Source: Neocallimastix sp. 'constans'
Lineage: Eukaryota
Length of the DNA stretch: 64,000 nucleotides
Assembly (NCBI GenBank): GCA_050613775.1
Contig: JBODTK010000133.1
Coordinates: 372,001 to 436,000 of the forward strand
Direction of reading: 5' to 3'
Shown here: one piece after another, positions 1-64,000 of the stretch
Numbering within the stretch: position 1 is the stretch's first letter
Layout of the letters: each line of letters starts with the position of its first letter
Made by a program: the position numbers and the translations under genes
The notes under the pieces: model-generated
Databases searched by the model: none
Told to the model about the DNA's origin: nothing
What the model saw: the letters and a program-made list of their open reading frames with translations, nothing else

Positions 1-256
1 TTAAAAATTTAAAAGGACTCAAGTGACCTTCCTCTTTCATAAATTAAAAATTCTTAATTTAAGAAATTCCAAAAAATTTTTTAACAAAAATTTAATCCTC
101 CTTATCGTTACACAAAAATCGTCTTGAATCCGATTTTTATGGGAGGGCATTGTTGAAATTATAACTGAATTGAAATCTCAATTTCAGTTATTTACATTTC
201 AATAGTTAAAAAATATTATTTATTTAATTATAAATAATATATATATTTAAATTAAT
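1..256 (+). mobile_element. E0: 3' tail, polypurine tract and truncated 3' LTR of a gypsy element (LTR family with 5-bp TSDs)
   Basis: PPT-like GGGAGGGCAT at 141-150 is followed by TGTTGAAATTATAACTGAATTG, matching the start of solo LTRs at 53410 (+) and 15539 (-). The match ends near 250, where the sequence switches into the E1 LTR. Confidence 0.75.
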
Positions 257-931
257 AATCTATTACTAATTATTTATTTCTAATCTACTTAATTATATAT
301 TTTAAAAGACAATTTTTTTATTTTACAGAAATTAATTCTGTGGTTTAGTAATATTTATTTAATCCTAAAGTTTAATTTTACTAAGTTTAGAAAAATAATA
401 TTATTTAAATTGTTAATATAAAATTTATAATCATTTCATCAAATTTATAATATAATATTTATAATAAAACATATAATAATAATATAACTATTTTCTTTTA
501 TGTTTAATTTTTTTTTTTTTTTTATTAGTAATCATTAATACAATTTTTAATCTGGAATTTTCCAAAGAAATAATTAATATTGATAAGTTTAATATTAATA
601 AAAGAATTATTGATAAGATTTTGATAAACTATTAAGAAAATTGATAAAATAAACTATATAATATTGATAAGGATTTTAATAATAATAAAATATAGATAAG
701 AATAATAAAAGTAGTATAGATAAGGAATTAATATTAAATACACTTTTTTTAAATAGTATAATTTAATTTGTACTAATTAGGAATATAGATGAATTTATTA
801 GAATATAGAAAGTTCCAAAAGAATAAAGAATCAAATAATTTATTTAAGGCTTAAATAAATCATTTAAGATGAATAACCAAAAGAATATTATTTGGGCATT
901 CTTTATCAAGATGCCCCCACAAAGACTCAAG

Positions 932-3900
932 CTATACCAGAGCTGAGTTATACTTTACTATATTCTTTACATGAACATTTCTGTTCATTTGAATTCCGGT
1001 CTTGACGTCTGCGAGAGTAACAGTATTGAATTGCCTTTTAATTACCTTTAATGGTCCAACAAAGTAGGGTTCCAACTTAGTTCTACTAAAGTTTCTAACA
1101 AGCACAAGATCTCCGGCTTTAATTTCTTTAGCTTTATTCCAGCTCTGTTTTTCTTCTCGTCTGGCAGCCCAATATTTATTGGCATTCTTGATATTTTCAC
1201 AAGCTTCCATAGTCCAGCGATAATGATTGATAAATTTTTCCAGTAAGATTTCATCAGATGATTTATTAATTCCCTTAGTCGGTCTAGCTGCGATATCAAA
1301 GGGTTGCTGATCTTCTCGGCCATACACTAATTCGAAACTTGAATGATTAGTTGTAGAATTTTTAACTGTTCTAAGAGCCCAAAGAGCCGACGGTAATACT
1401 TCGTCCCAATCTCTATTTTCGGTTCCTAGAAGTCGTAATAGCTTGCCTATTTCTTTGTTCCTATTTTCCGTCAATCCATTGCTTTCAGGATGATAAGTAG
1501 AAACAAACTTAACATAAACATCGTACAAATCGAGAAATACCTTGGTCATATCGGAAGTAAATTGTACCCCATTGTCAGTAGTAATAACTTGGGGAACTCC
1601 ATGACGAGCGAAAACTTTAATTAAGAATTTTACTACATCTTTAGAAGTAATACTTTCAGTAGGCTCGGCTTCTACCCACTTAGTAAAGTAATCTACTACT
1701 ACTAAAATATATTGGTTATTGTTACTTGTTGGTTTTAGCGGACCTATAATATCTAGACCAAGATGTGTAAATGGACCTTCCACTTGAGTTGGAATATTTT
1801 CCGTGGGTTCTGGGTAAGGTTGTGGTCGATTCAATTGACATTTGGCATATTTGGATATGACTCTTTTAATGTCATTCACCATATCATTCCAGTAGTAACT
1901 TTTCCTCAAGCGTTGATATGTTTTGTAATAACCATCGTGGCCGATTTTATGAGCTTCGAATATAAGTTTTAACTTTTCGTCAGTTTCTGTGACTAATTTC
2001 CTATAATTGTTTCCATCAATGAAGTATTCTACTCCATCTATTTTTGTAAACTTTTCGTTAATGAATTCTTTAATAACTTTGGATAGCAGATCGTTTTCTT
2101 CATTATTACTAATTTTGGTTGCTAATACTTTCTTTTCTTCAAGATTCTTCATTCTAGATAAGGCATCAGCAACCACATTCTTTTTCCCTTGTTCGTAACG
2201 AATGTCAACTTTTAACATACTAGCCGTGAGGCACCATCTAGTTTGTCGAGCATTGTTGGGTTCCTTATTTTTAAATAGTCCAAGTAGGGGTTTGTGATCA
2301 GTGTAGACAATAGTTATAAACGGACTTCCCATGATATATGGTTTAAGCTTGGTGATGCAATAATATAATGCGGTTCCTTCTAAGTCTGTTATACCATAAT
2401 TCTTTTCAGCTTTAGTAAGACTTCGACTTACAAAGTGCACTGGATGTTCTACATCATTTTCATCCTTTTGTAGTAGTACTCCACCAATTCCTTCATACGA
2501 AGCATCTGTTCGAATGATAAATTCTTTCTCAAAATCTGGATACTTAAGAATTGGTGCATTAATCAATTTTTCCTTAAGTAGATTAAATCTTTCCTGATGT
2601 TGTTCGTTCCATTCATACGTAACTCCCTTTCTAAGCAACTTACAGATAGGAGCAGTTATTTGAGCATAGTTCGGAATGAAATCTCGATAATATCCCACTG
2701 ATCCTAAGAACGAGCGAAGTTCATGAACGTCAGAAGGAGCTTTCCAATTCTTAATAGCTTCTACCTTACTATCAATTGGTTTTAGTCCTTCAGTGGTAAC
2801 TCTATGGCCAAGAACATCTACTTCGGTTTGCATAAAGTGGCATTTTTCAATGTTAATTTTTAGGTCATTTTCCTTGAAGATTTCTAATACTTGTTTAATG
2901 TGTTCAATGTGTTCTTCAATACTTTTGGAGAAAATGAGGATATCATCAATAAAGTTGAAAACACAATTACCAATGAGAGGAAATAAAATACGATTCATTT
3001 CTCGTTGGAAGGTAGCTGGAGCACCAGTTAATCCAAATGGCATGACTTTAAATTGGTAATTTCCGAATCTAGTAGTAAAAGTGGTCATTTCTATGCTATC
3101 TTCTTCCATTTTAATTTGGTGATATCCAGAATAAAGGTCCATTGTTGTAAATACAACAGCTCCATTTAAACAATCAAAAATTTCATCAATATTGGGAATT
3201 GGGTAAGCATCTTTTTCAGTTCGATCATTTACTCCTCTATAATCTATACATAAACGCCATTTTCCGTTTGGTTTTGGTACCAAGACAATTGGGGATGACC
3301 ATTCTGAACAAAAAGGTTCGATCAATTGTTTGTGGATTAATTTGATTATCTCGTTCTTAAATATGTCTGACTTAAATTTTGATAACCTGTAGTATCGTTG
3401 TTTAAATGGTTTGGCATTGGATTTAAGTTTAATTTTGTGGGGTTTAAGTTTTGAAGGTGTAAGTTCTTCTGTGGAAGTTGCTACTTCTACAATGAAATTT
3501 TCAAGTAGCGCAATAATTGTATCTCGATATTTTTCATTTAAGGAAGCTTTAAAGTTTGGATGATGAATATATTCCTTAGGAGGTAATCCTTCTATTTTCT
3601 TTAAATTATTCTTTAAGTCTCCTTCTTCAGGAACTTTCTTGAGCATACATAACAATTTGTCTTCTTCTAAAGGTTGATTATTTATTGAGGCAATATTATC
3701 AACTAAACCATCTGGTTTAACTTGACAAAGGCAATATCTAATAGGATGAATAAAAAGTTTATTATCAACTTGTGTTTTTAGGTTGATAAGCATATCATAG
3801 AATGGTTCTTCCTTATCTATTATTCTAAAGTCGACATCAAACGTAAGATTTCCAATTGTGACAGGGACTCTAATTATTATTCCTTCTGAATACTCATCAT

Positions 3901-4747
3901 TTTGAGTAGCTAAACGAATTTTTCCACGACTAATTCCTATGGGCTCATATTGATTTGGTAACTTATCCAAGTACCTTTTAGTAATTATACTAAGATTACT
4001 GCATGAGTCAATAAGCAGTTTACCAGGAACACCATCTACTGAGGCATCTACCATGGCAATATCATCTTCTTGCACTTCTTTACATTTACTAATATAGGAA
4101 TGATCAATATTATTTACTAATACCGCAGAAGCATAGACATTATCGATGGCACCAGCAATTTTTGACGAGTCTTTTTCTAGCCTAAGACCTTGCGTTACTT
4201 GAGCTCGTATTTTTGGCGCAACATTGAACAATTGACCAAAGGTAATATTACATTTAGTAGAGTTAAGATCAGTAGTAACGTCATAATCTTCTACATTGGA
4301 TACTAATTGGATATTTCTATACATCTTGCTTCTTCTTGTATTATTTAGTTTTTCAGATTTTTGTAAGTTAGAAATTTTCTCAATCGTCGCTGTCGTACTA
4401 GATTCCTGTTTGGTCTTATCCTTCTTTTTCTCTTTTGATTGAATATCTTCTTCAATTATAGTTGTAGGATGGTAATCCATTCTTTTAGCTTCTTCCTCTC
4501 TTTCTCTATCTCTCAATTCCTTTTCAATTTTTTTTTCTTTATTGATACTTGGTTGAGCGATAATAGAAGGATGAAGTTGGGTTGGAGGAGGTAGAGTGTC
4601 CATATTCTTATCAGTCATTTCTAGTTCTCTTCTTTTTCTAAGAGCAGGAGTGGAAATTGAACGAGGTTGGTCTTTTAGTGTTTCGTACCTTCTCTTTTCT
4701 GCATTAGCCTCAACCTTTTTACTGAGTTGATCTAATTTCCTTTTCAT
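932..4747 (-). CDS. pol: E1 Pol polyprotein (protease-RT-RNaseH-integrase); frame open up to the -1 slip site at 4912
   Basis: LLIDSCS protease, RT motifs (WRLCIDYR, MPFGL, FIDD), RNase H (TDAS, ADALSR), integrase (GLDIIGP, TDNG, ENRN, GP motif). The HHCC zinc finger reads KYAKC, with the first Cys changed to Tyr. Confidence 0.95.
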   Translation of the reverse strand: MKRKLDQLSKKVEANAEKRRYETLKDQPRSISTPALRKRRELEMTDKNMDTLPPPTQLHPSIIAQPSINKEKKIEKELRDREREEEAKRMDYHPTTIIEEDIQSKEKKKDKTKQESSTTATIEKISNLQKSEKLNNTRRSKMYRNIQLVSNVEDYDVTTDLNSTKCNITFGQLFNVAPKIRAQVTQGLRLEKDSSKIAGAIDNVYASAVLVNNIDHSYISKCKEVQEDDIAMVDASVDGVPGKLLIDSCSNLSIITKRYLDKLPNQYEPIGISRGKIRLATQNDEYSEGIIIRVPVTIGNLTFDVDFRIIDKEEPFYDMLINLKTQVDNKLFIHPIRYCLCQVKPDGLVDNIASINNQPLEEDKLLCMLKKVPEEGDLKNNLKKIEGLPPKEYIHHPNFKASLNEKYRDTIIALLENFIVEVATSTEELTPSKLKPHKIKLKSNAKPFKQRYYRLSKFKSDIFKNEIIKLIHKQLIEPFCSEWSSPIVLVPKPNGKWRLCIDYRGVNDRTEKDAYPIPNIDEIFDCLNGAVVFTTMDLYSGYHQIKMEEDSIEMTTFTTRFGNYQFKVMPFGLTGAPATFQREMNRILFPLIGNCVFNFIDDILIFSKSIEEHIEHIKQVLEIFKENDLKINIEKCHFMQTEVDVLGHRVTTEGLKPIDSKVEAIKNWKAPSDVHELRSFLGSVGYYRDFIPNYAQITAPICKLLRKGVTYEWNEQHQERFNLLKEKLINAPILKYPDFEKEFIIRTDASYEGIGGVLLQKDENDVEHPVHFVSRSLTKAEKNYGITDLEGTALYYCITKLKPYIMGSPFITIVYTDHKPLLGLFKNKEPNNARQTRWCLTASMLKVDIRYEQGKKNVVADALSRMKNLEEKKVLATKISNNEENDLLSKVIKEFINEKFTKIDGVEYFIDGNNYRKLVTETDEKLKLIFEAHKIGHDGYYKTYQRLRKSYYWNDMVNDIKRVISKYAKCQLNRPQPYPEPTENIPTQVEGPFTHLGLDIIGPLKPTSNNNQYILVVVDYFTKWVEAEPTESITSKDVVKFLIKVFARHGVPQVITTDNGVQFTSDMTKVFLDLYDVYVKFVSTYHPESNGLTENRNKEIGKLLRLLGTENRDWDEVLPSALWALRTVKNSTTNHSSFELVYGREDQQPFDIAARPTKGINKSSDEILLEKFINHYRWTMEACENIKNANKYWAARREEKQSWNKAKEIKAGDLVLVRNFSRTKLEPYFVGPLKVIKRQFNTVTLADVKTGIQMNRNVHVKNIVKYNSALV

Positions 4748-4858
4748 GGCACAAAGAATATTGTATTCCTCATCAAAATCAGAAGAACGAAGTTCTATAT
4801 CTTCCTCGACTTCTTCAATTTCGTTTCCATTAATTTCATTAGAAGACTGATAATTGAC

Positions 4859-4912
4859 AGAAGCTATTTTATTGACGGCGGGAGTGCTTCTTCTCCCTAT
4901 TAATGATTTAAA
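4859..4912 (-). promoter_or_regulatory. -1 ribosomal frameshift signal of E1 (U_UUA_AAU + H-type pseudoknot)
   Basis: Heptamer in gag frame, 8-nt spacer, GGGAG/CTCCC stem, loop AGAAGC complementary to downstream GCTTCT. Pol is in the -1 frame. Confidence 0.85.
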
Positions 4913-5778
4913 TTTTTACTAAAAAGTTTATTTTTGTTATCTTCGATGATTGCTCTAAGTTTAGGACATTGTTGTTGGTAATGTCCTTTCTCTCCACAGA
5001 AATAGCAAGTTTTAATAGTGAGATTCCTCATTTTGTATACTAACTCATCCCTCTCAATTCTCTCAATTCCCTTATCAATAGGTTTTTGTTCTACTACTGG
5101 TTTTCTTCTAAAACTTTGATTTGAGTGATTATTATGATTATTATTCGATGGATTTTGTTGAATACTAGAGTTTCCGTTGTCATTTCCTCTTATTAAACTC
5201 AAGCGATCTACTTTTTCAGCAACAGTAAAGGCTTTTTCTAAAGAGATCTCGTCTTTCAATGATACTCTTTTCCAGGCTTCTTTATTATTTTGTAATGATT
5301 CCGCATAGTCTAATACGCTCACCTGTTTCTTTTTCTGTTTATTTAACTTTAGATATAGTGACCTGTACCTTTTATTGAAGTTTTTGACTTTTTCAAACCT
5401 TCCAATTTTTAAAGCGCGAAGTTCTCTGAGGAGTTGGTTTTGATCTTCCTTCACACCATAAAAAGTTTCCAGAGCTTCAACTATTTGAGGTAATGAGGGA
5501 TACCCAGTTACTGGATCTTCATTTTCTGAGTCCTCATCATCATCTTCAGATTCTTCATCTTCTTCCTGGTCCTTATTTTCTAGTTGCTGAATGATTTTTC
5601 CTGGTTCTCCTTTGGAAGTCAGGACACATGCAATAAAAATTTTCTTTGGATCCGTTACATCTTGTAACTCAGCCCATAGTTGTATATCAGAGTACCAAGT
5701 CTGGATATCTAAATTTTCTTTAGAAAGAACTTCAATTCCTTTGAGTTCCTTCTTCAATTCCTTGAAATCTAGAGCCAT
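4900..5778 (-). CDS. gag: E1 Gag with acidic tract and CCHC zinc knuckle
   Basis: CYFCGEKGHYQQQC knuckle. Likely start MALDFKEL at 5778 by homology to the E4 and E6 Gag N-termini. Confidence 0.9.
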   Translation of the reverse strand: MALDFKELKKELKGIEVLSKENLDIQTWYSDIQLWAELQDVTDPKKIFIACVLTSKGEPGKIIQQLENKDQEEDEESEDDDEDSENEDPVTGYPSLPQIVEALETFYGVKEDQNQLLRELRALKIGRFEKVKNFNKRYRSLYLKLNKQKKKQVSVLDYAESLQNNKEAWKRVSLKDEISLEKAFTVAEKVDRLSLIRGNDNGNSSIQQNPSNNNHNNHSNQSFRRKPVVEQKPIDKGIERIERDELVYKMRNLTIKTCYFCGEKGHYQQQCPKLRAIIEDNKNKLFSKNLNH

Positions 5779-6086
5779 TCTATGGTTTGTCTTGTTGAGA
5801 TTTGAATAATATAGTAAAATAGGATAATATAATATTGGGTTTTGATAAGGTAACAAGTTGATTACTTCAGTATGGAATTAATAATAATAAAAATAAAATT
5901 TTATCCTAGCTCGAATTCCTCTTCGACCCACCTAGAAGATTTTAAAAAGAAATTTTAAACTAAGTTCGAATTCTTCTTCGACCCACTTAGATATGAATAT
6001 TTATTTCGTTTAACAGTTGAGCTCGAATTCCTTTTCGACCCACTCAACAGAACTTATTATTTGAATTATATTTATTTAGAAGCTTA

Positions 6087-6120
<34 letters not shown>

Positions 6121-6949
6121 TTAATAGAAATTAATTTAATATTGTTATTATCAAGTTGAACTACCGACCAAGTTATATATAATAAACTACTAACTTATGG
6201 GTCTTTCGTCCGATAATATTCATTCCGTCACCCTATTCACGTGATCTATGTTCCGTCACACGCTTCAGGATCTTAATATTACCCCTACTATCCCCCTCTT
6301 GACAGCTAGTAAGGCTTGTTTATGCTGATATAACTTGTTTAATTCAATCTTGATAAGAAAAGTATATTTCAATTATCAATATTAAATTAAAACAAATTTT
6401 AAATATAACTTAAAAGAATATAATTAAAAAAAAAATTTTTTTTTTTGTTTGTTTGTTTGTTTGTTTTATTATAAAAAAAAAGTATAATAAATTTAAAAAT
6501 ATACAAATTTACTAATATTACTAAAAATTTTATTTTATCTTTCTGCTTAACGGCATTTCCGGAAATTTTCCGTACTTATACCAAAACATAGGAAGTAGTA
6601 TGTAAGTTAGCCCAGCTCGCCTATTACGGCTTCATGTAGCACTTACACCGGGCGCTTCTGCTGTCAAACCAACAGAACGGCCAGAACCCAAGAATAGTTG
6701 TCACTACAACCTACCCTTGAGGATAACTAACCTGAAAACTTCCTAATTCTTGCGATTTGGCTAAGTACGCTTCTAAATCGTACTAAATCCAATAAGCAAG
6801 AAAGACAGGTTATAAAAATTCTAATAATATATAAAGGAAGTTTCACCGATAAAAAATTATCTATCACTTCCTATAATTTTAATAAATAAAAAAAAATGTT
6901 TTATAAGAAAGCTATTATTTTAATTTTATTTAAATTTTATCCTAACTTT

Positions 6950-6966
6950 CCCCGATATCTCCACCA
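6950..6966 (-). promoter_or_regulatory. E1 primer binding site (tRNA-Ala-like)
   Basis: TGGTGGAGATATCGGGG, 7 nt after the LTR end; complementary to a ...ATCTCCACCA tRNA 3' end typical of tRNA-Ala. The same PBS occurs in E4 and E6. Confidence 0.75.
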
Positions 6967-8712
6967 AATTTTATGGTTTGATTCGGGGTTTTTATAAAAA
7001 TTATTCAAAAATTATAAATAAAATTAAAACAATAATAAAAATAAAAATAAAAGATTAATATAAACAAAAAAAAAATAAATAAACAAGATAACTTTTTAAA
7101 ATTTTATTTTTATAATTCTTTTATTAAATTTTTTTTATTTGAAAATTATAATGTTAAAATTACCATATAAAAAAAATACAATTTTTTTTACTGTTATTTA
7201 TATTTTTTTTTTCTTAAAATAATAGAAATGGTAAAGCCATTTCTTTGTATAATAAAAATTAATTATTATTAATAATTTTTATATTATTTTTTTTTATTGT
7301 TAATATAATTATTATTTACTTATAATAAATACTGCTTATATATTAATCTATTACTAATTATTTATTTCTAATCTACTTAATTATATATTTTAAAAGACAA
7401 TTTTTTTATTTTACAGAAATTAATTCTGTGGTTTAGTAATATTTATTTAATCCTAAAGTTTAATTTTACTAAGTTTAGAAAAATAATATTATTTAAATTG
7501 TTAATATAAAATTTATAATCATTTCATCAAATTTATAATATAATATTTATAATAAAACATATAATAATAATATAACTATTTTCTTTTATGTTTAATTTTT
7601 TTTTTTTTTTTATTAGTAATTATTAATACAATTTTTAATCTGGAATTTTCCAAAGAAATAATTAATATTGATAAGTTTAATATTAATAAAAGAATTATTG
7701 ATAAGATTTTGATAAACTATTAAGAAAATTGATAAAATAAACTATATAATATTGATAAGGATTTTAATAATAATAAAATATAGATAAGAATAATAAAAGT
7801 AGTATAGATAAGGAATTAATATTAAATACATTTTTTTTAAATAGTATAATTTAATTTGTACTAATTAGGAATATAGATGAATTTATTAGAATATAGAAAG
7901 TTCCAAAAGAATAAAGAATCAAATAATTTATTTAAGGCTTAAATAAATCATTTAAGATGAATAACCAAAAGAACATTATTTGGGCATTCTTTATCAAAAA
8001 TGATATGGGCACAGATCACACACAATATTTTAAAAACACAATATTAAATATTATAAATAAATTTTTATTAGTTTAAAAATATTTTATAAATTTTTATTTT
8101 ATTTTATTGTCGTCCTTTTCAAAAGAAAGAAAATTTCTTCCTTTTATAGTTTTTTACATGAATCTTGAATTGAACATTAACATATACATTTATTTATTTT
8201 ATTCTATTATGAATGTTATTTTAATATTAATATATTTTAAAATTAACCTATTCTAAAGTATCTATTTTAAAATATAGTTGTATAATTATTAATGATTTAT
8301 TTATATTTAAAATTTTAACTATCTATTCTAATAATGTTTTAATTTATCAATTAATATATAATTTAATATTCTTGTAAATTATTAATATTATATTCTCATA
8401 AAGTTTATTATTGTAAAAAGAATACAGAAAATAATAATCTATTTAGGAGAAAACAATAAAAATAATAGTTAGTATTGTCAATCGATTTAATTTTATACAG
8501 AATTAAATATTTCTGTATTTATTTTATTAAAAACAATTTATAGATAATTATTTTTATTATAAATAATTTTATTATAAATAATTTTTTTTTTATAACTATT
8601 TTAATTTTAAATAATTTCATTATTATAAACATTTTATATTTTTTTCTTTTTATCATTCTTATATATACTTATTTGAGGTAAATAAGCTAGTTCCGGATCA
8701 GAATCTCCCCGT

Positions 8713-10883
<2,171 letters not shown>

Positions 10884-10893
<10 letters not shown>

Positions 10894-12131
10894 GGCTTAT
10901 TGTTATTATTAATATTATTGATACTAAGTTTTCCTTCTTCTTCCATTATGGCTAATTCACGATAAGAATATGGACAATCTTGTAATTTATGTGCGAATTG
11001 ATTGCATTTAAAACATTTTAATGTTTTACTATTATTATTAATATAATTGTTATTATTGACATTATTATAATTATTATTTTTAGCTTGTTTATTCAAATTC
11101 CTATCATTGTTTACATTGTTTGTGAGGAATCTTTCATTATTAATATTATTATTGCTATTACTATTATATCTCGTATTATTGAAGCTATTAATTTTATTAA
11201 GATTATTATCATTTTTCAAATAATTATTATTGAAATTGTTCCTATAGTAACTGTCAAAATTATTAAAATTATTATTATAATAATTGTTATAAGGGTCATA
11301 TTGAGAATTGTTATTGTTTAATCCGTGATTAAATCGGTTATTGTATTCATTATTATTATAAAGATTAGAATAAGTATTATAATAATTATTATATTTTCTA
11401 TTATATCTATAATTCATATTTCCATTGTTATTAGGAATATTGAAGGATTTATTATTAGTATAAAGGACGGGATTTATGTTATTATCAAAAGTGTCATAAT
11501 AAGGATTATTGTGTAAGAAATTAAAAGGAGAGCTATTGGGCATATAATAAGGATTGTATTGAAAACTATTATTTTCATTTCCCAGAGCCATTATTATGTT
11601 ATTCGGAATGTTTGGTGCTTCAGTTGCATTTTCGGCTAATTCAGCAATTTGGAGTGCCTCTTCAAGTGAATCTGGTTGAGCAGTAATTACTTGGGTTCTG
11701 GCAAAAGGTCTACTTGATATAGAATTACAATAATCTTTAATTGTGATAAATTCCTGGGATTCAGGGTTTAATGAATTATGTAAGTTATTATATCTCCAAT
11801 TAAAATCCCTAATAGTTTCGTTTCTTCTTATTTTGAGTGCCTTTAAATTAAAGCATTTTTCTTGTTGGGTAACCTCCAGATAATCTTCAATAGCAGTTTT
11901 CATTTCGTTAATATTGGGATAAGTAACATCATCACCATCTATAGTCTTAAGGTCTTCGAGTATACCCTTAAGACGTCCCTGAACGCACTCTTTTGCCCAC
12001 GCGAAAATCCTTTTTGGTTCCTCAATGTTAGCAAGTTCCATAATTCTTTGGAACTCCTCGGCCCAACTTTCTATATCCCTATCATGATTTCCTAATCAAG
12101 GAATCATACGGGAAATTTCACTGATTTTCAT
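10884..12131 (-). pseudogene. gag: E2 Gag with a premature TGA at codon 12
   Basis: ATG at 12131 gives MKISEISRMIP*LGNHDRDIESWAEEF, homologous to E7 Gag MKILELEELLPRLDENLKDVDSWGEEF. Stop at 12096-12098. Knuckle CFKCNQFAHKLQDC. Confidence 0.85.
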
Positions 12132-12511
12132 CTTAAAATAAAATTTTTTTTTTTTTTTTTTTTTTTATAAATAAAAGTTATTTAATAATATAAAATTGAG
12201 AAAAATATATATATATATCTTATAAAAAGGTTATTTAATAATATAAAATTGAATATATATATATTTTTTTATAAAAAAAATATTTAATAATATAAAATTG
12301 AGGAAAAAAAATTATTTAATAATATAAAATTGAGAAAAAAAAAATTTTTTTTTTTTTTTTTTATATATATAAAAATAATTATTTAATAATATAAAAATAA
12401 AAAAATTTTATTATTATTTTTTTTTTTTAATAAAAATATTATTTAAAAATATAAAGATTGTGTAACAATATCTTATGCCACACAAAATATTTTTATGAGA
12501 AAACTAATAAA

Positions 12512-12558
<47 letters not shown>

Positions 12559-13494
12559 AAAAATATAACCGAAAGATTTAATAAAAAAGTAAATTTAAAA
12601 TAAGTTTCCTCTGAAACTTTTACAAAAGTAATAAAAATAATAAATTTAAGTTTCCTCTGAAACTTCTTTAAAAAAAATAAAATCTTTGTTTTCTCTGAAA
12701 CAAAATATAAAAAAAATCTATTATTTATAATATTAATTTATGTGTTTATTTCATATTTTTGTGTGTGCGCCCGGATTCTCCACCAATTTCTGATATGGGT
12801 ACAGATCACACACAATATTTTAAAAACACAATATTAAATATTATAAATAAATTTTTATTAGTTTAAAAATATTTTATAAATTTTTATTTTATTTTATTGT
12901 CGTCCTTTTCAAAAGAAAGAAAATTTCTTCCTTTTATAGTTTTTTACATGAATCTTGAATTGAACATTAACATATACATTTATTTATTTTATTCTATTAT
13001 GAATGTTATTTTAATATTAATATATTTTAAAATTAACCTATTCTAAAGTATCTATTTTAAAATATAGTTGTATAATTATTAATGATTTATTTATATTTAA
13101 AATTTTAACTATCTATTCTAATAATGTTTTAATTTATCAATTAATATATAATTTAATATTCTTGTAAATTATTAATATTATATTCTCATAAAGTTTATTA
13201 TTGTAAAAAGAATACAGAAAATAATAATCTATTTAGGAGAAAACAATAAAAATAATAGTTAGTATTGTCAATCGATTTAATTTTATACAGAATTAAATAT
13301 TTCTGTATTTATTTTATTAAAAACAATTTATAGATAATTATTTTTATTATAAATAATTTTATTATAAATAATTTTTTTTTATAACTATTTTAATTTTAAA
13401 TAATTTCATTATTATAAACATTTTATATTTTTTTTCTTTTTATCATTCTTATATATACTTATTTGAGGTAAATAAGCTAGTTCCGGATCAAAAA

Positions 13495-14329
13495 TGTTAT
13501 GGTTCGGGTTTTATTAGAATTTTTATTTAATTATTTATTTTCAATATTTTTCTGTCTACATTTTAATTATTGAAAAACTTCACTTATTTATACTTTTTGA
13601 AAAAAATAAATATGTAAAGCCTTTCTACATTTTATTATCATATTTAAAAAAAAAATAATTTACTATTACTAATTAATTAAAATTTTATATTAATTTAAAT
13701 TAACTAATTCATAAGTATTTTTATTTTAATAAATTTTGTTTATATAATTTTATATTATTTTTCATATACTAAAACTAAATTATTTAATATATACGAAAAG
13801 TAACAAACAAAATTTAAAAAGATTTTACAGAAAAATAAAGTTATTTTAATCAAGAATGTTAATATAATATTCTTATATTTTATATAAAATAAATTTAAAA
13901 ACTATAATATATTTAATATTTATTATTAATCAATTAAGATTTGATTTTATTTGTGGGAAATAAAAATATTAAATAATCAATTTAAAAATAAAATAAAATA
14001 CTAAAAAAAATACAAGTTTAATATTGATACAATATAATAATAATATAATAATATATTTGAAAATAAAAATAAAATATTAATATTGATAATAAACACTTTA
14101 ATAAAATAATAAAATTTAAGGTTAAATTATAGATATTGATATTAATAATAAAAATATAGAATTATTGATAATATTTTAGAAACTTTTAATAAAAATAAAA
14201 AAAAATATATTTAGGAAATATTTTAGTATAGAAAATATAGTAAAGTAATATTAAGTAAAGAATAATATAATGGATTCTAAAGTAAGTTGAAATTCTAATT
14301 AATAATCCATTATATGTTCGTTCTTTACA
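13495..14329 (-). mobile_element. Solo LTR A in the AAAA stack
   Basis: TG...CA termini flanked by AAAA and AAAAA. The minus-strand start TGTAAAGAAC resembles E1/E4/E6 LTR starts. Confidence 0.8.
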
Positions 14330-14334
14330 AAAAA

Positions 14335-15590
14335 TGTTGAGGTTCATATTAGAAAAGGAGTGTGAACATTAATTAAATAGATAAATTAACTAACTATTAA
14401 ATTACACTAAAAGAATTTATTATTACACATTATAAATTAATTTAAAGAAATATTATTAAAAATATTTATTATTTATAAATTATATAATTATTTTATTGTT
14501 AAAATAACTTTATTAATATTAATATTTATTTTAATAACAATATGGGAAACCTTTCAATTATTATTACTATTTCATTATTACTACTATTTTTACTATTTCT
14601 TTCCTCAGAAAGGCCCCCTTCATAAAATAATATGGATAATACATATTTTATATTATTTAATTACATTATTAAAACCAATCATATAAATTAATTAATTACA
14701 TAAATTTAATATTTAAAATAATAAAATATAATTAATATAAAAATTATTAATATAGAATATAAGAAAATTATTAATAGTAAAGAATATAATAATATATTTT
14801 TATATAATAAATTTGTTAAAATTAAGATATAAAATAGTTTTATGATTAATAACGTTACTAGGTTAATATGTTGAATTATATATTAATAATCCAACAATAA
14901 TTAATTAATAATAATATAAAAATAATATAAGATAAATAGTTAAGTTATTTAAACACTTAATATCTAAGAATATTTTAAATAATAATTTCCTTGAAGGATT
15001 AATGAAAATATTTATTTATTGAATTATTAGTATATAATTATTGTAAATACAATAACCTTACAAAGAACATAAAAGATAGATTTTTACATCTTTCTTTTAT
15101 ACTTTGTAAGTTACATAATAATAGTATTTAATTATAAGATATTAATAATATTGTAATATGAATATTAATAAAATATTAAGATAATAACAATATCGATATG
15201 TTTAAAATATTTAATATAACTAAATAAATTTAATTTATAATTATATAATTAATTTGAATAATTAAAAATAGTAGTTAATATATATGATATATAAACATAA
15301 TATAAATAAATACATGTGACGTCATATGTAGATAATTGAAATTATTAATATAAATCTTATTCACTAATATTCTCAGAATTATTAGGCCTAAGATAATTCT
15401 TTAAATATTAAATAAGAATTTATATTAATTATTAATTATTTAAATATATATATTATTTATAATTAAATAAATAATATTTTTTAACTATTGAAATGTAAAT
15501 AACTGAAATTGAGATTTCAATTCAGTTATAATTTCAACAAAATTATTAAAAATTTAATTAAAAATATCATTATTATTCTATTCTTTATCA
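14335..15590 (-). mobile_element. Solo LTR B in the AAAA stack, interrupted by a nested solo LTR
   Basis: TG...CA termini. Minus-strand start TGATAAAGAAT as in the E1 LTR. Confidence 0.8.
14814..15539 (-). mobile_element. Nested solo LTR, E0 family, TSD AAATT
   Basis: TGTT...AACA termini, AAATT at 14809-14813 and 15540-15544, homology to 151-250 and 53410-54113. Confidence 0.85.
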
Positions 15591-15594
15591 AAAA

Positions 15595-17270
15595 TGGTAG
15601 ACTCGGGGTGATTCTTATTGATTTAAAATCAAGCAGGGGGGACGGGTATTACCCTGCTTTGATTTTAACAAAGAAAAATTTTTTTTATTAAAAAAAATAT
15701 TTATTATTTATTAATATAAAATTTTATTTTTGAATTACACATATTTAATTTTAAGAAATAGTTACAATATTTATATTTTTTTATGAATTTAAAGTATAAT
15801 TATTTGTTTATAATTTAAGTAATTTTATAGAATTATTGAATTAATTTTATATCAATAATTCATTTTTGTTTTAATTTTTATAAATATAATAATATAATAT
15901 TCAAATATAATTTAATTAAAAATAATTATAAAATAAATATATAGAAAATAGTTTTTACTATTTTCTTTGATATTTTTAAGTTAAATAAATTGTTTTTAAA
16001 GATTAATATAATAAGTTTAATAATCTTTAATTATTTTAAATAATACTTGTAATTATTTTCAAAATAAAATAAAATTTTTATAATATTTAATTAATAAATT
16101 TGATATTATTTAAATAATAATTTTTATAATAAGTAATAATTTTTAATAATAATTTTTAATAATAAATTTAATTAATAATCTTAATAATTTTATAATAATA
16201 TTTAATAGTTATAATAAATAAATTTTTATAATAATATTTAATAATTTTAATAATTTTATAATATTAATAATTTATAATAATTTTTATAATAATATTTAAT
16301 TAATAATTTTAATAATTTTATAATAATTTTTATAATAATATTTAATTAATAGTTTTTAATAATTTAGTATTTTAAAAGTATAATTTTAATATTTACAATT
16401 GTATTTTAATATATACATATATTTAATAATATAACAATAAAGTAATTAATTAAAATTTATTTACATTATTTACAAGTTAAAATTAATTTATATCAAAATA
16501 AATTAAATTTTATTATTAAGTTTAGATTATCAAGAATATAGGAAAGTACAATTTAGTAATGTTAAAGTTTTAAGATAATTTGGTCTTAACGATTAGGTCA
16601 AGATGCCAAATTATAGTAATTAATTAATAATTAAATTTTATTCTTATTTAAAACATATTGTTATTAGTAAATTTTATAATTAAGTTTTTATCTAAAATAT
16701 AAATTTTATTTAATCTTAATAATATTTTATTACATTATTATTTTATATAATTATTACTATAATTTAAATTACAATAATCCTACAAAGGATTAATCAAAAG
16801 AATTTAAACATGTATTTATATAAAATAATTAATTATTAAAATATTAATTATTAATATGAATATGTAAATAATATTAATATAAGTTTGATATTGATAATAT
16901 AAAGTTAGATAATAATATAAATATTTAATATAAATAAAATATAAGAATTAAATATTGCTAAATATTATAATTTATAATTAAAATATAATATGTAGAAATT
17001 AATTTAATATGACAATCACGTGTTTACATTATTTAATATATATTAAATTCAATATGTTAATAATATTTAGTAATTAGTTGGCCTAGACTAATTCCTAAAT
17101 ATTTTAATAAAGTTAATTTAATAATAATTATTATATTATTATTTTTTATTAATATTGAAATTCAAATAACTGAATTATCGAAATTGAAATTGAATTGAAA
17201 TTCAGTTATTATCTTAACAAGTAAAGAATTATTAATAATAAAATAAAGGTTATTAATTCATTCTTTACCA
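15595..17270 (-). mobile_element. Solo LTR C copy 1, interrupted by a nested solo LTR
   Basis: TGGTA...TACCA termini, AAAA flanks, near-identical to 17275-18282 once the insert is removed. Confidence 0.85.
16560..17219 (-). mobile_element. Nested solo LTR, E0-related family, TSD AGTAA
   Basis: AGTAA at 16555-16559 and 17220-17224; reverse-complement homologue of 59141-59780. The empty site is visible in LTR C copy 2. Confidence 0.9.
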
Positions 17271-17274
17271 AAAA

Positions 17275-18282
17275 TGGTAGACTCGGGGTGATTCTTATTG
17301 ATTTAAAATCAAGCAGGGGGGACGGGTATTACCCTGCTTTGATTTTAACAAAGAAAAATTTTTTTTTTATTAAAAAAGTGTTTATTATTTATTAATATAA
17401 AATTTTATTATTTAAAGTACACATATTTAATTTTTAAGAAATTGTTACAATATTTATATTTTTTTATAAATTTAAAGTATAATTAATTGTTTATAATTTA
17501 AGTAATTTTATAGAATTATTGAATTAATTTTATATCAATAATTCATTTTTGTTTTAATTTTTATAAATATAATAATATAATATTCAAATATAATTTAATT
17601 AAAAATAATTATAAAATAAATATATAGAAAATAGTTTTTACTATTTTCTTTGATATTTTTAAGTTAAATAAATTGTTTTTAAAGATTAATATAATAAATT
17701 TAATAATCTTTAATTATTTTAAATAATATTTGTAATTATTTTCAAAAATAAAATAAAATTTTTATAATATTTAATTAATAAATTTGATAATATTTAAATA
17801 ATAATTTTTATAATAAGTAATAATTTTTAATAATAATTTTTAATAATAAATTTAATTAATAATCTTAATAATTTTATAATAATATTTAATAGTTATAATA
17901 AATAAATTTTTATAATAATATTTAATAATTTTAATAATTTTATAATATTAATAATTTATAATAATTTTTAGAATAATATTTAATTAATAATTTTAATAAT
18001 TTTATAATAATTTTTATAATAATACTTAATTAATAGTTTTAATAATTTAGTATCTTAAAAGTATAATTTTAATATTTACAATTGTATTTTAATATACATA
18101 TATTTAATAATATAACAATAAAATAATTAATTAAAATTTATTTACATTATTTACAGTTAAAATTAATTTATATCAAAATAAATTAAATTTTATTAAGTTT
18201 AGGTTATCAAGAATATAGGAAAGTACAATTTAGTAAAGAATTATTAATAATAAAATAAAGGTTATTAATTCATTCTTTACCA
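17275..18282 (-). mobile_element. Solo LTR C copy 2
   Basis: Direct repeat of copy 1 with AAAA on both sides. Confidence 0.85.
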
Positions 18283-18685
18283 AAAATGTTGCAGGATTTC
18301 GAATAATTTAAATTTTTATTTTCAAAAATAATATATTCTTAATAATTAGATTTTCTTTTTTTTTTATCTTTTATTAACTCTTAAATTTTTTATTAAGTAT
18401 TTTCTTTTTCTTTTATATATTTTTTACTACATGAATTTTATAATTATTTTAATTCTTTTTAGAATAATTATTACATGTGATTTTAATAATATTTTTTAAA
18501 AGTTATTTTAATAATAAAAATATTAATACTAATATAATATTATTTTTAATGACAAAATATTAATAATGATAAAATTAATAAATTTAACAATAAAATTATT
18601 GATAATATTTTCGATAATATAATTCTTAAAACATTTTAATATAAATAATAATTAAATATAATAATAAAACAATTTAATTAATATA

Positions 18686-19105
18686 AAATAATAATTATTT
18701 AATAATTAGTCATTAATCAATTTAATAAAATAATAATTATTTAATAATTAGTCATTAATCAATTTAATAAAATAATAATTATTTAATAATTAGTCATTAA
18801 TCAATTTAATAAAATAATAATTATTTAATAATTAGTCATTAATCAATTTAATAAAATAATAATTATTTAATAATTAGTCATTAATCAATTTAATAAAATA
18901 ATAATTATTTAATAATTAGTCATTAATCAATTTAATAAAATAATAATTATTTAATAATTAGTCATTAATCAATTTAATAAAATAATAATTATTTAATAAT
19001 TAGTCATTAATCAATTTAATAAAATAATAATTATTTAATAATTAGTCATTAATCAATTTAATAAAATAATAATTATTTAATAATTAGTCATTAATCAATT
19101 TTATA
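18686..19105. repeat. 42-bp tandem repeat, ~10 copies, in the E7 3' LTR
   Basis: Unit AAATAATAATTATTTAATAATTAGTCATTAATCAATTTAATA; GTCATT recurs every 42 bp. Confidence 0.95.
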
Positions 19106-19274
19106 AAATAATTTATGTAATTATTTTAAATTAAAAATAAAATTATGAAATTATAAAAATAGTTTAAATTAATTAACATATAAAGTTATTAAATTTAATT
19201 ATAATTTCGAATTGTATAATTGAAATCATTAGTTTATTGTATTTTGGCTAGTTCCGTAACATGACGCCCCCTTT

Positions 19275-19929
19275 TTAATTGGACTTCGTCCCAGAAGTTT
19301 CAATTTCGCATAATTTGTACGGAACTATATTTTTCAGATGCACATTTCTATTCGCAATTTCATTAGTGATGGGGTCGCATAAAGTTACTGTATTATATTG
19401 TTGCTTTACTATTCTTAGAGGTCCTACAAAGAAAGGTTCAAGTTTTTTCCTATTAATTGTTCTAATCAAAACTAGTTCTCCTGGTTTATATTCTGCTTTT
19501 AATCGCTTCATTTGGTTTCTTCTGTCTTCCCATAACTTATTGGCAGTTTGAATATTTTCTATAGCTTCTTTAATCCATAAGTGATGTCTAGTAAATTTCC
19601 TAATAAGATATTCTTCTTCACTCTCATATTCTTCTTTCTTGTCTAAATTGATAGTTAGCTCAAAGGGTTGGAAGTCTCGACTACCGTATAAAAGTTCGAA
19701 GCTGGAGAACTTAGTTGACTCATTTTTACAGGTTCTGAGGGCCCAAAGAGCACTAGGAAGTATTTCGTCCCATTTATGTGTATTATTATTGCATAATATC
19801 CTAAGGTATTTCCCAATCTCTTTATTTCTGTTTTCTACCATTCCATTTGATTCAGGATGATAAACAGAAATATATTTTACATAGACTCCATAAAGATCTA
19901 GGAAGGCTTTAGTTTTGTCTGAACGGAAT
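19275..19929 (-). pseudogene. pol: E7 integrase C-terminal fragment
   Basis: YHPESNGMVENRNKEIG...GPLRIVK; continuous with 53372-53409 across the E3 insertion. Confidence 0.9.
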
Positions 19930-20469
19930 TGTAACGGAGGTGCTTCTATTGTAAAGGCGGGATGAGATATAGAAACACAGAAAGGAGAAAACTCAATAGG
20001 TTTACACTATCTGTATAAATAATTCGTTTTATTAGAAATATTTTTTATTAATTATAAAATTTAAAATAATTATTAATATTAATCAACAAGGTAATATTTC
20101 GAATTACTTATACGTTAATTATTATTAATAAAAGCACGAAGAAAAATATTTTCATTCGTGAAGTTCGCACTATTTATACTTTTAACGGAAAAACAGTTTT
20201 AACATGTAAAAATAATTTTAAAGAAATATTTAGAAACATGTTTATAATAATTAATAATGTAAAGTTTCTAGAATATAGATTTTAATTGATGAAAATGAAT
20301 CTTATCAAAAAAAGAATAAAATAATTTATATAATAAGAATTTCTAAATTCATTTCGGTTAAATTACAAACCGAAAGAATCTTTAACTTTCTATAATTTTA
20401 TACAGAAAGAATATTCAAGAAGATATTATTAATAATTAATAAAATAATTAATAAAATAATTATTTATGC

Positions 20470-20546
20470 AAAATGGGTTGAGGTGTGAGTCGAACCCATG
20501 AAGTATTGGTCATGGTCAATGTAACTAACCATTGAACCAAGGTTCT
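20470..20546 (-). ncRNA. tRNA-like Pol III unit in the E3 3' LTR (no insertions upstream)
   Basis: A box TGGTTCAATGG and B box GGTTCGACTC at tRNA spacing, ending CCA-TTTT. The cloverleaf is degenerate. Confidence 0.6.
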
Positions 20547-20903
20547 AATTTTACTAACTGAAGATTTCGTTACATGGTCCGCCTCCAGGATTCGGATACC
20601 AGACGAATCTGACAGTTAGGCATAACTTATACTAAAATTAAGCAAACTAAACTAAACTAAACTAAATTAAAATAAAATAAAATATAATAAAATAAAAATA
20701 ATTAATTAACCATTTTATAGTACGAACTTTTTTTGAATAAAATTACATGATATTAATAAAGTTACATGAATATAATATATAATAAGAATACATGAATATT
20801 AATAATATTTAATAATATAAAATAATATTTAGTAATATTGATATTAATAAATTAATATAAGTTTGATATTAATAAAGTAAAGATTCATTTTCAAGTTTTA
20901 ATT

Positions 20904-23342
20904 TTAGTTATTTTTGTTAAATTCTTTTAAGAGTTTAGGGCAATTTAAATTTTCTTCGGGTTCCCAAGATGCTTCAGATAAAGGATAGCCTTTCCATTTA
21001 ATAAGATATTGGGTTTTGCCATAATGTTTTCTTTTATCAAGAATTTTTTCAACTTCGTATTCTTCTTCATTGTCAATAATTATCGGTGGTGGTGGTTCTT
21101 TCTTTCGTCCAAAGTGATCTTCATAAAATGGTTCAAGTTCAGAAACATGTATTACAGGATGGATTCTGATTTCTTTTGGTAAGTCTAACTTATATGAAAC
21201 GGGAGAAATTTTCTTAATGATTTTATATGGACCAAGTTTTCTAGGTTTAAGTTTTTTATTTCCATTATGAATTATAAGTGAACTATTAATCCACACTTTA
21301 TCACCAGGTTTAAAATTTGGAGCTTCAATACGATGTTTGTTTGCGAATTCTTCTTGCTTTTTTCTTGCTTGTTGTAAATTTCCATTAAGTGTTTTAAATA
21401 ATTCTGAAAGGTCTTTTGTAAATTCATCAGCTCTAGGAACATCTATACTGTTTGGAATTGATGGTGAATATCTTGGATTATATCCATAGTTTGCATAAAA
21501 AGGTGAGTGCTTAATTGATTTTTGAATTGAATTATTATAACTGAATTCTGCTAGGAATAAAAAATTATACCAATCAGAACCTTTAAAGTTTGAATAACAT
21601 CTTAAGTATTGTTCAATAACGGAGTTCACCCTCTCCGTTAAACCATTGGTTTGGTGATGGAAGGGAGAAGCAAGTTTCGTCGTGATATTGAAAGATTTAC
21701 AAATAGCTGACCAAAATTTTGAAGTGAATTGAGAATCTTTATCAGAAAAAAAATCGGAGGGTGGTTTATGAATACGAAAGAGATCATTTAGGTCTTTCTT
21801 GGGAACAAATGAAACAGAAGCAGCAGCTGGAGATTTAGATTTTCTAATAAATTTTTTGTCTTCATTTTCTTTAATATATTTCTTCGAAGCTAGAGGTTCT
21901 TTTACAGTTAAGGGGTAGATTGGGTCATAATGAAGTTTTTCATTTTGTTTGGGTTTAATCTCGCTATCAAAAGGACAATAAGGAGATGATTGAATAGTGT
22001 ATATTTCACTGAAAGTGTCTATAAATGGAAGTAATTTTTTTGGTAATGATTTGCTTATTTTATTATTGATTTCTTCATTTTCATTTTTGTCATTTTGTTT
22101 AGTAGTATTTAAAGGAACATAAGAGGTAAAGGAGTTAGGGATGATTAAACAATTTTCAACGCAATAATTGGAATTAAATCTTAAGACTTTATTTTTGAAG
22201 TCAATATCAGGATTGTGAGTAGAAATCCATTCGAAACCTAAAATAGCACAATAAGAAGGAAAGTCAACCACATAGAATTGAGTATTACATTTATGGTTAT
22301 TATAAGTGATGGAAATAGGAAGAGTTTTTCCAAGAATAGTTTGCTTTCCACCAATGCCAGATACCTTAGGGAAATTAGTTTTGGTTGAATACGGGATATG
22401 ATTTTCTTTAACATAGTAGATATCCATTAGATTAATTTGAGAACCAGTATCGAGAAGAATTTTAGCGGTAGAATTTGTATTATCAATACTCAAAGAAAAT
22501 TCGTAAATAGGAAGATTTGAGTCAGAAACTCTAGGTCTAGAAATGGGTTTTGATTCGGGATTAGAAACATAAGTGCTACTTGATGAAGGTTTATTTTTGT
22601 ATTTATTTTTAAGTGGACAATTGTCGAGAGAATGTTCAGAGGATCCACAATATAAACAAAGATTTTTTCCTCTTCTTCTTTCTTTTTCTTCTTGAGATAG
22701 AGGTCCATGAGGTTTGGATTTAAATTGCTTTTGGAAAAAGAATGATTTTTTGCCTTTTTTATTTTTATTATAATTACTATTATTTGAATTTTGACCTTGA
22801 AGATTGGAAAATTGTCTATGAGTAGAAATACGATTATCGATTCTAGATGCAATTGTTTGAATAGCAAAGAGGGTTTGAGGTCCAGGAAACATTTCTAAAA
22901 TTCTAGTAGCAATATGGTCATGTAGGCCGGCAAGAAAGGCGTCCATCTTGGCTTCTTCATTCCAAGAAGATTCATCGGCGTATTTATTAAATTCTAAAAT
23001 ATAATTTCTGACTTCACCAATTCGTTTTTGTTTGATTGTTCTTAATTTCTGGTTGGCAATAAAGGTAGAGTCGTAGCTTCCAAATACTGATTTTAGTCTA
23101 GCAATGAATTGATTATAATTAAGGAGACAAGGATCTTGGTTTTCAATGAGAGTAGCAGCCCAATTCATGGCGTTTCCATACAAACGAGAAATGATATAGA
23201 TTACTTTAGCTTCATCGTTTGCAAATCTTTCTGGTTGAATCATAAAAATAAGTTCCATTTTAGCTAGAAATCCTTTAAAGAATCGACGATCACCAGCAAA
23301 ACCGTCCTTAAAAGTAGGATTTTCTTGATAATAGTTGTCCAT
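20904..23342 (-). CDS. E3 Gag-protease fused in frame to partial integrase and chromodomain (RT/RNase H deleted)
   Basis: Gag with [14 protein letters not shown], protease LLDTGS, RT start ...[17 protein letters not shown] joined to integrase ...[12 protein letters not shown]...[11 protein letters not shown] motif, chromodomain YEVEKIL...YLIKWKGY...SWEP. Confidence 0.92.
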
Positions 23343-24067
23343 ATTAAAATAAATAAAGTAAAGTAGAATAAGTTTTCAAAGGTAAAGAATAGGCGGTAGA
23401 ATCCAGAAGTTCCCAAAGTGGCAGTAGAGATTCCAATAATCCAAAAGGTAGTAGATAGGTAGTAGAGATTCCAAAAGTTCAAAAGTTGTTTATTGGTAGG
23501 TTTCCAAGGTTAATGGATAAGAACACAAAATTTTAATAACACTTTATAATATTTTATAATTAAATATTTTTATTTTATAATTATTTATCAAAAATTACTG
23601 AAATATAAACTAGATTATATAGTATTGGACCAACTAAATATATAATCTATCAAAGTTTTATACGATAAGTTCCTTTAGCCTTTTAGTGATAACGCAGATA
23701 AAATCGATTGTTAATGTCTTATAGACAAAAGGAAGTAATATTGTTAGATTCTTTATTATGTCTAACTTATTGTTAGCTGAAAAGAATAAAACAAATTATT
23801 TTCCCCTATATCAATAGTATCTGAACACTAAAATGTTACGAAAACAGAGACCAACTTCTGTCGCTTTGGAAGTCGTATAAACCTTATATTTATATTTTAA
23901 TCTTTGTTTTCTTAATTATAAAATTATAATATTAATTATAAAATTATTGATTGATAAAATAGAATAGTACTATTGACTCACAACTATAGAAAAAACCGTC
24001 AGTACTATTATAACTAGTGCCGCGAGTAAGCACGAAATAAAATTTTAAAATACTATATAGTTTTAAT

Positions 24068-24253
24068 CATACGCCTTCGGTGACGTAAGCTCCTTATTCG
24101 CCAGAGTTGTTGCAAACCTAGAACCGTTTTCCTTTATAATAGGCTACGGTGCTCTCTTATAGAGTTTTACCTAGTCTAGAACCAAATCTATTCGTCGAGT
24201 GCAACACTAAAGAAGACAATTCTTCTAACTCTGTATATGAGCTCTATTCGCTC
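24068..24253 (-). ncRNA. Conserved structured RNA in the E3 leader (homologous to 46395-46620)
   Basis: 35-nt identical block, two further conserved blocks and covarying helices relative to the E6 leader. Confidence 0.65.
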
Positions 24254-24382
24254 GTATAAACGCTTTTTAAATAAATAAATAAAAAATAAAATGGCACAGG
24301 TTTTTCTTGCTATTATTTCAAGCAAGTAATTTATTAAAATAATTAAAAATAAAAATTATTATAATTATTAATATTATTATTA

Positions 24383-24425
<43 letters not shown>

Positions 24426-24665
24426 CTAAGCTAATTTAAAAAATTATTATTTTTGTTATAAATTAAATGAAAAATTTTTTTTTTTTTATCTAAAACTAAT
24501 TGATTTATTCACTAAATTAATCTAAAATATTTATCTAAAAATTAAAGATTTTTCTTACTAAATTAATTTAATATTATTTATCTAATTATAAATTAATTTT
24601 GTTGGTAAATATTTGAATTAATTTTAAAGGGTTAAGGTAATATAAGATTAATTTAATATTATCTA

Positions 24666-24706
<41 letters not shown>

Positions 24707-25180
24707 GTTAAGGTAATGTAAGTTTTATCTTAATAGGGTAGTACAAGTTTAATTTGAATTATATGATCGGGTAGTACAAGAATTTTTGTTATAAAAATTA
24801 ATTTCAACAACCATAGGATTAGGATTATCCGGTAATATAATAGATACAAAGGATTGAATTATATAATAGTGAGGGTAACTCAAAACGGACAAGGTGATAA
24901 TTTGAATAGGAATCAATAGGCAGTAATTATTCGTCTGGAAGGAGATAGAATCCGAGATTAAAAGATATAGAAGTCCGGTATTAAAGAGATAGTAGATAAG
25001 AAGATTTATTCAAAGATTATTAGACTAAGATAGAGAGAACCGGAGTAGGTATTTGTTCTTTAATAGTAAAATAGTAAAAGTAGAAACCCAACGATTGCCA
25101 AAAGATATTGAGAAGGTAGAATTCCTAAAGGTAGAATGTCTGTGGGATAGCGTAAAGGTATTGAGGGCTTGGATTAGCTG

Positions 25181-25191
25181 GTGCTTTTATT
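25181..25191 (-). promoter_or_regulatory. Self-priming PBS of E3
   Basis: No TGG tRNA PBS. AATAAAAGCAC is complementary to GTGCTTTTATT in the LTR (25398-25388), ~40 nt downstream of TATAAATA. Confidence 0.8.
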
Positions 25192-25730
25192 GTAACGGAG
25201 GTGCTTCTATTGTAAAGGCGGGATGAGATATAGAAACACAGAAAGGAGAAAACTCAATAGGTTTACACTATCTGTATAAATAATTCGTTTTATTAGAAAT
25301 ATTTTTTATTAATTATAAAATTTAAAATAATTATTAATATTAATCAACAAGGTAATATTTCGAATTACTTATACGTTAATTATTATTAATAAAAGCACGA
25401 AGAAAAATATTTTCATTCGTGAAGTTCGCACTATTTATACTTTTAACGGAAAAACAGTTTTAACATGTAAAAATAATTTTAAAGAAATATTTAGAAACAT
25501 GTTTATAATAATTAATAATGTAAAGTTTCTAGAATATAGATTTTAATTGATGAAAATGAATCTTATCAAAAAAAGAATAAAATAATTTATATAATAAGAA
25601 TTTCTAAATTCATTTCGGTTAAATTACAAACCGAAAGAATCTTTAACTTTCTATAATTTTATACAGAAAGAATATTCAAGAAGATATTATTAATAATTAA
25701 TAAAATAATTAATAAAATAATTATTTATGC

Positions 25731-25807
25731 AAAATGGGTTGAGGTGTGAGTCGAACCCATGAAGTATTGGTCATGATCAATGTAACTAACCATTGAACTA
25801 AGGTTCT
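25731..25807 (-). ncRNA. tRNA-like Pol III unit in the E3 5' LTR (anchor of the inner insertion stack)
   Basis: A box TAGTTCAATGG at 25800-25790, B box GGTTCGACTC at 25757-25748, TTTT at 25734-25731. Confidence 0.65.
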
Positions 25808-26544
25808 AATTTTACTAACTGATTGAAAAAGAACAAAACAATAATTATTAAATTGTAATAATTTTCATAATATATTACAAATATTCCAATTATAATTATT
25901 ATTGATTTCTTATTAAACTAAACTTTCCTATATTCTTCTTTCATGGAAATTCTAAAATATTGATAGTAAATATTATTATTTTTCTAAAAGTTTCTAAAAG
26001 ATTTCTATATTAAGAATCCCTTAAATAAATTCTATAAATTTTTAGAAAATTCTAAATAATTAAAATAAAAATATTGGTTGATTATTAAAATATATATATA
26101 TAAAAAAAAAAAAAAAAAAAATTTTTTTTAGAATAAATTAGTAATAAATATATTATATATTGTAATTATTATTACCAATTAAAAAAAAAAAAAAAAAAAA
26201 AAAATTTTTTTTTACTAATAAAATTTAAAATTATTAGTAATGACTTTCTAACGTTTTCGAAAAGATTTTATCATATTTATTCAATTATACTCTTAATAAA
26301 TATAAAATATATTGAATAATTATTAAAATCAATTTCAAAAATCCTAATTTTAATTCAAACTCTTTTTTTTTATTGAGGCTTTACAATTAAAAATAAAATT
26401 GAAAAAGTATAAATAGACCTATGTCTACTCAAAAAAAAAAAAAAGCAGAATCTTTCCTTAGATTATAATAAGATTACTAACAAAATTAAAATAATAAAAA
26501 TAAAATTAATAATAAGAATATTTTTAGTTAGTTTTAAATAGTTT

Positions 26545-26605
<61 letters not shown>

Positions 26606-26881
26606 TAGTTTTAAATAGTTTAGTTTTAAAATAGTTTAGTTTGTTTAGTTTTAAATAGTTTAGTTTTGATAGTTAGTTATTTAATTAAATTTTTAGTTAT
26701 AATAGTTTAGTTAATATTATTAAGTAATTTATTTAGTTTAGTGCATAATTTAATAAATAGTTTTATTTAGTTATATAAAAATAAAAAAAAAAAAAAAATT
26801 TTATTGTTTAATAAATAATAGTAATAATTAATTTTCTTATTAGCTAAAAAAAAATATAAACAAATAAACACATAAACAAAT

Positions 26882-26923
<42 letters not shown>

Positions 26924-27494
26924 ATCAAAATAAAGTGTATTTATTGTAATCCTTTTATTTCTTATATAACCGAACATTAGAAATGGTGGAGATATCGGGG
27001 ATATAAGAAATAAAAGTAAGGAAAGATAAATATTATAAAAAAAAAAAAAAAAAAAAAAAAGAAAAAAAGAAAATTTTTTTTTTGTTAATTATAACTATAA
27101 AAAAAAAAAAATATTAAAATTTTAGTTTATTAATTGTGATATATAAAATATAAAATTCTTATAATTACTATATATTTGCATATAGTATTTTCACAACGGT
27201 ATACTGAGTAGAGGTTGTGTAAAAATATAAAAATAATTAAATAAAAGAGAGTAGAATAGGGAAGTCTCTTGTAGAAGCGAGAGAGTAAAGGGTTTTAGAA
27301 TAAGATTATAAATTACCAGTAAGTTGGATATTGAAAAAGCCGTAAATTCCATGTTTCAATTGGTAGGCACAATAGAAAACTTTATTTATAATTGACGGTT
27401 CTAAGATCGAGGTTGAAAATCGTAGAGAGACGACCTGCGGGTTTCGAATATTTTATTTAATTATAATATATGCAAATGAAATAATAATAAATAA

Positions 27495-27535
<41 letters not shown>

Positions 27536-27792
27536 TATTTTTGATTCTTAGATATATAATTAGCAGTTGGGAATAACTGGATTATATATCTTTTATATTT
27601 CTTAATTTTAATTATAGACTGTCGAAAGAATTTCGAGTCTACTATAGGAGGAATAGACTGTCAAAAGGATTTTTGAGTCTAAAAATTAATTTATATTATA
27701 TTATAAAATCAATAATAATTACTCTATATAAAGAAAAAGAAAATTTTTTTATTAAGTTGGAATATTTATTAATACATTTTTTATTATCAAAG

Positions 27793-28707
27793 ATGACTAA
27801 CCAGGAAATAGATTTCAAATCTTTGAAAAAGGAACTCAAAGATATTGAAAAATTAACCAAGGATAACTTAGATATTAAGACTTGGGCCTCAGAAATACAA
27901 TTATGGATTGAGCTTGAAGAAGTTACTAATCCAAAAAAAATATTTATTGCATGCGTTTTAACATCTACGGGTGAACCGAGGAAGGTAATTCAAGAATTGA
28001 AGAATAATTTGGATAACTATGATAGTGATGATGAAGATGAAGATAATGATGAAAGTGACAATGAAAGTAACGGCGAAAATGATACTTCTTATCCTACATT
28101 CTCAGAGATTATTGATGCATTAGAGACGTTTTATGGCATTAAGGAAGATCAGAATTTATTAGTAAGAGAAATACGTTCCCTAAGAATAAAACGTAATGAA
28201 AAAGTGAAAGATTTTAACACACGTTTTAGATCTTTATACTTGAAACTAGACAAGAAGCATAAGAAGCAAGTAAGTGTTCTAGATTACGTGGATTCTTTAA
28301 GAAACAATGAAGAAGCATGGAAAAGAGTCTCCTTACAAGATGATATTTCTTTAAAACAAGCTTATGAAGCCGCTGAAAAGGTAGATAGATTAATGATTAA
28401 CCAAACCCGACTTACAAATCAAGAGAATTACCATCGAAACAATTATAATAGTAATAATACCTTCAAACGAAATTCTCCCTCTATACCTTATAATAAGAAA
28501 TTAGAGTCCGAAGAACTAAAGAGAACTAATGTAGATGTTGAAAGGGAAGACCTTACTAGTAAAATGAAACATTTAACTATTAAAACTTGTTTCTATTGTG
28601 AAGAAAAAGGTCATTACAGTAATCATTGTCCTAAACTTCAGTCCATTATTCAAGAAAACAAAAGAAAGTACTTCAATCAAAACCACAATATGCCTTTAAA
28701 TCAATAG
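27793..28707 (+). CDS. gag: E4 Gag
   Basis: Homologous to E1 Gag; CFYCEEKGHYSNHC; likely start MTNQEIDFKSLK. Confidence 0.9.
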   Translation: MTNQEIDFKSLKKELKDIEKLTKDNLDIKTWASEIQLWIELEEVTNPKKIFIACVLTSTGEPRKVIQELKNNLDNYDSDDEDEDNDESDNESNGENDTSYPTFSEIIDALETFYGIKEDQNLLVREIRSLRIKRNEKVKDFNTRFRSLYLKLDKKHKKQVSVLDYVDSLRNNEEAWKRVSLQDDISLKQAYEAAEKVDRLMINQTRLTNQENYHRNNYNSNNTFKRNSPSIPYNKKLESEELKRTNVDVEREDLTSKMKHLTIKTCFYCEEKGHYSNHCPKLQSIIQENKRKYFNQNHNMPLNQ

Positions 28708-31700
28708 TCGGGAGTAGAAGCACTCCCGGAACAAAAAAATTAGCTTCAATTCAATTTCACCCTAATAAAGAGATTTCCTTCCCAGATGTTCTGACAGTAA
28801 ATAAAATTGGTAGTGAGGAAGAAACGAACTCAGAAAACAATAATAGAAGTTGTAATATTAATAGTCTTTATGAAATAAATTATGACCCAGATGAGGAAGA
28901 AAATCTAAATGCAACCAATTTTACTGTGGCGGCTGCAAAAAGAAAAATAGAAAAAGTAGATGATACTATAGAAAACTATGAAAATCGTGAATACAAAAGT
29001 TTGAAAAATAATCCTAGACCAATAGCAACCCCCGCACTTCGGAAGAAGAGAGAAAGAGAATTGGAAATAAATCCCCCAAAGCAAGCTGAAAAGCAACTAC
29101 ATACTTCCTTTATAGCCCAACCAAGAAATAATAAAGAAAAGGCTAAGGCTAAAGAAGCTCGTGATAAAGAGAGAGGAAGTATAAGCATTGAACCAAAAAT
29201 CAAATCTAATGCAAAATCTACAAATAAAGATGAAACAACCCCAATAATAAATATAGGTGACGACCTAGAGGACTTAGAAAACCTCAAAGAAATAGAAACA
29301 ATTGAAAAGTTAATGGAAGAAGGAAATACGGAAAAGAAAATCTCCACCCCTAAAGTTAAACGGAAAATTCAAATGTTAGAGGATCAAGAAGAATATGATG
29401 TCTTAAAAGATTTAAATAATATAAGATGTAACATCACATTCGGACAATTAAAAAATTCTTCACCCCAAATTAGATCTCAAGTTTCTCAAGGGCTAAAGTT
29501 AGTTAAGAAAGATAAAATAGCGGGAGCAGTAGAAAATATTACTGCTATGACAGTCATGGTCAATAACGTAGACCACTCTTACAAAAGTAATAGAAAGGAA
29601 ATCCAAGAGGATGATATTGCCATGGTTGACTGCACAGTTGAAGGCATTAAAGGTAAACTCTTAATCGACTCTTGTAGTAATCTAAATATAATAACTCGAA
29701 AATATTTAGACAAAATTCCAAGAAACTTTGAACCAATTGGTATAAGCTGTGGTCGCATCCGTCTTGCTACTAACAATGATGAGTACTCAGAGAGTGTCAT
29801 AATTAGAGTACCTATTCGAATTAACAATTTTACTATGACTGTAAATTGTCGAATTGTAGAAAAAGAAGATCCATTCTATGATGTTTTAATAAATCTTAAA
29901 ACACAAGCTGTTCATAGATTATTCATACATCCTGTATTAAACAGTCTTTGTAGATTCTCAACTGAAGGATTCATTGAAAAGATTGCACAGTTAAATAATG
30001 ATTTTGAAGACGAACCAAAACTTTTATGTTCAGTAACAAAAATTGACGATAAAGAAGAAGTCAATATTAAAGCAAAGTTAAAAACCATTGAAGGATTACC
30101 TCCCTTAGATTATATACATAATGATATTTTTAAATACTCTGAATAAAGACTTTCAAGACAAAATTCTTAAATTATTGGAGGATAACATAGAAATTGTTGC
30201 GACTTCCTCAGAAGAATTAACACCATCAGATTTGACTCCCCATAAAATTGAATTAAAAGAAGGAACTAAACCGGTTAAGCAGAAGAGTTATAAGCTAACA
30301 AAATTTAAATCTGATATTCTGAAAGAATTACTGATTGACCTAATTGAGAGGAGATTAATTGAACCCTCTCATTCAACTTGGAGTTCTCCAGTAGTATTGG
30401 TTCCAAAACCAAATGGAAAATGGAGATTATGCGTAGATTACAGAAAAGTTAACGAAGCCACTGAAAAAGACTCTTATGCATTACCTTATATCGATGAAAT
30501 ATTTGATAGTCTACAAGGCGCAAAAATTTTTACTACCATGGATCTTTACTCTGGTTACCATCAGATATTAATGAATGATGAAAGTGTAGAGATCACTACC
30601 TTTACTACTAAATTCGGAAATTATCAATTCAAAGTCATGCCTTTTGGTCTCACGAACGCTCCAGCTACCTTTCAACGTGAGATGAATCAAATTCTTTTTC
30701 CTTTAATAGGTGTATGTGTATACAATTTTATCGATGACATACTGATATATTCTAAAAGTGTTGAAGAACATCTTATCCATATCCAACAAGTCCTTGAAAT
30801 CTTTCGTAAACACAAATTGAAAATCAATATAGAAAAATGCCAATTCTTTAGGACAGAAGTAGAAATACTTGGTCATAAACTATCTACAAAAGGATTAAGT
30901 CCAATGGAAAGTAAAATAGAAGCTATTAAAAAGTGGAATCCTCCCACTAATATTCACGAACTAAGGTCATTCTTAGGGACAGTCGGTTACTACCAAAAAT
31001 TCATTTTTAATTATTCTAAAATAACGGCTCCCTTATGTAAACTTTTACGTAAGAATACAAAGTATGTCTGGAATGACGAACAACAAATATGTTTCGAAAA
31101 GCTGAAAGAATGTTTAATAAATGCACCTATCCTTAAATTTCCCGATTTTAGTAAACCCTTTATTATCAGAACAGATGCCTCCTATGATGGACTCGGAGGA
31201 GTATTACTTCAAAAGGATGAAATCACTGGTAAAGAACATCCTGCTCATTATATAAGTCGTACCTTATCGAAGTCAGAGAAAAATTATGGAATAACAGACT
31301 TGGAAGGTTTAGCTTTATACTTCGCTTTAGAAAAGTTAAAATCATACATTATGGGAAATCCGCACACTACCATAATTTATACTGATCATAGACCTTTACT
31401 TGGACTTTTTAAGAACAAGGAACCGAAAAATGCTCGACAAACAAGATGGTGTTTAACAGCAAGTTCCTTAGGTGTTGATATTCGTTACGAACCTGGAAAA
31501 AAGAATGTCTTAGCCGATGCATTGTCTCGAATGAAGAGTGAAAAGGATAAGAAATTGCTAGCCATGAAAGTTACACAAGAAAAAGATGAAACATTATTAT
31601 CTAAAGTAATTAAAGACTTTATATCGGAAAAATTTACCACTATTGACGGTGAAGACTATTTTGTAGATGGAAATAATTATAGGAAATTGGTCACTGATAC

Positions 31701-32751
31701 AGCCGAAAAAGTTAAACTGATCTTGGCAGCTCATGACATTGGTCATGAAGGCTATTACAAAACTTACCAAAGGCTAAAGAAAAGCTATTACTGGAACAAT
31801 ATGATAATCGATGTCAAAAGAATAATTGGTAAGTGTGAAAAATGCCAACTCAATAGACCGCAACCCTACCCTGATCCTACAGAAGATACTCCAACTAAAG
31901 TAGAAGGACCTTTTGTACATTTAGGATTAGACATTATAGGTCCGCTTGTGAAAACTAAGAATAATAAACAGTATATCTTAGTAGTTGTTGACTACTTTAC
32001 GAAGTGGGTTGAAGCGGAAGCTACTGAAACTATTACTTCCCAAGATGTGATTAAATTTCTCATAAATGTGTTCGCCCGACATGGTGTTCCGCAAATCATC
32101 ACTACTGATAATGGGGTGCAATTTACCTCTGACATGACTAAAGTTTTTCTAGATTTATATGATGTCTACATAAAATTCGTTTCTACCTATCATCCGGAAT
32201 CAAACGGTTTAACCGAAAATAGGAATAAAGAGATAGGTAAATTACTTCGATTGCTAGGAGAAAAGAATAAAGACTGGGATGAGATATTACCTTCTGCGTT
32301 ATGGGCCCTCAGAACAACTAAAAATTCAGTTACCAACCACTCTAGCTTTGAACTAGTATACGGAAGAGAAGATCAGCAACCATTCGACATTGCTGCTAGA
32401 CCAACAAAAGACCTATATAAATCTTCGGATGAAGTATTGCTAGAAAAATTTGTTTCACATTACAGATGGGTTTTAGAAGCTGCCGAGAATAGTAAAAACG
32501 CAAGTAAATACTGGGCAACTAGGAGAGAAGAAAAGAATAGCCTAAATCAAGGAAAAAGAATAGCTGTTGGCGATTTAGTACTAGTTCGAAATTTTAACCG
32601 CACAAAGCTTGAACCATATTTCGTAGGTCCTTTAAAAGTCATTAAGAAACAATATAATACCTTAACTTTAGCTGATCCAAATACCGGAATCCAATTAAAT
32701 AGAAATGTCCATTTGAAGAATATAGTAAAGTATAATTCAGCCTCCATTTAG
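28695..32751 (+). pseudogene. pol: E4 Pol with one frameshift near 30130
   Basis: ORF 28926-30146 (protease LLIDSCS) and ORF 30121-32751 (RT FIDD, RNase H, integrase) overlap in different frames at a T/A run. This could be an assembly error. Confidence 0.88.
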
Positions 32752-33495
32752 CCTGAATTTATGCGAGGGCATCTTGAAAAAGAACAAAACAATAATTATT
32801 AAATTGTAATAATTTTCATAATATATTACAAATATTCCAATTATAATTATTATTGATTTCTTATTAAACTAAACTTTCCTATATTCTTCTTTCATGGAAA
32901 TTCTAAAATATTGATAGTAAATATTATTATTTTTCTAAAAGTTTCTAAAAGATTTCTATATTAAGAATCCCTTAAATAAATTCTATAAATTTTTAGAAAA
33001 TTCTAAATAATTAAAATAAAAATATTGGTTGATTATTAAAATATATATATATAAAAAAAAAAAAAAAAAAAATTTTTTTTAGAATAAATTAGTAATAAAT
33101 ATATTATATATTGTAATTATTATTACCAATTAAAAAAAAAAAAAAAAAAAAAAAATTTTTTTTTACTAATAAAATTTAAAATTATTAGTAATGACTTTCT
33201 AACGTTTTCGAAAAGATTTTATCATATTTATTCAATTATACTCTTAATAAATATAAAATATATTGAATAATTATTAAAATCAATTTCAAAAATCCTAATT
33301 TTAATTCAAACTCTTTTTTTTTATTGAGGCTTTACAATTAAAAATAAAATTGAAAAAGTATAAATAGACCTATGTCTACTCAAAAAAAAAAAAAAGCAGA
33401 ATCTTTCCTTAGATTATAATAAGATTACTAACAAAATTAAAATAATAAAAATAAAATTAATAATAAGAATATTTTTAGTTAGTTTTAAATAGTTT

Positions 33496-33568
<73 letters not shown>

Positions 33569-33844
33569 TAGTTTTAAATAGTTTAGTTTTAAAATAGTTT
33601 AGTTTGTTTAGTTTTAAATAGTTTAGTTTTGATAGTTAGTTATTTAATTAAATTTTTAGTTATAATAGTTTAGTTAATATTATTAAGTAATTTATTTAGT
33701 TTAGTGCATAATTTAATAAATAGTTTTATTTAGTTATATAAAAATAAAAAAAAAAAAAAAATTTTATTGTTTAATAAATAATAGTAATAATTAATTTTCT
33801 TATTAGCTAAAAAAAAATATAAACAAATAAACACATAAACAAAT

Positions 33845-33886
<42 letters not shown>

Positions 33887-34934
33887 ATCAAAATAAAGTG
33901 TATTTATTGTAATCCTTTTATTTCTTATATAACCGAACATGATTGATAAATAACCAAATTATAAATTAAGAAAAATCAATAAAATGGAATAATAACCCTC
34001 TTAATTAGTTATTGATAATTATAAAATAATATTTTAATAAAAATAAATTAAAAGATTTAAAATTATTAAATAAATATTATTTTAATTTAAAGAACGATGT
34101 ATTTTATATTAAATTATTCTTTTATTTTACTTTAACGATTTTAAATTAAATCTCAGTTTAAATTGATATTAATATTAATTAAAAAGAAACTTATTAATAA
34201 TAACAAAATTGTTTATTTTATCTTAAAAGTGTTTACTTAAAATAATTATATAGTTTTATTTTAAATAATTTAAACTTAAAAGAAAAATATAAAAACATGT
34301 AAATATTTCTTTAAAAATAAAAAATCAGAATTCAAGAATTAAAAATTTAAAATTTAAGTTTTAATAAATTATTTTCTTTTATTCTCATTTATTTTAAATA
34401 CTTTTTATTAAGAATATAAATATTCAAAATAATAAAAAGTACAATTTTATATTGATAAATAAAGTTTTATTATAAAAAAAAAAACAAATATTCTTTTCTT
34501 ATTTTAAACTGTAGTGTTTTAATTAACATTTTTGTGTTAATAACTACCCTTTTAATTGACAAATTATTATCACTTTTAGAAGTAAATTCTAAATTAAGAT
34601 AATAATCAACATTTGTCAAACTGGTGGAGAATCCTAACTAAGCCCGGTGAGGTAAGTAGAATTCTTTATTCTATAAAAAAAAAAAAAATTAAAACCCAAT
34701 GAGGTAATTAAAGTTATTCTTATGTAAAACCCAATGAGGTAAAATACTTAAGTGAAAATTAATAATAAATAAAAGAAAACCATTAAATCATAGTTATAAA
34801 ATATTTAGCAGAAATTAATTAAAATAGATTAATGTAATAATTAATTTAAAATTATTGATATAATTATTTTAAAAAAAATTATAAGTTACACAATTAATAA
34901 AAATATAGTAAATTAAATTATAATTAATTATTAT

Positions 34935-35002
<68 letters not shown>

Positions 35003-35201
35003 TAACCATTATAGAACTAGTAATAATATATAATTTTTAGATATTAAAAATTAATCTTAGTTTATATATAAAACAAAGAAAAGATAATATATATTAAATG
35101 AAGAAAATAATAAAATAAGTTAAATAATATAAATAAGTTAAATAATATAAATATAAATAAGTAAAATAATACAAATAATATAAGTAAATAATATATATAT
35201 A

Positions 35202-35244
<43 letters not shown>

Positions 35245-35333
35245 AATATACATATATAGTGATACAATAAAGTAGCATATATAAGTAAAATAAAATAAAA
35301 TAAAAATATATATAAAAAAAAAAAAAAAAAAAA

Positions 35334-36284
35334 ATGGAAAATCAAATAAAATTAATAACGTTCAACAGACTTCCCATTCTCGGAAAAACAAAAGTTGTAT
35401 TCGATGAATGGAAGTTTGCATTCGAACATTGGTGTCTTACTTTTAAAGTAAGCGAAGAAAGAGAGAAAATAGATTATTTAATTGCAATAACAGATGGTGT
35501 TGCAAGGACAATAGTTTATAATTCTCTAAATAAAAAAATACCAGATGAATATGATACTATATTAACAAATTTAGCAAAGTATTATAAGAAAACTGCGTCA
35601 AAGAATTCCAGACTTCTGGAACTTTCATCTATTACTATACGTAAAGATGAAACAATTACAGACTTTGACATACGATTCTCTGAATTGCTAAACCAAATAA
35701 GTAAAACTGTGGTAATCTCAGATGTTATCGTAACATCTTATTATATAAATGCTTTTCGTAATTGGAATAAAATATACGAAAGCTTAATGGAGGAAGAACC
35801 AACAACCTTAGAAGAAGCTCAGAAAATCACTTCGAAGAAAGAAAAGATTATGAACCTTATTAAAGAAAATAAAAATAAAAATCCTTCAAAAGAGAAAACT
35901 ACTAGCCATAATTCTACAAAAAGGCAATCCGAAAGTTCTTATATTAATTTTTATTCTCCAAATAATAAAAATAAGGAAGGAAATAATAATAACGCTAATA
36001 GTTCAACGTATGGATATCAAAATAAAAATTTTTATAATAATAAATCCTATAATAGTAACTACAATAATAAGTACAATAATTATTATCAATATAAAGAACA
36101 ATTAAATAAAAATACTAATAATAATAGAAATAATGCAAAACAAAACATAAATGATGAAGAAATAAAAGAAATAACACAAAAGCTCTCTGACTTAAAAATT
36201 AATTTTTGCGTAAATTGTATGAGGATCGGACATAATGAAGTTGACTGCCCAGAATCTGAACAAAATGATGAACGTTTAAAATAA
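35334..36284 (+). CDS. gag: E5 Gag
   Basis: CVNCMRIGHNEVDC knuckle; lies between PBS and pol. Confidence 0.9.
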   Translation: MENQIKLITFNRLPILGKTKVVFDEWKFAFEHWCLTFKVSEEREKIDYLIAITDGVARTIVYNSLNKKIPDEYDTILTNLAKYYKKTASKNSRLLELSSITIRKDETITDFDIRFSELLNQISKTVVISDVIVTSYYINAFRNWNKIYESLMEEEPTTLEEAQKITSKKEKIMNLIKENKNKNPSKEKTTSHNSTKRQSESSYINFYSPNNKNKEGNNNNANSSTYGYQNKNFYNNKSYNSNYNNKYNNYYQYKEQLNKNTNNNRNNAKQNINDEEIKEITQKLSDLKINFCVNCMRIGHNEVDCPESEQNDERLK

Positions 36285-39200
36285 ATAATGGGAGTACGCA
36301 ATCTCCCAATATAAATAAAATTGCAAATACAATAAATTCCAATAATAACAATAACATATACACAATTAATGCCGCACAAAAAAAAAAGATTACAACTTCA
36401 AATCAATTGAATAAAAACAAAATAAAATTATCAAATAAATCAATTATTAAACCTTCAATATTAAACCAACCCAAAATTAAAATAGTAAAACAACAAAAAA
36501 GAGAAATTAGAGACAAAAGAAGAAGAGCCATGGATATAGATGATAATGAAGAAGAATACTCCAACCAGAATGAAAATAACGAAACTAATAATAATCAAGA
36601 AATAGAAAATAAAAATAATCTTGAGGAAAGTATAAATCTTAATAATAATCATAGTTATGATGGTATTATTAATAATAATGACAGTAATGGAATTAGTAAT
36701 AATAATGATAATAATACAAATAATACAAATAATACAAATAATACAAATAATACCAATAATACAAATAATACAAATAATACAAATAATAAAAATAATAAAA
36801 ATAATAAAAATAATTATGATAATAAGAATAATGATGATAATAAAAATGATAATAGTAATAAAGATAATGAAAATTATAAAAATAAAAATGAAATAAAAAC
36901 AAATAATGTAATTGATTTAGATAAAGATAATTATAATGAAAATAAGCCAACAAAATTTATTACTAAAAGGAATATGACTGAAATAAAATTATTAGATAAA
37001 GAACAAAAGTTTAATATTATTGAAGAAATCAAATCAATCTATCCAAAAATTAATTTAGCACAGCTATTAGCAGCAAGTCCAGCAATAAGAAAAGAATTGG
37101 AACAGGGTCTAAAGCCAAGAGTAGAAAGAATTTTATGTTCTATAGCGAATTTTAATATACCGATTATCATTGGGGAAATAAATAACCAACCTTTTAAAGT
37201 ATTATTTGATACTGGTGCAAATATTAATATAATTACCTTAGAAAGTTTTAATAAAACTGAATTAAATAACATAGTAAAAACTGAAGAAACAATTACCATT
37301 GCTCTAGCTGATGGAACATTAATACCAACTCAATATTATACAACTATAAAATTAAAAATAAGTGAAAATTTAACCATTAATGAAAAATTTTATATTATAG
37401 ACTATACAAATAATTATTATGATTTAATTATAGGAAGAAGTATACAAAAGAAATATAGATTATTAATTGACCCAGATGATGATTTTATTTACAAGAAGAC
37501 TGATAAAGGTTTAATTAAAGTTAGCGAAATTATTAATAGTAAACAGGACATACCTTTAATTAATTCAATTATTATTTCAAACGAAGAAGAAAATGAATTT
37601 ATGAATACTCTTAACGAAATAATTAACGAAGTACCAATTGAAATAAAGGAAGAATTTAAAATTTTAATATTAAATAATCAAAAGTGTATGGCAACTTCTC
37701 TTTCTCAATTAACAACTGCAAATTTGCATCCTCATAATATAATAACAACTACCAATGTACCAATAAAATTAAAACCGTACAAATTATCAAAGGAACATTC
37801 AAATATTCTTAAGGAGGAAATAATATCATTATTAAACAAAGGACTAATAGAACCTTCCCATTCACCATGGGCATTCCCAGTATTACTTGTTCAAAAGAAA
37901 AATGGAAAATGGAGAATGTGTATTGATTATAGAAAACTGAATAATATTACAATAAAAGATTCTTATGCCTTGCCTCTCATTGACGAATTAGTAACATCAG
38001 TAAAGGGTGCAAAAATATTTTCCGCATTGGATTTATTTTCTGGTTACCACCAAATACCAATGAATAAGAAAGATATCGAGAAAACATCATTCACCACAAA
38101 ATTTGGAAATTACAATTTTTTAGTAATGCCTTTTGGACTCACAAATGCGCCAGCGACATTCCAACGAGAAATGAATCGGATATTGCTACCATTAATAGGT
38201 GAATGCTTATTTGTCTATATTGACGATATCGTGGTTTATTCTAAGAATTTAAAAGAGCACATAAAACACTTAAAATTAGTATTCGATATATTCTCAAAAT
38301 ATAATTTATCAATAAATTTACAAAAGTGTCAATTTTTTAAAGAAAAAGTCGAAGTTTTAGGACATGTACTAACAGCTGATGGATTAAAAACTGCACCATC
38401 AAAAGTCCAAAGTATTGCCTTATGGGAAAACCCAAAGAATATTTCTCAATTAAGATCATTTCTTGGTTTGGTAAGTTATTACAGAAAATTTATAAAAAAC
38501 TTTTCTATTAGAGCTAGTCCACTATTCAAACTTTTAAAGAAAAATAATAATTACAATTGGAATAATGATTGTACCTTAGCATTTGAAGATTTAAGAAATT
38601 GTCTCTTGAAAGATCCAATACTTGCCTTTCCTGATTTCAATAGGCCATTCATTATTAGAACAGATGCTTCTATCAAAGGAATCGGGGGTGTACTCTTGCA
38701 ACGGGAGGAAGATAAATTGGAACATCCAATTTATTGTGTTAGCAGATCCTTAAAGCCTGCAGAAGAAAATTATTCTATAACCGATTTGGAAGGCTTAGCA
38801 GTTATTTATAGTTTAAAGAAATTCCGCGAATATATTGTAAGTAATAAACAAATAACAACAGTAATTACTGACCATAAGCCACTTTTAGGTTTTTTTGAAA
38901 ATAGCATACCAACCAAAAATAGACATTTTAGATGGATAGAAGAATTTAATAAATATAAAATAAAATTAATATACGAAAAAGGAAAGTCTAACATATTCGC
39001 AGATGCTTTATCTAGATTACCATCAAAACAAAATGAAAGTGTTACAAATTGTATTAATGCTATTTTAAGTGATATCAACCCAAGAGATTTAGACTTACCA
39101 GAAGGTATAAGAAAATATTTTAGCAAAAATTATCAAATAATAGATAACACTTTATATTATAAAAAAAACGATTTATATTTAAAAGTCATTTATAGAGATC

Positions 39201-40303
39201 AAGACAAGAAAGATATTATTGATAGAGCTCATAACGTCGGCCATGAAGGTGCTGAAAAGACTACTTTAAGAATTTTAGAATCATACTACTGGCCTGGAAT
39301 ATGGAACGATGTTAGAATGTGGGTTCGATCATGCCACAAGTGTCAACTATTTAGACCCAAATCACTACCACAAAATACAGAAGATCATATTACACCAATT
39401 GAAAAACCTTTTACCAGAGTAGGACTAGATATTATCGGACCGTTACCAGCCACAAAACAAGGTAATAAATATATAATTACTTTAGTTGATTACTTTACTA
39501 AATGGCCAGAAGCCAAAGCTATACCAGATATTAAATCAGAACAGGTAATTAAATTTTTAACAGAAGTAATAGCAAGACATGGACCACCAGAAATAATCAT
39601 AACAGACAATGGATCCTCATTCATTTCGGATATCACAAAAATGATGATCGATTTATATGGATCATGGGTACATTTTATTGCACCACACCATCCACAATCA
39701 AATGGAATGATAGAAAACAGAAATAGAGAGATTGGAAAAATATTACGATTATTAATAACGGAAGAACAGGAATGGGACGAATGTCTTCCATCAGTCTTAT
39801 GGGCACTTAGAACAACAAAAAGTTCAAAAACTAAATTCAGCAGTTTTGAACTATTATATGGAAGAAGGGATACTTGGCCAATGGAAATCATGTTTCCGGA
39901 TATTCACCAAGAAGAAGGAGAAACAGAAGACGAATTTAATTTTCGAAGATTTTTAAGACATTACAAATGGGTAAAAGAAGCAATAGGATATTCAGAATAT
40001 GCTAATAAATATTGGGAACACAGAATAGGTTTCAATAAAGCCTTAAAGAAACAATACAAAATTGGAGACTATGTGATGATAAGATTAATTAACAGGACAA
40101 AGTTAGACCCTTACTTTTACGGACCATTTAGGGTTGTAAAAGAACCAAAATTCAACACAGTAGTATTAGAAGACCCACAAACTGGAAAATTACTTGCAAG
40201 AAACGTACATATTAAAAATGTTTATCCATATACAATAAGAGAAGAAAATATTACAACTTCAAGAGACGAAGTTCAATCTGATGGTGGAGGAATTGATAAA
40301 TAA
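36275..40303 (+). CDS. pol: E5 Pol, entered by -1 frameshift; uninterrupted
   Basis: Open from heptamer TTTAAAA at 36275. Protease LFDTGA, RT YIDD, RNase H, HHCC, DDE integrase, GPF motif. Confidence 0.95.
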   Translation, partial: FKINNGSTQSPNINKIANTINSNNNNNIYTINAAQKKKITTSNQLNKNKIKLSNKSIIKPSILNQPKIKIVKQQKREIRDKRRRAMDIDDNEEEYSNQNENNETNNNQEIENKNNLEESINLNNNHSYDGIINNNDSNGISNNNDNNTNNTNNTNNTNNTNNTNNTNNTNNKNNKNNKNNYDNKNNDDNKNDNSNKDNENYKNKNEIKTNNVIDLDKDNYNENKPTKFITKRNMTEIKLLDKEQKFNIIEEIKSIYPKINLAQLLAASPAIRKELEQGLKPRVERILCSIANFNIPIIIGEINNQPFKVLFDTGANINIITLESFNKTELNNIVKTEETITIALADGTLIPTQYYTTIKLKISENLTINEKFYIIDYTNNYYDLIIGRSIQKKYRLLIDPDDDFIYKKTDKGLIKVSEIINSKQDIPLINSIIISNEEENEFMNTLNEIINEVPIEIKEEFKILILNNQKCMATSLSQLTTANLHPHNIITTTNVPIKLKPYKLSKEHSNILKEEIISLLNKGLIEPSHSPWAFPVLLVQKKNGKWRMCIDYRKLNNITIKDSYALPLIDELVTSVKGAKIFSALDLFSGYHQIPMNKKDIEKTSFTTKFGNYNFLVMPFGLTNAPATFQREMNRILLPLIGECLFVYIDDIVVYSKNLKEHIKHLKLVFDIFSKYNLSINLQKCQFFKEKVEVLGHVLTADGLKTAPSKVQSIALWENPKNISQLRSFLGLVSYYRKFIKNFSIRASPLFKLLKKNNNYNWNNDCTLAFEDLRNCLLKDPILAFPDFNRPFIIRTDASIKGIGGVLLQREEDKLEHPIYCVSRSLKPAEENYSITDLEGLAVIYSLKKFREYIVSNKQITTVITDHKPLLGFFENSIPTKNRHFRWIEEFNKYKIKLIYEKGKSNIFADALSRLPSKQNESVTNCINAILSDINPRDLDLPEGIRKYFSKNYQIIDNTLYYKKNDLYLKVIYRDQDKKDIIDRAHNVGHEGAEKTTLRILESYYWPGIWNDVRMWVRSCHKCQLFRPKSLPQNTEDHITPIEKPFTRVGLDIIGPLPATKQGNKYIITLVDYFTKWPEAKAIPDIKSEQVIKFLTEVIARHGPPEIIITDNGSSFISDITKMMIDLYGSWVHFIAPHHPQSNGMIENRNREIGKILRLLITEEQEWDECLPSVLWALRTTKSSKTKFSSFELLYGRRDTWPMEIMFPDIHQEEGETEDEFNFRRFLRHYKWVKEAIGYSEYANKYWEHRIGFNKALKKQYKIGDYVMIRLINRTKLDPYFYGPFRVVKEPKFNTVVLEDPQTGKLLARNVHIKNVYPYTIREENITTSRDEVQSDGGGIDK

Positions 40304-40973
40304 CCAAATTATAAATTAAGAAAAATCAATAAAATGGAATAATAACCCTCTTAATTAGTTATTGATAATTATAAAATAATATTTTAATAAAAATAAATTA
40401 AAAGATTTAAAATTATTAAATAAATATTATTTTAATTTAAAGAACGATGTATTTTATATTAAATTATTCTTTTATTTTACTTTAACGATTTTAAATTAAA
40501 TCTCAGTTTAAATTGATATTAATATTAATTAAAAAGAAACTTATTAATAATAACAAAATTGTTTATTTTATCTTAAAAGTGTTTACTTAAAATAATTATA
40601 TAGTTTTATTTTAAATAATTTAAACTTAAAAGAAAAATATAAAAACATGTAAATATTTCTTTAAAAATAAAAAATCAGAATTCAAGAATTAAAAATTTAA
40701 AATTTAAGTTTTAATAAATTATTTTCTTTTATTCTCATTTATTTTAAATACTTTTTATTAAGAATATAAATATTCAAAATAATAAAAAGTACAATTTTAT
40801 ATTGATAAATAAAGTTTTATTATAAAAAAAAAAACAAATATTCTTTTCTTATTTTAAACTGTAGTGTTTTAATTAACATTTTTGTGTTAATAACTACCCT
40901 TTTAATTGACAAATTATTATCACTTTTAGAAGTAAATTCTAAATTAAGATAATAATCAACATTTGTCACTGAT

Positions 40974-41799
40974 TGATAAGAATGTACTAAATAATGCATT
41001 CTTAATTAAATCTACGATTTATTTCTAATACATTATGTGTACATTATTATTTTTGTACTTTAATAAATTTTTAAATCCAAAGATCAAAAATTAAATCAAA
41101 AATTATATTAAACTTTATATTTTTATATTAAATCTTATATTAATAGTAATATTTTTATATATTTAAAACTTATATTAGCAATATTAATAATAAATCTTAT
41201 TTTTTTTTTATATTAATAATGAAAATTTGTATTAATAATATTTTTATATATTGATAATTAAAAATTTATATATTATATTTTAACTTTTATTATAAAATTT
41301 TATATCGAAATGTTTTATTTTATATTGAAAAATATTTTATTTTATTAAAAACCTTTATATTAGAATAGTATTTTTATTTTTATTTGAATATTTTAACAGA
41401 TTGTAATAAAATTTATAGCCAATTAAATAAATTCTTATTAGTAATATTTTAGATATTTCTTAAAAAAAAAAAAAAAAAAAAAAAAATGTTTTATTAATAT
41501 TATAAATGTATTTTATTTATATTGTTATAATTAAATTTTATATGATTGATTATAAAATTCAATTTAAATTTAATAGTTTTTATAAAAAAAAAAAAAAAAA
41601 AAAAAAAATAAATAAAATGTAATTTAGTGGCAAGAACAACTTTTATGCCTTGAAAAAAAGTATAAATAGTTGTAAATTTTGCTACCAATTTTTAAAAAAT
41701 CATAAAATAAAATCAAATAAATTTAATAAAATAAATAAATAAATAAATAAAATCTGTGTTTCTTACTTTATTTTTATTTAATTCTCTAAAACCTTAACA
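40974..41799 (+). mobile_element. Solo LTR of the E6/E8 family, TSD TGAT
   Basis: Near-identical to the E6 LTRs; no PBS follows. Confidence 0.93.
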
Positions 41800-41803
41800 T
41801 GAT

Positions 41804-43407
41804 TGATGCATGTCCATGTAAAATATTTAATAATTTGAATACGTATTTAAATGTAATGTAATGTAAATTATTGTGGATAAAAATGTTTTCCAAATTTTTA
41901 ATATAAATTTAAATGTATTCCAAATTATTAATTTAAATAATTTTCTCAAAAATGTATGACTAAATTATTTGGAGAATTTACGTAACAATTACTCAGTTGA
42001 ATCACGAAACTTCATAAATTAAAAAATAATTAGTCATTAATTAGTTAAATTAAAATAATTAAAGGAATATTGCCTTTTCCGTTTGTTTACAAAAACTTGC
42101 CGTTTTGTTTACTTGTCTTTTAAATTATAGAAATTCTAAAAATAAAAATAGCAAGTTGTGGTTTAGTAAATTGGTTTTCACAACTTGGCAAAATTTAAAT
42201 TAAATATATGGATAGAATATATTTAATCATATAATTAATGAATTAAACTCTAAATTTTCTTCATAGAAAATTTTAGAAAAATTAGATAGTTTTAAATAGG
42301 ATTTATATTAAAATAATTCATAACATTTCATGTAATTTATTAAATAATGTAATTGATAATATAAAATAATATGTTTATGTAATTTATTAAAATTTATTTT
42401 GATTTAAAACTTTATTTTGAAAAAGTATAAAAAGAGTTAATTTTTCAACTATTGAACGATAGTTGGAAAATCGTATAGAATAGTAAAATCGTATAGAATA
42501 GGAAAATTTAAATTTTATTATTAGTTTCGTAACTATTATTAGAATAGTTACTTTCTTATAAAACAATTATATTATAGTTTGTAAAACCTTAACTGCTAGT
42601 GGGAACTCCGGAAAGGACCCTGCGTTACCCAGTTAAGTGGTTGTTGAAAATTAGTTAATAAATAAAATAAATAAATAAAAGAAATTAAAAAAGAAAATAA
42701 TTAATTAAATAATAGAGGTTTAAGATATAGTGTTATTAGTGTAGTAAAGTTAGTTTAGAATAGCCACAAACCTAGACTTGATAAGTATTTTATTTTACAG
42801 TCCAGTAAAAATAATAGAAAATAATAGAAAAATTATTTAGAAAAATTATTAATATAAATATTTATTAAAAATTAATTTTATATAATGAATCTTAAAATAT
42901 ATTATTAATATATTATTAAAGATAATTTATTATTATTAATTATTAAAATATTAAATTAAATAATAATATTAAAAATATTAAAAGAATTGTTGATAATATA
43001 GTAAAATTAGTTATATTAATTATAACGGAGATTGAATGTTTAATTAAATTGATGTTAATATTAAAATAATTTTTAAATAATGTTAAACAATATGAACTAA
43101 TAGTTATAAGTAAAAAGTTATGAATATTTATATTTATTAATTAATTTTAGTGTTTCGATAAATAAAATTTATAAAATTAGTAAAAAATATAATTATGAAA
43201 ATAATTTATAAATAAATATTTTCTTTTTTTTTTAAGGAATAATAATAAAACATGTATTTTTTTTATGATAAAATATAATAAATAAAATAATAAAAGATAA
43301 ATAAATAAAAAGTAAATATAATTATTGTAATATAATATTCTTGGAGTAATTCCCTTTTGCACAAACGCCCAACTAACATATACGGTATTTAATAAAATAT
43401 CGTATCA
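41804..43407 (+). mobile_element. Insertion Y: probable long solo LTR, TSD TGAT
   Basis: TGAT...ATCA termini. Its 3' end TAAAATATCGTATCA matches the terminus of solo LTR D at 59836. Confidence 0.7.
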
Positions 43408-43461
43408 TGATGATAAATAACAAAATTATTAAATTAAAATAAATAATAAAAAACAAATTCT

Positions 43462-44196
43462 TGTCGAAATTACAACTGAATTAAATTTCAATTTCAATTA
43501 ATTTCAATTAAAATTATTAAAAACAAAATAATTAATAAAAATTTATAATTCATTAATTATTCTTTAAATTTTATTTATTTTATAATATTATAAGTTATTT
43601 GATCATCTTAGGACCAGCTTAGGCCTACTGATTCTAATGATATCATATTAAACTTAAATATTATTAATAAATAAAATATTTATTAACATGAATCATTTGG
43701 TCATGTCATCCTTGATTCATAAATTAATGTTTATGTATTAATTTATGTTATATTGATTTAATTAATTATTAATTATTAATTACTATATTAAATATTTAAA
43801 TTTAATATTATATTATATATATTAGCTAATATATTAGATTAAAAAATATAATTTATTTATATTAAACATATTCTTATACTAAATATTATTATTATCAACT
43901 TTATATTATTATTATCAATATTCTCAAACCTACAAAGTATAAAAAGAAAATTCAAATTTATCTTTTTGTCCTTTGTAAGGTTATAGTTAACCTATTATAA
44001 TATAACTATATATTTTTATTAATAAATAAAAATTTTTATCATATCAAACCAATTATTAGTTTTAATTAAGTGTTAAATTAACAAATTTAACTTTATAACT
44101 CTTTTATTTTAGTAATTTACTTATATCTATATAGTTATATTATATAGATATATCAACCTGATTCCTCGTTAAATTCAACCTGTTTACTTTTTAACA
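43462..44196 (+). mobile_element. Nested solo LTR, E0-related, TSD ATTCT
   Basis: ATTCT at 43457-43461 and 44197-44201; TGT...ACA termini; homology to 53410-54113. Confidence 0.82.
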
Positions 44197-44717
44197 ATTC
44201 TTGTCTAACTTAACCCAAAAATTAATCCATTCTAAAAAAAAATTAAATCCATATTTAAGAAAAATTAATTAAATAAAGATAATTAAAATAAAATAATAAT
44301 AAATTAATTAATCATTAATAAATTTAATTAAAAACTAAAATAAATTAATAAATAATATTTTTCTAAAACAACAAATAAACAAAATAATAAACATATTTAA
44401 TAAATTATAAACAACAAATAAACAAACTTATAAACAACGCAAAATTAAAATTAAATAGTTAAATAATTTTTTAAGTTACTTTTATTTAAAATAATGATTA
44501 TTTTATTTATTTTATAACTCAACTTTTATAAACAAATTGTAATTAAAATAACATTTTAAAACTCATCTTTATCAACATTTTAATTGTAAATATTGTTTAA
44601 TTTAATAATAAATTATTCTTTATTTCTCTTTTATTAATTTTATTATTTTTAATGTAAATAGTTTAAAATCAAAGAAAAATATAAAAACATGTAAATATTT
44701 CTTATAAATTATTCTTT

Positions 44718-45030
44718 ATTATTAATTATTTAATAAATTATTATAAATATTTTATTAGTTTTAATAATCAAAAGTATGATTATTAATTATTTAATAAATT
44801 ATTATAGATATTTTATTAGTTTTAATAATCAATTTTTTATGATTATTAATTATTTAATAAATTATTATAGATATTTTATTAGTTTTAATAATCAATTTTT
44901 TTATGATTATTAATTATTTAATAAATTATTATAGATATTTTATTAGTTTTTAATAATCAATTTTTATGATTATTAATTATTTTGATAAATTATTATATAT
45001 TTTATTAGTTATTAATAATCAATTTTATTA
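44718..45030. repeat. ~62-64-bp tandem repeat, ~5 copies
   Basis: Recurring TATTAATTATTTAATAAATTATTATAGATATTTTATTAGTTTTAATAATCAA. Confidence 0.85.
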
Positions 45031-45799
45031 TTAAAATTTAAAATAAATTAGTATAAATAATAAATATTTCATTTTATTATTTTATTAGTTTTAACAATTA
45101 TTTTATTAATTTAAACAAAATTAATTATTAAATAAATAAAGATTAATATTAAAATAAAAATAAATTTTTTTTAATAAAACATTTTTGTGTTTAATAATAA
45201 AACATATTTATTTTTTTAAATTTCTTAAATCAATTTTATTCAGTATTTATCCTTTTATTCACTTCTACAAAATTTAATTTTTTGTAGATTAAGAATATTA
45301 GGTATAAATCACTGATGATAAGAATGTACTAAATAATGCATTCTTAATTAAATCTACGATTTATTTCTAATACATTATGTGTAGATTATTATTTTTGTAC
45401 TTTAATAAATTTTTAAATCCAAAGATCAAAAATTAAATCAAAAATTATATTAAACTTTATATTTTTATATTAAATCTTATATTAATAGTAATATTTTTAT
45501 ATATTTAAAACTTATATTAGCAATATTAATAATAAATCTTATTTTTTTTTTATATTAATAATGAAAATTTGTATTAATAATATTTTTATATATTGATAAT
45601 TAAAAATTTATATATTATATTTTAACTTTTATTATAAAATTTTATATCGAAATGTTTTATTTTATATTGAAAAATATTTTATTTTATTAAAAACCTTTAT
45701 ATTAGAATAGTATTTTTATTTTTATTTGAATATTTTAACAGATTGTAATAAAATTTATAGCCAATTAAATAAATTCTTATTAGTAATATTTTAGATATT

Positions 45800-45847
<48 letters not shown>

Positions 45848-45938
45848 TTTTATTAATATTATAAATGTATTTTATTTATATTGTTATAATTAAATTTTAT
45901 ATGATTGATTATAAAATTCAATTTAAATTTAATAGTTT

Positions 45939-45974
<36 letters not shown>

Positions 45975-46394
45975 AATAAAATGTAATTTAGTGGCAAGAA
46001 CAACTTTTATGCCTTGAAAAAAAGTATAAATAGTTGTAAATTTTGCTACTAATTTTTAAAATATCATCAAAAAAAAAAAAAATAAATTTAATAAAATAAA
46101 TAAATAAAATAAATAAATAAATAAAATCTGTGTTTCTTACTTTATTTTTATTTAATTCTCTAAAACCTTAACATTTATATGGTGGAGATATCGGGGAATT
46201 AAATAGAAATAATAGTAAATAACATAGATTTTTTTTTAATTTTTTTTTATTTTATATTGATAAACAAGTAAGTCGTTAATCCTTTGATTAACCTATGGCG
46301 CTTGTTTGATATATATATAAAAAAAATTTTTTTTTAAATAAGTAAAATTAAGATTCAAAAAAAAAAAAAAAAAATTTTGTAAAATTATAACAAG

Positions 46395-46620
46395 GAGCGG
46401 ATAGAGCTCATACACAGTGTATTCTCAGATAGCAACAAATTAACTCTATTCATAGTAGGTTATTGAATAGTAGTTAATTTGGAGATTAATTGGAAAGAAG
46501 ACGAAGGTATTTGGTTACCGACCCGGTAATAATAGTTCAGCCTTCAACGTTTCAACACACGAAGGTGCGGGTACTTTCCAAGCACTGGCGAATAAGGAGC
46601 TTACGTCACCGAAGGCGTAA
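46395..46620 (+). ncRNA. Conserved structured RNA in the E6 leader (homologous to 24068-24253)
   Basis: 35-nt identical block, two further conserved blocks and covarying helices relative to the E3 leader. Confidence 0.65.
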
Positions 46621-47606
46621 GATTGTTTTTTTTATATATATTTTTTTTACTTTTCTTTGTGCTAGTTATAAGGCACTTTATTATATAAAGTATCAGACTT
46701 TGTCTAACTTCGCCATTTAAATTTTTTTTATTTTTTTTTATTACTGATACTTTATTTGTTTAATAATTCCTGTAAAAGAATCTTAATTTACTTTGAAAAT
46801 ATTGTGTTTTTAGTTAATTTTTATTAGTTAATAAAAATATTATTGAATACTTTTAAAATTTTTTTTATTCCGTACATAGATTATCGGATTAAGTTTATCC
46901 TACATAGTAATTGGGCTAGTGGGCTCTGAACTGCTATATTTTATATTGAATATAGTAATCGTGGCACACGCGTGGCATGACACCATTAGGTAAGCTGCAC
47001 GTCAGACAGTGTGTACTATCAGATTGTACGACAATAAAGATTATTTTTTTGTATTTAATAATTATAATTAATTAATAATTTTATTAGCTATAACAATACA
47101 ATATTTATCGTTTAAAAAGAAAAATTTTTGAAAGGTGAAAATAATAAATAAAACTTTGCTTCTAAATTTATTACTACAAATATACTAAATTACAAAATTC
47201 AAGTGGTCGATAAAGATTTCGAGCTTGAAAAATATTCTATTGAGTTGTCGATAAAGATTTCGAACTTAAAAATTATTCTATTGAGTTGTCGATAAAGATT
47301 TCGAACTTAAAAATTATTCTATTGAGTTGTCGATAAAGATTTCGAACTTAAAAATTATTCTTAATAAAGTAGTCGAAAAGAACCTCGTGCTTTATAATTT
47401 CTACTAAGTTGTCGATAAAGATTTCGAGCTTATATCTACTAAAGAAAGCAAATAAAATTATTATTTTCAAAAGTTACTAAAATATATTGTTTTAAAAATT
47501 GATTCGATATTAAATTACCTATTAAATTATATTTTTAAAGTTGTATTTCCAAATTTATTCTTATTTAATCACCTCACTAATATACAACAAGAAATATTTA
47601 AACAAA

Positions 47607-48492
47607 ATGTCCAAGGAAACAACTTTGAGCTTTAAAGAATTGAAAAAAGAATTAAGAGATATTGTGAAACTTAGCAAGGACAATTTAGATATTAAGTCCT
47701 GGGCTACTGAATTAAAACTTTGGATCAAGATACAAGGTATCACAGATCCAGAAACAATATTTAATGCTTGTTTACTTACCAGCTCTGGTGAAGTACAACG
47801 CGTTATTGAAGATTTGGGAGAAGATAGTGATGATGAAAGTGATGATTCATCAGATGAAGAAGAAGAAGATGATGAAGAAGAAAATGTTGATGATTTTTTT
47901 TTCAAGTCTTGAAAATTTTTACGGTATTAAAGAAGACCAAAATTTACTTCTTAAAGAACTTCGTGCAATGCGAATTAAAAGAAACGAAAAGATTAAAGAC
48001 TTTAATGTAAGATATAGAACTTTGTACACTAAACTTGATAAAAAGAGAAGAAAGCGCATTGGTGTACTAGATTATATTGATTCTATTCAAAATAATTATG
48101 AAGCCTGGAAGAAATTATCCCTTAAAGATGATATAAGTATGGAGAAAGCTTTCAAAATTGCCGAGAAAGTAGATAGACTTTCTGTAAGGAACAATAATAT
48201 TAATACCTATAATGTTAATAATTCCCAGCATAATCAAAATAATCAAAACAGTACTACTTCAAGACTTTATCCTAAAAGAAGAAACGAAACTTTCCAAACA
48301 AGTCAAACAAATAATAAACTGAAACCTCAAGATATTATAGAAGAATCAACCCAGAAAATGAGAAATTTATCTGTTAAAACTTGCTTCTTCTGTAAGGAAG
48401 AAGGTCATTACTCATACTATTGCCCTCAATTAAATAAGATTATGGAAAAAAATAAAAAAGAAATATATTCCAAAAAGTCTTTAAACTTCTAA
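47607..48492 (+). pseudogene. gag: E6 Gag, frameshifted at a poly-T run near 47900
   Basis: Two partial ORFs together match E1/E4 Gag; CFFCKEEGHYSYYC. Confidence 0.88.
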
Positions 48493-51400
48493 ATGGGAGC
48501 AGAAGCACTCCCAATGACAAAACAATAGCTTCATTAAATAATTTACAAAATAATACTTTTACTAAGAATACTCCAATTGATAATAATTCCTTTAATGAAG
48601 AATCTGAAGAATCTGATTTTAGTGACACAACTGAAAGTGAGGATGATATCATTATAAATGCTATAAAAAGAAAAATGAATGATAATAAGAGCGAAAAAGA
48701 AGAAAATAATTCCAAGAAAGTACATAAAAGTTTAAAAGATAATCCACGTCCTTTCGCAACTCCTGCTTTAAGAAATAAGAAAGAAAATGAGCTACATAAT
48801 AAACCAAATAAAGTTTATAAAAATCAAATACTTCCTTCAATTTTAACTCAACCAAATATTAACAAAGAAAAACAAAAAGAAAAGGAATTAAGAAATATAA
48901 CAAGAGTAAGAGAAAGTAAAGAAGAAAACAACAATTATTCATCAAAAGGAAAGGAAAAAGTTGAATCTGAAGATATACTTGTAATCGATAATGAAATAGA
49001 AGATCTAGAAATGAATAAAGATAATCAACAAAATAAAACTAATACTTTGGAAAAATTAATTTCAACAAAAACTAAAGAAACTAATAATGAAAATACTCAG
49101 TTAGTAAAAAGGAATATCAAAATGATGAATAATAAAGAACCTTACAATATTATGGATGATTTAAATAATCTTAAATCCAGTATTACGATAGGTCAACTCT
49201 TGAATGCATGTCCGAAAATTCGTTCACAATTAACTCAAGGTTTAAAGTTAGAAAAGTCTAAAATAATTGGAACTGTAGACAATGTAATAGCACGAACTTT
49301 ATTAGTAAATAACTATGATCATAGCTACATAAGTAAAAGTAATGAAGTAGCCGAAGAAGACTTAGCAATGGTTGATGCAAGTGTTGACGGAGTACTAGGA
49401 AAACTTTTAATTGATTCTTGTAGTAACCTAAGCATCGTTACTAAGCAGTATTTTGATAAATTACCTGGTGAATATGAAACAGTTGGAAAAAGTCGTGGAA
49501 GAATCCAACTAGCAACACAAGATGAAGAATACTCGGAAGGAATTATTGTTCGATTACCAGTAAAAATTAATAATTATGAATTTAATGCGGACATTAGAAT
49601 TATTGAGAAAGAAGACTCTTTTTATGATATGTTACTAAATTTTAAAACTCAAATCGATCATTGTTTATTTATTCATCCGACCTTAAACAGTTTATGTAAA
49701 CTTTTGTCAGAAAGTGAATACGAAGAAATAGCTAAAATAAATAATCAATATTATGATGAAGAAAGTATAATTTGCACTATTAGAAAAGTTAAAGAAACGA
49801 ATAATGAAAAGGAAATTATAAAGGAATTAACTCCAATGGAATTTATTGAGAGTGATGAATTTTTTAGTACCTTAAATAAAGATTATAAAGAACAAATTAT
49901 TAAAATTCTCAAAGAAATGATTGACATAGTTGCCACTTCAACAGAAGAACTAACTCCTTCTAAACTTTCACCACATAAGATCCGTTTAAAAGCTAATGCA
50001 AAGCCAGTAAAATTAAGAAGTTATAGGTTAACTAAATTAAAATCAGATATCTTAAAAGAAGAACTTACAAAACTTATTAAGAAAGGATTGATAGAACCAT
50101 CCTGTTCAGAATGGTCATCTCCAGTAGTACTTATTCTAAAACACAATGGAAAGTGGCGCTTGTGCATTGACTACCGAAAAGTCAATGATATGACAGAAAA
50201 AGATTCTTATTCAGTTCCATATATAGATGAAATTTTTGATAGTCTCGGAGGAGCTAAAATATTTACAACTCTTGATTTATTTTCTGGTTTTCACCAAATC
50301 TTAATGGATGAAGAAAGCGTTGAAGTAACCACTTTCACTACTAAGTTTGGAAATTATCAATTTAAGGTTATGCCTTTTGGACTTACTGGAGCTCCTTCAA
50401 CCTTCAAAAGAGAAATGAATAAAATTTTATTCCCTTTTATTGGTGAATTTGTTTATGTATTTATTGATGATGTTTTGATCTATTCAAAAAATATCGAAGA
50501 ACATTTAATTCATATTAAACAAGTATTAGAAGTATTTAAAGAAAACAAGTTAAAAATTAATATTGAAAAGTGCCATTTTCTTCAAACTGAAGTTGATGTA
50601 TTAGGTCACAAACTTACTACTAAAGGATTAAGTCCTATGGAAAGTAAAATAACAGCTATTAAGAAGTGGGAAGCCCCTTCATCAATTCATGAATTAAGAT
50701 CATTTCTAGGAGCAATAGGGTATTATCGTGACTTTATCCCTAAATATGCTCAAATTACCTCACCTTTATGTAAATTATTGAAAAAGAATACCAAATATGA
50801 ATGGAATAAAGAACAACAAGAAAGCTTTGAACTCCTAAAAGAAAAATTAATCAATGCACCTATTCTAAAATTTCCGTCATTTGACAAACCTTTTATCATT
50901 AGAACTGATGCTTCGTATAATGGAATTGGTGGAGTTCTTTTACAAAAAGAAGAAGAAACCGGTAAGGAGCATCCAATACACTTTATAAGTAGAAGTTTAA
51001 AGAAAGCTGAAAAGAATTATGGTATTACCGATTTGGAAGGAACCGCTTTGTTTTACTGTATGACTAAATTTAAATCTTATATTGAAGGAAATCCACTACC
51101 TACAACTATTTACACAGATCATAAACCATTAGTTGGTTTATTTAAGAATAAAGAACCTTTGAATGCAAGGCAAACAAGATGGTGTCTAACCGCTAGTATG
51201 CTTGGAATTAATATAAAATATGAATCAGGCAAAAAGAATGTGTTAGCTGATGCTCTTTCAAGAATGAAAAGTAAGGAAGAGAGAAAGATATTATTAACAA
51301 AAATTACTAATGGAAATAATGAAGAATTATTATCTAAAGTTATAAAGGAATTTATTAATGAAAAGTTTACTGTTATTGATGGTGAAGATTACTTTATCGA

Positions 51401-52477
51401 CAATGGAAATTATAGAAAATTAATAACGGACGAAAATGAAAGGTTTAAATTAATTTTAGAAGCTCATAATATTGGCCACGAAGGATATTACAAAACATAT
51501 CAAAGACTTAAGAAAAACTTTTATTGGAATCATATGATTAAAGATATCAAAAGAATTGTTAGTAATTGTGAAAAATGCCAATTAAATCGTCCTCAACCAT
51601 ATCCAGAACCAACCGAAAACCATCCAACTAAAGTGGAGGGTCCCTTTGTGCATTTAGGATTAGATATTATAGGACAGTTACCAAAAACAAGAAATAATAA
51701 TCAATATATTATAGTAACTGTTGATTACTTTACCAAATGGGTTGAAGCCGAACCCACTGAAAACATAACTTCTTCTGATATAATTAAATTTTTAATAAAC
51801 GTTTTTGCAAGACATGGTGTACCTCAAGTTATTACTACTTATAATGGAGTCCAATTCACTTCTGATATGACTAAAATCTTTCTTGATCTTTATGATGTAT
51901 ATGTTAAATTTGTAGCTACTTACCACCCTGAATCAAATGGCCTTACTGAAAATCGAAATAAAGAAATTGGAAAATTACTCCGTTTATTAGGAAGGAAAAA
52001 TCAAGATTGGGATGAAGTTTTACCTTCTGCTTTATGGGCACTTCGAACTACCAAAAATACAGCTACTGGACATTCTAGTTTTGAATTAGTATATGGAAGA
52101 GAAGACCAACAGCCGTATGATATAGCCATAAGAACAATTGAAAATGCAGGTAAATCATATGATGAAATTTTAATGGAAAAATTTGTTCGTCATTATCAAT
52201 GGACTAGAGAAGCATGCGAAAATGTGAAGAATGCTAACAAGTATTGGGCAACAAGACGAGAAGAACAAATAAGTATGAAAAAAGGAAAAGAATTAAAGGC
52301 TGGTGATCTTGTTCTTGTTAGAAACTTTAGCCGCACTAAGCTAGAACCATATTACAATGGACCATTTAAAATTTTAAAATTCAATTCAACACAGCAACCC
52401 TAATCGATCAGAAGACTGGAAAGCAACTCGATAGGAATGTTCACTTTAAAAATTTAGTAAAGTTTAACTCCGCTTAA
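48480..52477 (+). pseudogene. pol: E6 Pol with mutated integrase catalytic Asp and a C-terminal frameshift
   Basis: All domains present. TTYNG replaces TTDNG; frameshift near 52380 relative to the E8 copy. Confidence 0.9.
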
Positions 52478-52991
52478 AGAGAAGCTTGAGTCTTCGTCGG
52501 GGCATCTTGATAAGAATGTACTAAATAATGCATTCTTAATTAAATCTACGATTTATTTCTAATACATTATGTGTACATTATTATTTTTGTACTTTAATAA
52601 ATTTTTAAATCCAAAGATCAAAAATTAAATCAAAAATTATATTAAACTTTATATTTTTATATTAAATCTTATATTAATAGTAATATTTTTATATATTTAA
52701 AACTTATATTAGCAATATTAATAATAAATCTTATTTTTTTTTTATATTAATAATGAAAATTTGTATTAATAATATTTTTATATATTGATAATTAAAAATT
52801 TATATATTATATTTTAACTTTTATTATAAAATTTTATATCGAAATGTTTTATTTTATATTGAAAAATATTTTATTTTATTAAAAACCTTTATATTAGAAT
52901 AGTATTTTTATTTTTATTTGAATATTTTAACAGATTGTAATAAAATTTATAGCCAATTAAATAAATTCTTATTAGTAATATTTTAGATATT

Positions 52992-53034
<43 letters not shown>

Positions 53035-53409
53035 TTTTATTAATATTATAAATGTATTTTATTTATATTGTTATAATTAAATTTTATATGATTGATTATA
53101 AAATTCAATTTAAATTTAATAGTTTTTATAAAAAAAAAAAAAAAAAAAAAAAAAATAAATAAAATGTAATTTAGTGGCAAGAACAACTTTTATGCCTTGA
53201 AAAAAAGTATAAATAGTTGTAAATTTTGCTACTAATTTTTAAAATATCATCAAAAAAAAAAAATAAATTTAATAAAATAAATAAATAAAATAAATAAATA
53301 AATAAAATCTGTGTTTCTTACTTTATTTTTATTTAATTCTCTAAAACCTTAACACTGAAGATTTCGTTACAGGAATTGAGGACCATTGTCTGTTATTAAA
53401 ATTTCTGGT

Positions 53410-54113
53410 TGTTGAAATTATAACTGAATTGAAATCTCAATTTCAGTTATTTACATTTCAATAATTAAAAATATTATTTATTTAATTATAAATAATATAT
53501 ATATTTAAATAATAATTAATATAAATTCTTGTTTAATATTTAAAGGGTTATCTTAGGCCTAATAATTCTGAGAATATTAATAAATAAGGTTTATATTAAT
53601 AATTAATTTCAATGATACATTTGACGTCACGTGTATTTTATTTATATTATGTTTTTATATATGTTTACAACATATCTATATTAAATTCAATTATTCAAAT
53701 TAATTATATAATTAAATTTATCCTTATATTTTATTAGTATTTATATTACTATATTATTACTATCTTATAATTAAATATTATTATTATGTAACTTACAAAG
53801 TATAAAAGAAAGATGTAAAAATCTATCTTTTATGTTCTTTGTAAGGTTATTGTAAAATTACCTTAATAGTAATATATTATAGATATTTTATTATTAAATA
53901 AAATCAATAAATTTAAAATCAAATTAATTTGATAATTCTAATTATCAAAGTTTATTATAAATAAATTTTCATTAAACTAAACATTTAAATATTTATTATT
54001 ATTATATATCTATATAGTATATTACTATATAGACATATCGACTTAGTGAATATTTTATTTAAACATATTATTTTATTTAAATTTAAATTATAAATTATAT
54101 CAAAATCTTAACA
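53410..54113 (+). mobile_element. Solo LTR, E0 family, inserted in the E7 integrase, TSD CTGGT
   Basis: CTGGT at 53405-53409 and 54114-54118. Confidence 0.92.
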
Positions 54114-57100
54114 CTGGTATACCGTGTCTCGAATACACCTTAGTTAAGAAAAATATTACATCATTTGAATCAATGGTACCAGTGGGCTCAGCTTCTACCC
54201 ACTTTGTTAAGTAGTCTACTAAGACTATAATATACTGATTTCCTTTTTCTGTTACCGGTAATGGCCCTACGATATCTAATCCTACTACAGTGAAAGGTAA
54301 GCCCGGTTTTGTGGGAATATTCTCCGTTTGAGTATTAAAAGTCTGCGGTTTAAATAACTGACATTTTTTGCATGTACTAATAAAATACTTAACATCTAAT
54401 ATCATGTTTACCCAGTAATAGTCTCTCTTCAGTCGGTTATAAGTCTTGAATACCCCTTCATGTCCAATCCTGTGTGCCTCGAGAATTAATTTAATTTTTT
54501 GTTTATCTTCTTTTATAACTTTTCTTAGAGATCCTTGATTAACAAAATATTCCTTGTTATTAACCATGATAAATTTATCATTGAATTTACTAATTAGTTT
54601 GTTGTCAATATTAATGTTCAAGTCAGACAATAAGGTTGCTACTACTTCTTCATTTTTCATTCTCATCCTGGATAACGCGTCTGCTATGACATTTTTCTTC
54701 CCTGGTTCGTAAATTATACTTACCTTTAACATAGAGAGAAGTAAAACCCATCTTGTTTGTCGAGAGTTCATTGTTTCCTTATTTTTAAAAAGTCCTATTA
54801 ATGGCTTGTGGTCGGTGAAGAGTAACGTTTCTTGTTTGTTTCCAGAAATATAAGGTTTAAATTTTTTAACACAATAAAAAGCGGCTGTTCCTTCCAAGTC
54901 AGTGATTCCATAATTTTTTTCTGCTGGCTTCAAAGAACGGCTTATAAAATGAATAGGTTTCTCATTTCCAGCATCGTCCTTTTGTAACAGTACTCCGCCT
55001 ATTCCATCAAACGAGGCGTCGGTTCGTATGATAAATTGTTTATCAAAATCGGGCATCGATAAAATAGGTGCAGTAATCAAACGGTTTTTTAATTCTTCAA
55101 AACTTTCTTTTTCTTTCTCCCCCCATGAAAACTTCACTCCTTTCTATAAAAGTTTAAAAAGAGGTTTAGCGATTGATGCGAAATTAAAAATAAACTTTCG
55201 GTAATATCCTACGGCTCCTAAGAAGGATTGTAACTGGTTAATGTTTGACGGTGGAAGCCATTCAAAAATTACCTTGTTCTTTGAAGGAATAGGAGAGACT
55301 CCATTGATTGAGACAGTGTGACCTAATAATTCGACGGATTCTTTAAAAAACTTACATTTTTCAAGATTGATTTTTAGACCGTTTTCTTTTATAATTTGAA
55401 AAACTTTATTAAGATCTGAAATATGATCTTCGAGACTGGTAGAGAATATAATCAAATCATCAATGTAAATAAACATGCATTTTCCAATTAGAGGAAGGAA
55501 TATCCTATTCATTTCGCGTTGAAAGGTTCCTGGGGCGTTGCAGAGTCCGAAAGGCATAACTTTAAATTGGTAATTCCCATACATCGTAGTGAAAGAAGTT
55601 TTTGGGATGTCTTCAAGGTTCATCGGGATTTGATGAAACCCGGAGAATAAATCAAGTGTCGTAAAAATCTTTACATTTTTCCCTATAGAAAAAAGAATAT
55701 CATCTATTAATGGCAATGAATAGGCGTCTTTTATGGTAACATTATTCAATTTCCTGAAGTCGATACACATTCTCCATTTATTATTTTTCTTTAGAACAAG
55801 AATTACAGGTGAGGACCATGGAGAACAGGAAGGCTCTATTAATTTATTTCGTAGTAATTTTATAATTTCTTTTTTAAGTGCTTGCGCTTGAATCTTTGAT
55901 AGTCTGTAACATTTTTGTTTTATTGGAGTTGTATTTTCTTTAATTTGAATAGAGTGTGGTAATAGCTTTGTTCTTCCCAATTCATCAATTTTAATAGCTA
56001 AGATTTCTATGTTGTTTTTCAATAATTTTTTAAATTTTTTCCTAATAAACGATGGGCTCTCATCTATTATTTGCATAACCAAGTTTCTTTTTTCATTAGG
56101 AATGTTTTTTGTTCCTATATTGTTTTCCTCATTATCTTGTTTGGATTCTGTATCATCATTTTTCATTTCCGTTATAGGTTCATCAATTTTAGTGTTAGTT
56201 GCTGATTTTTTATTGACTTCATTAGACGTATTAATTTTATTGATAAAACAAAATAGCATAGAATCATTGTCAAAGTTGTCTTCATTATCTTTTTCGATAC
56301 AGTTTGAATCATTTGAATCATTTGTATCATTTGATAATAATACTATTTTCTTAAAACTTTCATTTTCATTCATTTGACATAAATAATTATTGATTGGATT
56401 TATAAATAAACTATTTTCTTTTAAAGTTTTGTAGCCTATAAGTACATCAAATAAGTCTTGTTCATAATCAATTACTCTGAATATGTCTTGAATACACAAT
56501 TTTCCAATTTCAACTTTTAATAAGTAAAGTTCAGAAGAAATGCTAGTTTTTGTAGTGATTTGTATGATATTATTAGTAGTGTAACCAAAAGGTTTCAAAG
56601 TTCCTAAATTCTTTAAAAATTTTCTTGAAATTATATTAATACTTGCACACGTGTCTAGAAATGCACTACCCTTTCTACCGTTGATATAACATTCACATGT
56701 TGCAATGTCATCTTTGGATATGGCTGATAAAATGACTTCTTCCATTTTATCATCACATTGGACATTTTTTAACTTTAAAGCTTTAGTTAATTGAGAGCGT
56801 AGTTTTGGACTAATATCCAACAACTGTGCAAATGTAATGTTCGTTGTTATTGAATTTAAATCTGTATTTATATCATATTCATGTTGCGGTTCTAACATTG
56901 CTATATGTTTTTGCTTAGAATTTGGTTTACCTTTTGAGAAAGAGTCTTTTTCATTTAAGTTGGATTCATTCATTACTTTTGCTTCTTGATATATATCTTT
57001 ATTTCTTTGTTCTTTCGAGTCCCTTTTTGATTTGTTTATTGAAGGTTGAGCAATTACTGATAGATCAATTTCTTTCAATTTTTCAGTATTTTCATTTGTA

Positions 57101-57348
57101 TTAGAATCATTTTGTTTTTCTTCTATCACTATTTTATTGTTGGTTCTTTTTAAATTATTTTCTTTCCTATTTGTTGGAACTGATATTGGAATTGGATTAT
57201 CCCTTAAGGTTGTTAATTTTTGTAATTTCTCATAAGGTTGATATTTCTGCTTATCTTTTGCGTTTCTTGCGGCTACGGCTATTACGTCTAGTTTTAAATT
57301 ATTGGTTTGATTAGTGGAAGTTTTCCTTCTTCCCATTAATAGTTTAAA
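54114..57348 (-). pseudogene. pol: E7 Pol (protease-RT-RNaseH-integrase N-terminus) with a nonsense codon at 55144-55146
   Basis: FLDTCAS protease, YIDD, TDAS. The two ORFs are in the same frame, separated by TAG. Confidence 0.92.
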
Positions 57349-58189
57349 GAGTTATTTTCAGTTGTCAACTTTCCAGATTCTTCCATTTCGGCTAACTCTT
57401 TATAATTATATGGACACTGTCTAATTACATGTCCAATTTGGTTACATTAAAGCATTTTAACTCCTTTGATGGTTTCTTGAAAATTACAGAATTATTTTTA
57501 AATTTTTGATTTGCTTTACTGTTTTTACCACAATAGTTTATATTATCATTCTGTTGATGATTATTGATTCCAAATTGTTTGAATGGATGATTTTTGTTTA
57601 TAAATTTATCTAGCCTAGAACTTTGATTAGTATATACGGCTGTCATGATAGTTTCATTTCTTTTATTCCTTCTTTCTTCGGCTCTCTCAGCGAGTTCTGC
57701 TTCTTCGAATGCCTCTTCAAGATCTTCACACCTTTGCGTTATTACTTGAGCTCTTGAGTAAGGTCTGTAAGCTATGGAATCGATATAGTCGTCTACGGTT
57801 ATAAAGGTCTGATAAAGTTTACTAAGATTATTATATAGCTTTTTATACCTCCAATTAAAATTTTTAATAGACTCTCCTTTTTGAATAACCATCTTCTGAA
57901 GTCTTTTGCACTTCTCTTGAGGGGTTATTTCCATTGCGTCTTCTAACGCTTTCTTTATTTCTTGAAACGATGGGTAGACTTCATTTCCTTCTTGATCAGT
58001 AGTCACAAGCTCCTGTAAAACTCCTCTGAGTTTCCCTTCTGTGCATCCCATGGCCCAAGTATGAATACTAGAAGGACTAGTAATGTTGGCTAGTTTCATT
58101 ATTCGAATAAACTCTTCTCCCCAAGAGTCCACGTCCTTCAAGTTTTCGTCCAATCTAGGAAGTAGCTCTTCTAATTCCAAAATCTTCAT
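57336..58189 (-). pseudogene. gag: E7 Gag with a 1-bp deletion in the zinc knuckle
   Basis: Restoring one base gives CFKCNQIGHVIRQCPYNYKELAEMEE, homologous to E2 Gag, ending NSLNY*. Confidence 0.88.
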
Positions 58190-58736
58190 TTTCTACTCTT
58201 CTCTTTTCGCTTTTTTTTTTTAAAAAATTTTTTTTTTTTAAAACAATTAATTATTTTTAACTCAATATTTTATTTTTAATTATTAATTTTCATATTATTT
58301 TTGATTGAGTCCTGCATAGCTCGCCAAATGTTGCAGGATTTCGAATAATTTAAATTTTTATTTTCAAAAATAATATATTCTTAATAATTAGATTTTCTTT
58401 TTTTTTTATCTTTTATTAACTCTTAAATTTTTTATTAAGTTTTTTCTTTTTCTTTTATATTTTTTTTTTTTACTACATGAATTTTATAATTATTTTAATT
58501 CTTATTAGAATTAATTATTACATGTGATTTTAATAATATTTTTTAAAAGTTATTTTAATAATAAAAATAATAATATTAATATAATTAATATTATTTTTAA
58601 TGACAAAATATTAATAATGATAAAATTAATAAATTTAACAATAAAATTATTGATAATATTTTCGATAATATAATTCTTAAAACAATTTAATATAAATAAT
58701 AATTAAATATAATAATAAATCAATTTAATTAATATA

Positions 58737-59030
58737 AAATAATAATTATTTAATAATTAGTCATTAATCAATTTAATAAAATAATAATTATTTAATAATT
58801 AGTCATTAATCAATTTAATAAAATAATAATTATTTAATAATTAGTCATTAATCAATTTAATAAAATAATAATTATTTAATAATTAGTCATTAATCAATTT
58901 AATAAAATAATAATTATTTAATAATTAGTCATTAATCAATTTAATAAAATAATAATTATTTAATAATTAGTCATTAATCAATTTAATAAAATAATAATTA
59001 TTTAATAATTAGTTATTAATCAATTTAATT
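58737..59030. repeat. 42-bp tandem repeat, ~7 copies, in the E7 5' LTR
   Basis: Same unit as 18686-19105. Confidence 0.95.
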
Positions 59031-59140
59031 TGGTAATTTATATAATTATTTTAAATTAAAAATAAAATTATGAAATTATAAAAATAGTTTAAATTAATTA
59101 ACATATAAAGTTATTAAATTTAATTATAATTTCGAATTGT

Positions 59141-59780
59141 TGTTAAGATAATAACTGAATTTCAATTTCAATTTCAATAATTCAGTTATTTGAATTTCAA
59201 TATTAATAATTAATAATATAATAATTATTATTAAAATATTTAGGAAATAGTCTAGGCCAACTAATTGACTAAATATTATTTACATATTGAAATTAATATA
59301 TATTAAATAATGTAAACACGTGATTGTCATATTAAATTAATTTCTACATATTATATTTTAATTATTATAAATTATAATATTTAGTTATATTAGATCCTTA
59401 TATTTTATTTATATTAAATATTTATATTATTATCTTAATTTATATTATCAATATCAAAACTTTTATTAATATTATTACATATTCATATTAATAATTAATA
59501 TTTTAATAATTAATTATTTTATATAAATACATGTTTAAATCTTTTGATTAATCCTTTGTAGGATTATTGTAATTTAAATTATAGTAATAATTATATAAAA
59601 TAATAATGTAATAAAATATTATTAAAATTAAATAAAATTTATATTTTAAATAAAAACTTAATTATAAAATTTACTAATAACAATATGTTTAAATAAGAGT
59701 AAAATTAAATTATTAATTAATTACTATAATTTGGCATCTTGACCTAATCGTTAAGACCAAATTATCTAAAAACTTTAACA
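59141..59780 (+). mobile_element. Nested solo LTR, E0-related, TSD ATTGT
   Basis: ATTGT at 59136-59140 and 59781-59785; the empty site is visible in the E7 3' LTR. Confidence 0.92.
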
Positions 59781-59835
59781 ATTGTATAATTTAAATCATT
59801 AGTTTATTGTATTTTGGCTAGTTCCGTAACAAAAA

Positions 59836-60300
59836 TGATACGATATTTTACTTATGTATCTAAATTAATATTTATTTATGGGCAATGACAATAAGGAATT
59901 ATGACAAAATAATATATTCTAATATTAAATAGAAATAACACATACAATAATACAAAATAAAGTAATAAATATATCTTTTTAATGTACTCTTTATTTATTA
60001 TTAATTATTAATTATTACATCAATTATTATTATTACTTTCTTATATAAATATTATAATTAATTATCTCAAATATATATAATATCTCTTTTTAACTATACT
60101 AAAATAAAATATAAAAATAGCTATTTATGTGAATTAATTTTTCATAAGTATATACTTATAAATAAAAGAATTCTCCGTTTAATAATTATTATTATAAAAT
60201 TATATATTGTTATAAAATTATTGCTGACCAATAATAATTTAAGTATTTCTTTAACCTAAAGAATCTACCTAAATATCATATTTATAGTGGTTACGTATCA
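59836..60300 (-). mobile_element. Solo LTR D in the AAAA stack
   Basis: TGATACG...CGTATCA termini with AAAA on both sides. Confidence 0.8.
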
Positions 60301-60304
60301 AAAA

Positions 60305-60626
60305 TGTTAAGGTTTTAGAGAATTAAATAAAAATAAAGTAAGAAACACAAATTTTATTTATTTATTTATTTATTATTTTTTTATTTATTTATTTTATTAA
60401 TTTTACTTGATTTTATTTGATGATTTTTAAAAATTGGTAGCAAAATTTACAACTATTTATACTTTTTTTTCAAGGCATAAAAGTTGTTCTTGCCACTAAA
60501 TTACATTTTATTATTATTTTTCTTTTTATATATAAAAACTATTAAATTTAAATTGATTTTTATAATCAATTATATAAAATTTAATTATAACAATATAAAT
60601 AAAATACATTTATAATATTAATAAAA

Positions 60627-60664
<38 letters not shown>

Positions 60665-63600
60665 CTAAAATATTACTAATAAGAATTTATTTAATTGGCT
60701 ATAATTTTTATTACAATCTGTTAAAATATTCAAATAAAAATAAAAATACTATTCTAATATAAAGGTTTTTAATAAAATAAAATATTTTTCAATATAAAAT
60801 AAAACATTTCGATATAAAATTTTATAATAAAAGTTAAAATATAATATATAAATTTTTAATCATCAATATATAAAATATTATTAATACAAATTTTCATTAT
60901 TAATATAAAAATAAAAAAATAAGATTTATTATTAATATTGTTAATATAAGTTTTAAATATATAAAAATATTACTATTAATATAAGATTTAATATAAAAAT
61001 ATAAAGTTTAATATAATTTTTGATTTAATTTTTGATCTTTGGATTTAAAAATTTATTAAAGTACAAAAATAATAATGTACACATAATGTATTAGAAATAA
61101 ATCGTAGGTTTAATTAAGAATGCATTATTTAGTACATTCTTATCAAGATGCCCCGACGAAGACTCAAGCTTCTCTGTAAGCGGAGTTAAACTTTACTAAA
61201 TTTTTAAAGTGAACATTCCTATCGAGTTGCTTTCCAGTCTTCTGATCGATTAGGGTTGCCGTGTTGAATTGAATTTTTAAAATTTTAAATGGTCCATTGT
61301 AATATGGTTCTAGCTTAGTGCGGCTAAAGATTCTAACAAGAACAAGATCACCAGCCTTTAATTCTTTTCCTTTTTTCATACTTATTTGTTCTTCTCGTCT
61401 TGTTGCCCAATACTTGTTAGCATTCTTCACATTTTCGCATGCTTCTCTAGTCCATTGATAATGACGAACAAATTTTTCCATTAAAATTTCATCATATGAT
61501 TTACCTGCATTTTCAATTGTTCTTATGGCTATATCATAAGGCTGTTGGTCTTCTCTTCCATATACTAATTCAAAACTAGAATGTCCAGTAGCTGTATTTT
61601 TGGTAGTTCGAAGTGCCCATAAAGCAGAAGGTAAAACTTCATCCCAATCTTGATTTTTCCTTCCTAATAAACGGAGTAATTTTCCAATTTCTTTATTTCG
61701 ATTTTCAGTAAGGCCATTTGATTCAGGGTGGTAAGTAGCTACAAATTTAACATATACATCATAAAGATCAAGAAAGATTTTAGTCATGTCAGAAGTGAAT
61801 TGGACTCCATTATCAGTAGTAATAACTTGAGGTACACCATGTCTTGCAAAAACGTTTATTAAAAATTTAATTATATCAGAAGAAGTTATGTTTTCAGTGG
61901 GTTCGGCTTCAACACATTTGGTAAAGTAATCAACAGTTACTATAATATATTGATTATTATTTCTTGTTTTTGGTAACTGTCCTATAATATCTAATCCTAA
62001 ATGCACAAAGGGACTCTCCACTTTAGTTGGATGGTTTTCGGTTGGTTCTGGATATGGTTGAGGACGATTTAACTGGCATTTTTCACAATTACTAACAATT
62101 CTTTTGATATCTTTAATCATATGATTCCAATAAAAGTTTTTTTTAAGTCTTTGATATGTTTTGTAATATCCTTCGTGGCCAATATTATGAGCTTCTAAAA
62201 TTAATTTAAACCTTTTATTTTCGTCCGTTATTAATTTTCTATAATTTCCATTGTCGATAAAGTAATCTTCACCATCAATAACAGTAAACTTTTCATTAAT
62301 AAATTCCTTTATAACTTTAGATAATAATTCTTCATTATTTCCATTAGTAATTTTTGTTAATAATATCTTTCTCTCTTCCTTACTTTTCATTCTTGAAAGA
62401 GCATCAGCTAACACATTCTTTTTGCCTGATTCATATTTTATATTAATTCCAAGCATACTAGCGGTTAAACACCATCTTGTTTGCCTTGCATTCAAAGGTT
62501 CTTTATTCTTAAATAAACCAACTAATGGTTTATGATCTGTGTAAATAGTTGTAGGTAATGGATTTCCTTCAATATAAGATTTAAATTTAGTCATACAGTA
62601 AAACAAAGCGGTTCATTCTAAATCGGTAATACCATAATTCTTTTCAGCTTTCTTTAAACTTCTACTTATAAAGTGTATTGGATGCTCCTTACCGGTTTCT
62701 TCTTCTTTTTGTAAAAGAACTCCACCAATTCCATTATACGAAGCATCAGTTCTAATGATAAAAGGTTTGTCAAATGACGGAAATTTTAGAATAGGTGCAT
62801 TGATTAATTTTTCTTTTAGGAGTTCAAAGCTTTCTTGTTGTTCTTTATTCCATTCATATTTGGTATTCTTTTTCAATAATTTACATAAAGGTGAGGTAAT
62901 TTGAGTATATTTAGGAATAAAATCACGATAATATCCTACTGCTCCTAAAAATGATCTTAATTCATGAAGTGATGAAGGGGCTTCCCACTTCTTAATAGCT
63001 GTTATCTTACTTTCCATGGGACTTAATCCTTTAGTAGTAAGTTTGTGACCTAATACATCAACTTCAGTTTGAAGAAAATGACACTTTTCAATATTAATTT
63101 TTAACTTGTTTTCTTTAAATACTTCTAATACTTGTTTAATATGAATTAAATGTTCTTCGATACTTTTTGAATAGATCAAAACATCATCAATAAATACATA
63201 AACAAATTCACCAATAAAAGGGAATAAAATTTTATTCATTTCTCTTTGGAAGGTTGAGGGAGCTCCAGTAAGTCCAAAAGGCATAACCTTAAATTGATAA
63301 TTTCCAAACTTAGTAGTGAAAGTGGTTACTTCAACGCTTTCTTCATCCATTAAGATTTGGTGAAAACCAGAAAATAAATCAAGAGTTGTAAATATTTTAG
63401 CTCCTCCGAGACTATCAAAAATTTCATCTATATATGGAACTGAATAAGAATCTTTTTCTGTCATATCATTGACTTTTCGGTAGTCAATGCACAAGCGCCA
63501 CTTTCCATTGTGTTTTAGAATAAGTACTACTGGAGATGACCATTCTGAACAGGATGGTTCTATCAATCCTTTCTTAATAAGTTTTGTAAGTTCTTCTTTT

Positions 63601-64000
63601 AAGATATCTGATTTTAATTTAGTTAACCTATAACTTCTTAATTTTACTGGCTTTGAATTTGCTTTTAAACGGATCTTATGTGGTGAAAGTTTAGAAGGAG
63701 TTAGTTCTTCTGTTGAAGTGGCAACTATGTCAATCATTTCTTTGAGAATTTTAATAATTTGTTCTTTATAATCTTTATTTAAGGTACTTAAAAATTCATC
63801 ACTCTCAATAAATTCCATTGGAGTTAATTCCTTTATAATTTCCTTTTCATTATTCGTTTCTTCAACTTTTCTAATAGTGCAGATTATACTTTCTTCATCA
63901 TAATATTGATTATTTATTTTAGCTATTTCTTCGTATTCACTTTCTGACAAAAGTTTACATAGACTGTTTAAGGTTGGATGAATAAATAAACAATGATCGA
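60305..64000 (-). mobile_element. E8: E6-family element running off the window
   Basis: 3' LTR 60305-61145 is the reverse complement of the E6 LTR; PPT follows; pol is nearly identical to E6. Confidence 0.95.
61164..64000 (-). pseudogene. pol: E8 Pol (RT-RNaseH-integrase) with a GGA>TGA stop at 62613-62615
   Basis: Two same-frame ORFs; E6 has LEGTAL at this position. Confidence 0.92.

Follow-up and report, generated by a model that had tools for sequence, protein, structure and literature searches.

Two LTR retrotransposons with the same RNA domain in their leaders

The window, meaning the whole 64,000-nt stretch of DNA that was analysed, is a nest of Ty3/gypsy LTR retrotransposons in very AT-rich DNA (GC content 9–33%), and the chromovirus domains found in it are of the fungal type. 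Element E3 lies on the reverse strand (19928..25822) and is bounded by LTRs at 19928-20561 and 25189-25822 that are 99.7% identical. Its single intact ORF (812 aa, 23342-20904) codes for Gag, a CCHC knuckle, a protease (DTG) and the first RT residues, after which it skips, still in frame, to the end of the integrase core, an SH3 domain and a chromodomain. Because the ORF is without RT, RNase H and the integrase core, we regard E3 as an internally deleted, non-autonomous chromovirus. The end of its 5' LTR carries ATAAAAGCAC (25181..25190, reverse strand), the reverse complement of GTGCTTTTAT at LTR positions 425-434 (25398-25389). This 10-nt match is perfect and, as in self-priming of the Tf1 type, complementary to a transcript start, here a predicted one, within the LTR; the GTGCTTTTAT region is likely to be that start.

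Element E6 lies on the forward strand (45316..53354), with LTRs at 45316-46173 and 52508-53354 that are 98.6% identical. Its gag begins at about 47607 and is frame-shifted in this copy, and its pol (48675-52403) is without a chromodomain. A second E6 copy on the reverse strand (60302-64000) is cut by the end of the window. Next to the 5' LTR of E6 is a tRNA-type primer binding site (PBS), TGGTGGAGATATCGGGGAAT (46180..46199, forward strand); similar sites follow the LTRs of elements E2, E4 and E5, but not that of E3. The preliminary description of this DNA had classified E3 as a self-priming chromovirus and E6 as a tRNA-primed non-chromovirus, and the chromodomain and self-priming complement of the former and the PBS and chromodomain-free pol of the latter bear this out. 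It had also treated the two as unrelated apart from a common stretch of leader. In agreement, no similarity between the Gags of E3 and E6 was detectable beyond the CCHC knuckle, the C-terminal parts of their integrases are 26% identical, and their modes of priming differ; a protein look-up with E6 Gag returned generic retrotransposon Gag clusters only. The idea that E3 is a parasite of E6 is weakened by their different priming sites and LTR ends.

The leaders of E3 and E6 each carry the same folded RNA domain of 185–230 nt on the sense strand. The E3 copy occupies 24070..24253 of the reverse strand (184 nt) and the E6 copy 46395..46621 of the forward strand (about 227 nt). Both are sense-oriented, 3' of the 5' LTR and 5' of gag: the order is PBS (46180-46199), domain (46395-46621) and gag ATG (about 47607) in E6, and LTR end (25189), domain (24253-24070) and gag ATG (23342) in E3. 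Each copy is a GC island, with a GC content of 0.41 against 0.10 and 0.24 in the two flanks in E3, and 0.41 against 0.16 and 0.19 in E6. Outside the domain the leaders have a single 9-mer in common, so the little similarity that had been noted there is confirmed. No ORF with a start codon in or adjoining the domain was found in either element.

Fuzzy searches and a covariance-model search with filters off revealed no copies in the window beyond those of E3 and E6. The covariance model scores 285.5 bits for E6, 280 bits for a third copy described below and 151.8 bits for E3 (285, 280 and 152 in round numbers), and the next best match reaches 14.7 bits. By the same two kinds of search, the domain is absent from the five other elements of the window, including E1, a relative of E6. 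It is thus optional within the elements of the window, as expected of an accessory module. The leaders of E1 and E4 hold GC-rich islands of their own that are unrelated to the domain.

Conserved blocks and secondary structure

Three conserved blocks had been described in the domain, and all three are present as described in both copies. Block 1, GAGCGRATAGAGCTCATAYACAG, is 23 nt long and forms the 5' tail. In E3 (24231..24253, reverse strand) it holds the palindrome GAGCTC and a possible GAGC/GCTC hairpin; the E6 block (46395..46417, forward strand) differs from it by two transitions. The core of block 2, GACGAA-NNN-ATTTGGTT, is found at 24196-24180 on the reverse strand in E3 and at 46500-46516 on the forward strand in E6. 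We found that it extends colinearly in both copies as GACGAA-NNN-ATTTGGTT-NNN-GAC-NN-GGTAA, or GACGAA-NNN-AUUUGGUU-NNN-GAC-NN-GGUAA in RNA form. The extended block (24167..24196 in E3, reverse strand; 46500..46529 in E6, forward strand) forms, in the E3 fold, a large asymmetric internal loop, and its TTTGGT (24186-24181 and 46510-46515, respectively) is one strand of a predicted pseudoknot. Block 3 (24070..24104 in E3, reverse strand; 46585..46619 in E6, forward strand) is identical at 35/35 positions, as first reported, and includes a 3' hairpin (24087-24070 and 46600-46621) with the loop ACCGAA (24081-24076 and 46608-46613). The conserved region begins abruptly at GAGCG. Two matches for block 1 or block 3 were obtained in none of 100 dinucleotide shuffles. 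Where we call nucleotides of the blocks invariant, this refers to three sequences from only two lineages, so that their invariance is over-counted.

Between the blocks lie helices that differ in sequence and still pair. Two of them had been proposed before, CAGAGT/ACTCTG in E3 versus CAGTGT/GCACTG in E6 and TGTTGCA/TGCAACA in E3 versus TTGGAAAG/CTTTCCAA in E6, and both pairing and coordinates were verified. The first, helix Pa, joins 46415..46420 to 46582-46587 on the forward strand in E6 and 24233-24228 to 24107-24102 on the reverse strand in E3; one pair is changed on both sides and one on one side. The second, helix Pb, joins 46490..46497 to 46574-46581 in E6 (forward strand) and 24206-24200 to 24114-24108 in E3 (reverse strand). 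To these we add a third covarying helix, Pc, which occupies the same alignment columns in both copies: CTAG/CTAG in E3 (24174-24171 with 24121-24118, reverse strand) and (A)CCCG/CGGG(T) in E6 (ACCCG 46521..46525 with CGGGT 46568-46572, forward strand), with two pairs changed on both sides.

The resulting fold runs, from 5' to 3', through the block 1 tail, Pa, a three-way junction with a variable hairpin H1, Pb, a conserved internal loop of about 20 nt, Pc with a variable distal hairpin, a conserved single strand GCGAAUAAGGAGCU and the 3' hairpin with its ACCGAA loop. The strands of the Pa/H1/Pb junction are 1–2 nt, UUAR and 0 nt. H1 is 63 nt long in E6 (46423..46485, forward strand) and only 16 nt in E3 (24226-24211, reverse strand). 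The conserved nucleotides are located in junctions and loops. The sequences of Pb, H1 and the distal domain differ entirely between E3 and E6. The predicted minimum free energies (MFE) of the two copies are –45 and –65 kcal/mol.

A third copy and compensatory changes

A search of metagenome contigs for homologues yielded a single locus, L001. It is a relative of E6, about 80–88% identical over leader and gag and with the same PBS; the covariance model detects no second copy of the domain in it. No more homologues were found in genome-contig and viral-contig collections, which include no collection of eukaryotic genomes. Within the domain, L001 and E6 differ by 22 substitutions, 16 of which combine into eight compensated pairs, H1 accounting for five and the 3' hairpin for three. 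Among the remaining substitutions, one turns a C-G pair into U-G, five affect unpaired positions and none disrupts a pair. The comparison of E3 with E6 adds five more doubly changed pairs, in Pa, Pb and Pc.

In the alignment of E3, E6 and L001 the structure comprises 59 pairs, 13 of them doubly changed, and pairing is kept in 95.4% of cells; one distal-domain helix is out of register for E3 and is 73% paired. An equal score was reached in none of 500 shuffles, and sliding the partners by 1–3 columns left 0–2 doubly changed pairs and 37–47% pairing. The preliminary description had proposed a covarying, functional RNA, and L001, as an additional homologue, supplies independent compensatory changes in its favour. 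The domain is a selected RNA fold. Since G-U pairs accompany the compensatory changes, its function resides on the sense strand. The 3' hairpin stem follows a pattern of its own: the co-resident E3 and E6 agree in it completely, yet three of its four inner pairs are changed in L001.

Long-range pairings

Three conserved long-range pairings had been suggested. One of them, GACG/CGTC, is refuted by L001, in which the hairpin stem reads TAGC and GACGAA is unchanged. The other two, the predicted TTTGGT/ACCGAA pseudoknot (duplex –5.4 kcal/mol) and the predicted GAGCTC/GAGCTT pairing (duplex –6.7 kcal/mol), are possible, and both are invariant in 3/3 sequences and so give no covariation signal either way. 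The GCUC of block 1 has two competing partners, the GAGC of block 1 itself and that of block 3. GAGCUC is an invariant palindrome, half of which is placed inside a 4-bp stem by the MFE folds, and GAGCUU of block 3 is the alternative partner.

We also considered whether block 2 pairs with sequence ahead of the 3' LTR. RNAduplex gave –30.3 and –15.2 for the cognate combinations versus –27.7 and –21.2 for the crossed ones; the crossed controls thus performed no worse, and we treat this pairing as a lead only. A 7-nt complement of GACGAA+N is located near the 3' LTR of both elements, 16 nt upstream of it in E6 (52492-52498) and 40 nt upstream in E3 (20608-20602), and its seventh base covaries between E3 and E6. 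In E1, which does not carry the domain, CTTTGTG is found in place of this complement.

Comparison with known RNA families

The preliminary description had not recognised the RNA family of the domain. We ran Rfam 15 (4227 models) on the whole window and obtained no matches at the gathering threshold. Relaxing the cut-off to E ≤ 10 yielded nothing but chance-level hits to unrelated models (bacterial sRNA, CRISPR and lncRNA), all far below their thresholds. Models of snRNA, SRP, RNase P/MRP, 5S, tRNA and IRESs were all without an Rfam match. Our literature searches found no description of the RNA of this domain, and likewise no structured cis element of an LTR retrotransposon for very AT-rich gut eukaryotes.

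Individual folds were also considered. The core of the hammerhead ribozyme is a three-way junction with CUGANGA and GAAA strands; the domain holds no CUGANGA and gave no Rfam match to this family. In HDV-like ribozymes, P2 arises by back-pairing of the 3' end within a nested double pseudoknot. The 3' end of the domain is a self-contained hairpin that covaries alone, and no HDV-like Rfam model matched. In an IRES of the viral type the start codon lies at the 3' border or a short scan from it; here, 727 nt (E3) or 987 nt (E6) separate the domain from the gag ATG, and it is not adjoined by any ORF. Visual comparison with consensus motifs gave no fit to kink-turn, Sm-site, loop-E, tRNA-like, ENE or H/ACA elements. 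Overall, the domain shows the defining features of no known portable cis element among those tested. We classify it as a new RNA family whose general type is familiar from retroviruses and RNA viruses, with their portable cis elements such as packaging domains, IRES modules and transport elements.

Distribution in DNA and RNA libraries

The E6 leader is present in DNA runs of three organisms and in sheep-gut and animal-faeces metagenomes. This occurrence, the low GC content and the fungal-type chromovirus domains suggest an anaerobic gut fungus as the host. One DNA run (X1) contains 17,207 contigs that match it, which shows that the family is very abundant there. Of the 40 variant sites listed for this run, the domain (225 nt) accounts for two and the remaining 1181 nt for 38, a difference too weak to interpret (Fisher P-value 0.076).

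The E6 leader is also present in six metatranscriptome libraries from six studies. In two of three RNA libraries examined the domain is covered by contigs, at 46388-46608 (X16) and 46388-46624 (X17); DNA carry-over is possible in such libraries, and assembled contigs cannot show RNA ends or levels, including the 5'-truncated RNAs that an exoribonuclease-resistant RNA (xrRNA) would leave where Xrn1 stalls at its 5' border. The RNA-library contigs continue into the leader and some cross the 5' edge of the domain. In library X17, one loose end and one joint place block 3 before another flank, and the same ends also enclose a centre that differs or is missing. At least one further context must therefore exist. 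No GT..AG splice joint was found in the leader among the RNA-library contigs examined, although absence from contigs is not proof. Contig depth was 403 in the domain versus 134 in the downstream leader (X16) and 68 versus 15–46 (X17), with a peak at 46614-46668, numbers that cannot rank parts of a gene, the contig ends coinciding with sequence common to families.

Leaders depleted of ATG

The leaders of E3 and E6 are 1.4–2 kb long and almost free of ATG. Depletion was measured in each segment by comparing ATG with the remaining five trinucleotides made of one A, one T and one G. From the end of the domain to gag there is one ATG in E6 (46620..47606, forward strand, 987 nt) versus 10–18 for the other orderings, none in E3 (23343..24069, reverse strand, 727 nt) versus 6–13, and two in L001 (934 nt) versus 7–16. 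The E3 leader is similarly depleted from the LTR end to the domain (935 nt, one ATG versus 5–13). Taken whole, the LTRs show no depletion (10 versus 7–12 in the 858-nt LTR of E6; 7 versus 6–10 in the 634-nt LTR of E3). The ATG-poor zone starts within the LTR, near position 695 in E6 and at about 407 in E3. The latter onset adjoins the self-priming complement and therefore fits a transcript start near LTR position 425.

With ATG nearly absent from the leaders, ribosomes probably scan through the domain, and the simplest reading is that gag would be reached by scanning 1.6–2 kb from the cap. The depletion upstream of the domain in E3 thus suggests ordinary cap-dependent scanning, for which no internal entry site is needed. 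Since ATG has been purged on both sides of the domain in E3, the intact, uncleaved RNA appears to be the translated form; on these grounds the ATG-free leader argues against constitutive self-cleavage and makes a separate transcript less likely. A precedent is offered by the pararetrovirus RTBV, in which leaky scanning extends over 900 nt and is aided by the absence of AUG (PMC5902531). As in E3 and E6, AUG is purged there over about 1 kb upstream of a translated ORF, but the AUG-free stretch of RTBV is coding (ORFs I and II) and that of E3 and E6 is a non-coding leader of 1.4–2 kb with a structured island (PMC5902531). Together, the ATG-purged leaders and the domain suggest a model that can be tested, in which gag would be translated after scanning over a very long range.

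Possible functions of the domain

The blocks were held identical while the helices drifted, in lineages whose Gags are unrelated and whose priming differs. This points to a self-contained, portable function and to a common reader, either host machinery or the RNA's own chemistry, and since the Gags are unrelated the reader is most probably host machinery. We therefore favour, with a probability of roughly 0.35, the view that the domain acts in cis and docks a host factor, which would control the fate of the full-length RNA, its translation first. We arrive at this proposal by exclusion and from the domain's position. Together, the predicted UUUGGU:ACCGAA pseudoknot and the purine-rich single strands, which are invariant, would form a tertiary surface, and its reader would be identical for E3 and E6. 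Our pick for this reader would be a translation initiation or scanning factor (the 40S subunit, an initiation factor or a helicase) that may help or gate the passage of ribosomes along the leader; factors of export or stability would be alternative readers of the same class. The domain might have spread by template switching of reverse transcriptase between co-packaged RNAs, and its exchange between the lineages can reasonably be inferred. Several observations run against a host factor. The distance to the gag ATG (727–987 nt) exceeds any IRES-to-AUG distance that we know of, and the cap-dependent scanning suggested by the E3 leader makes an entry site unnecessary; a stable predicted fold would hinder scanning, not help it; the 3' hairpin stem, variable in L001 yet identical in E3 and E6, fits recent exchange or co-packaging better; and the unrelated islands in the E1 and E4 leaders would fit lineage-specific packaging signals.

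The domain could instead be a packaging and/or dimerisation domain of the genomic RNA, with its blocks read during encapsidation, a possibility that we rank second and hold only tentatively. HIV-1 Psi/DIS, MoMLV Psi and Ty1 PAL are leader domains of this kind, and the domain resembles them in being a structured region between PBS and gag with a short palindrome and alternative pairings. Either GAGCUC or a reciprocal UUUGGU:ACCGAA contact between loop and internal loop would link two RNAs, and a common domain would permit co-packaging of both lineages, which would explain its movement. The position is the classical one, in the PBS-gag interval on the sense, genomic strand, and the invariant 6-nt palindrome with two competing partners resembles a monomer/dimer switch. 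Most telling is the 3' hairpin stem, whose identity in E3 and E6 would be expected if co-packaged RNAs recombine or must match. Being without RT, RNase H and the integrase core, E3 must enter the particles of another element, and the structured leader islands of E1 and E4 indicate that other lineages carry their own. Pararetroviruses expose packaging signals on structured leaders and so provide a precedent (PMC5902531).

Several features speak against packaging. A packaging signal normally co-evolves with Gag, yet E3 and E6 use the same blocks although their Gags are unrelated and their priming differs, which sets the domain apart from HIV-1 Psi/DIS, MoMLV Psi and Ty1 PAL. The packaging signals of CaMV and RTBV are described as not interchangeable (PMC5902531). 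E3 keeps its own Gag and self-priming site, so that its helper is more likely to be a chromovirus than E6, and the central parts of the two copies differ completely, so that the E3 copy is not recent. The GAGCUC palindrome, moreover, is predicted in a stem, not a loop.

A bolder proposal sees in the domain a new large functional RNA class, either a recruiter of ribosomes or initiation factors acting about 1 kb upstream or a ribozyme, and a cassette that unrelated LTR retrotransposons of anaerobic gut fungi would acquire from one another by horizontal transfer; we think this rather unlikely. Modular exchange of IRESs between unrelated RNA viruses is exemplified by the HCV-like IRESs of picornaviruses, and the dicistrovirus IGR IRES is compact (about 190 nt) and pseudoknotted. 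The domain is similar to both in its compact junction with a predicted pseudoknot, its invariant loops and its presence in unrelated genomes, and host machinery as common reader would explain such sharing. It differs from IRESs in that the start codon is 727–987 nt off, the upstream leader is also ATG-poor and the Rfam IRES models found no match. We know of no IRES-to-AUG distance as long as that from the domain to the gag ATG.

It appears improbable that the domain is a new self-cleaving or branching ribozyme, which would process the leader at one end of the conserved region, 5' or 3'. Conserved junction and loop nucleotides combined with variable helices, and conservation that starts sharply at GAGCG, are what such a ribozyme might show. 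Ribozymes are reported from unrelated retroelements, with HDV-like ribozymes in L1Tc (and R2) and hammerheads in Penelope-like elements, and the domain shares with these its conserved junctions, variable helices and distribution over unrelated retroelements (PMC3185411, PMC4209133). Unlike them, it lacks the defining cores: even a cut-off of E ≤ 10 brings up no Rfam ribozyme family, there is no hammerhead core, and the self-contained hairpin at the 3' end does not resemble HDV-type folds. Cleavage would moreover be costly inside the scanned leader of an LTR element, as a cut between PBS and gag would leave the coding part on a different RNA from the replication signals. The ATG depletion upstream of the E3 domain (1 versus 5–13), which indicates that uncleaved RNA is translated, and the RNA-library contigs that cross the 5' edge also speak against it.

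A separate small RNA gene inside the leader (either a non-coding RNA captured from the host or a Pol III unit that hitch-hikes) could be read into the AT-rich tracts with A runs upstream, the T runs after the 3' hairpin and the RNA-library joint and loose ends with block 3 in at least one further context, but it is highly improbable, since the domain is always sense-oriented within the leader, none of the snRNA, SRP, RNase P/MRP, 5S and tRNA models matches, T runs are ubiquitous in DNA of 10–25% GC, and one RNA-library contig of 682 nt continues from block 3 across the T runs and on into the leader.

Relation to transport and control elements

To our knowledge, little has been learnt about structured cis elements in LTR retrotransposons other than those of yeast and animals. 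The domain provides an experimentally tractable handle on how such elements use their host, and a compact portable RNA module could aid expression work in organisms with few genetic tools. Elements that bind host factors, as we propose for the domain, include MPMV CTE, IAP RTE and 5' PCE, transport and control elements of vertebrates that mostly lie near the 3' end. From these the domain differs in its 5' leader position and in showing no sequence likeness. Like CTE, RTE and PCE, it is a portable cis element of about 150–230 nt that is optional within a group of retroelements. In addition, the motif GCGAAUA(A)G-GAGCU occurs twice in the domain, reminiscent of the two repeated loops of the CTE.

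ATG depletion in the leaders

The long leaders of several LTR retrotransposons in the window, that is, the stretches between the 5' LTR and gag, are strongly depleted in ATG. This is the case for E1 (5857-7295, minus strand), E3 (23343-25188, minus strand), E4 (26978-27672, plus strand) and E6 (46174-47606, plus strand). ATG occurs 6 times in the E1 leader versus 14-26 times for the other orderings of the three bases, and 4 times in the E4 leader versus 7-16. The LTRs of these elements show no such depletion, and the pattern suggests that the elements generally rely on ribosomes scanning over very long distances.

Other candidate structures in the leaders

Between its primer binding site and the covarying RNA domain that it shares with E3, the E6 leader carries a second hairpin, AAACAAG...CTTGTTT (46266-46310, plus strand). 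The hairpin is specific to the E6 lineage, with a counterpart at about 355-405 of L001, a metagenome contig from an E6 relative, where one change in the outer stem is compensated (AAATAAG...CTTATTT). A second GC-richer island of the E6 leader (46916-47015, plus strand) is 96% identical to L001 versus 83-88% in its surroundings, and by this sequence comparison may be a further conserved leader element. The E1 leader lacks the domain and has GC-rich islands of its own (6540-6870 and 6190-6320, minus strand; GC up to 50% in 100-nt windows), unrelated to the domain in sequence.

Just upstream of the 3' LTR, both E6 (52492-52498, plus strand) and E3 (20602-20608, minus strand) contain a 7-nt complement of domain block 2 (GACGAA+N), the seventh base of which covaries between the two elements. 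The equivalent site in E1, a relative without the domain, reads CTTTGTG. Duplex-energy cross-controls for E6 and E3 revealed no specificity of this pairing.

Coding regions and element junctions

E3 has an intact ORF (20904-23342, minus strand) in which Gag-protease is fused in frame to the integrase C-terminal end and a chromodomain, but which lacks RT, RNase H and the integrase core. With LTRs 99.7% identical, E3 is a young, non-autonomous derivative. In this copy of E6, gag occupies two overlapping frames (47526-47912 and 47716-48492, plus strand), reflecting either a frameshift mutation or a programmed frameshift.

At four junctions in the window, LTR ends of neighbouring, different elements are separated by 0-4 bp: E1/E2 (7997/8001), E3/E4 (25822/25823), E4/E5 (33940/33942) and E5/solo LTR (40968/40973). 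Such LTR-to-LTR abutment suggests that insertion is targeted to the ends of elements already in place. The duplication on either side of E6 reads CTGA.

Tandem arrays have 42-bp units (18493-19128 and 58544-59053) or 46-bp units (16056-16401 and 17694-18085). An ORF adjoining one array (19275-19841) has no match in Pfam. The 42-bp-unit array is present twice in the window, 40 kb apart.

Follow-up and report, generated by a model that had tools for sequence, protein, structure and literature searches.

Six Ty3/gypsy-type insertions share a single 5-bp site in the window (the whole stretch of DNA that was analysed, 64,000 nt), 12–16 nt upstream of a unit composed of an A box, a B box and a terminator, which is itself carried in an LTR of another element, the chromovirus E3. 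A second, independent insertion occurs at a diverged copy of this unit in the metagenome contig L018, at about the same position and in the same orientation. We consider it probable that these insertions reflect an orientation-fixed integration directed by a Pol III complex, similar to that of Ty3 and DGLT-A, and that a very abundant LTR serves as a portable target.

Element E3 occupies positions 19930–53371 of the minus strand and is flanked by the TSD GGAAT (53372–53376, matching 19925–19929). Its intact 3′ LTR (19930–20574, minus strand; 645 bp, TGTAACG...CGTTACA) carries the A/B-box unit and an unhit copy of the insertion site, and reads ACTAA CTGA AGATTTCGTTACA at 20553–20574, with CTGA at 20558–20561. 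The internal region (20575–25190, minus strand) contains one ORF (23375→20904, 823 aa) for gag, a CCHC knuckle and a protease, followed directly by the C-terminal part of an integrase with an SH3 domain and a chromodomain; since RT and RNase H are missing, E3 is a non-autonomous deletion derivative. The minus-strand direction of E3 identifies the interrupted LTR as its 5′ LTR, in agreement with the initial annotation. The larger part of this LTR, including the A/B-box unit and the left TSD copy, lies at 25191–25822, and the right TSD copy, CTGA, together with the final 13 nt (AGATTTCGTTACA), at 53355–53371, both on the minus strand. A canonical TGG... primer binding site was not found downstream of the E3 5′ LTR.

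The E3 LTR is split at ACTAA|CTGA|AGATTT by six TG...CA units, all of them on the plus strand and pointing away from the A/B-box unit, which are separated from each other solely by TGAT, CTGAT, TGA or CTGA. We checked all the junctions base by base: the left one reads ...ACTAAC TGAT at 25819–25823, and it is followed by E4, TGAT, E5, CTGAT, a solo LTR, TGAT, Y, TGA, X, CTGA, E6, CTGA and AGATTTCGTTACA, so that the number of units, their strand and the chain of TSDs hold as first described. Element E4 (25824–33939, flanked by TGAT on both sides) is a full-length Ty3/gypsy element, with LTRs at 25824–26976 and 32775–33939 and the primer binding site (PBS) TGGTGGAGATATCGGGGA at 26984. Likewise, E5 (33944–40968, TSD CTGAT) is a full-length Ty3/gypsy element with identical 675-bp LTRs and a PBS starting with TGGTGGAGAATCC. 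Next come an 826-bp solo LTR of the E6 family (40974–41799, flanked by (C)TGAT and TGAT) and two non-coding TG...CA units: Y (41804–43407, 1604 bp, TGATGCATG...CGTATCA, TSD TGAT), which is most likely a solo LTR, and X (43411–45311, 1901 bp, TSD CTGA), which is similar to the beginning of the E5 LTR over its initial ca. 46 nt and contains tandem repeats of ca. 63 bp. The last unit, E6 (45316–53354, TSD CTGA), is a full-length Ty3/gypsy element with LTRs at 45316–46173 and 52508–53354 and a PBS identical to that of E4; the best solved relative of its pol product is the Ty3 Gag-Pol (7q5b, E=1.9e-103). Identity to the E6 pol is 43 % for E5 and 43–75 % for E4; the site is common to several divergent families, as had been claimed. 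The TSDs of the stack are 4–5 bp long, and that of Ty3 is 5 bp.

Substitutions between paired LTRs numbered 0 in 1153 aligned bases for E4, 0 in 675 for E5, 1 in 847 for E6 and 2 in 645 for the host E3, ages that fit the nesting of the stack inside E3. The insertion order proposed initially, from the oldest E6 through X, Y, the solo LTR and E5 to the youngest E4, is fixed by the TSDs in part only. Judging from the junctions, E5 is older than E4, which split the left CTGAT copy of the E5 TSD, and X must already have been resident at the time of the first TGAT event, the right TGAT copy of Y borrowing the first T of X; the TSDs do not impose the remaining steps. The flanking base C from E3 belongs to the TSDs of both E5 and X (or E6), and E4 now adjoins the E3 flank, which indicates that at least three insertions occurred next to the unit; the idea that each newcomer lands on the unit side is thus proven for these events, and a second stack, described below, is not age-ordered. 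From one event to the next, the TSD register moves by a single base (CTGA, TGAT, CTGAT), which fits a distance cue and not a sequence cue. The identical site in the sister (3′) LTR of E3 was not hit, a 6:0 split with a two-sided P of about 0.03, assuming that both LTRs are equal targets.

In the intact LTR, the tRNA-gene-like Pol III unit (20470–20546, minus strand) comprises an A box (TGGTTCAATGG, 20539–20529) and a B box (GGTTCGACTC, 20496–20487), followed by a T4 run, with the equivalent of tRNA position +1 at 20546; in the split LTR, the +1 equivalent is at 25807 and the A and B boxes start at 25800 and 25757. The boxes are spaced 43 nt from start to start (44 in a tRNA), and the T4 run starts 24 nt past the start of the B box, where a tRNA gene would terminate. 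Counted from the +1 equivalent, the insertion site covers −12 to −15 with its CTGA and reaches −16 with the extra T, confirming the distance reported before. A strict B box was confined to the two E3 LTRs in both strands of the 64-kb window, and an A and B pair at tRNA spacing appeared in only 1 of 1000 composition-preserving block shuffles of the window. However, ARAGORN predicted no tRNA gene in the window, the strand of the unit being empty even at relaxed thresholds, and a search against Rfam returned nothing at the gathering score or at E ≤ 10. The E3 unit is thus a real, promoter-like pair of motifs with no foldable tRNA, so that the original description of a tRNA-like Pol III unit stands for the boxes, their spacing and the terminator, but not for a tRNA structure. 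Heads of tRNA-derived SINEs and orphan TFIIIC sites also have a type-2 A/B promoter and a T-run without a tRNA fold, and are spread by retrotransposition. The E3 unit resembles them in having both boxes, spaced as in a tRNA, and a T-run terminator; unlike SINE heads, it is embedded in sense orientation at the extreme 5′ end of U3, 28 nt inside the LTR end, travels with the chromovirus and has no tail or TSD of its own.

Most of the remaining window is covered by a second head-to-tail stack of eight elements, all on the minus strand, with the spacer TTTT (AAAA on the plus strand) and seven CA-AAAA-TG junctions at LTR boundaries. Its left arm (151–19929) contains E1 (7996→151), E2 (13490→8001), U/Z2 (15590→13495), W2 (17270→15595), W1 (18282→17275) and the 3′ part of E0 (ending at 18287); its right arm (53372–64000) contains the remainder of E0 (59831→53372), which hosts the solo LTRs F1 (53410–54113) and Z (59141–59780), then V (60300→59836) and an E6-like element (64000→60305). 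A strict B-box search revealed no Pol III-like unit for this stack inside the window. Element E2 is young (1 substitution in 699) and distal to E0, which is old (14 in 849), so proximity of the newest element to the target is no general rule, unless E2 was renewed by cDNA recombination.

This second stack speaks for a preference for short spacers that separate resident LTR elements or adjoin their 5′ ends, possibly through an integrase or host factor that is bound at LTR termini and guides the intasome, the first insertion in E3 being due to chance. Such a preference would account for seven LTR-boundary junctions with no Pol III unit in view and for the young E2 between two older elements, far from the 5′ end of the stack; it also makes the 6:0 split between the E3 LTRs natural, if the first insertion attracted the others. 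Nevertheless, it requires that the first insertion fell by chance at the position typical of Ty3 and DGLT-A before the only A and B unit in 64 kb, although the 100-nt stretches preceding the units amount to about 2 × 100 nt of the 64,000. The coincidence is repeated at the diverged unit of L018, and the E3 flank base was taken into the TSDs of E5 and X (or E6), which inserted beside E3 sequence and not between residents. We thus regard this explanation as unlikely.

Contig L018, whose retrieval relied on the shared PBS, not on the unit, starts with a diverged homolog of the E3 unit (79 % identical). Conservation is complete in the A box (11/11) and the visible B box (8/8), and falls to 28/48 in the remaining positions of the unit and upstream. 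An E1-like LTR begins at position −18 of this unit in the same divergent orientation, which is therefore common to the six units of the stack and L018 (7/7). Only two metagenome loci show the flank outside the 5′ LTR and, whereas L018 supports Pol III targeting, L033 does not: in the latter, a related LTR with the same PBS adjoins the stop codon of a CotH gene, and the 1.85 kb upstream contain neither a tRNA nor a B box. Thirteen AT-rich PBS loci were found, and ARAGORN predicted no tRNA gene in the 12 of them that were scanned; no tRNA or 5S gene was seen in these 12 loci or in the window. In sequencing run X1, the word depth of the E3 LTR exceeded that of the flank several-hundred-fold, and it was also far above the flank in three other runs; across the very many LTR copies in the four runs, no variant reached 10 % inside the unit. 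Both L018 and this abundance support the earlier proposal of a portable landing pad.

The insertions in the window and in L018 are both in homologous LTR sequence, with 8 of 11 nt beside the site identical, and none was seen at a genuine tRNA gene in the window or the 12 scanned loci. This would also be expected if E3-type LTRs had, around ...AATTT(T)ACTA-N4-5, a DNA sequence read by the integrases of the clade, in the manner of site-specific retroelements that home to rDNA or telomeric repeats, with the A and B boxes being irrelevant. We find this improbable, because the duplicated bases differ (CTGA, TGAT or CTGAT versus a TTGTTG region in L018) with a register slipping by 1–2 nt, the identical sequence of the sister LTR was not hit in six events, and the second stack uses TTTT instead. 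Additionally, perfect conservation between the diverged units is found in the boxes (19/19, versus 28/48 elsewhere) and not in the flank of the site, and at least five divergent families would need one common DNA specificity. It is very doubtful, finally, that the unit merely serves the chromovirus, as a TFIIIC-bound barrier that keeps heterochromatin away from the LTR promoter or by yielding a small RNA for replication, with the attraction of other elements as a side effect or unrelated: the conserved boxes, the lack of variants reaching 10 %, the sense location at the U3 end and the absence of a canonical PBS in E3 agree with it, but a comparison by eye showed no complementarity between the 3′ end of the unit and the sequence after the E3 5′ LTR, and such a role leaves the stack itself unexplained and is compatible with Pol III targeting, being no true alternative.

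Ty3 inserts at Pol III start sites with a precision of a few bases, via contacts between integrase and TFIIIB (PMC6101501; 10.1101/2021.07.27.453949). The Ty3/sigma LTRs (Saccharomyces cerevisiae, Metaviridae) resemble the stack in superfamily, location upstream of A/B-box genes, short TSD and accumulation of repeated insertions before one gene. However, the target of Ty3 is a host tRNA gene, and not a tRNA-like unit inside the LTR of another element; its host is S. cerevisiae instead of an early-diverging anaerobic fungus, and, according to the discussion of the Tj1 paper, wild-type Ty3 inserts in both orientations (PMC4600332), whereas orientation is fixed in the stack and L018. The distance in the stack is that of DGLT-A, a Ty3/gypsy element of dictyostelid amoebae that precedes tRNA coding regions by about 13–16 bp, and by 33 bp at most (PMC5006619). 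They also share the lack of a chromodomain, a very AT-rich host genome and many solo LTRs at targets, although the hosts belong to different eukaryotic supergroups, and an LTR-carried target is not described for DGLT-A in the available text of that paper. Tj1, from Schizosaccharomyces japonicus, is likewise a fungal Ty3/gypsy element inserting in a fixed orientation at a distance of a few bp before Pol III genes, and its targeting was proposed to account for retrotransposon clusters at tRNA-rich centromeres; its landing position, 5–11 bp before the mature 5′ end, is near that of the stack, but Tj1 is oriented in parallel with the tRNA gene (PMC4600332), whereas the stack and L018 insertions point away, at −12 to −18. 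TRE5-A is also a Pol III-directed retrotransposon using sites other than tRNA genes, namely B-box-like sites on the Dictyostelium extrachromosomal rDNA element that apparently bind Pol III complexes (PMC5391098); it differs in being a non-LTR element that inserts about 50 bp upstream of fixed host DNA targets, and not of a mobile LTR.

The position, the register and the diversity of families thus favor the Pol III targeting proposed initially, and the unhit sister LTR, L033 at the CotH gene, the TTTT stack, which has no unit in the window and is not age-ordered, and the lack of a tRNA fold speak against it. Under Pol III targeting, the E3 unit is predicted to bind TFIIIC, which would place TFIIIB about 12–16 nt upstream of the +1 equivalent, and the integrases (or RNase H domains) of the stacked families may dock one way on this putative complex; in DGLT-A, it is the RNase H domain that contacts the TFIIIC subunit Tfc4 (PMC6101501). 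Docking in a single orientation would keep the distance between each newcomer and the unit constant and displace older elements outwards. The empty site of the 3′ LTR could be due to Pol II read-through of the E3 transcript, if this keeps TFIIIC and TFIIIB off. As the LTR that carries the unit is very abundant, the chromovirus would scatter extra landing sites throughout the genome and, if this is true, the LTR of a mobile repeat can itself supply a Pol III-type target to other retrotransposons.

The 5′ LTR of E3, a minus-strand chromovirus, is split by a stack of six insertions, and self-comparison and direct reading both gave the layout proposed in the initial annotation: ...ACTAAC TGAT (E4) TGAT (E5) CTGAT (solo LTR) TGAT (Y) TGA (X) CTGA (E6) CTGA AGATTTCGTTACA. 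Each insert is a TG...CA unit. All six lie on the plus strand, as had also been described. The split point is exactly the CTGA site of the intact 3′ LTR, where the identical site is empty (6:0). Six hits inside five bases of a 64-kb window make chance impossible as an explanation. E4, E5 and E6 are full-length Ty3/gypsy elements without a chromodomain, having TG...CA LTR pairs, a primer binding site (PBS) after the 5′ LTR (TGGTGGAGATATCGGGGA, common to E4 and E6; TGGTGGAGAATCC... in E5) and the Pfam order RVT_1, RT_RNaseH, Integrase_H2C2, rve (PR-RT-RH-IN); Ty3 is their best PDB match and closest solved relative. The solo LTR belongs to the E6 family, and X (1.9 kb) and Y (1.6 kb), non-coding and described as lacking internal repeats, are most likely solo LTRs. 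Repeats of ca. 63 bp are found within X, at 44718–45144. The substitutions between paired LTRs (2/645 in E3, 1/847 in E6, 0/675 in E5 and 0/1153 in E4) agree with the nesting, and the whole stack is very young.

The host element occupies positions 19930–53371 and has GGAAT at both flanks. Its ORF (23375->20904, minus strand) codes for gag, a CCHC knuckle, a protease, the end of the integrase core, an SH3 domain and a chromodomain (Pfam Chromo, E=4.8e-18, residues 773–821), the last situated C-terminal to SH3_Tf2-1 (residues 691–750). A Pfam search of this ORF returned no match to RVT_1, RNase H or Integrase_H2C2, and the protease joins directly to the last part of the integrase core; this E3 copy is a deletion derivative of a chromovirus that has lost RT and RNase H. 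Because the ORF places E3 on the minus strand, its right-hand LTR is the 5′ LTR. A TGG... after position 20574 was considered as the PBS of an E3 lying on the plus strand, and was excluded by the ORF, the gag-to-chromodomain order and a PPT-like run. The intact 3′ LTR (19930–20574, minus strand; 645 bp, TGTAACG...CGTTACA) ends in ACTAA CTGA AGATTTCGTTACA. The surrounding DNA is extremely AT-rich, with 9–33% GC across the window in 2-kb bins, and the only named relatives of its retrotransposon pol proteins are Orpsp1_1 gene models, a label that we take to denote an Orpinomyces genome project, together with hundreds of metagenome proteins. An Fe-hydrogenase gene and a CotH gene are found on neighbouring metagenome contigs, and on this evidence we regard the DNA as coming from an anaerobic gut fungus (Neocallimastigomycota-like).

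On the minus strand, the E3 LTR starts with TGTAACGAAATCTT CAGT TAGTAAAATT, followed by AGAACCT TGGTTCAATGG ... GGTTCGACTCA ... CCC A TTTT. Type-2 Pol III promoters have the consensus TRGYNNANNGG for the A box and GGTTCGANNC for the B box, and the two boxes were sought at a distance of 30–60 nt, together with a T-run terminator immediately past position 73. Matches to these consensus motifs begin at 20539 (A box) and 20496 (B box), that is, 43 nt apart versus 44 in a tRNA, and a T4 run starts 24 nt past the B-box start, at the point expected for the end of a tRNA gene. A strict B box occurs nowhere else in the window on either strand; block shuffling (1000 replicates) gave on average 0.21 B boxes, and an A+B pair arose in 1/1000. 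Setting +1 at 20546 (25807 in the split copy) places the CTGA at −12 to −15 and the six insertions at −12 to −16, which bears out the distance of 12–16 nt from tRNA-equivalent position 1 that had been claimed. The tRNA-like Pol III unit itself was upheld for its box pair, spacing and terminator, and not for a tRNA fold: ARAGORN found no tRNA in the window, and none on the unit strand down to 70% thresholds, and Rfam gave no match for the window at gathering score or for the LTR at E<=10. A 'tRNA-Arg' on the strand opposite the unit (ARAGORN, 80%) was discarded as noise, there being 34 such calls per window. By its motifs, the unit is thus best described as a predicted tRNA-gene-like promoter plus terminator, not a tRNA gene.

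A second candidate B box, the LTR-end motif CCCGAACC (antisense GGTTCGGG) at the stack junctions, was rejected, since it has no A58 equivalent and no A box and, at 8 nt from the junction, has the wrong geometry. A CCCGAACC(A/G)TA(A/G)CA-like motif is conserved at the LTR 3′ end directly before the PBS in many families (window positions 13495–13520, 6973–7010 and 33925–33939; also in metagenome loci L007, L015, L018 and L034), and could serve integrase as a recognition site or extend the contact with the primer.

The E3 family is very abundant. Summed word depth in the contigs of run X1 over 19700–21300, which is a sum over contigs and not a copy number, was ca. 20,000–50,000 across most of the LTR versus 74–102 in most of the flank, and LTR depth was also far above that of the flank in three further runs (four runs in all). 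The internal region lies about four-fold below LTR depth in X1; although it contains no RT or RNase H, it is likewise very abundant in the four runs, which suggests that this non-autonomous chromovirus derivative has been highly successful. The two E3 LTRs of the window differ by only two substitutions, at 25755 and 25778 (LTR positions 60 and 37), both within the ca. 75-nt unit of the stack-bearing copy: a G>A in the A box, with the purine kept, and a C>T between the boxes. In the contigs of the four runs, no variant listed within the unit reaches 10% and, since no common variant appears at these two places, the intact copy seems to keep the majority letters of the family. Across the high-copy LTR the run contigs are only ca. 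100 nt long, too short to reveal interruption of other copies, and in contigs of this length there was no loose end 'behind' 20561 among the 24 of 473 loose ends listed. Well-supported loose ends at 20566 are not insertion junctions: they are LTR sequence variants in which TTTTT replaces ACTG. E3-type LTR variants of this kind at 20558–20561 (runs X1, X7, X13 and X14) read ...ACTA TTTTT AAGATTTCG versus ACTAACTGAAGATTTCG in this copy, and would present a TTTT target, as used by a second stack in the window, at the same distance from the unit.

The target site duplications (TSDs) allow part of the history of the stack to be read. The extra T in TGAT and CTGAT must be the first base of an element already in place, and a TGA spacer is found only between Y and X; X was therefore resident at the first TGAT event, which would have been the insertion of either Y or the solo LTR. 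E5 has a 5-bp TSD, CTGAT, in which the C is the E3 flank base and of which the left copy is now interrupted by E4; hence E5 inserted beside E3, and E4 afterwards. As the CTGA of X (or E6) likewise includes the flank C, at least three events (X or E6, E5 and E4) took place at the unit-proximal end. The proposed order E6, X, Y, solo LTR, E5, E4 therefore stands for E5 before E4 and for X before the first TGAT event, while the TSDs leave the X/E6, Y/solo and solo/E5 pairs unfixed; in the same way, the proposal that each newcomer landed on the unit side holds for at least three events and not for a full order.

We scanned metagenome contigs with the PBS common to E1, E4 and E6, not with the unit, and obtained 42 loci, 13 of them AT-rich, of which 12 were taken further (L013 was left out). 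Upstream of these 12, neither a tRNA gene nor a strict B box was found. In four (L009, L015, L021 and L034) the contig begins inside the LTR, three (L029, L030 and L041) have a PPT-LTR-PBS arrangement of collapsed or tandem LTRs, L007 has a truncated LTR beside a gene and L012 stops short of the LTR start. The flank outside the 5′ LTR is visible only in L018 and L033, one of which supports a Pol III-site reading and the other does not. The first 69 nt of L018 align at 79% to the E3 LTR unit region, with 11/11 identical positions in the A box and 8/8 in the visible B box versus 28/48 in the remaining unit and upstream positions; identical boxes in a diverged surrounding are the pattern expected under selection on the boxes. 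An LTR (TGTTAAGAAATGAAC...) called E1-like from its similarity to the E1 LTR and PBS region starts 18 nt upstream of the unit +1 and points away from it, as in the window, so that, in a diverged LTR, another family has made an independent hit at this site. Together, the seven insertions (six in the window plus L018) are all divergently oriented (7/7), and all fall within a few bases about 5–20 nt upstream of an A/B-box unit, as expected of elements that target Pol III start sites, at −12 to −16 in the window and −18 in L018. In L033 an E2-like LTR (1848–2236; TGATATAAAAC...) with the same PBS starts within the final codons of a CotH kinase-like gene, whose stop codon it provides, and neither a tRNA nor a B box lies upstream; the LTR either inserted into the gene end or was joined to it in a chimeric contig. 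A 35-nt unit pattern had no match in viral contigs or in genome contigs, and the PBS matches there were attributed to chance: three lie in high-GC phage contigs and 23 in prokaryotic genome contigs, all with GC of at least 38%.

A second stack, on the minus strand, fills most of the remaining window (151–19929 and 53372–64000) and consists of eight LTR units arranged head to tail: E6-like, V, E0, W1, W2, U/Z2, E2 and E1. Its seven junctions read CA-AAAA-TG on the plus strand (spacer TTTT), and of the nine occurrences of CAAAAATG in the window, seven are at LTR boundaries of this stack and two elsewhere. The target-proximal end lies beyond the right window edge, and the part of this stack within the window shows no Pol III-like unit. 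Ages are unordered along it, E0 (14/849 substitutions) being situated 5′ of E2 (1/699) and of E1, which may reflect either insertion into internal junctions or renewal of E2 by cDNA recombination. The E0 LTRs (18493–19128 and 58544–59053) contain arrays of a 42-bp tandem repeat, with unequal unit numbers between the two.

Three solo LTRs interrupt the second stack: F1 (53410–54113, TSD CTGGT) in the E0 integrase coding region, Z (59141–59780, TSD ATTGT) in an E0 LTR and another (16560–17219, TSD AGTAA) in the W2 LTR. They form one family (TGTTAAG...AACA), distinct from the stacking elements, with 5-bp TSDs at unrelated sites. As E3 and these three LTRs are nested at scattered positions, the window holds both a stacking and a dispersed class of elements. 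In two places exactly 38 nt separate the 3′ end of an F1-type LTR (…TTTCAACA) from a downstream LTR start, TGTAACGA (spacers 113–150 and 53372–53409); one start is that of E3 and the other an LTR-like start (112->1), the spacers are unrelated, and the spacing is either a coincidence or a second spacing rule. The outer ends of the two E1 LTRs (151–909 and 6973–7996) are not alike, and the final 109 nt of the 3′ LTR share 97% identity with the F1 solo LTR end. Together with the absence of a matching TSD for E1, this suggests that recombination with an F1-type LTR has taken place.

The most economical account of the main stack would be tethering to the Pol III initiation complex, as in Ty3 and DGLT-A: the integration complex would dock on an initiation complex assembled on the predicted unit. 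This account is favored by a distance like that of DGLT-A, by a one-base slip of register with varying sequence, by the participation of several divergent families and by the A and B boxes being the conserved parts. The empty sister LTR, the LTR of L033 at the CotH gene and the second stack complicate a Pol III-site reading; displacement of TFIIIC from the 3′ LTR by Pol II reading through its U3 would account for the 6:0 asymmetry. Homing to the junctions of elements already in place may act in addition to tethering, and by itself leaves some observations unexplained. The same is true of sequence-specific homing into E3-type LTRs, if taken alone. Building on tethering, we offer with some reservation a broader scenario, which we consider rather less probable than its negation. 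The first 110 nt of the LTR of this gut-fungus chromovirus would hold a selectively maintained, tRNA-derived Pol III promoter module, making each of the hundreds of copies per genome a mobile TFIIIC/TFIIIB dock that a chromodomain-less, Ty3-like clade would use in fixed orientation as a safe harbor. One transposon would thereby make the landing pads of others and seed the stacks, possibly centromere-like arrays, by which such regions are dominated, and the second stack could sit in an E3-type LTR variant with TTTTT at the same position.

Position-specific integration at Pol III genes is a textbook case of safe-site choice by a retrotransposon and, to our knowledge, integration specific to these genes is known from few lineages: budding yeast, Schizosaccharomyces japonicus and dictyostelids. 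Among the titles and abstract openings returned by full-text searches, we found neither tRNA-directed LTR elements in Neocallimastigomycota nor an LTR-borne Pol III module as a target. Such targeting is known in itself; we judge as apparently new its predicted occurrence at Pol III start sites in this lineage, the fixed divergent orientation and the mobile, LTR-borne target. The distance at this site is equal to the 13–16 bp given for DGLT-A (PMC5006619) and near that of Tj1. Contacts are described between integrase and TFIIIB for Ty3 and between RNase H and Tfc4 for DGLT-A (PMC6101501). According to the Tj1 paper (PMC4600332), a fixed orientation was known solely for Tj1; it is opposite to the divergent one found here.

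If the Pol III-site reading is true, this kind of targeting would reach the early-diverging anaerobic gut fungi, in several families at once, and would provide a second case of strictly oriented integration, in the direction opposite to Tj1. It would also mean that a target can itself be mobile, a module in an abundant LTR multiplying the landing sites, so that transposons would nest in one another and not in genes. This would help to explain the long transposon arrays in these very AT-rich, repeat-laden genomes, and would offer a natural system to study TFIIIB/TFIIIC tethering outside yeast.
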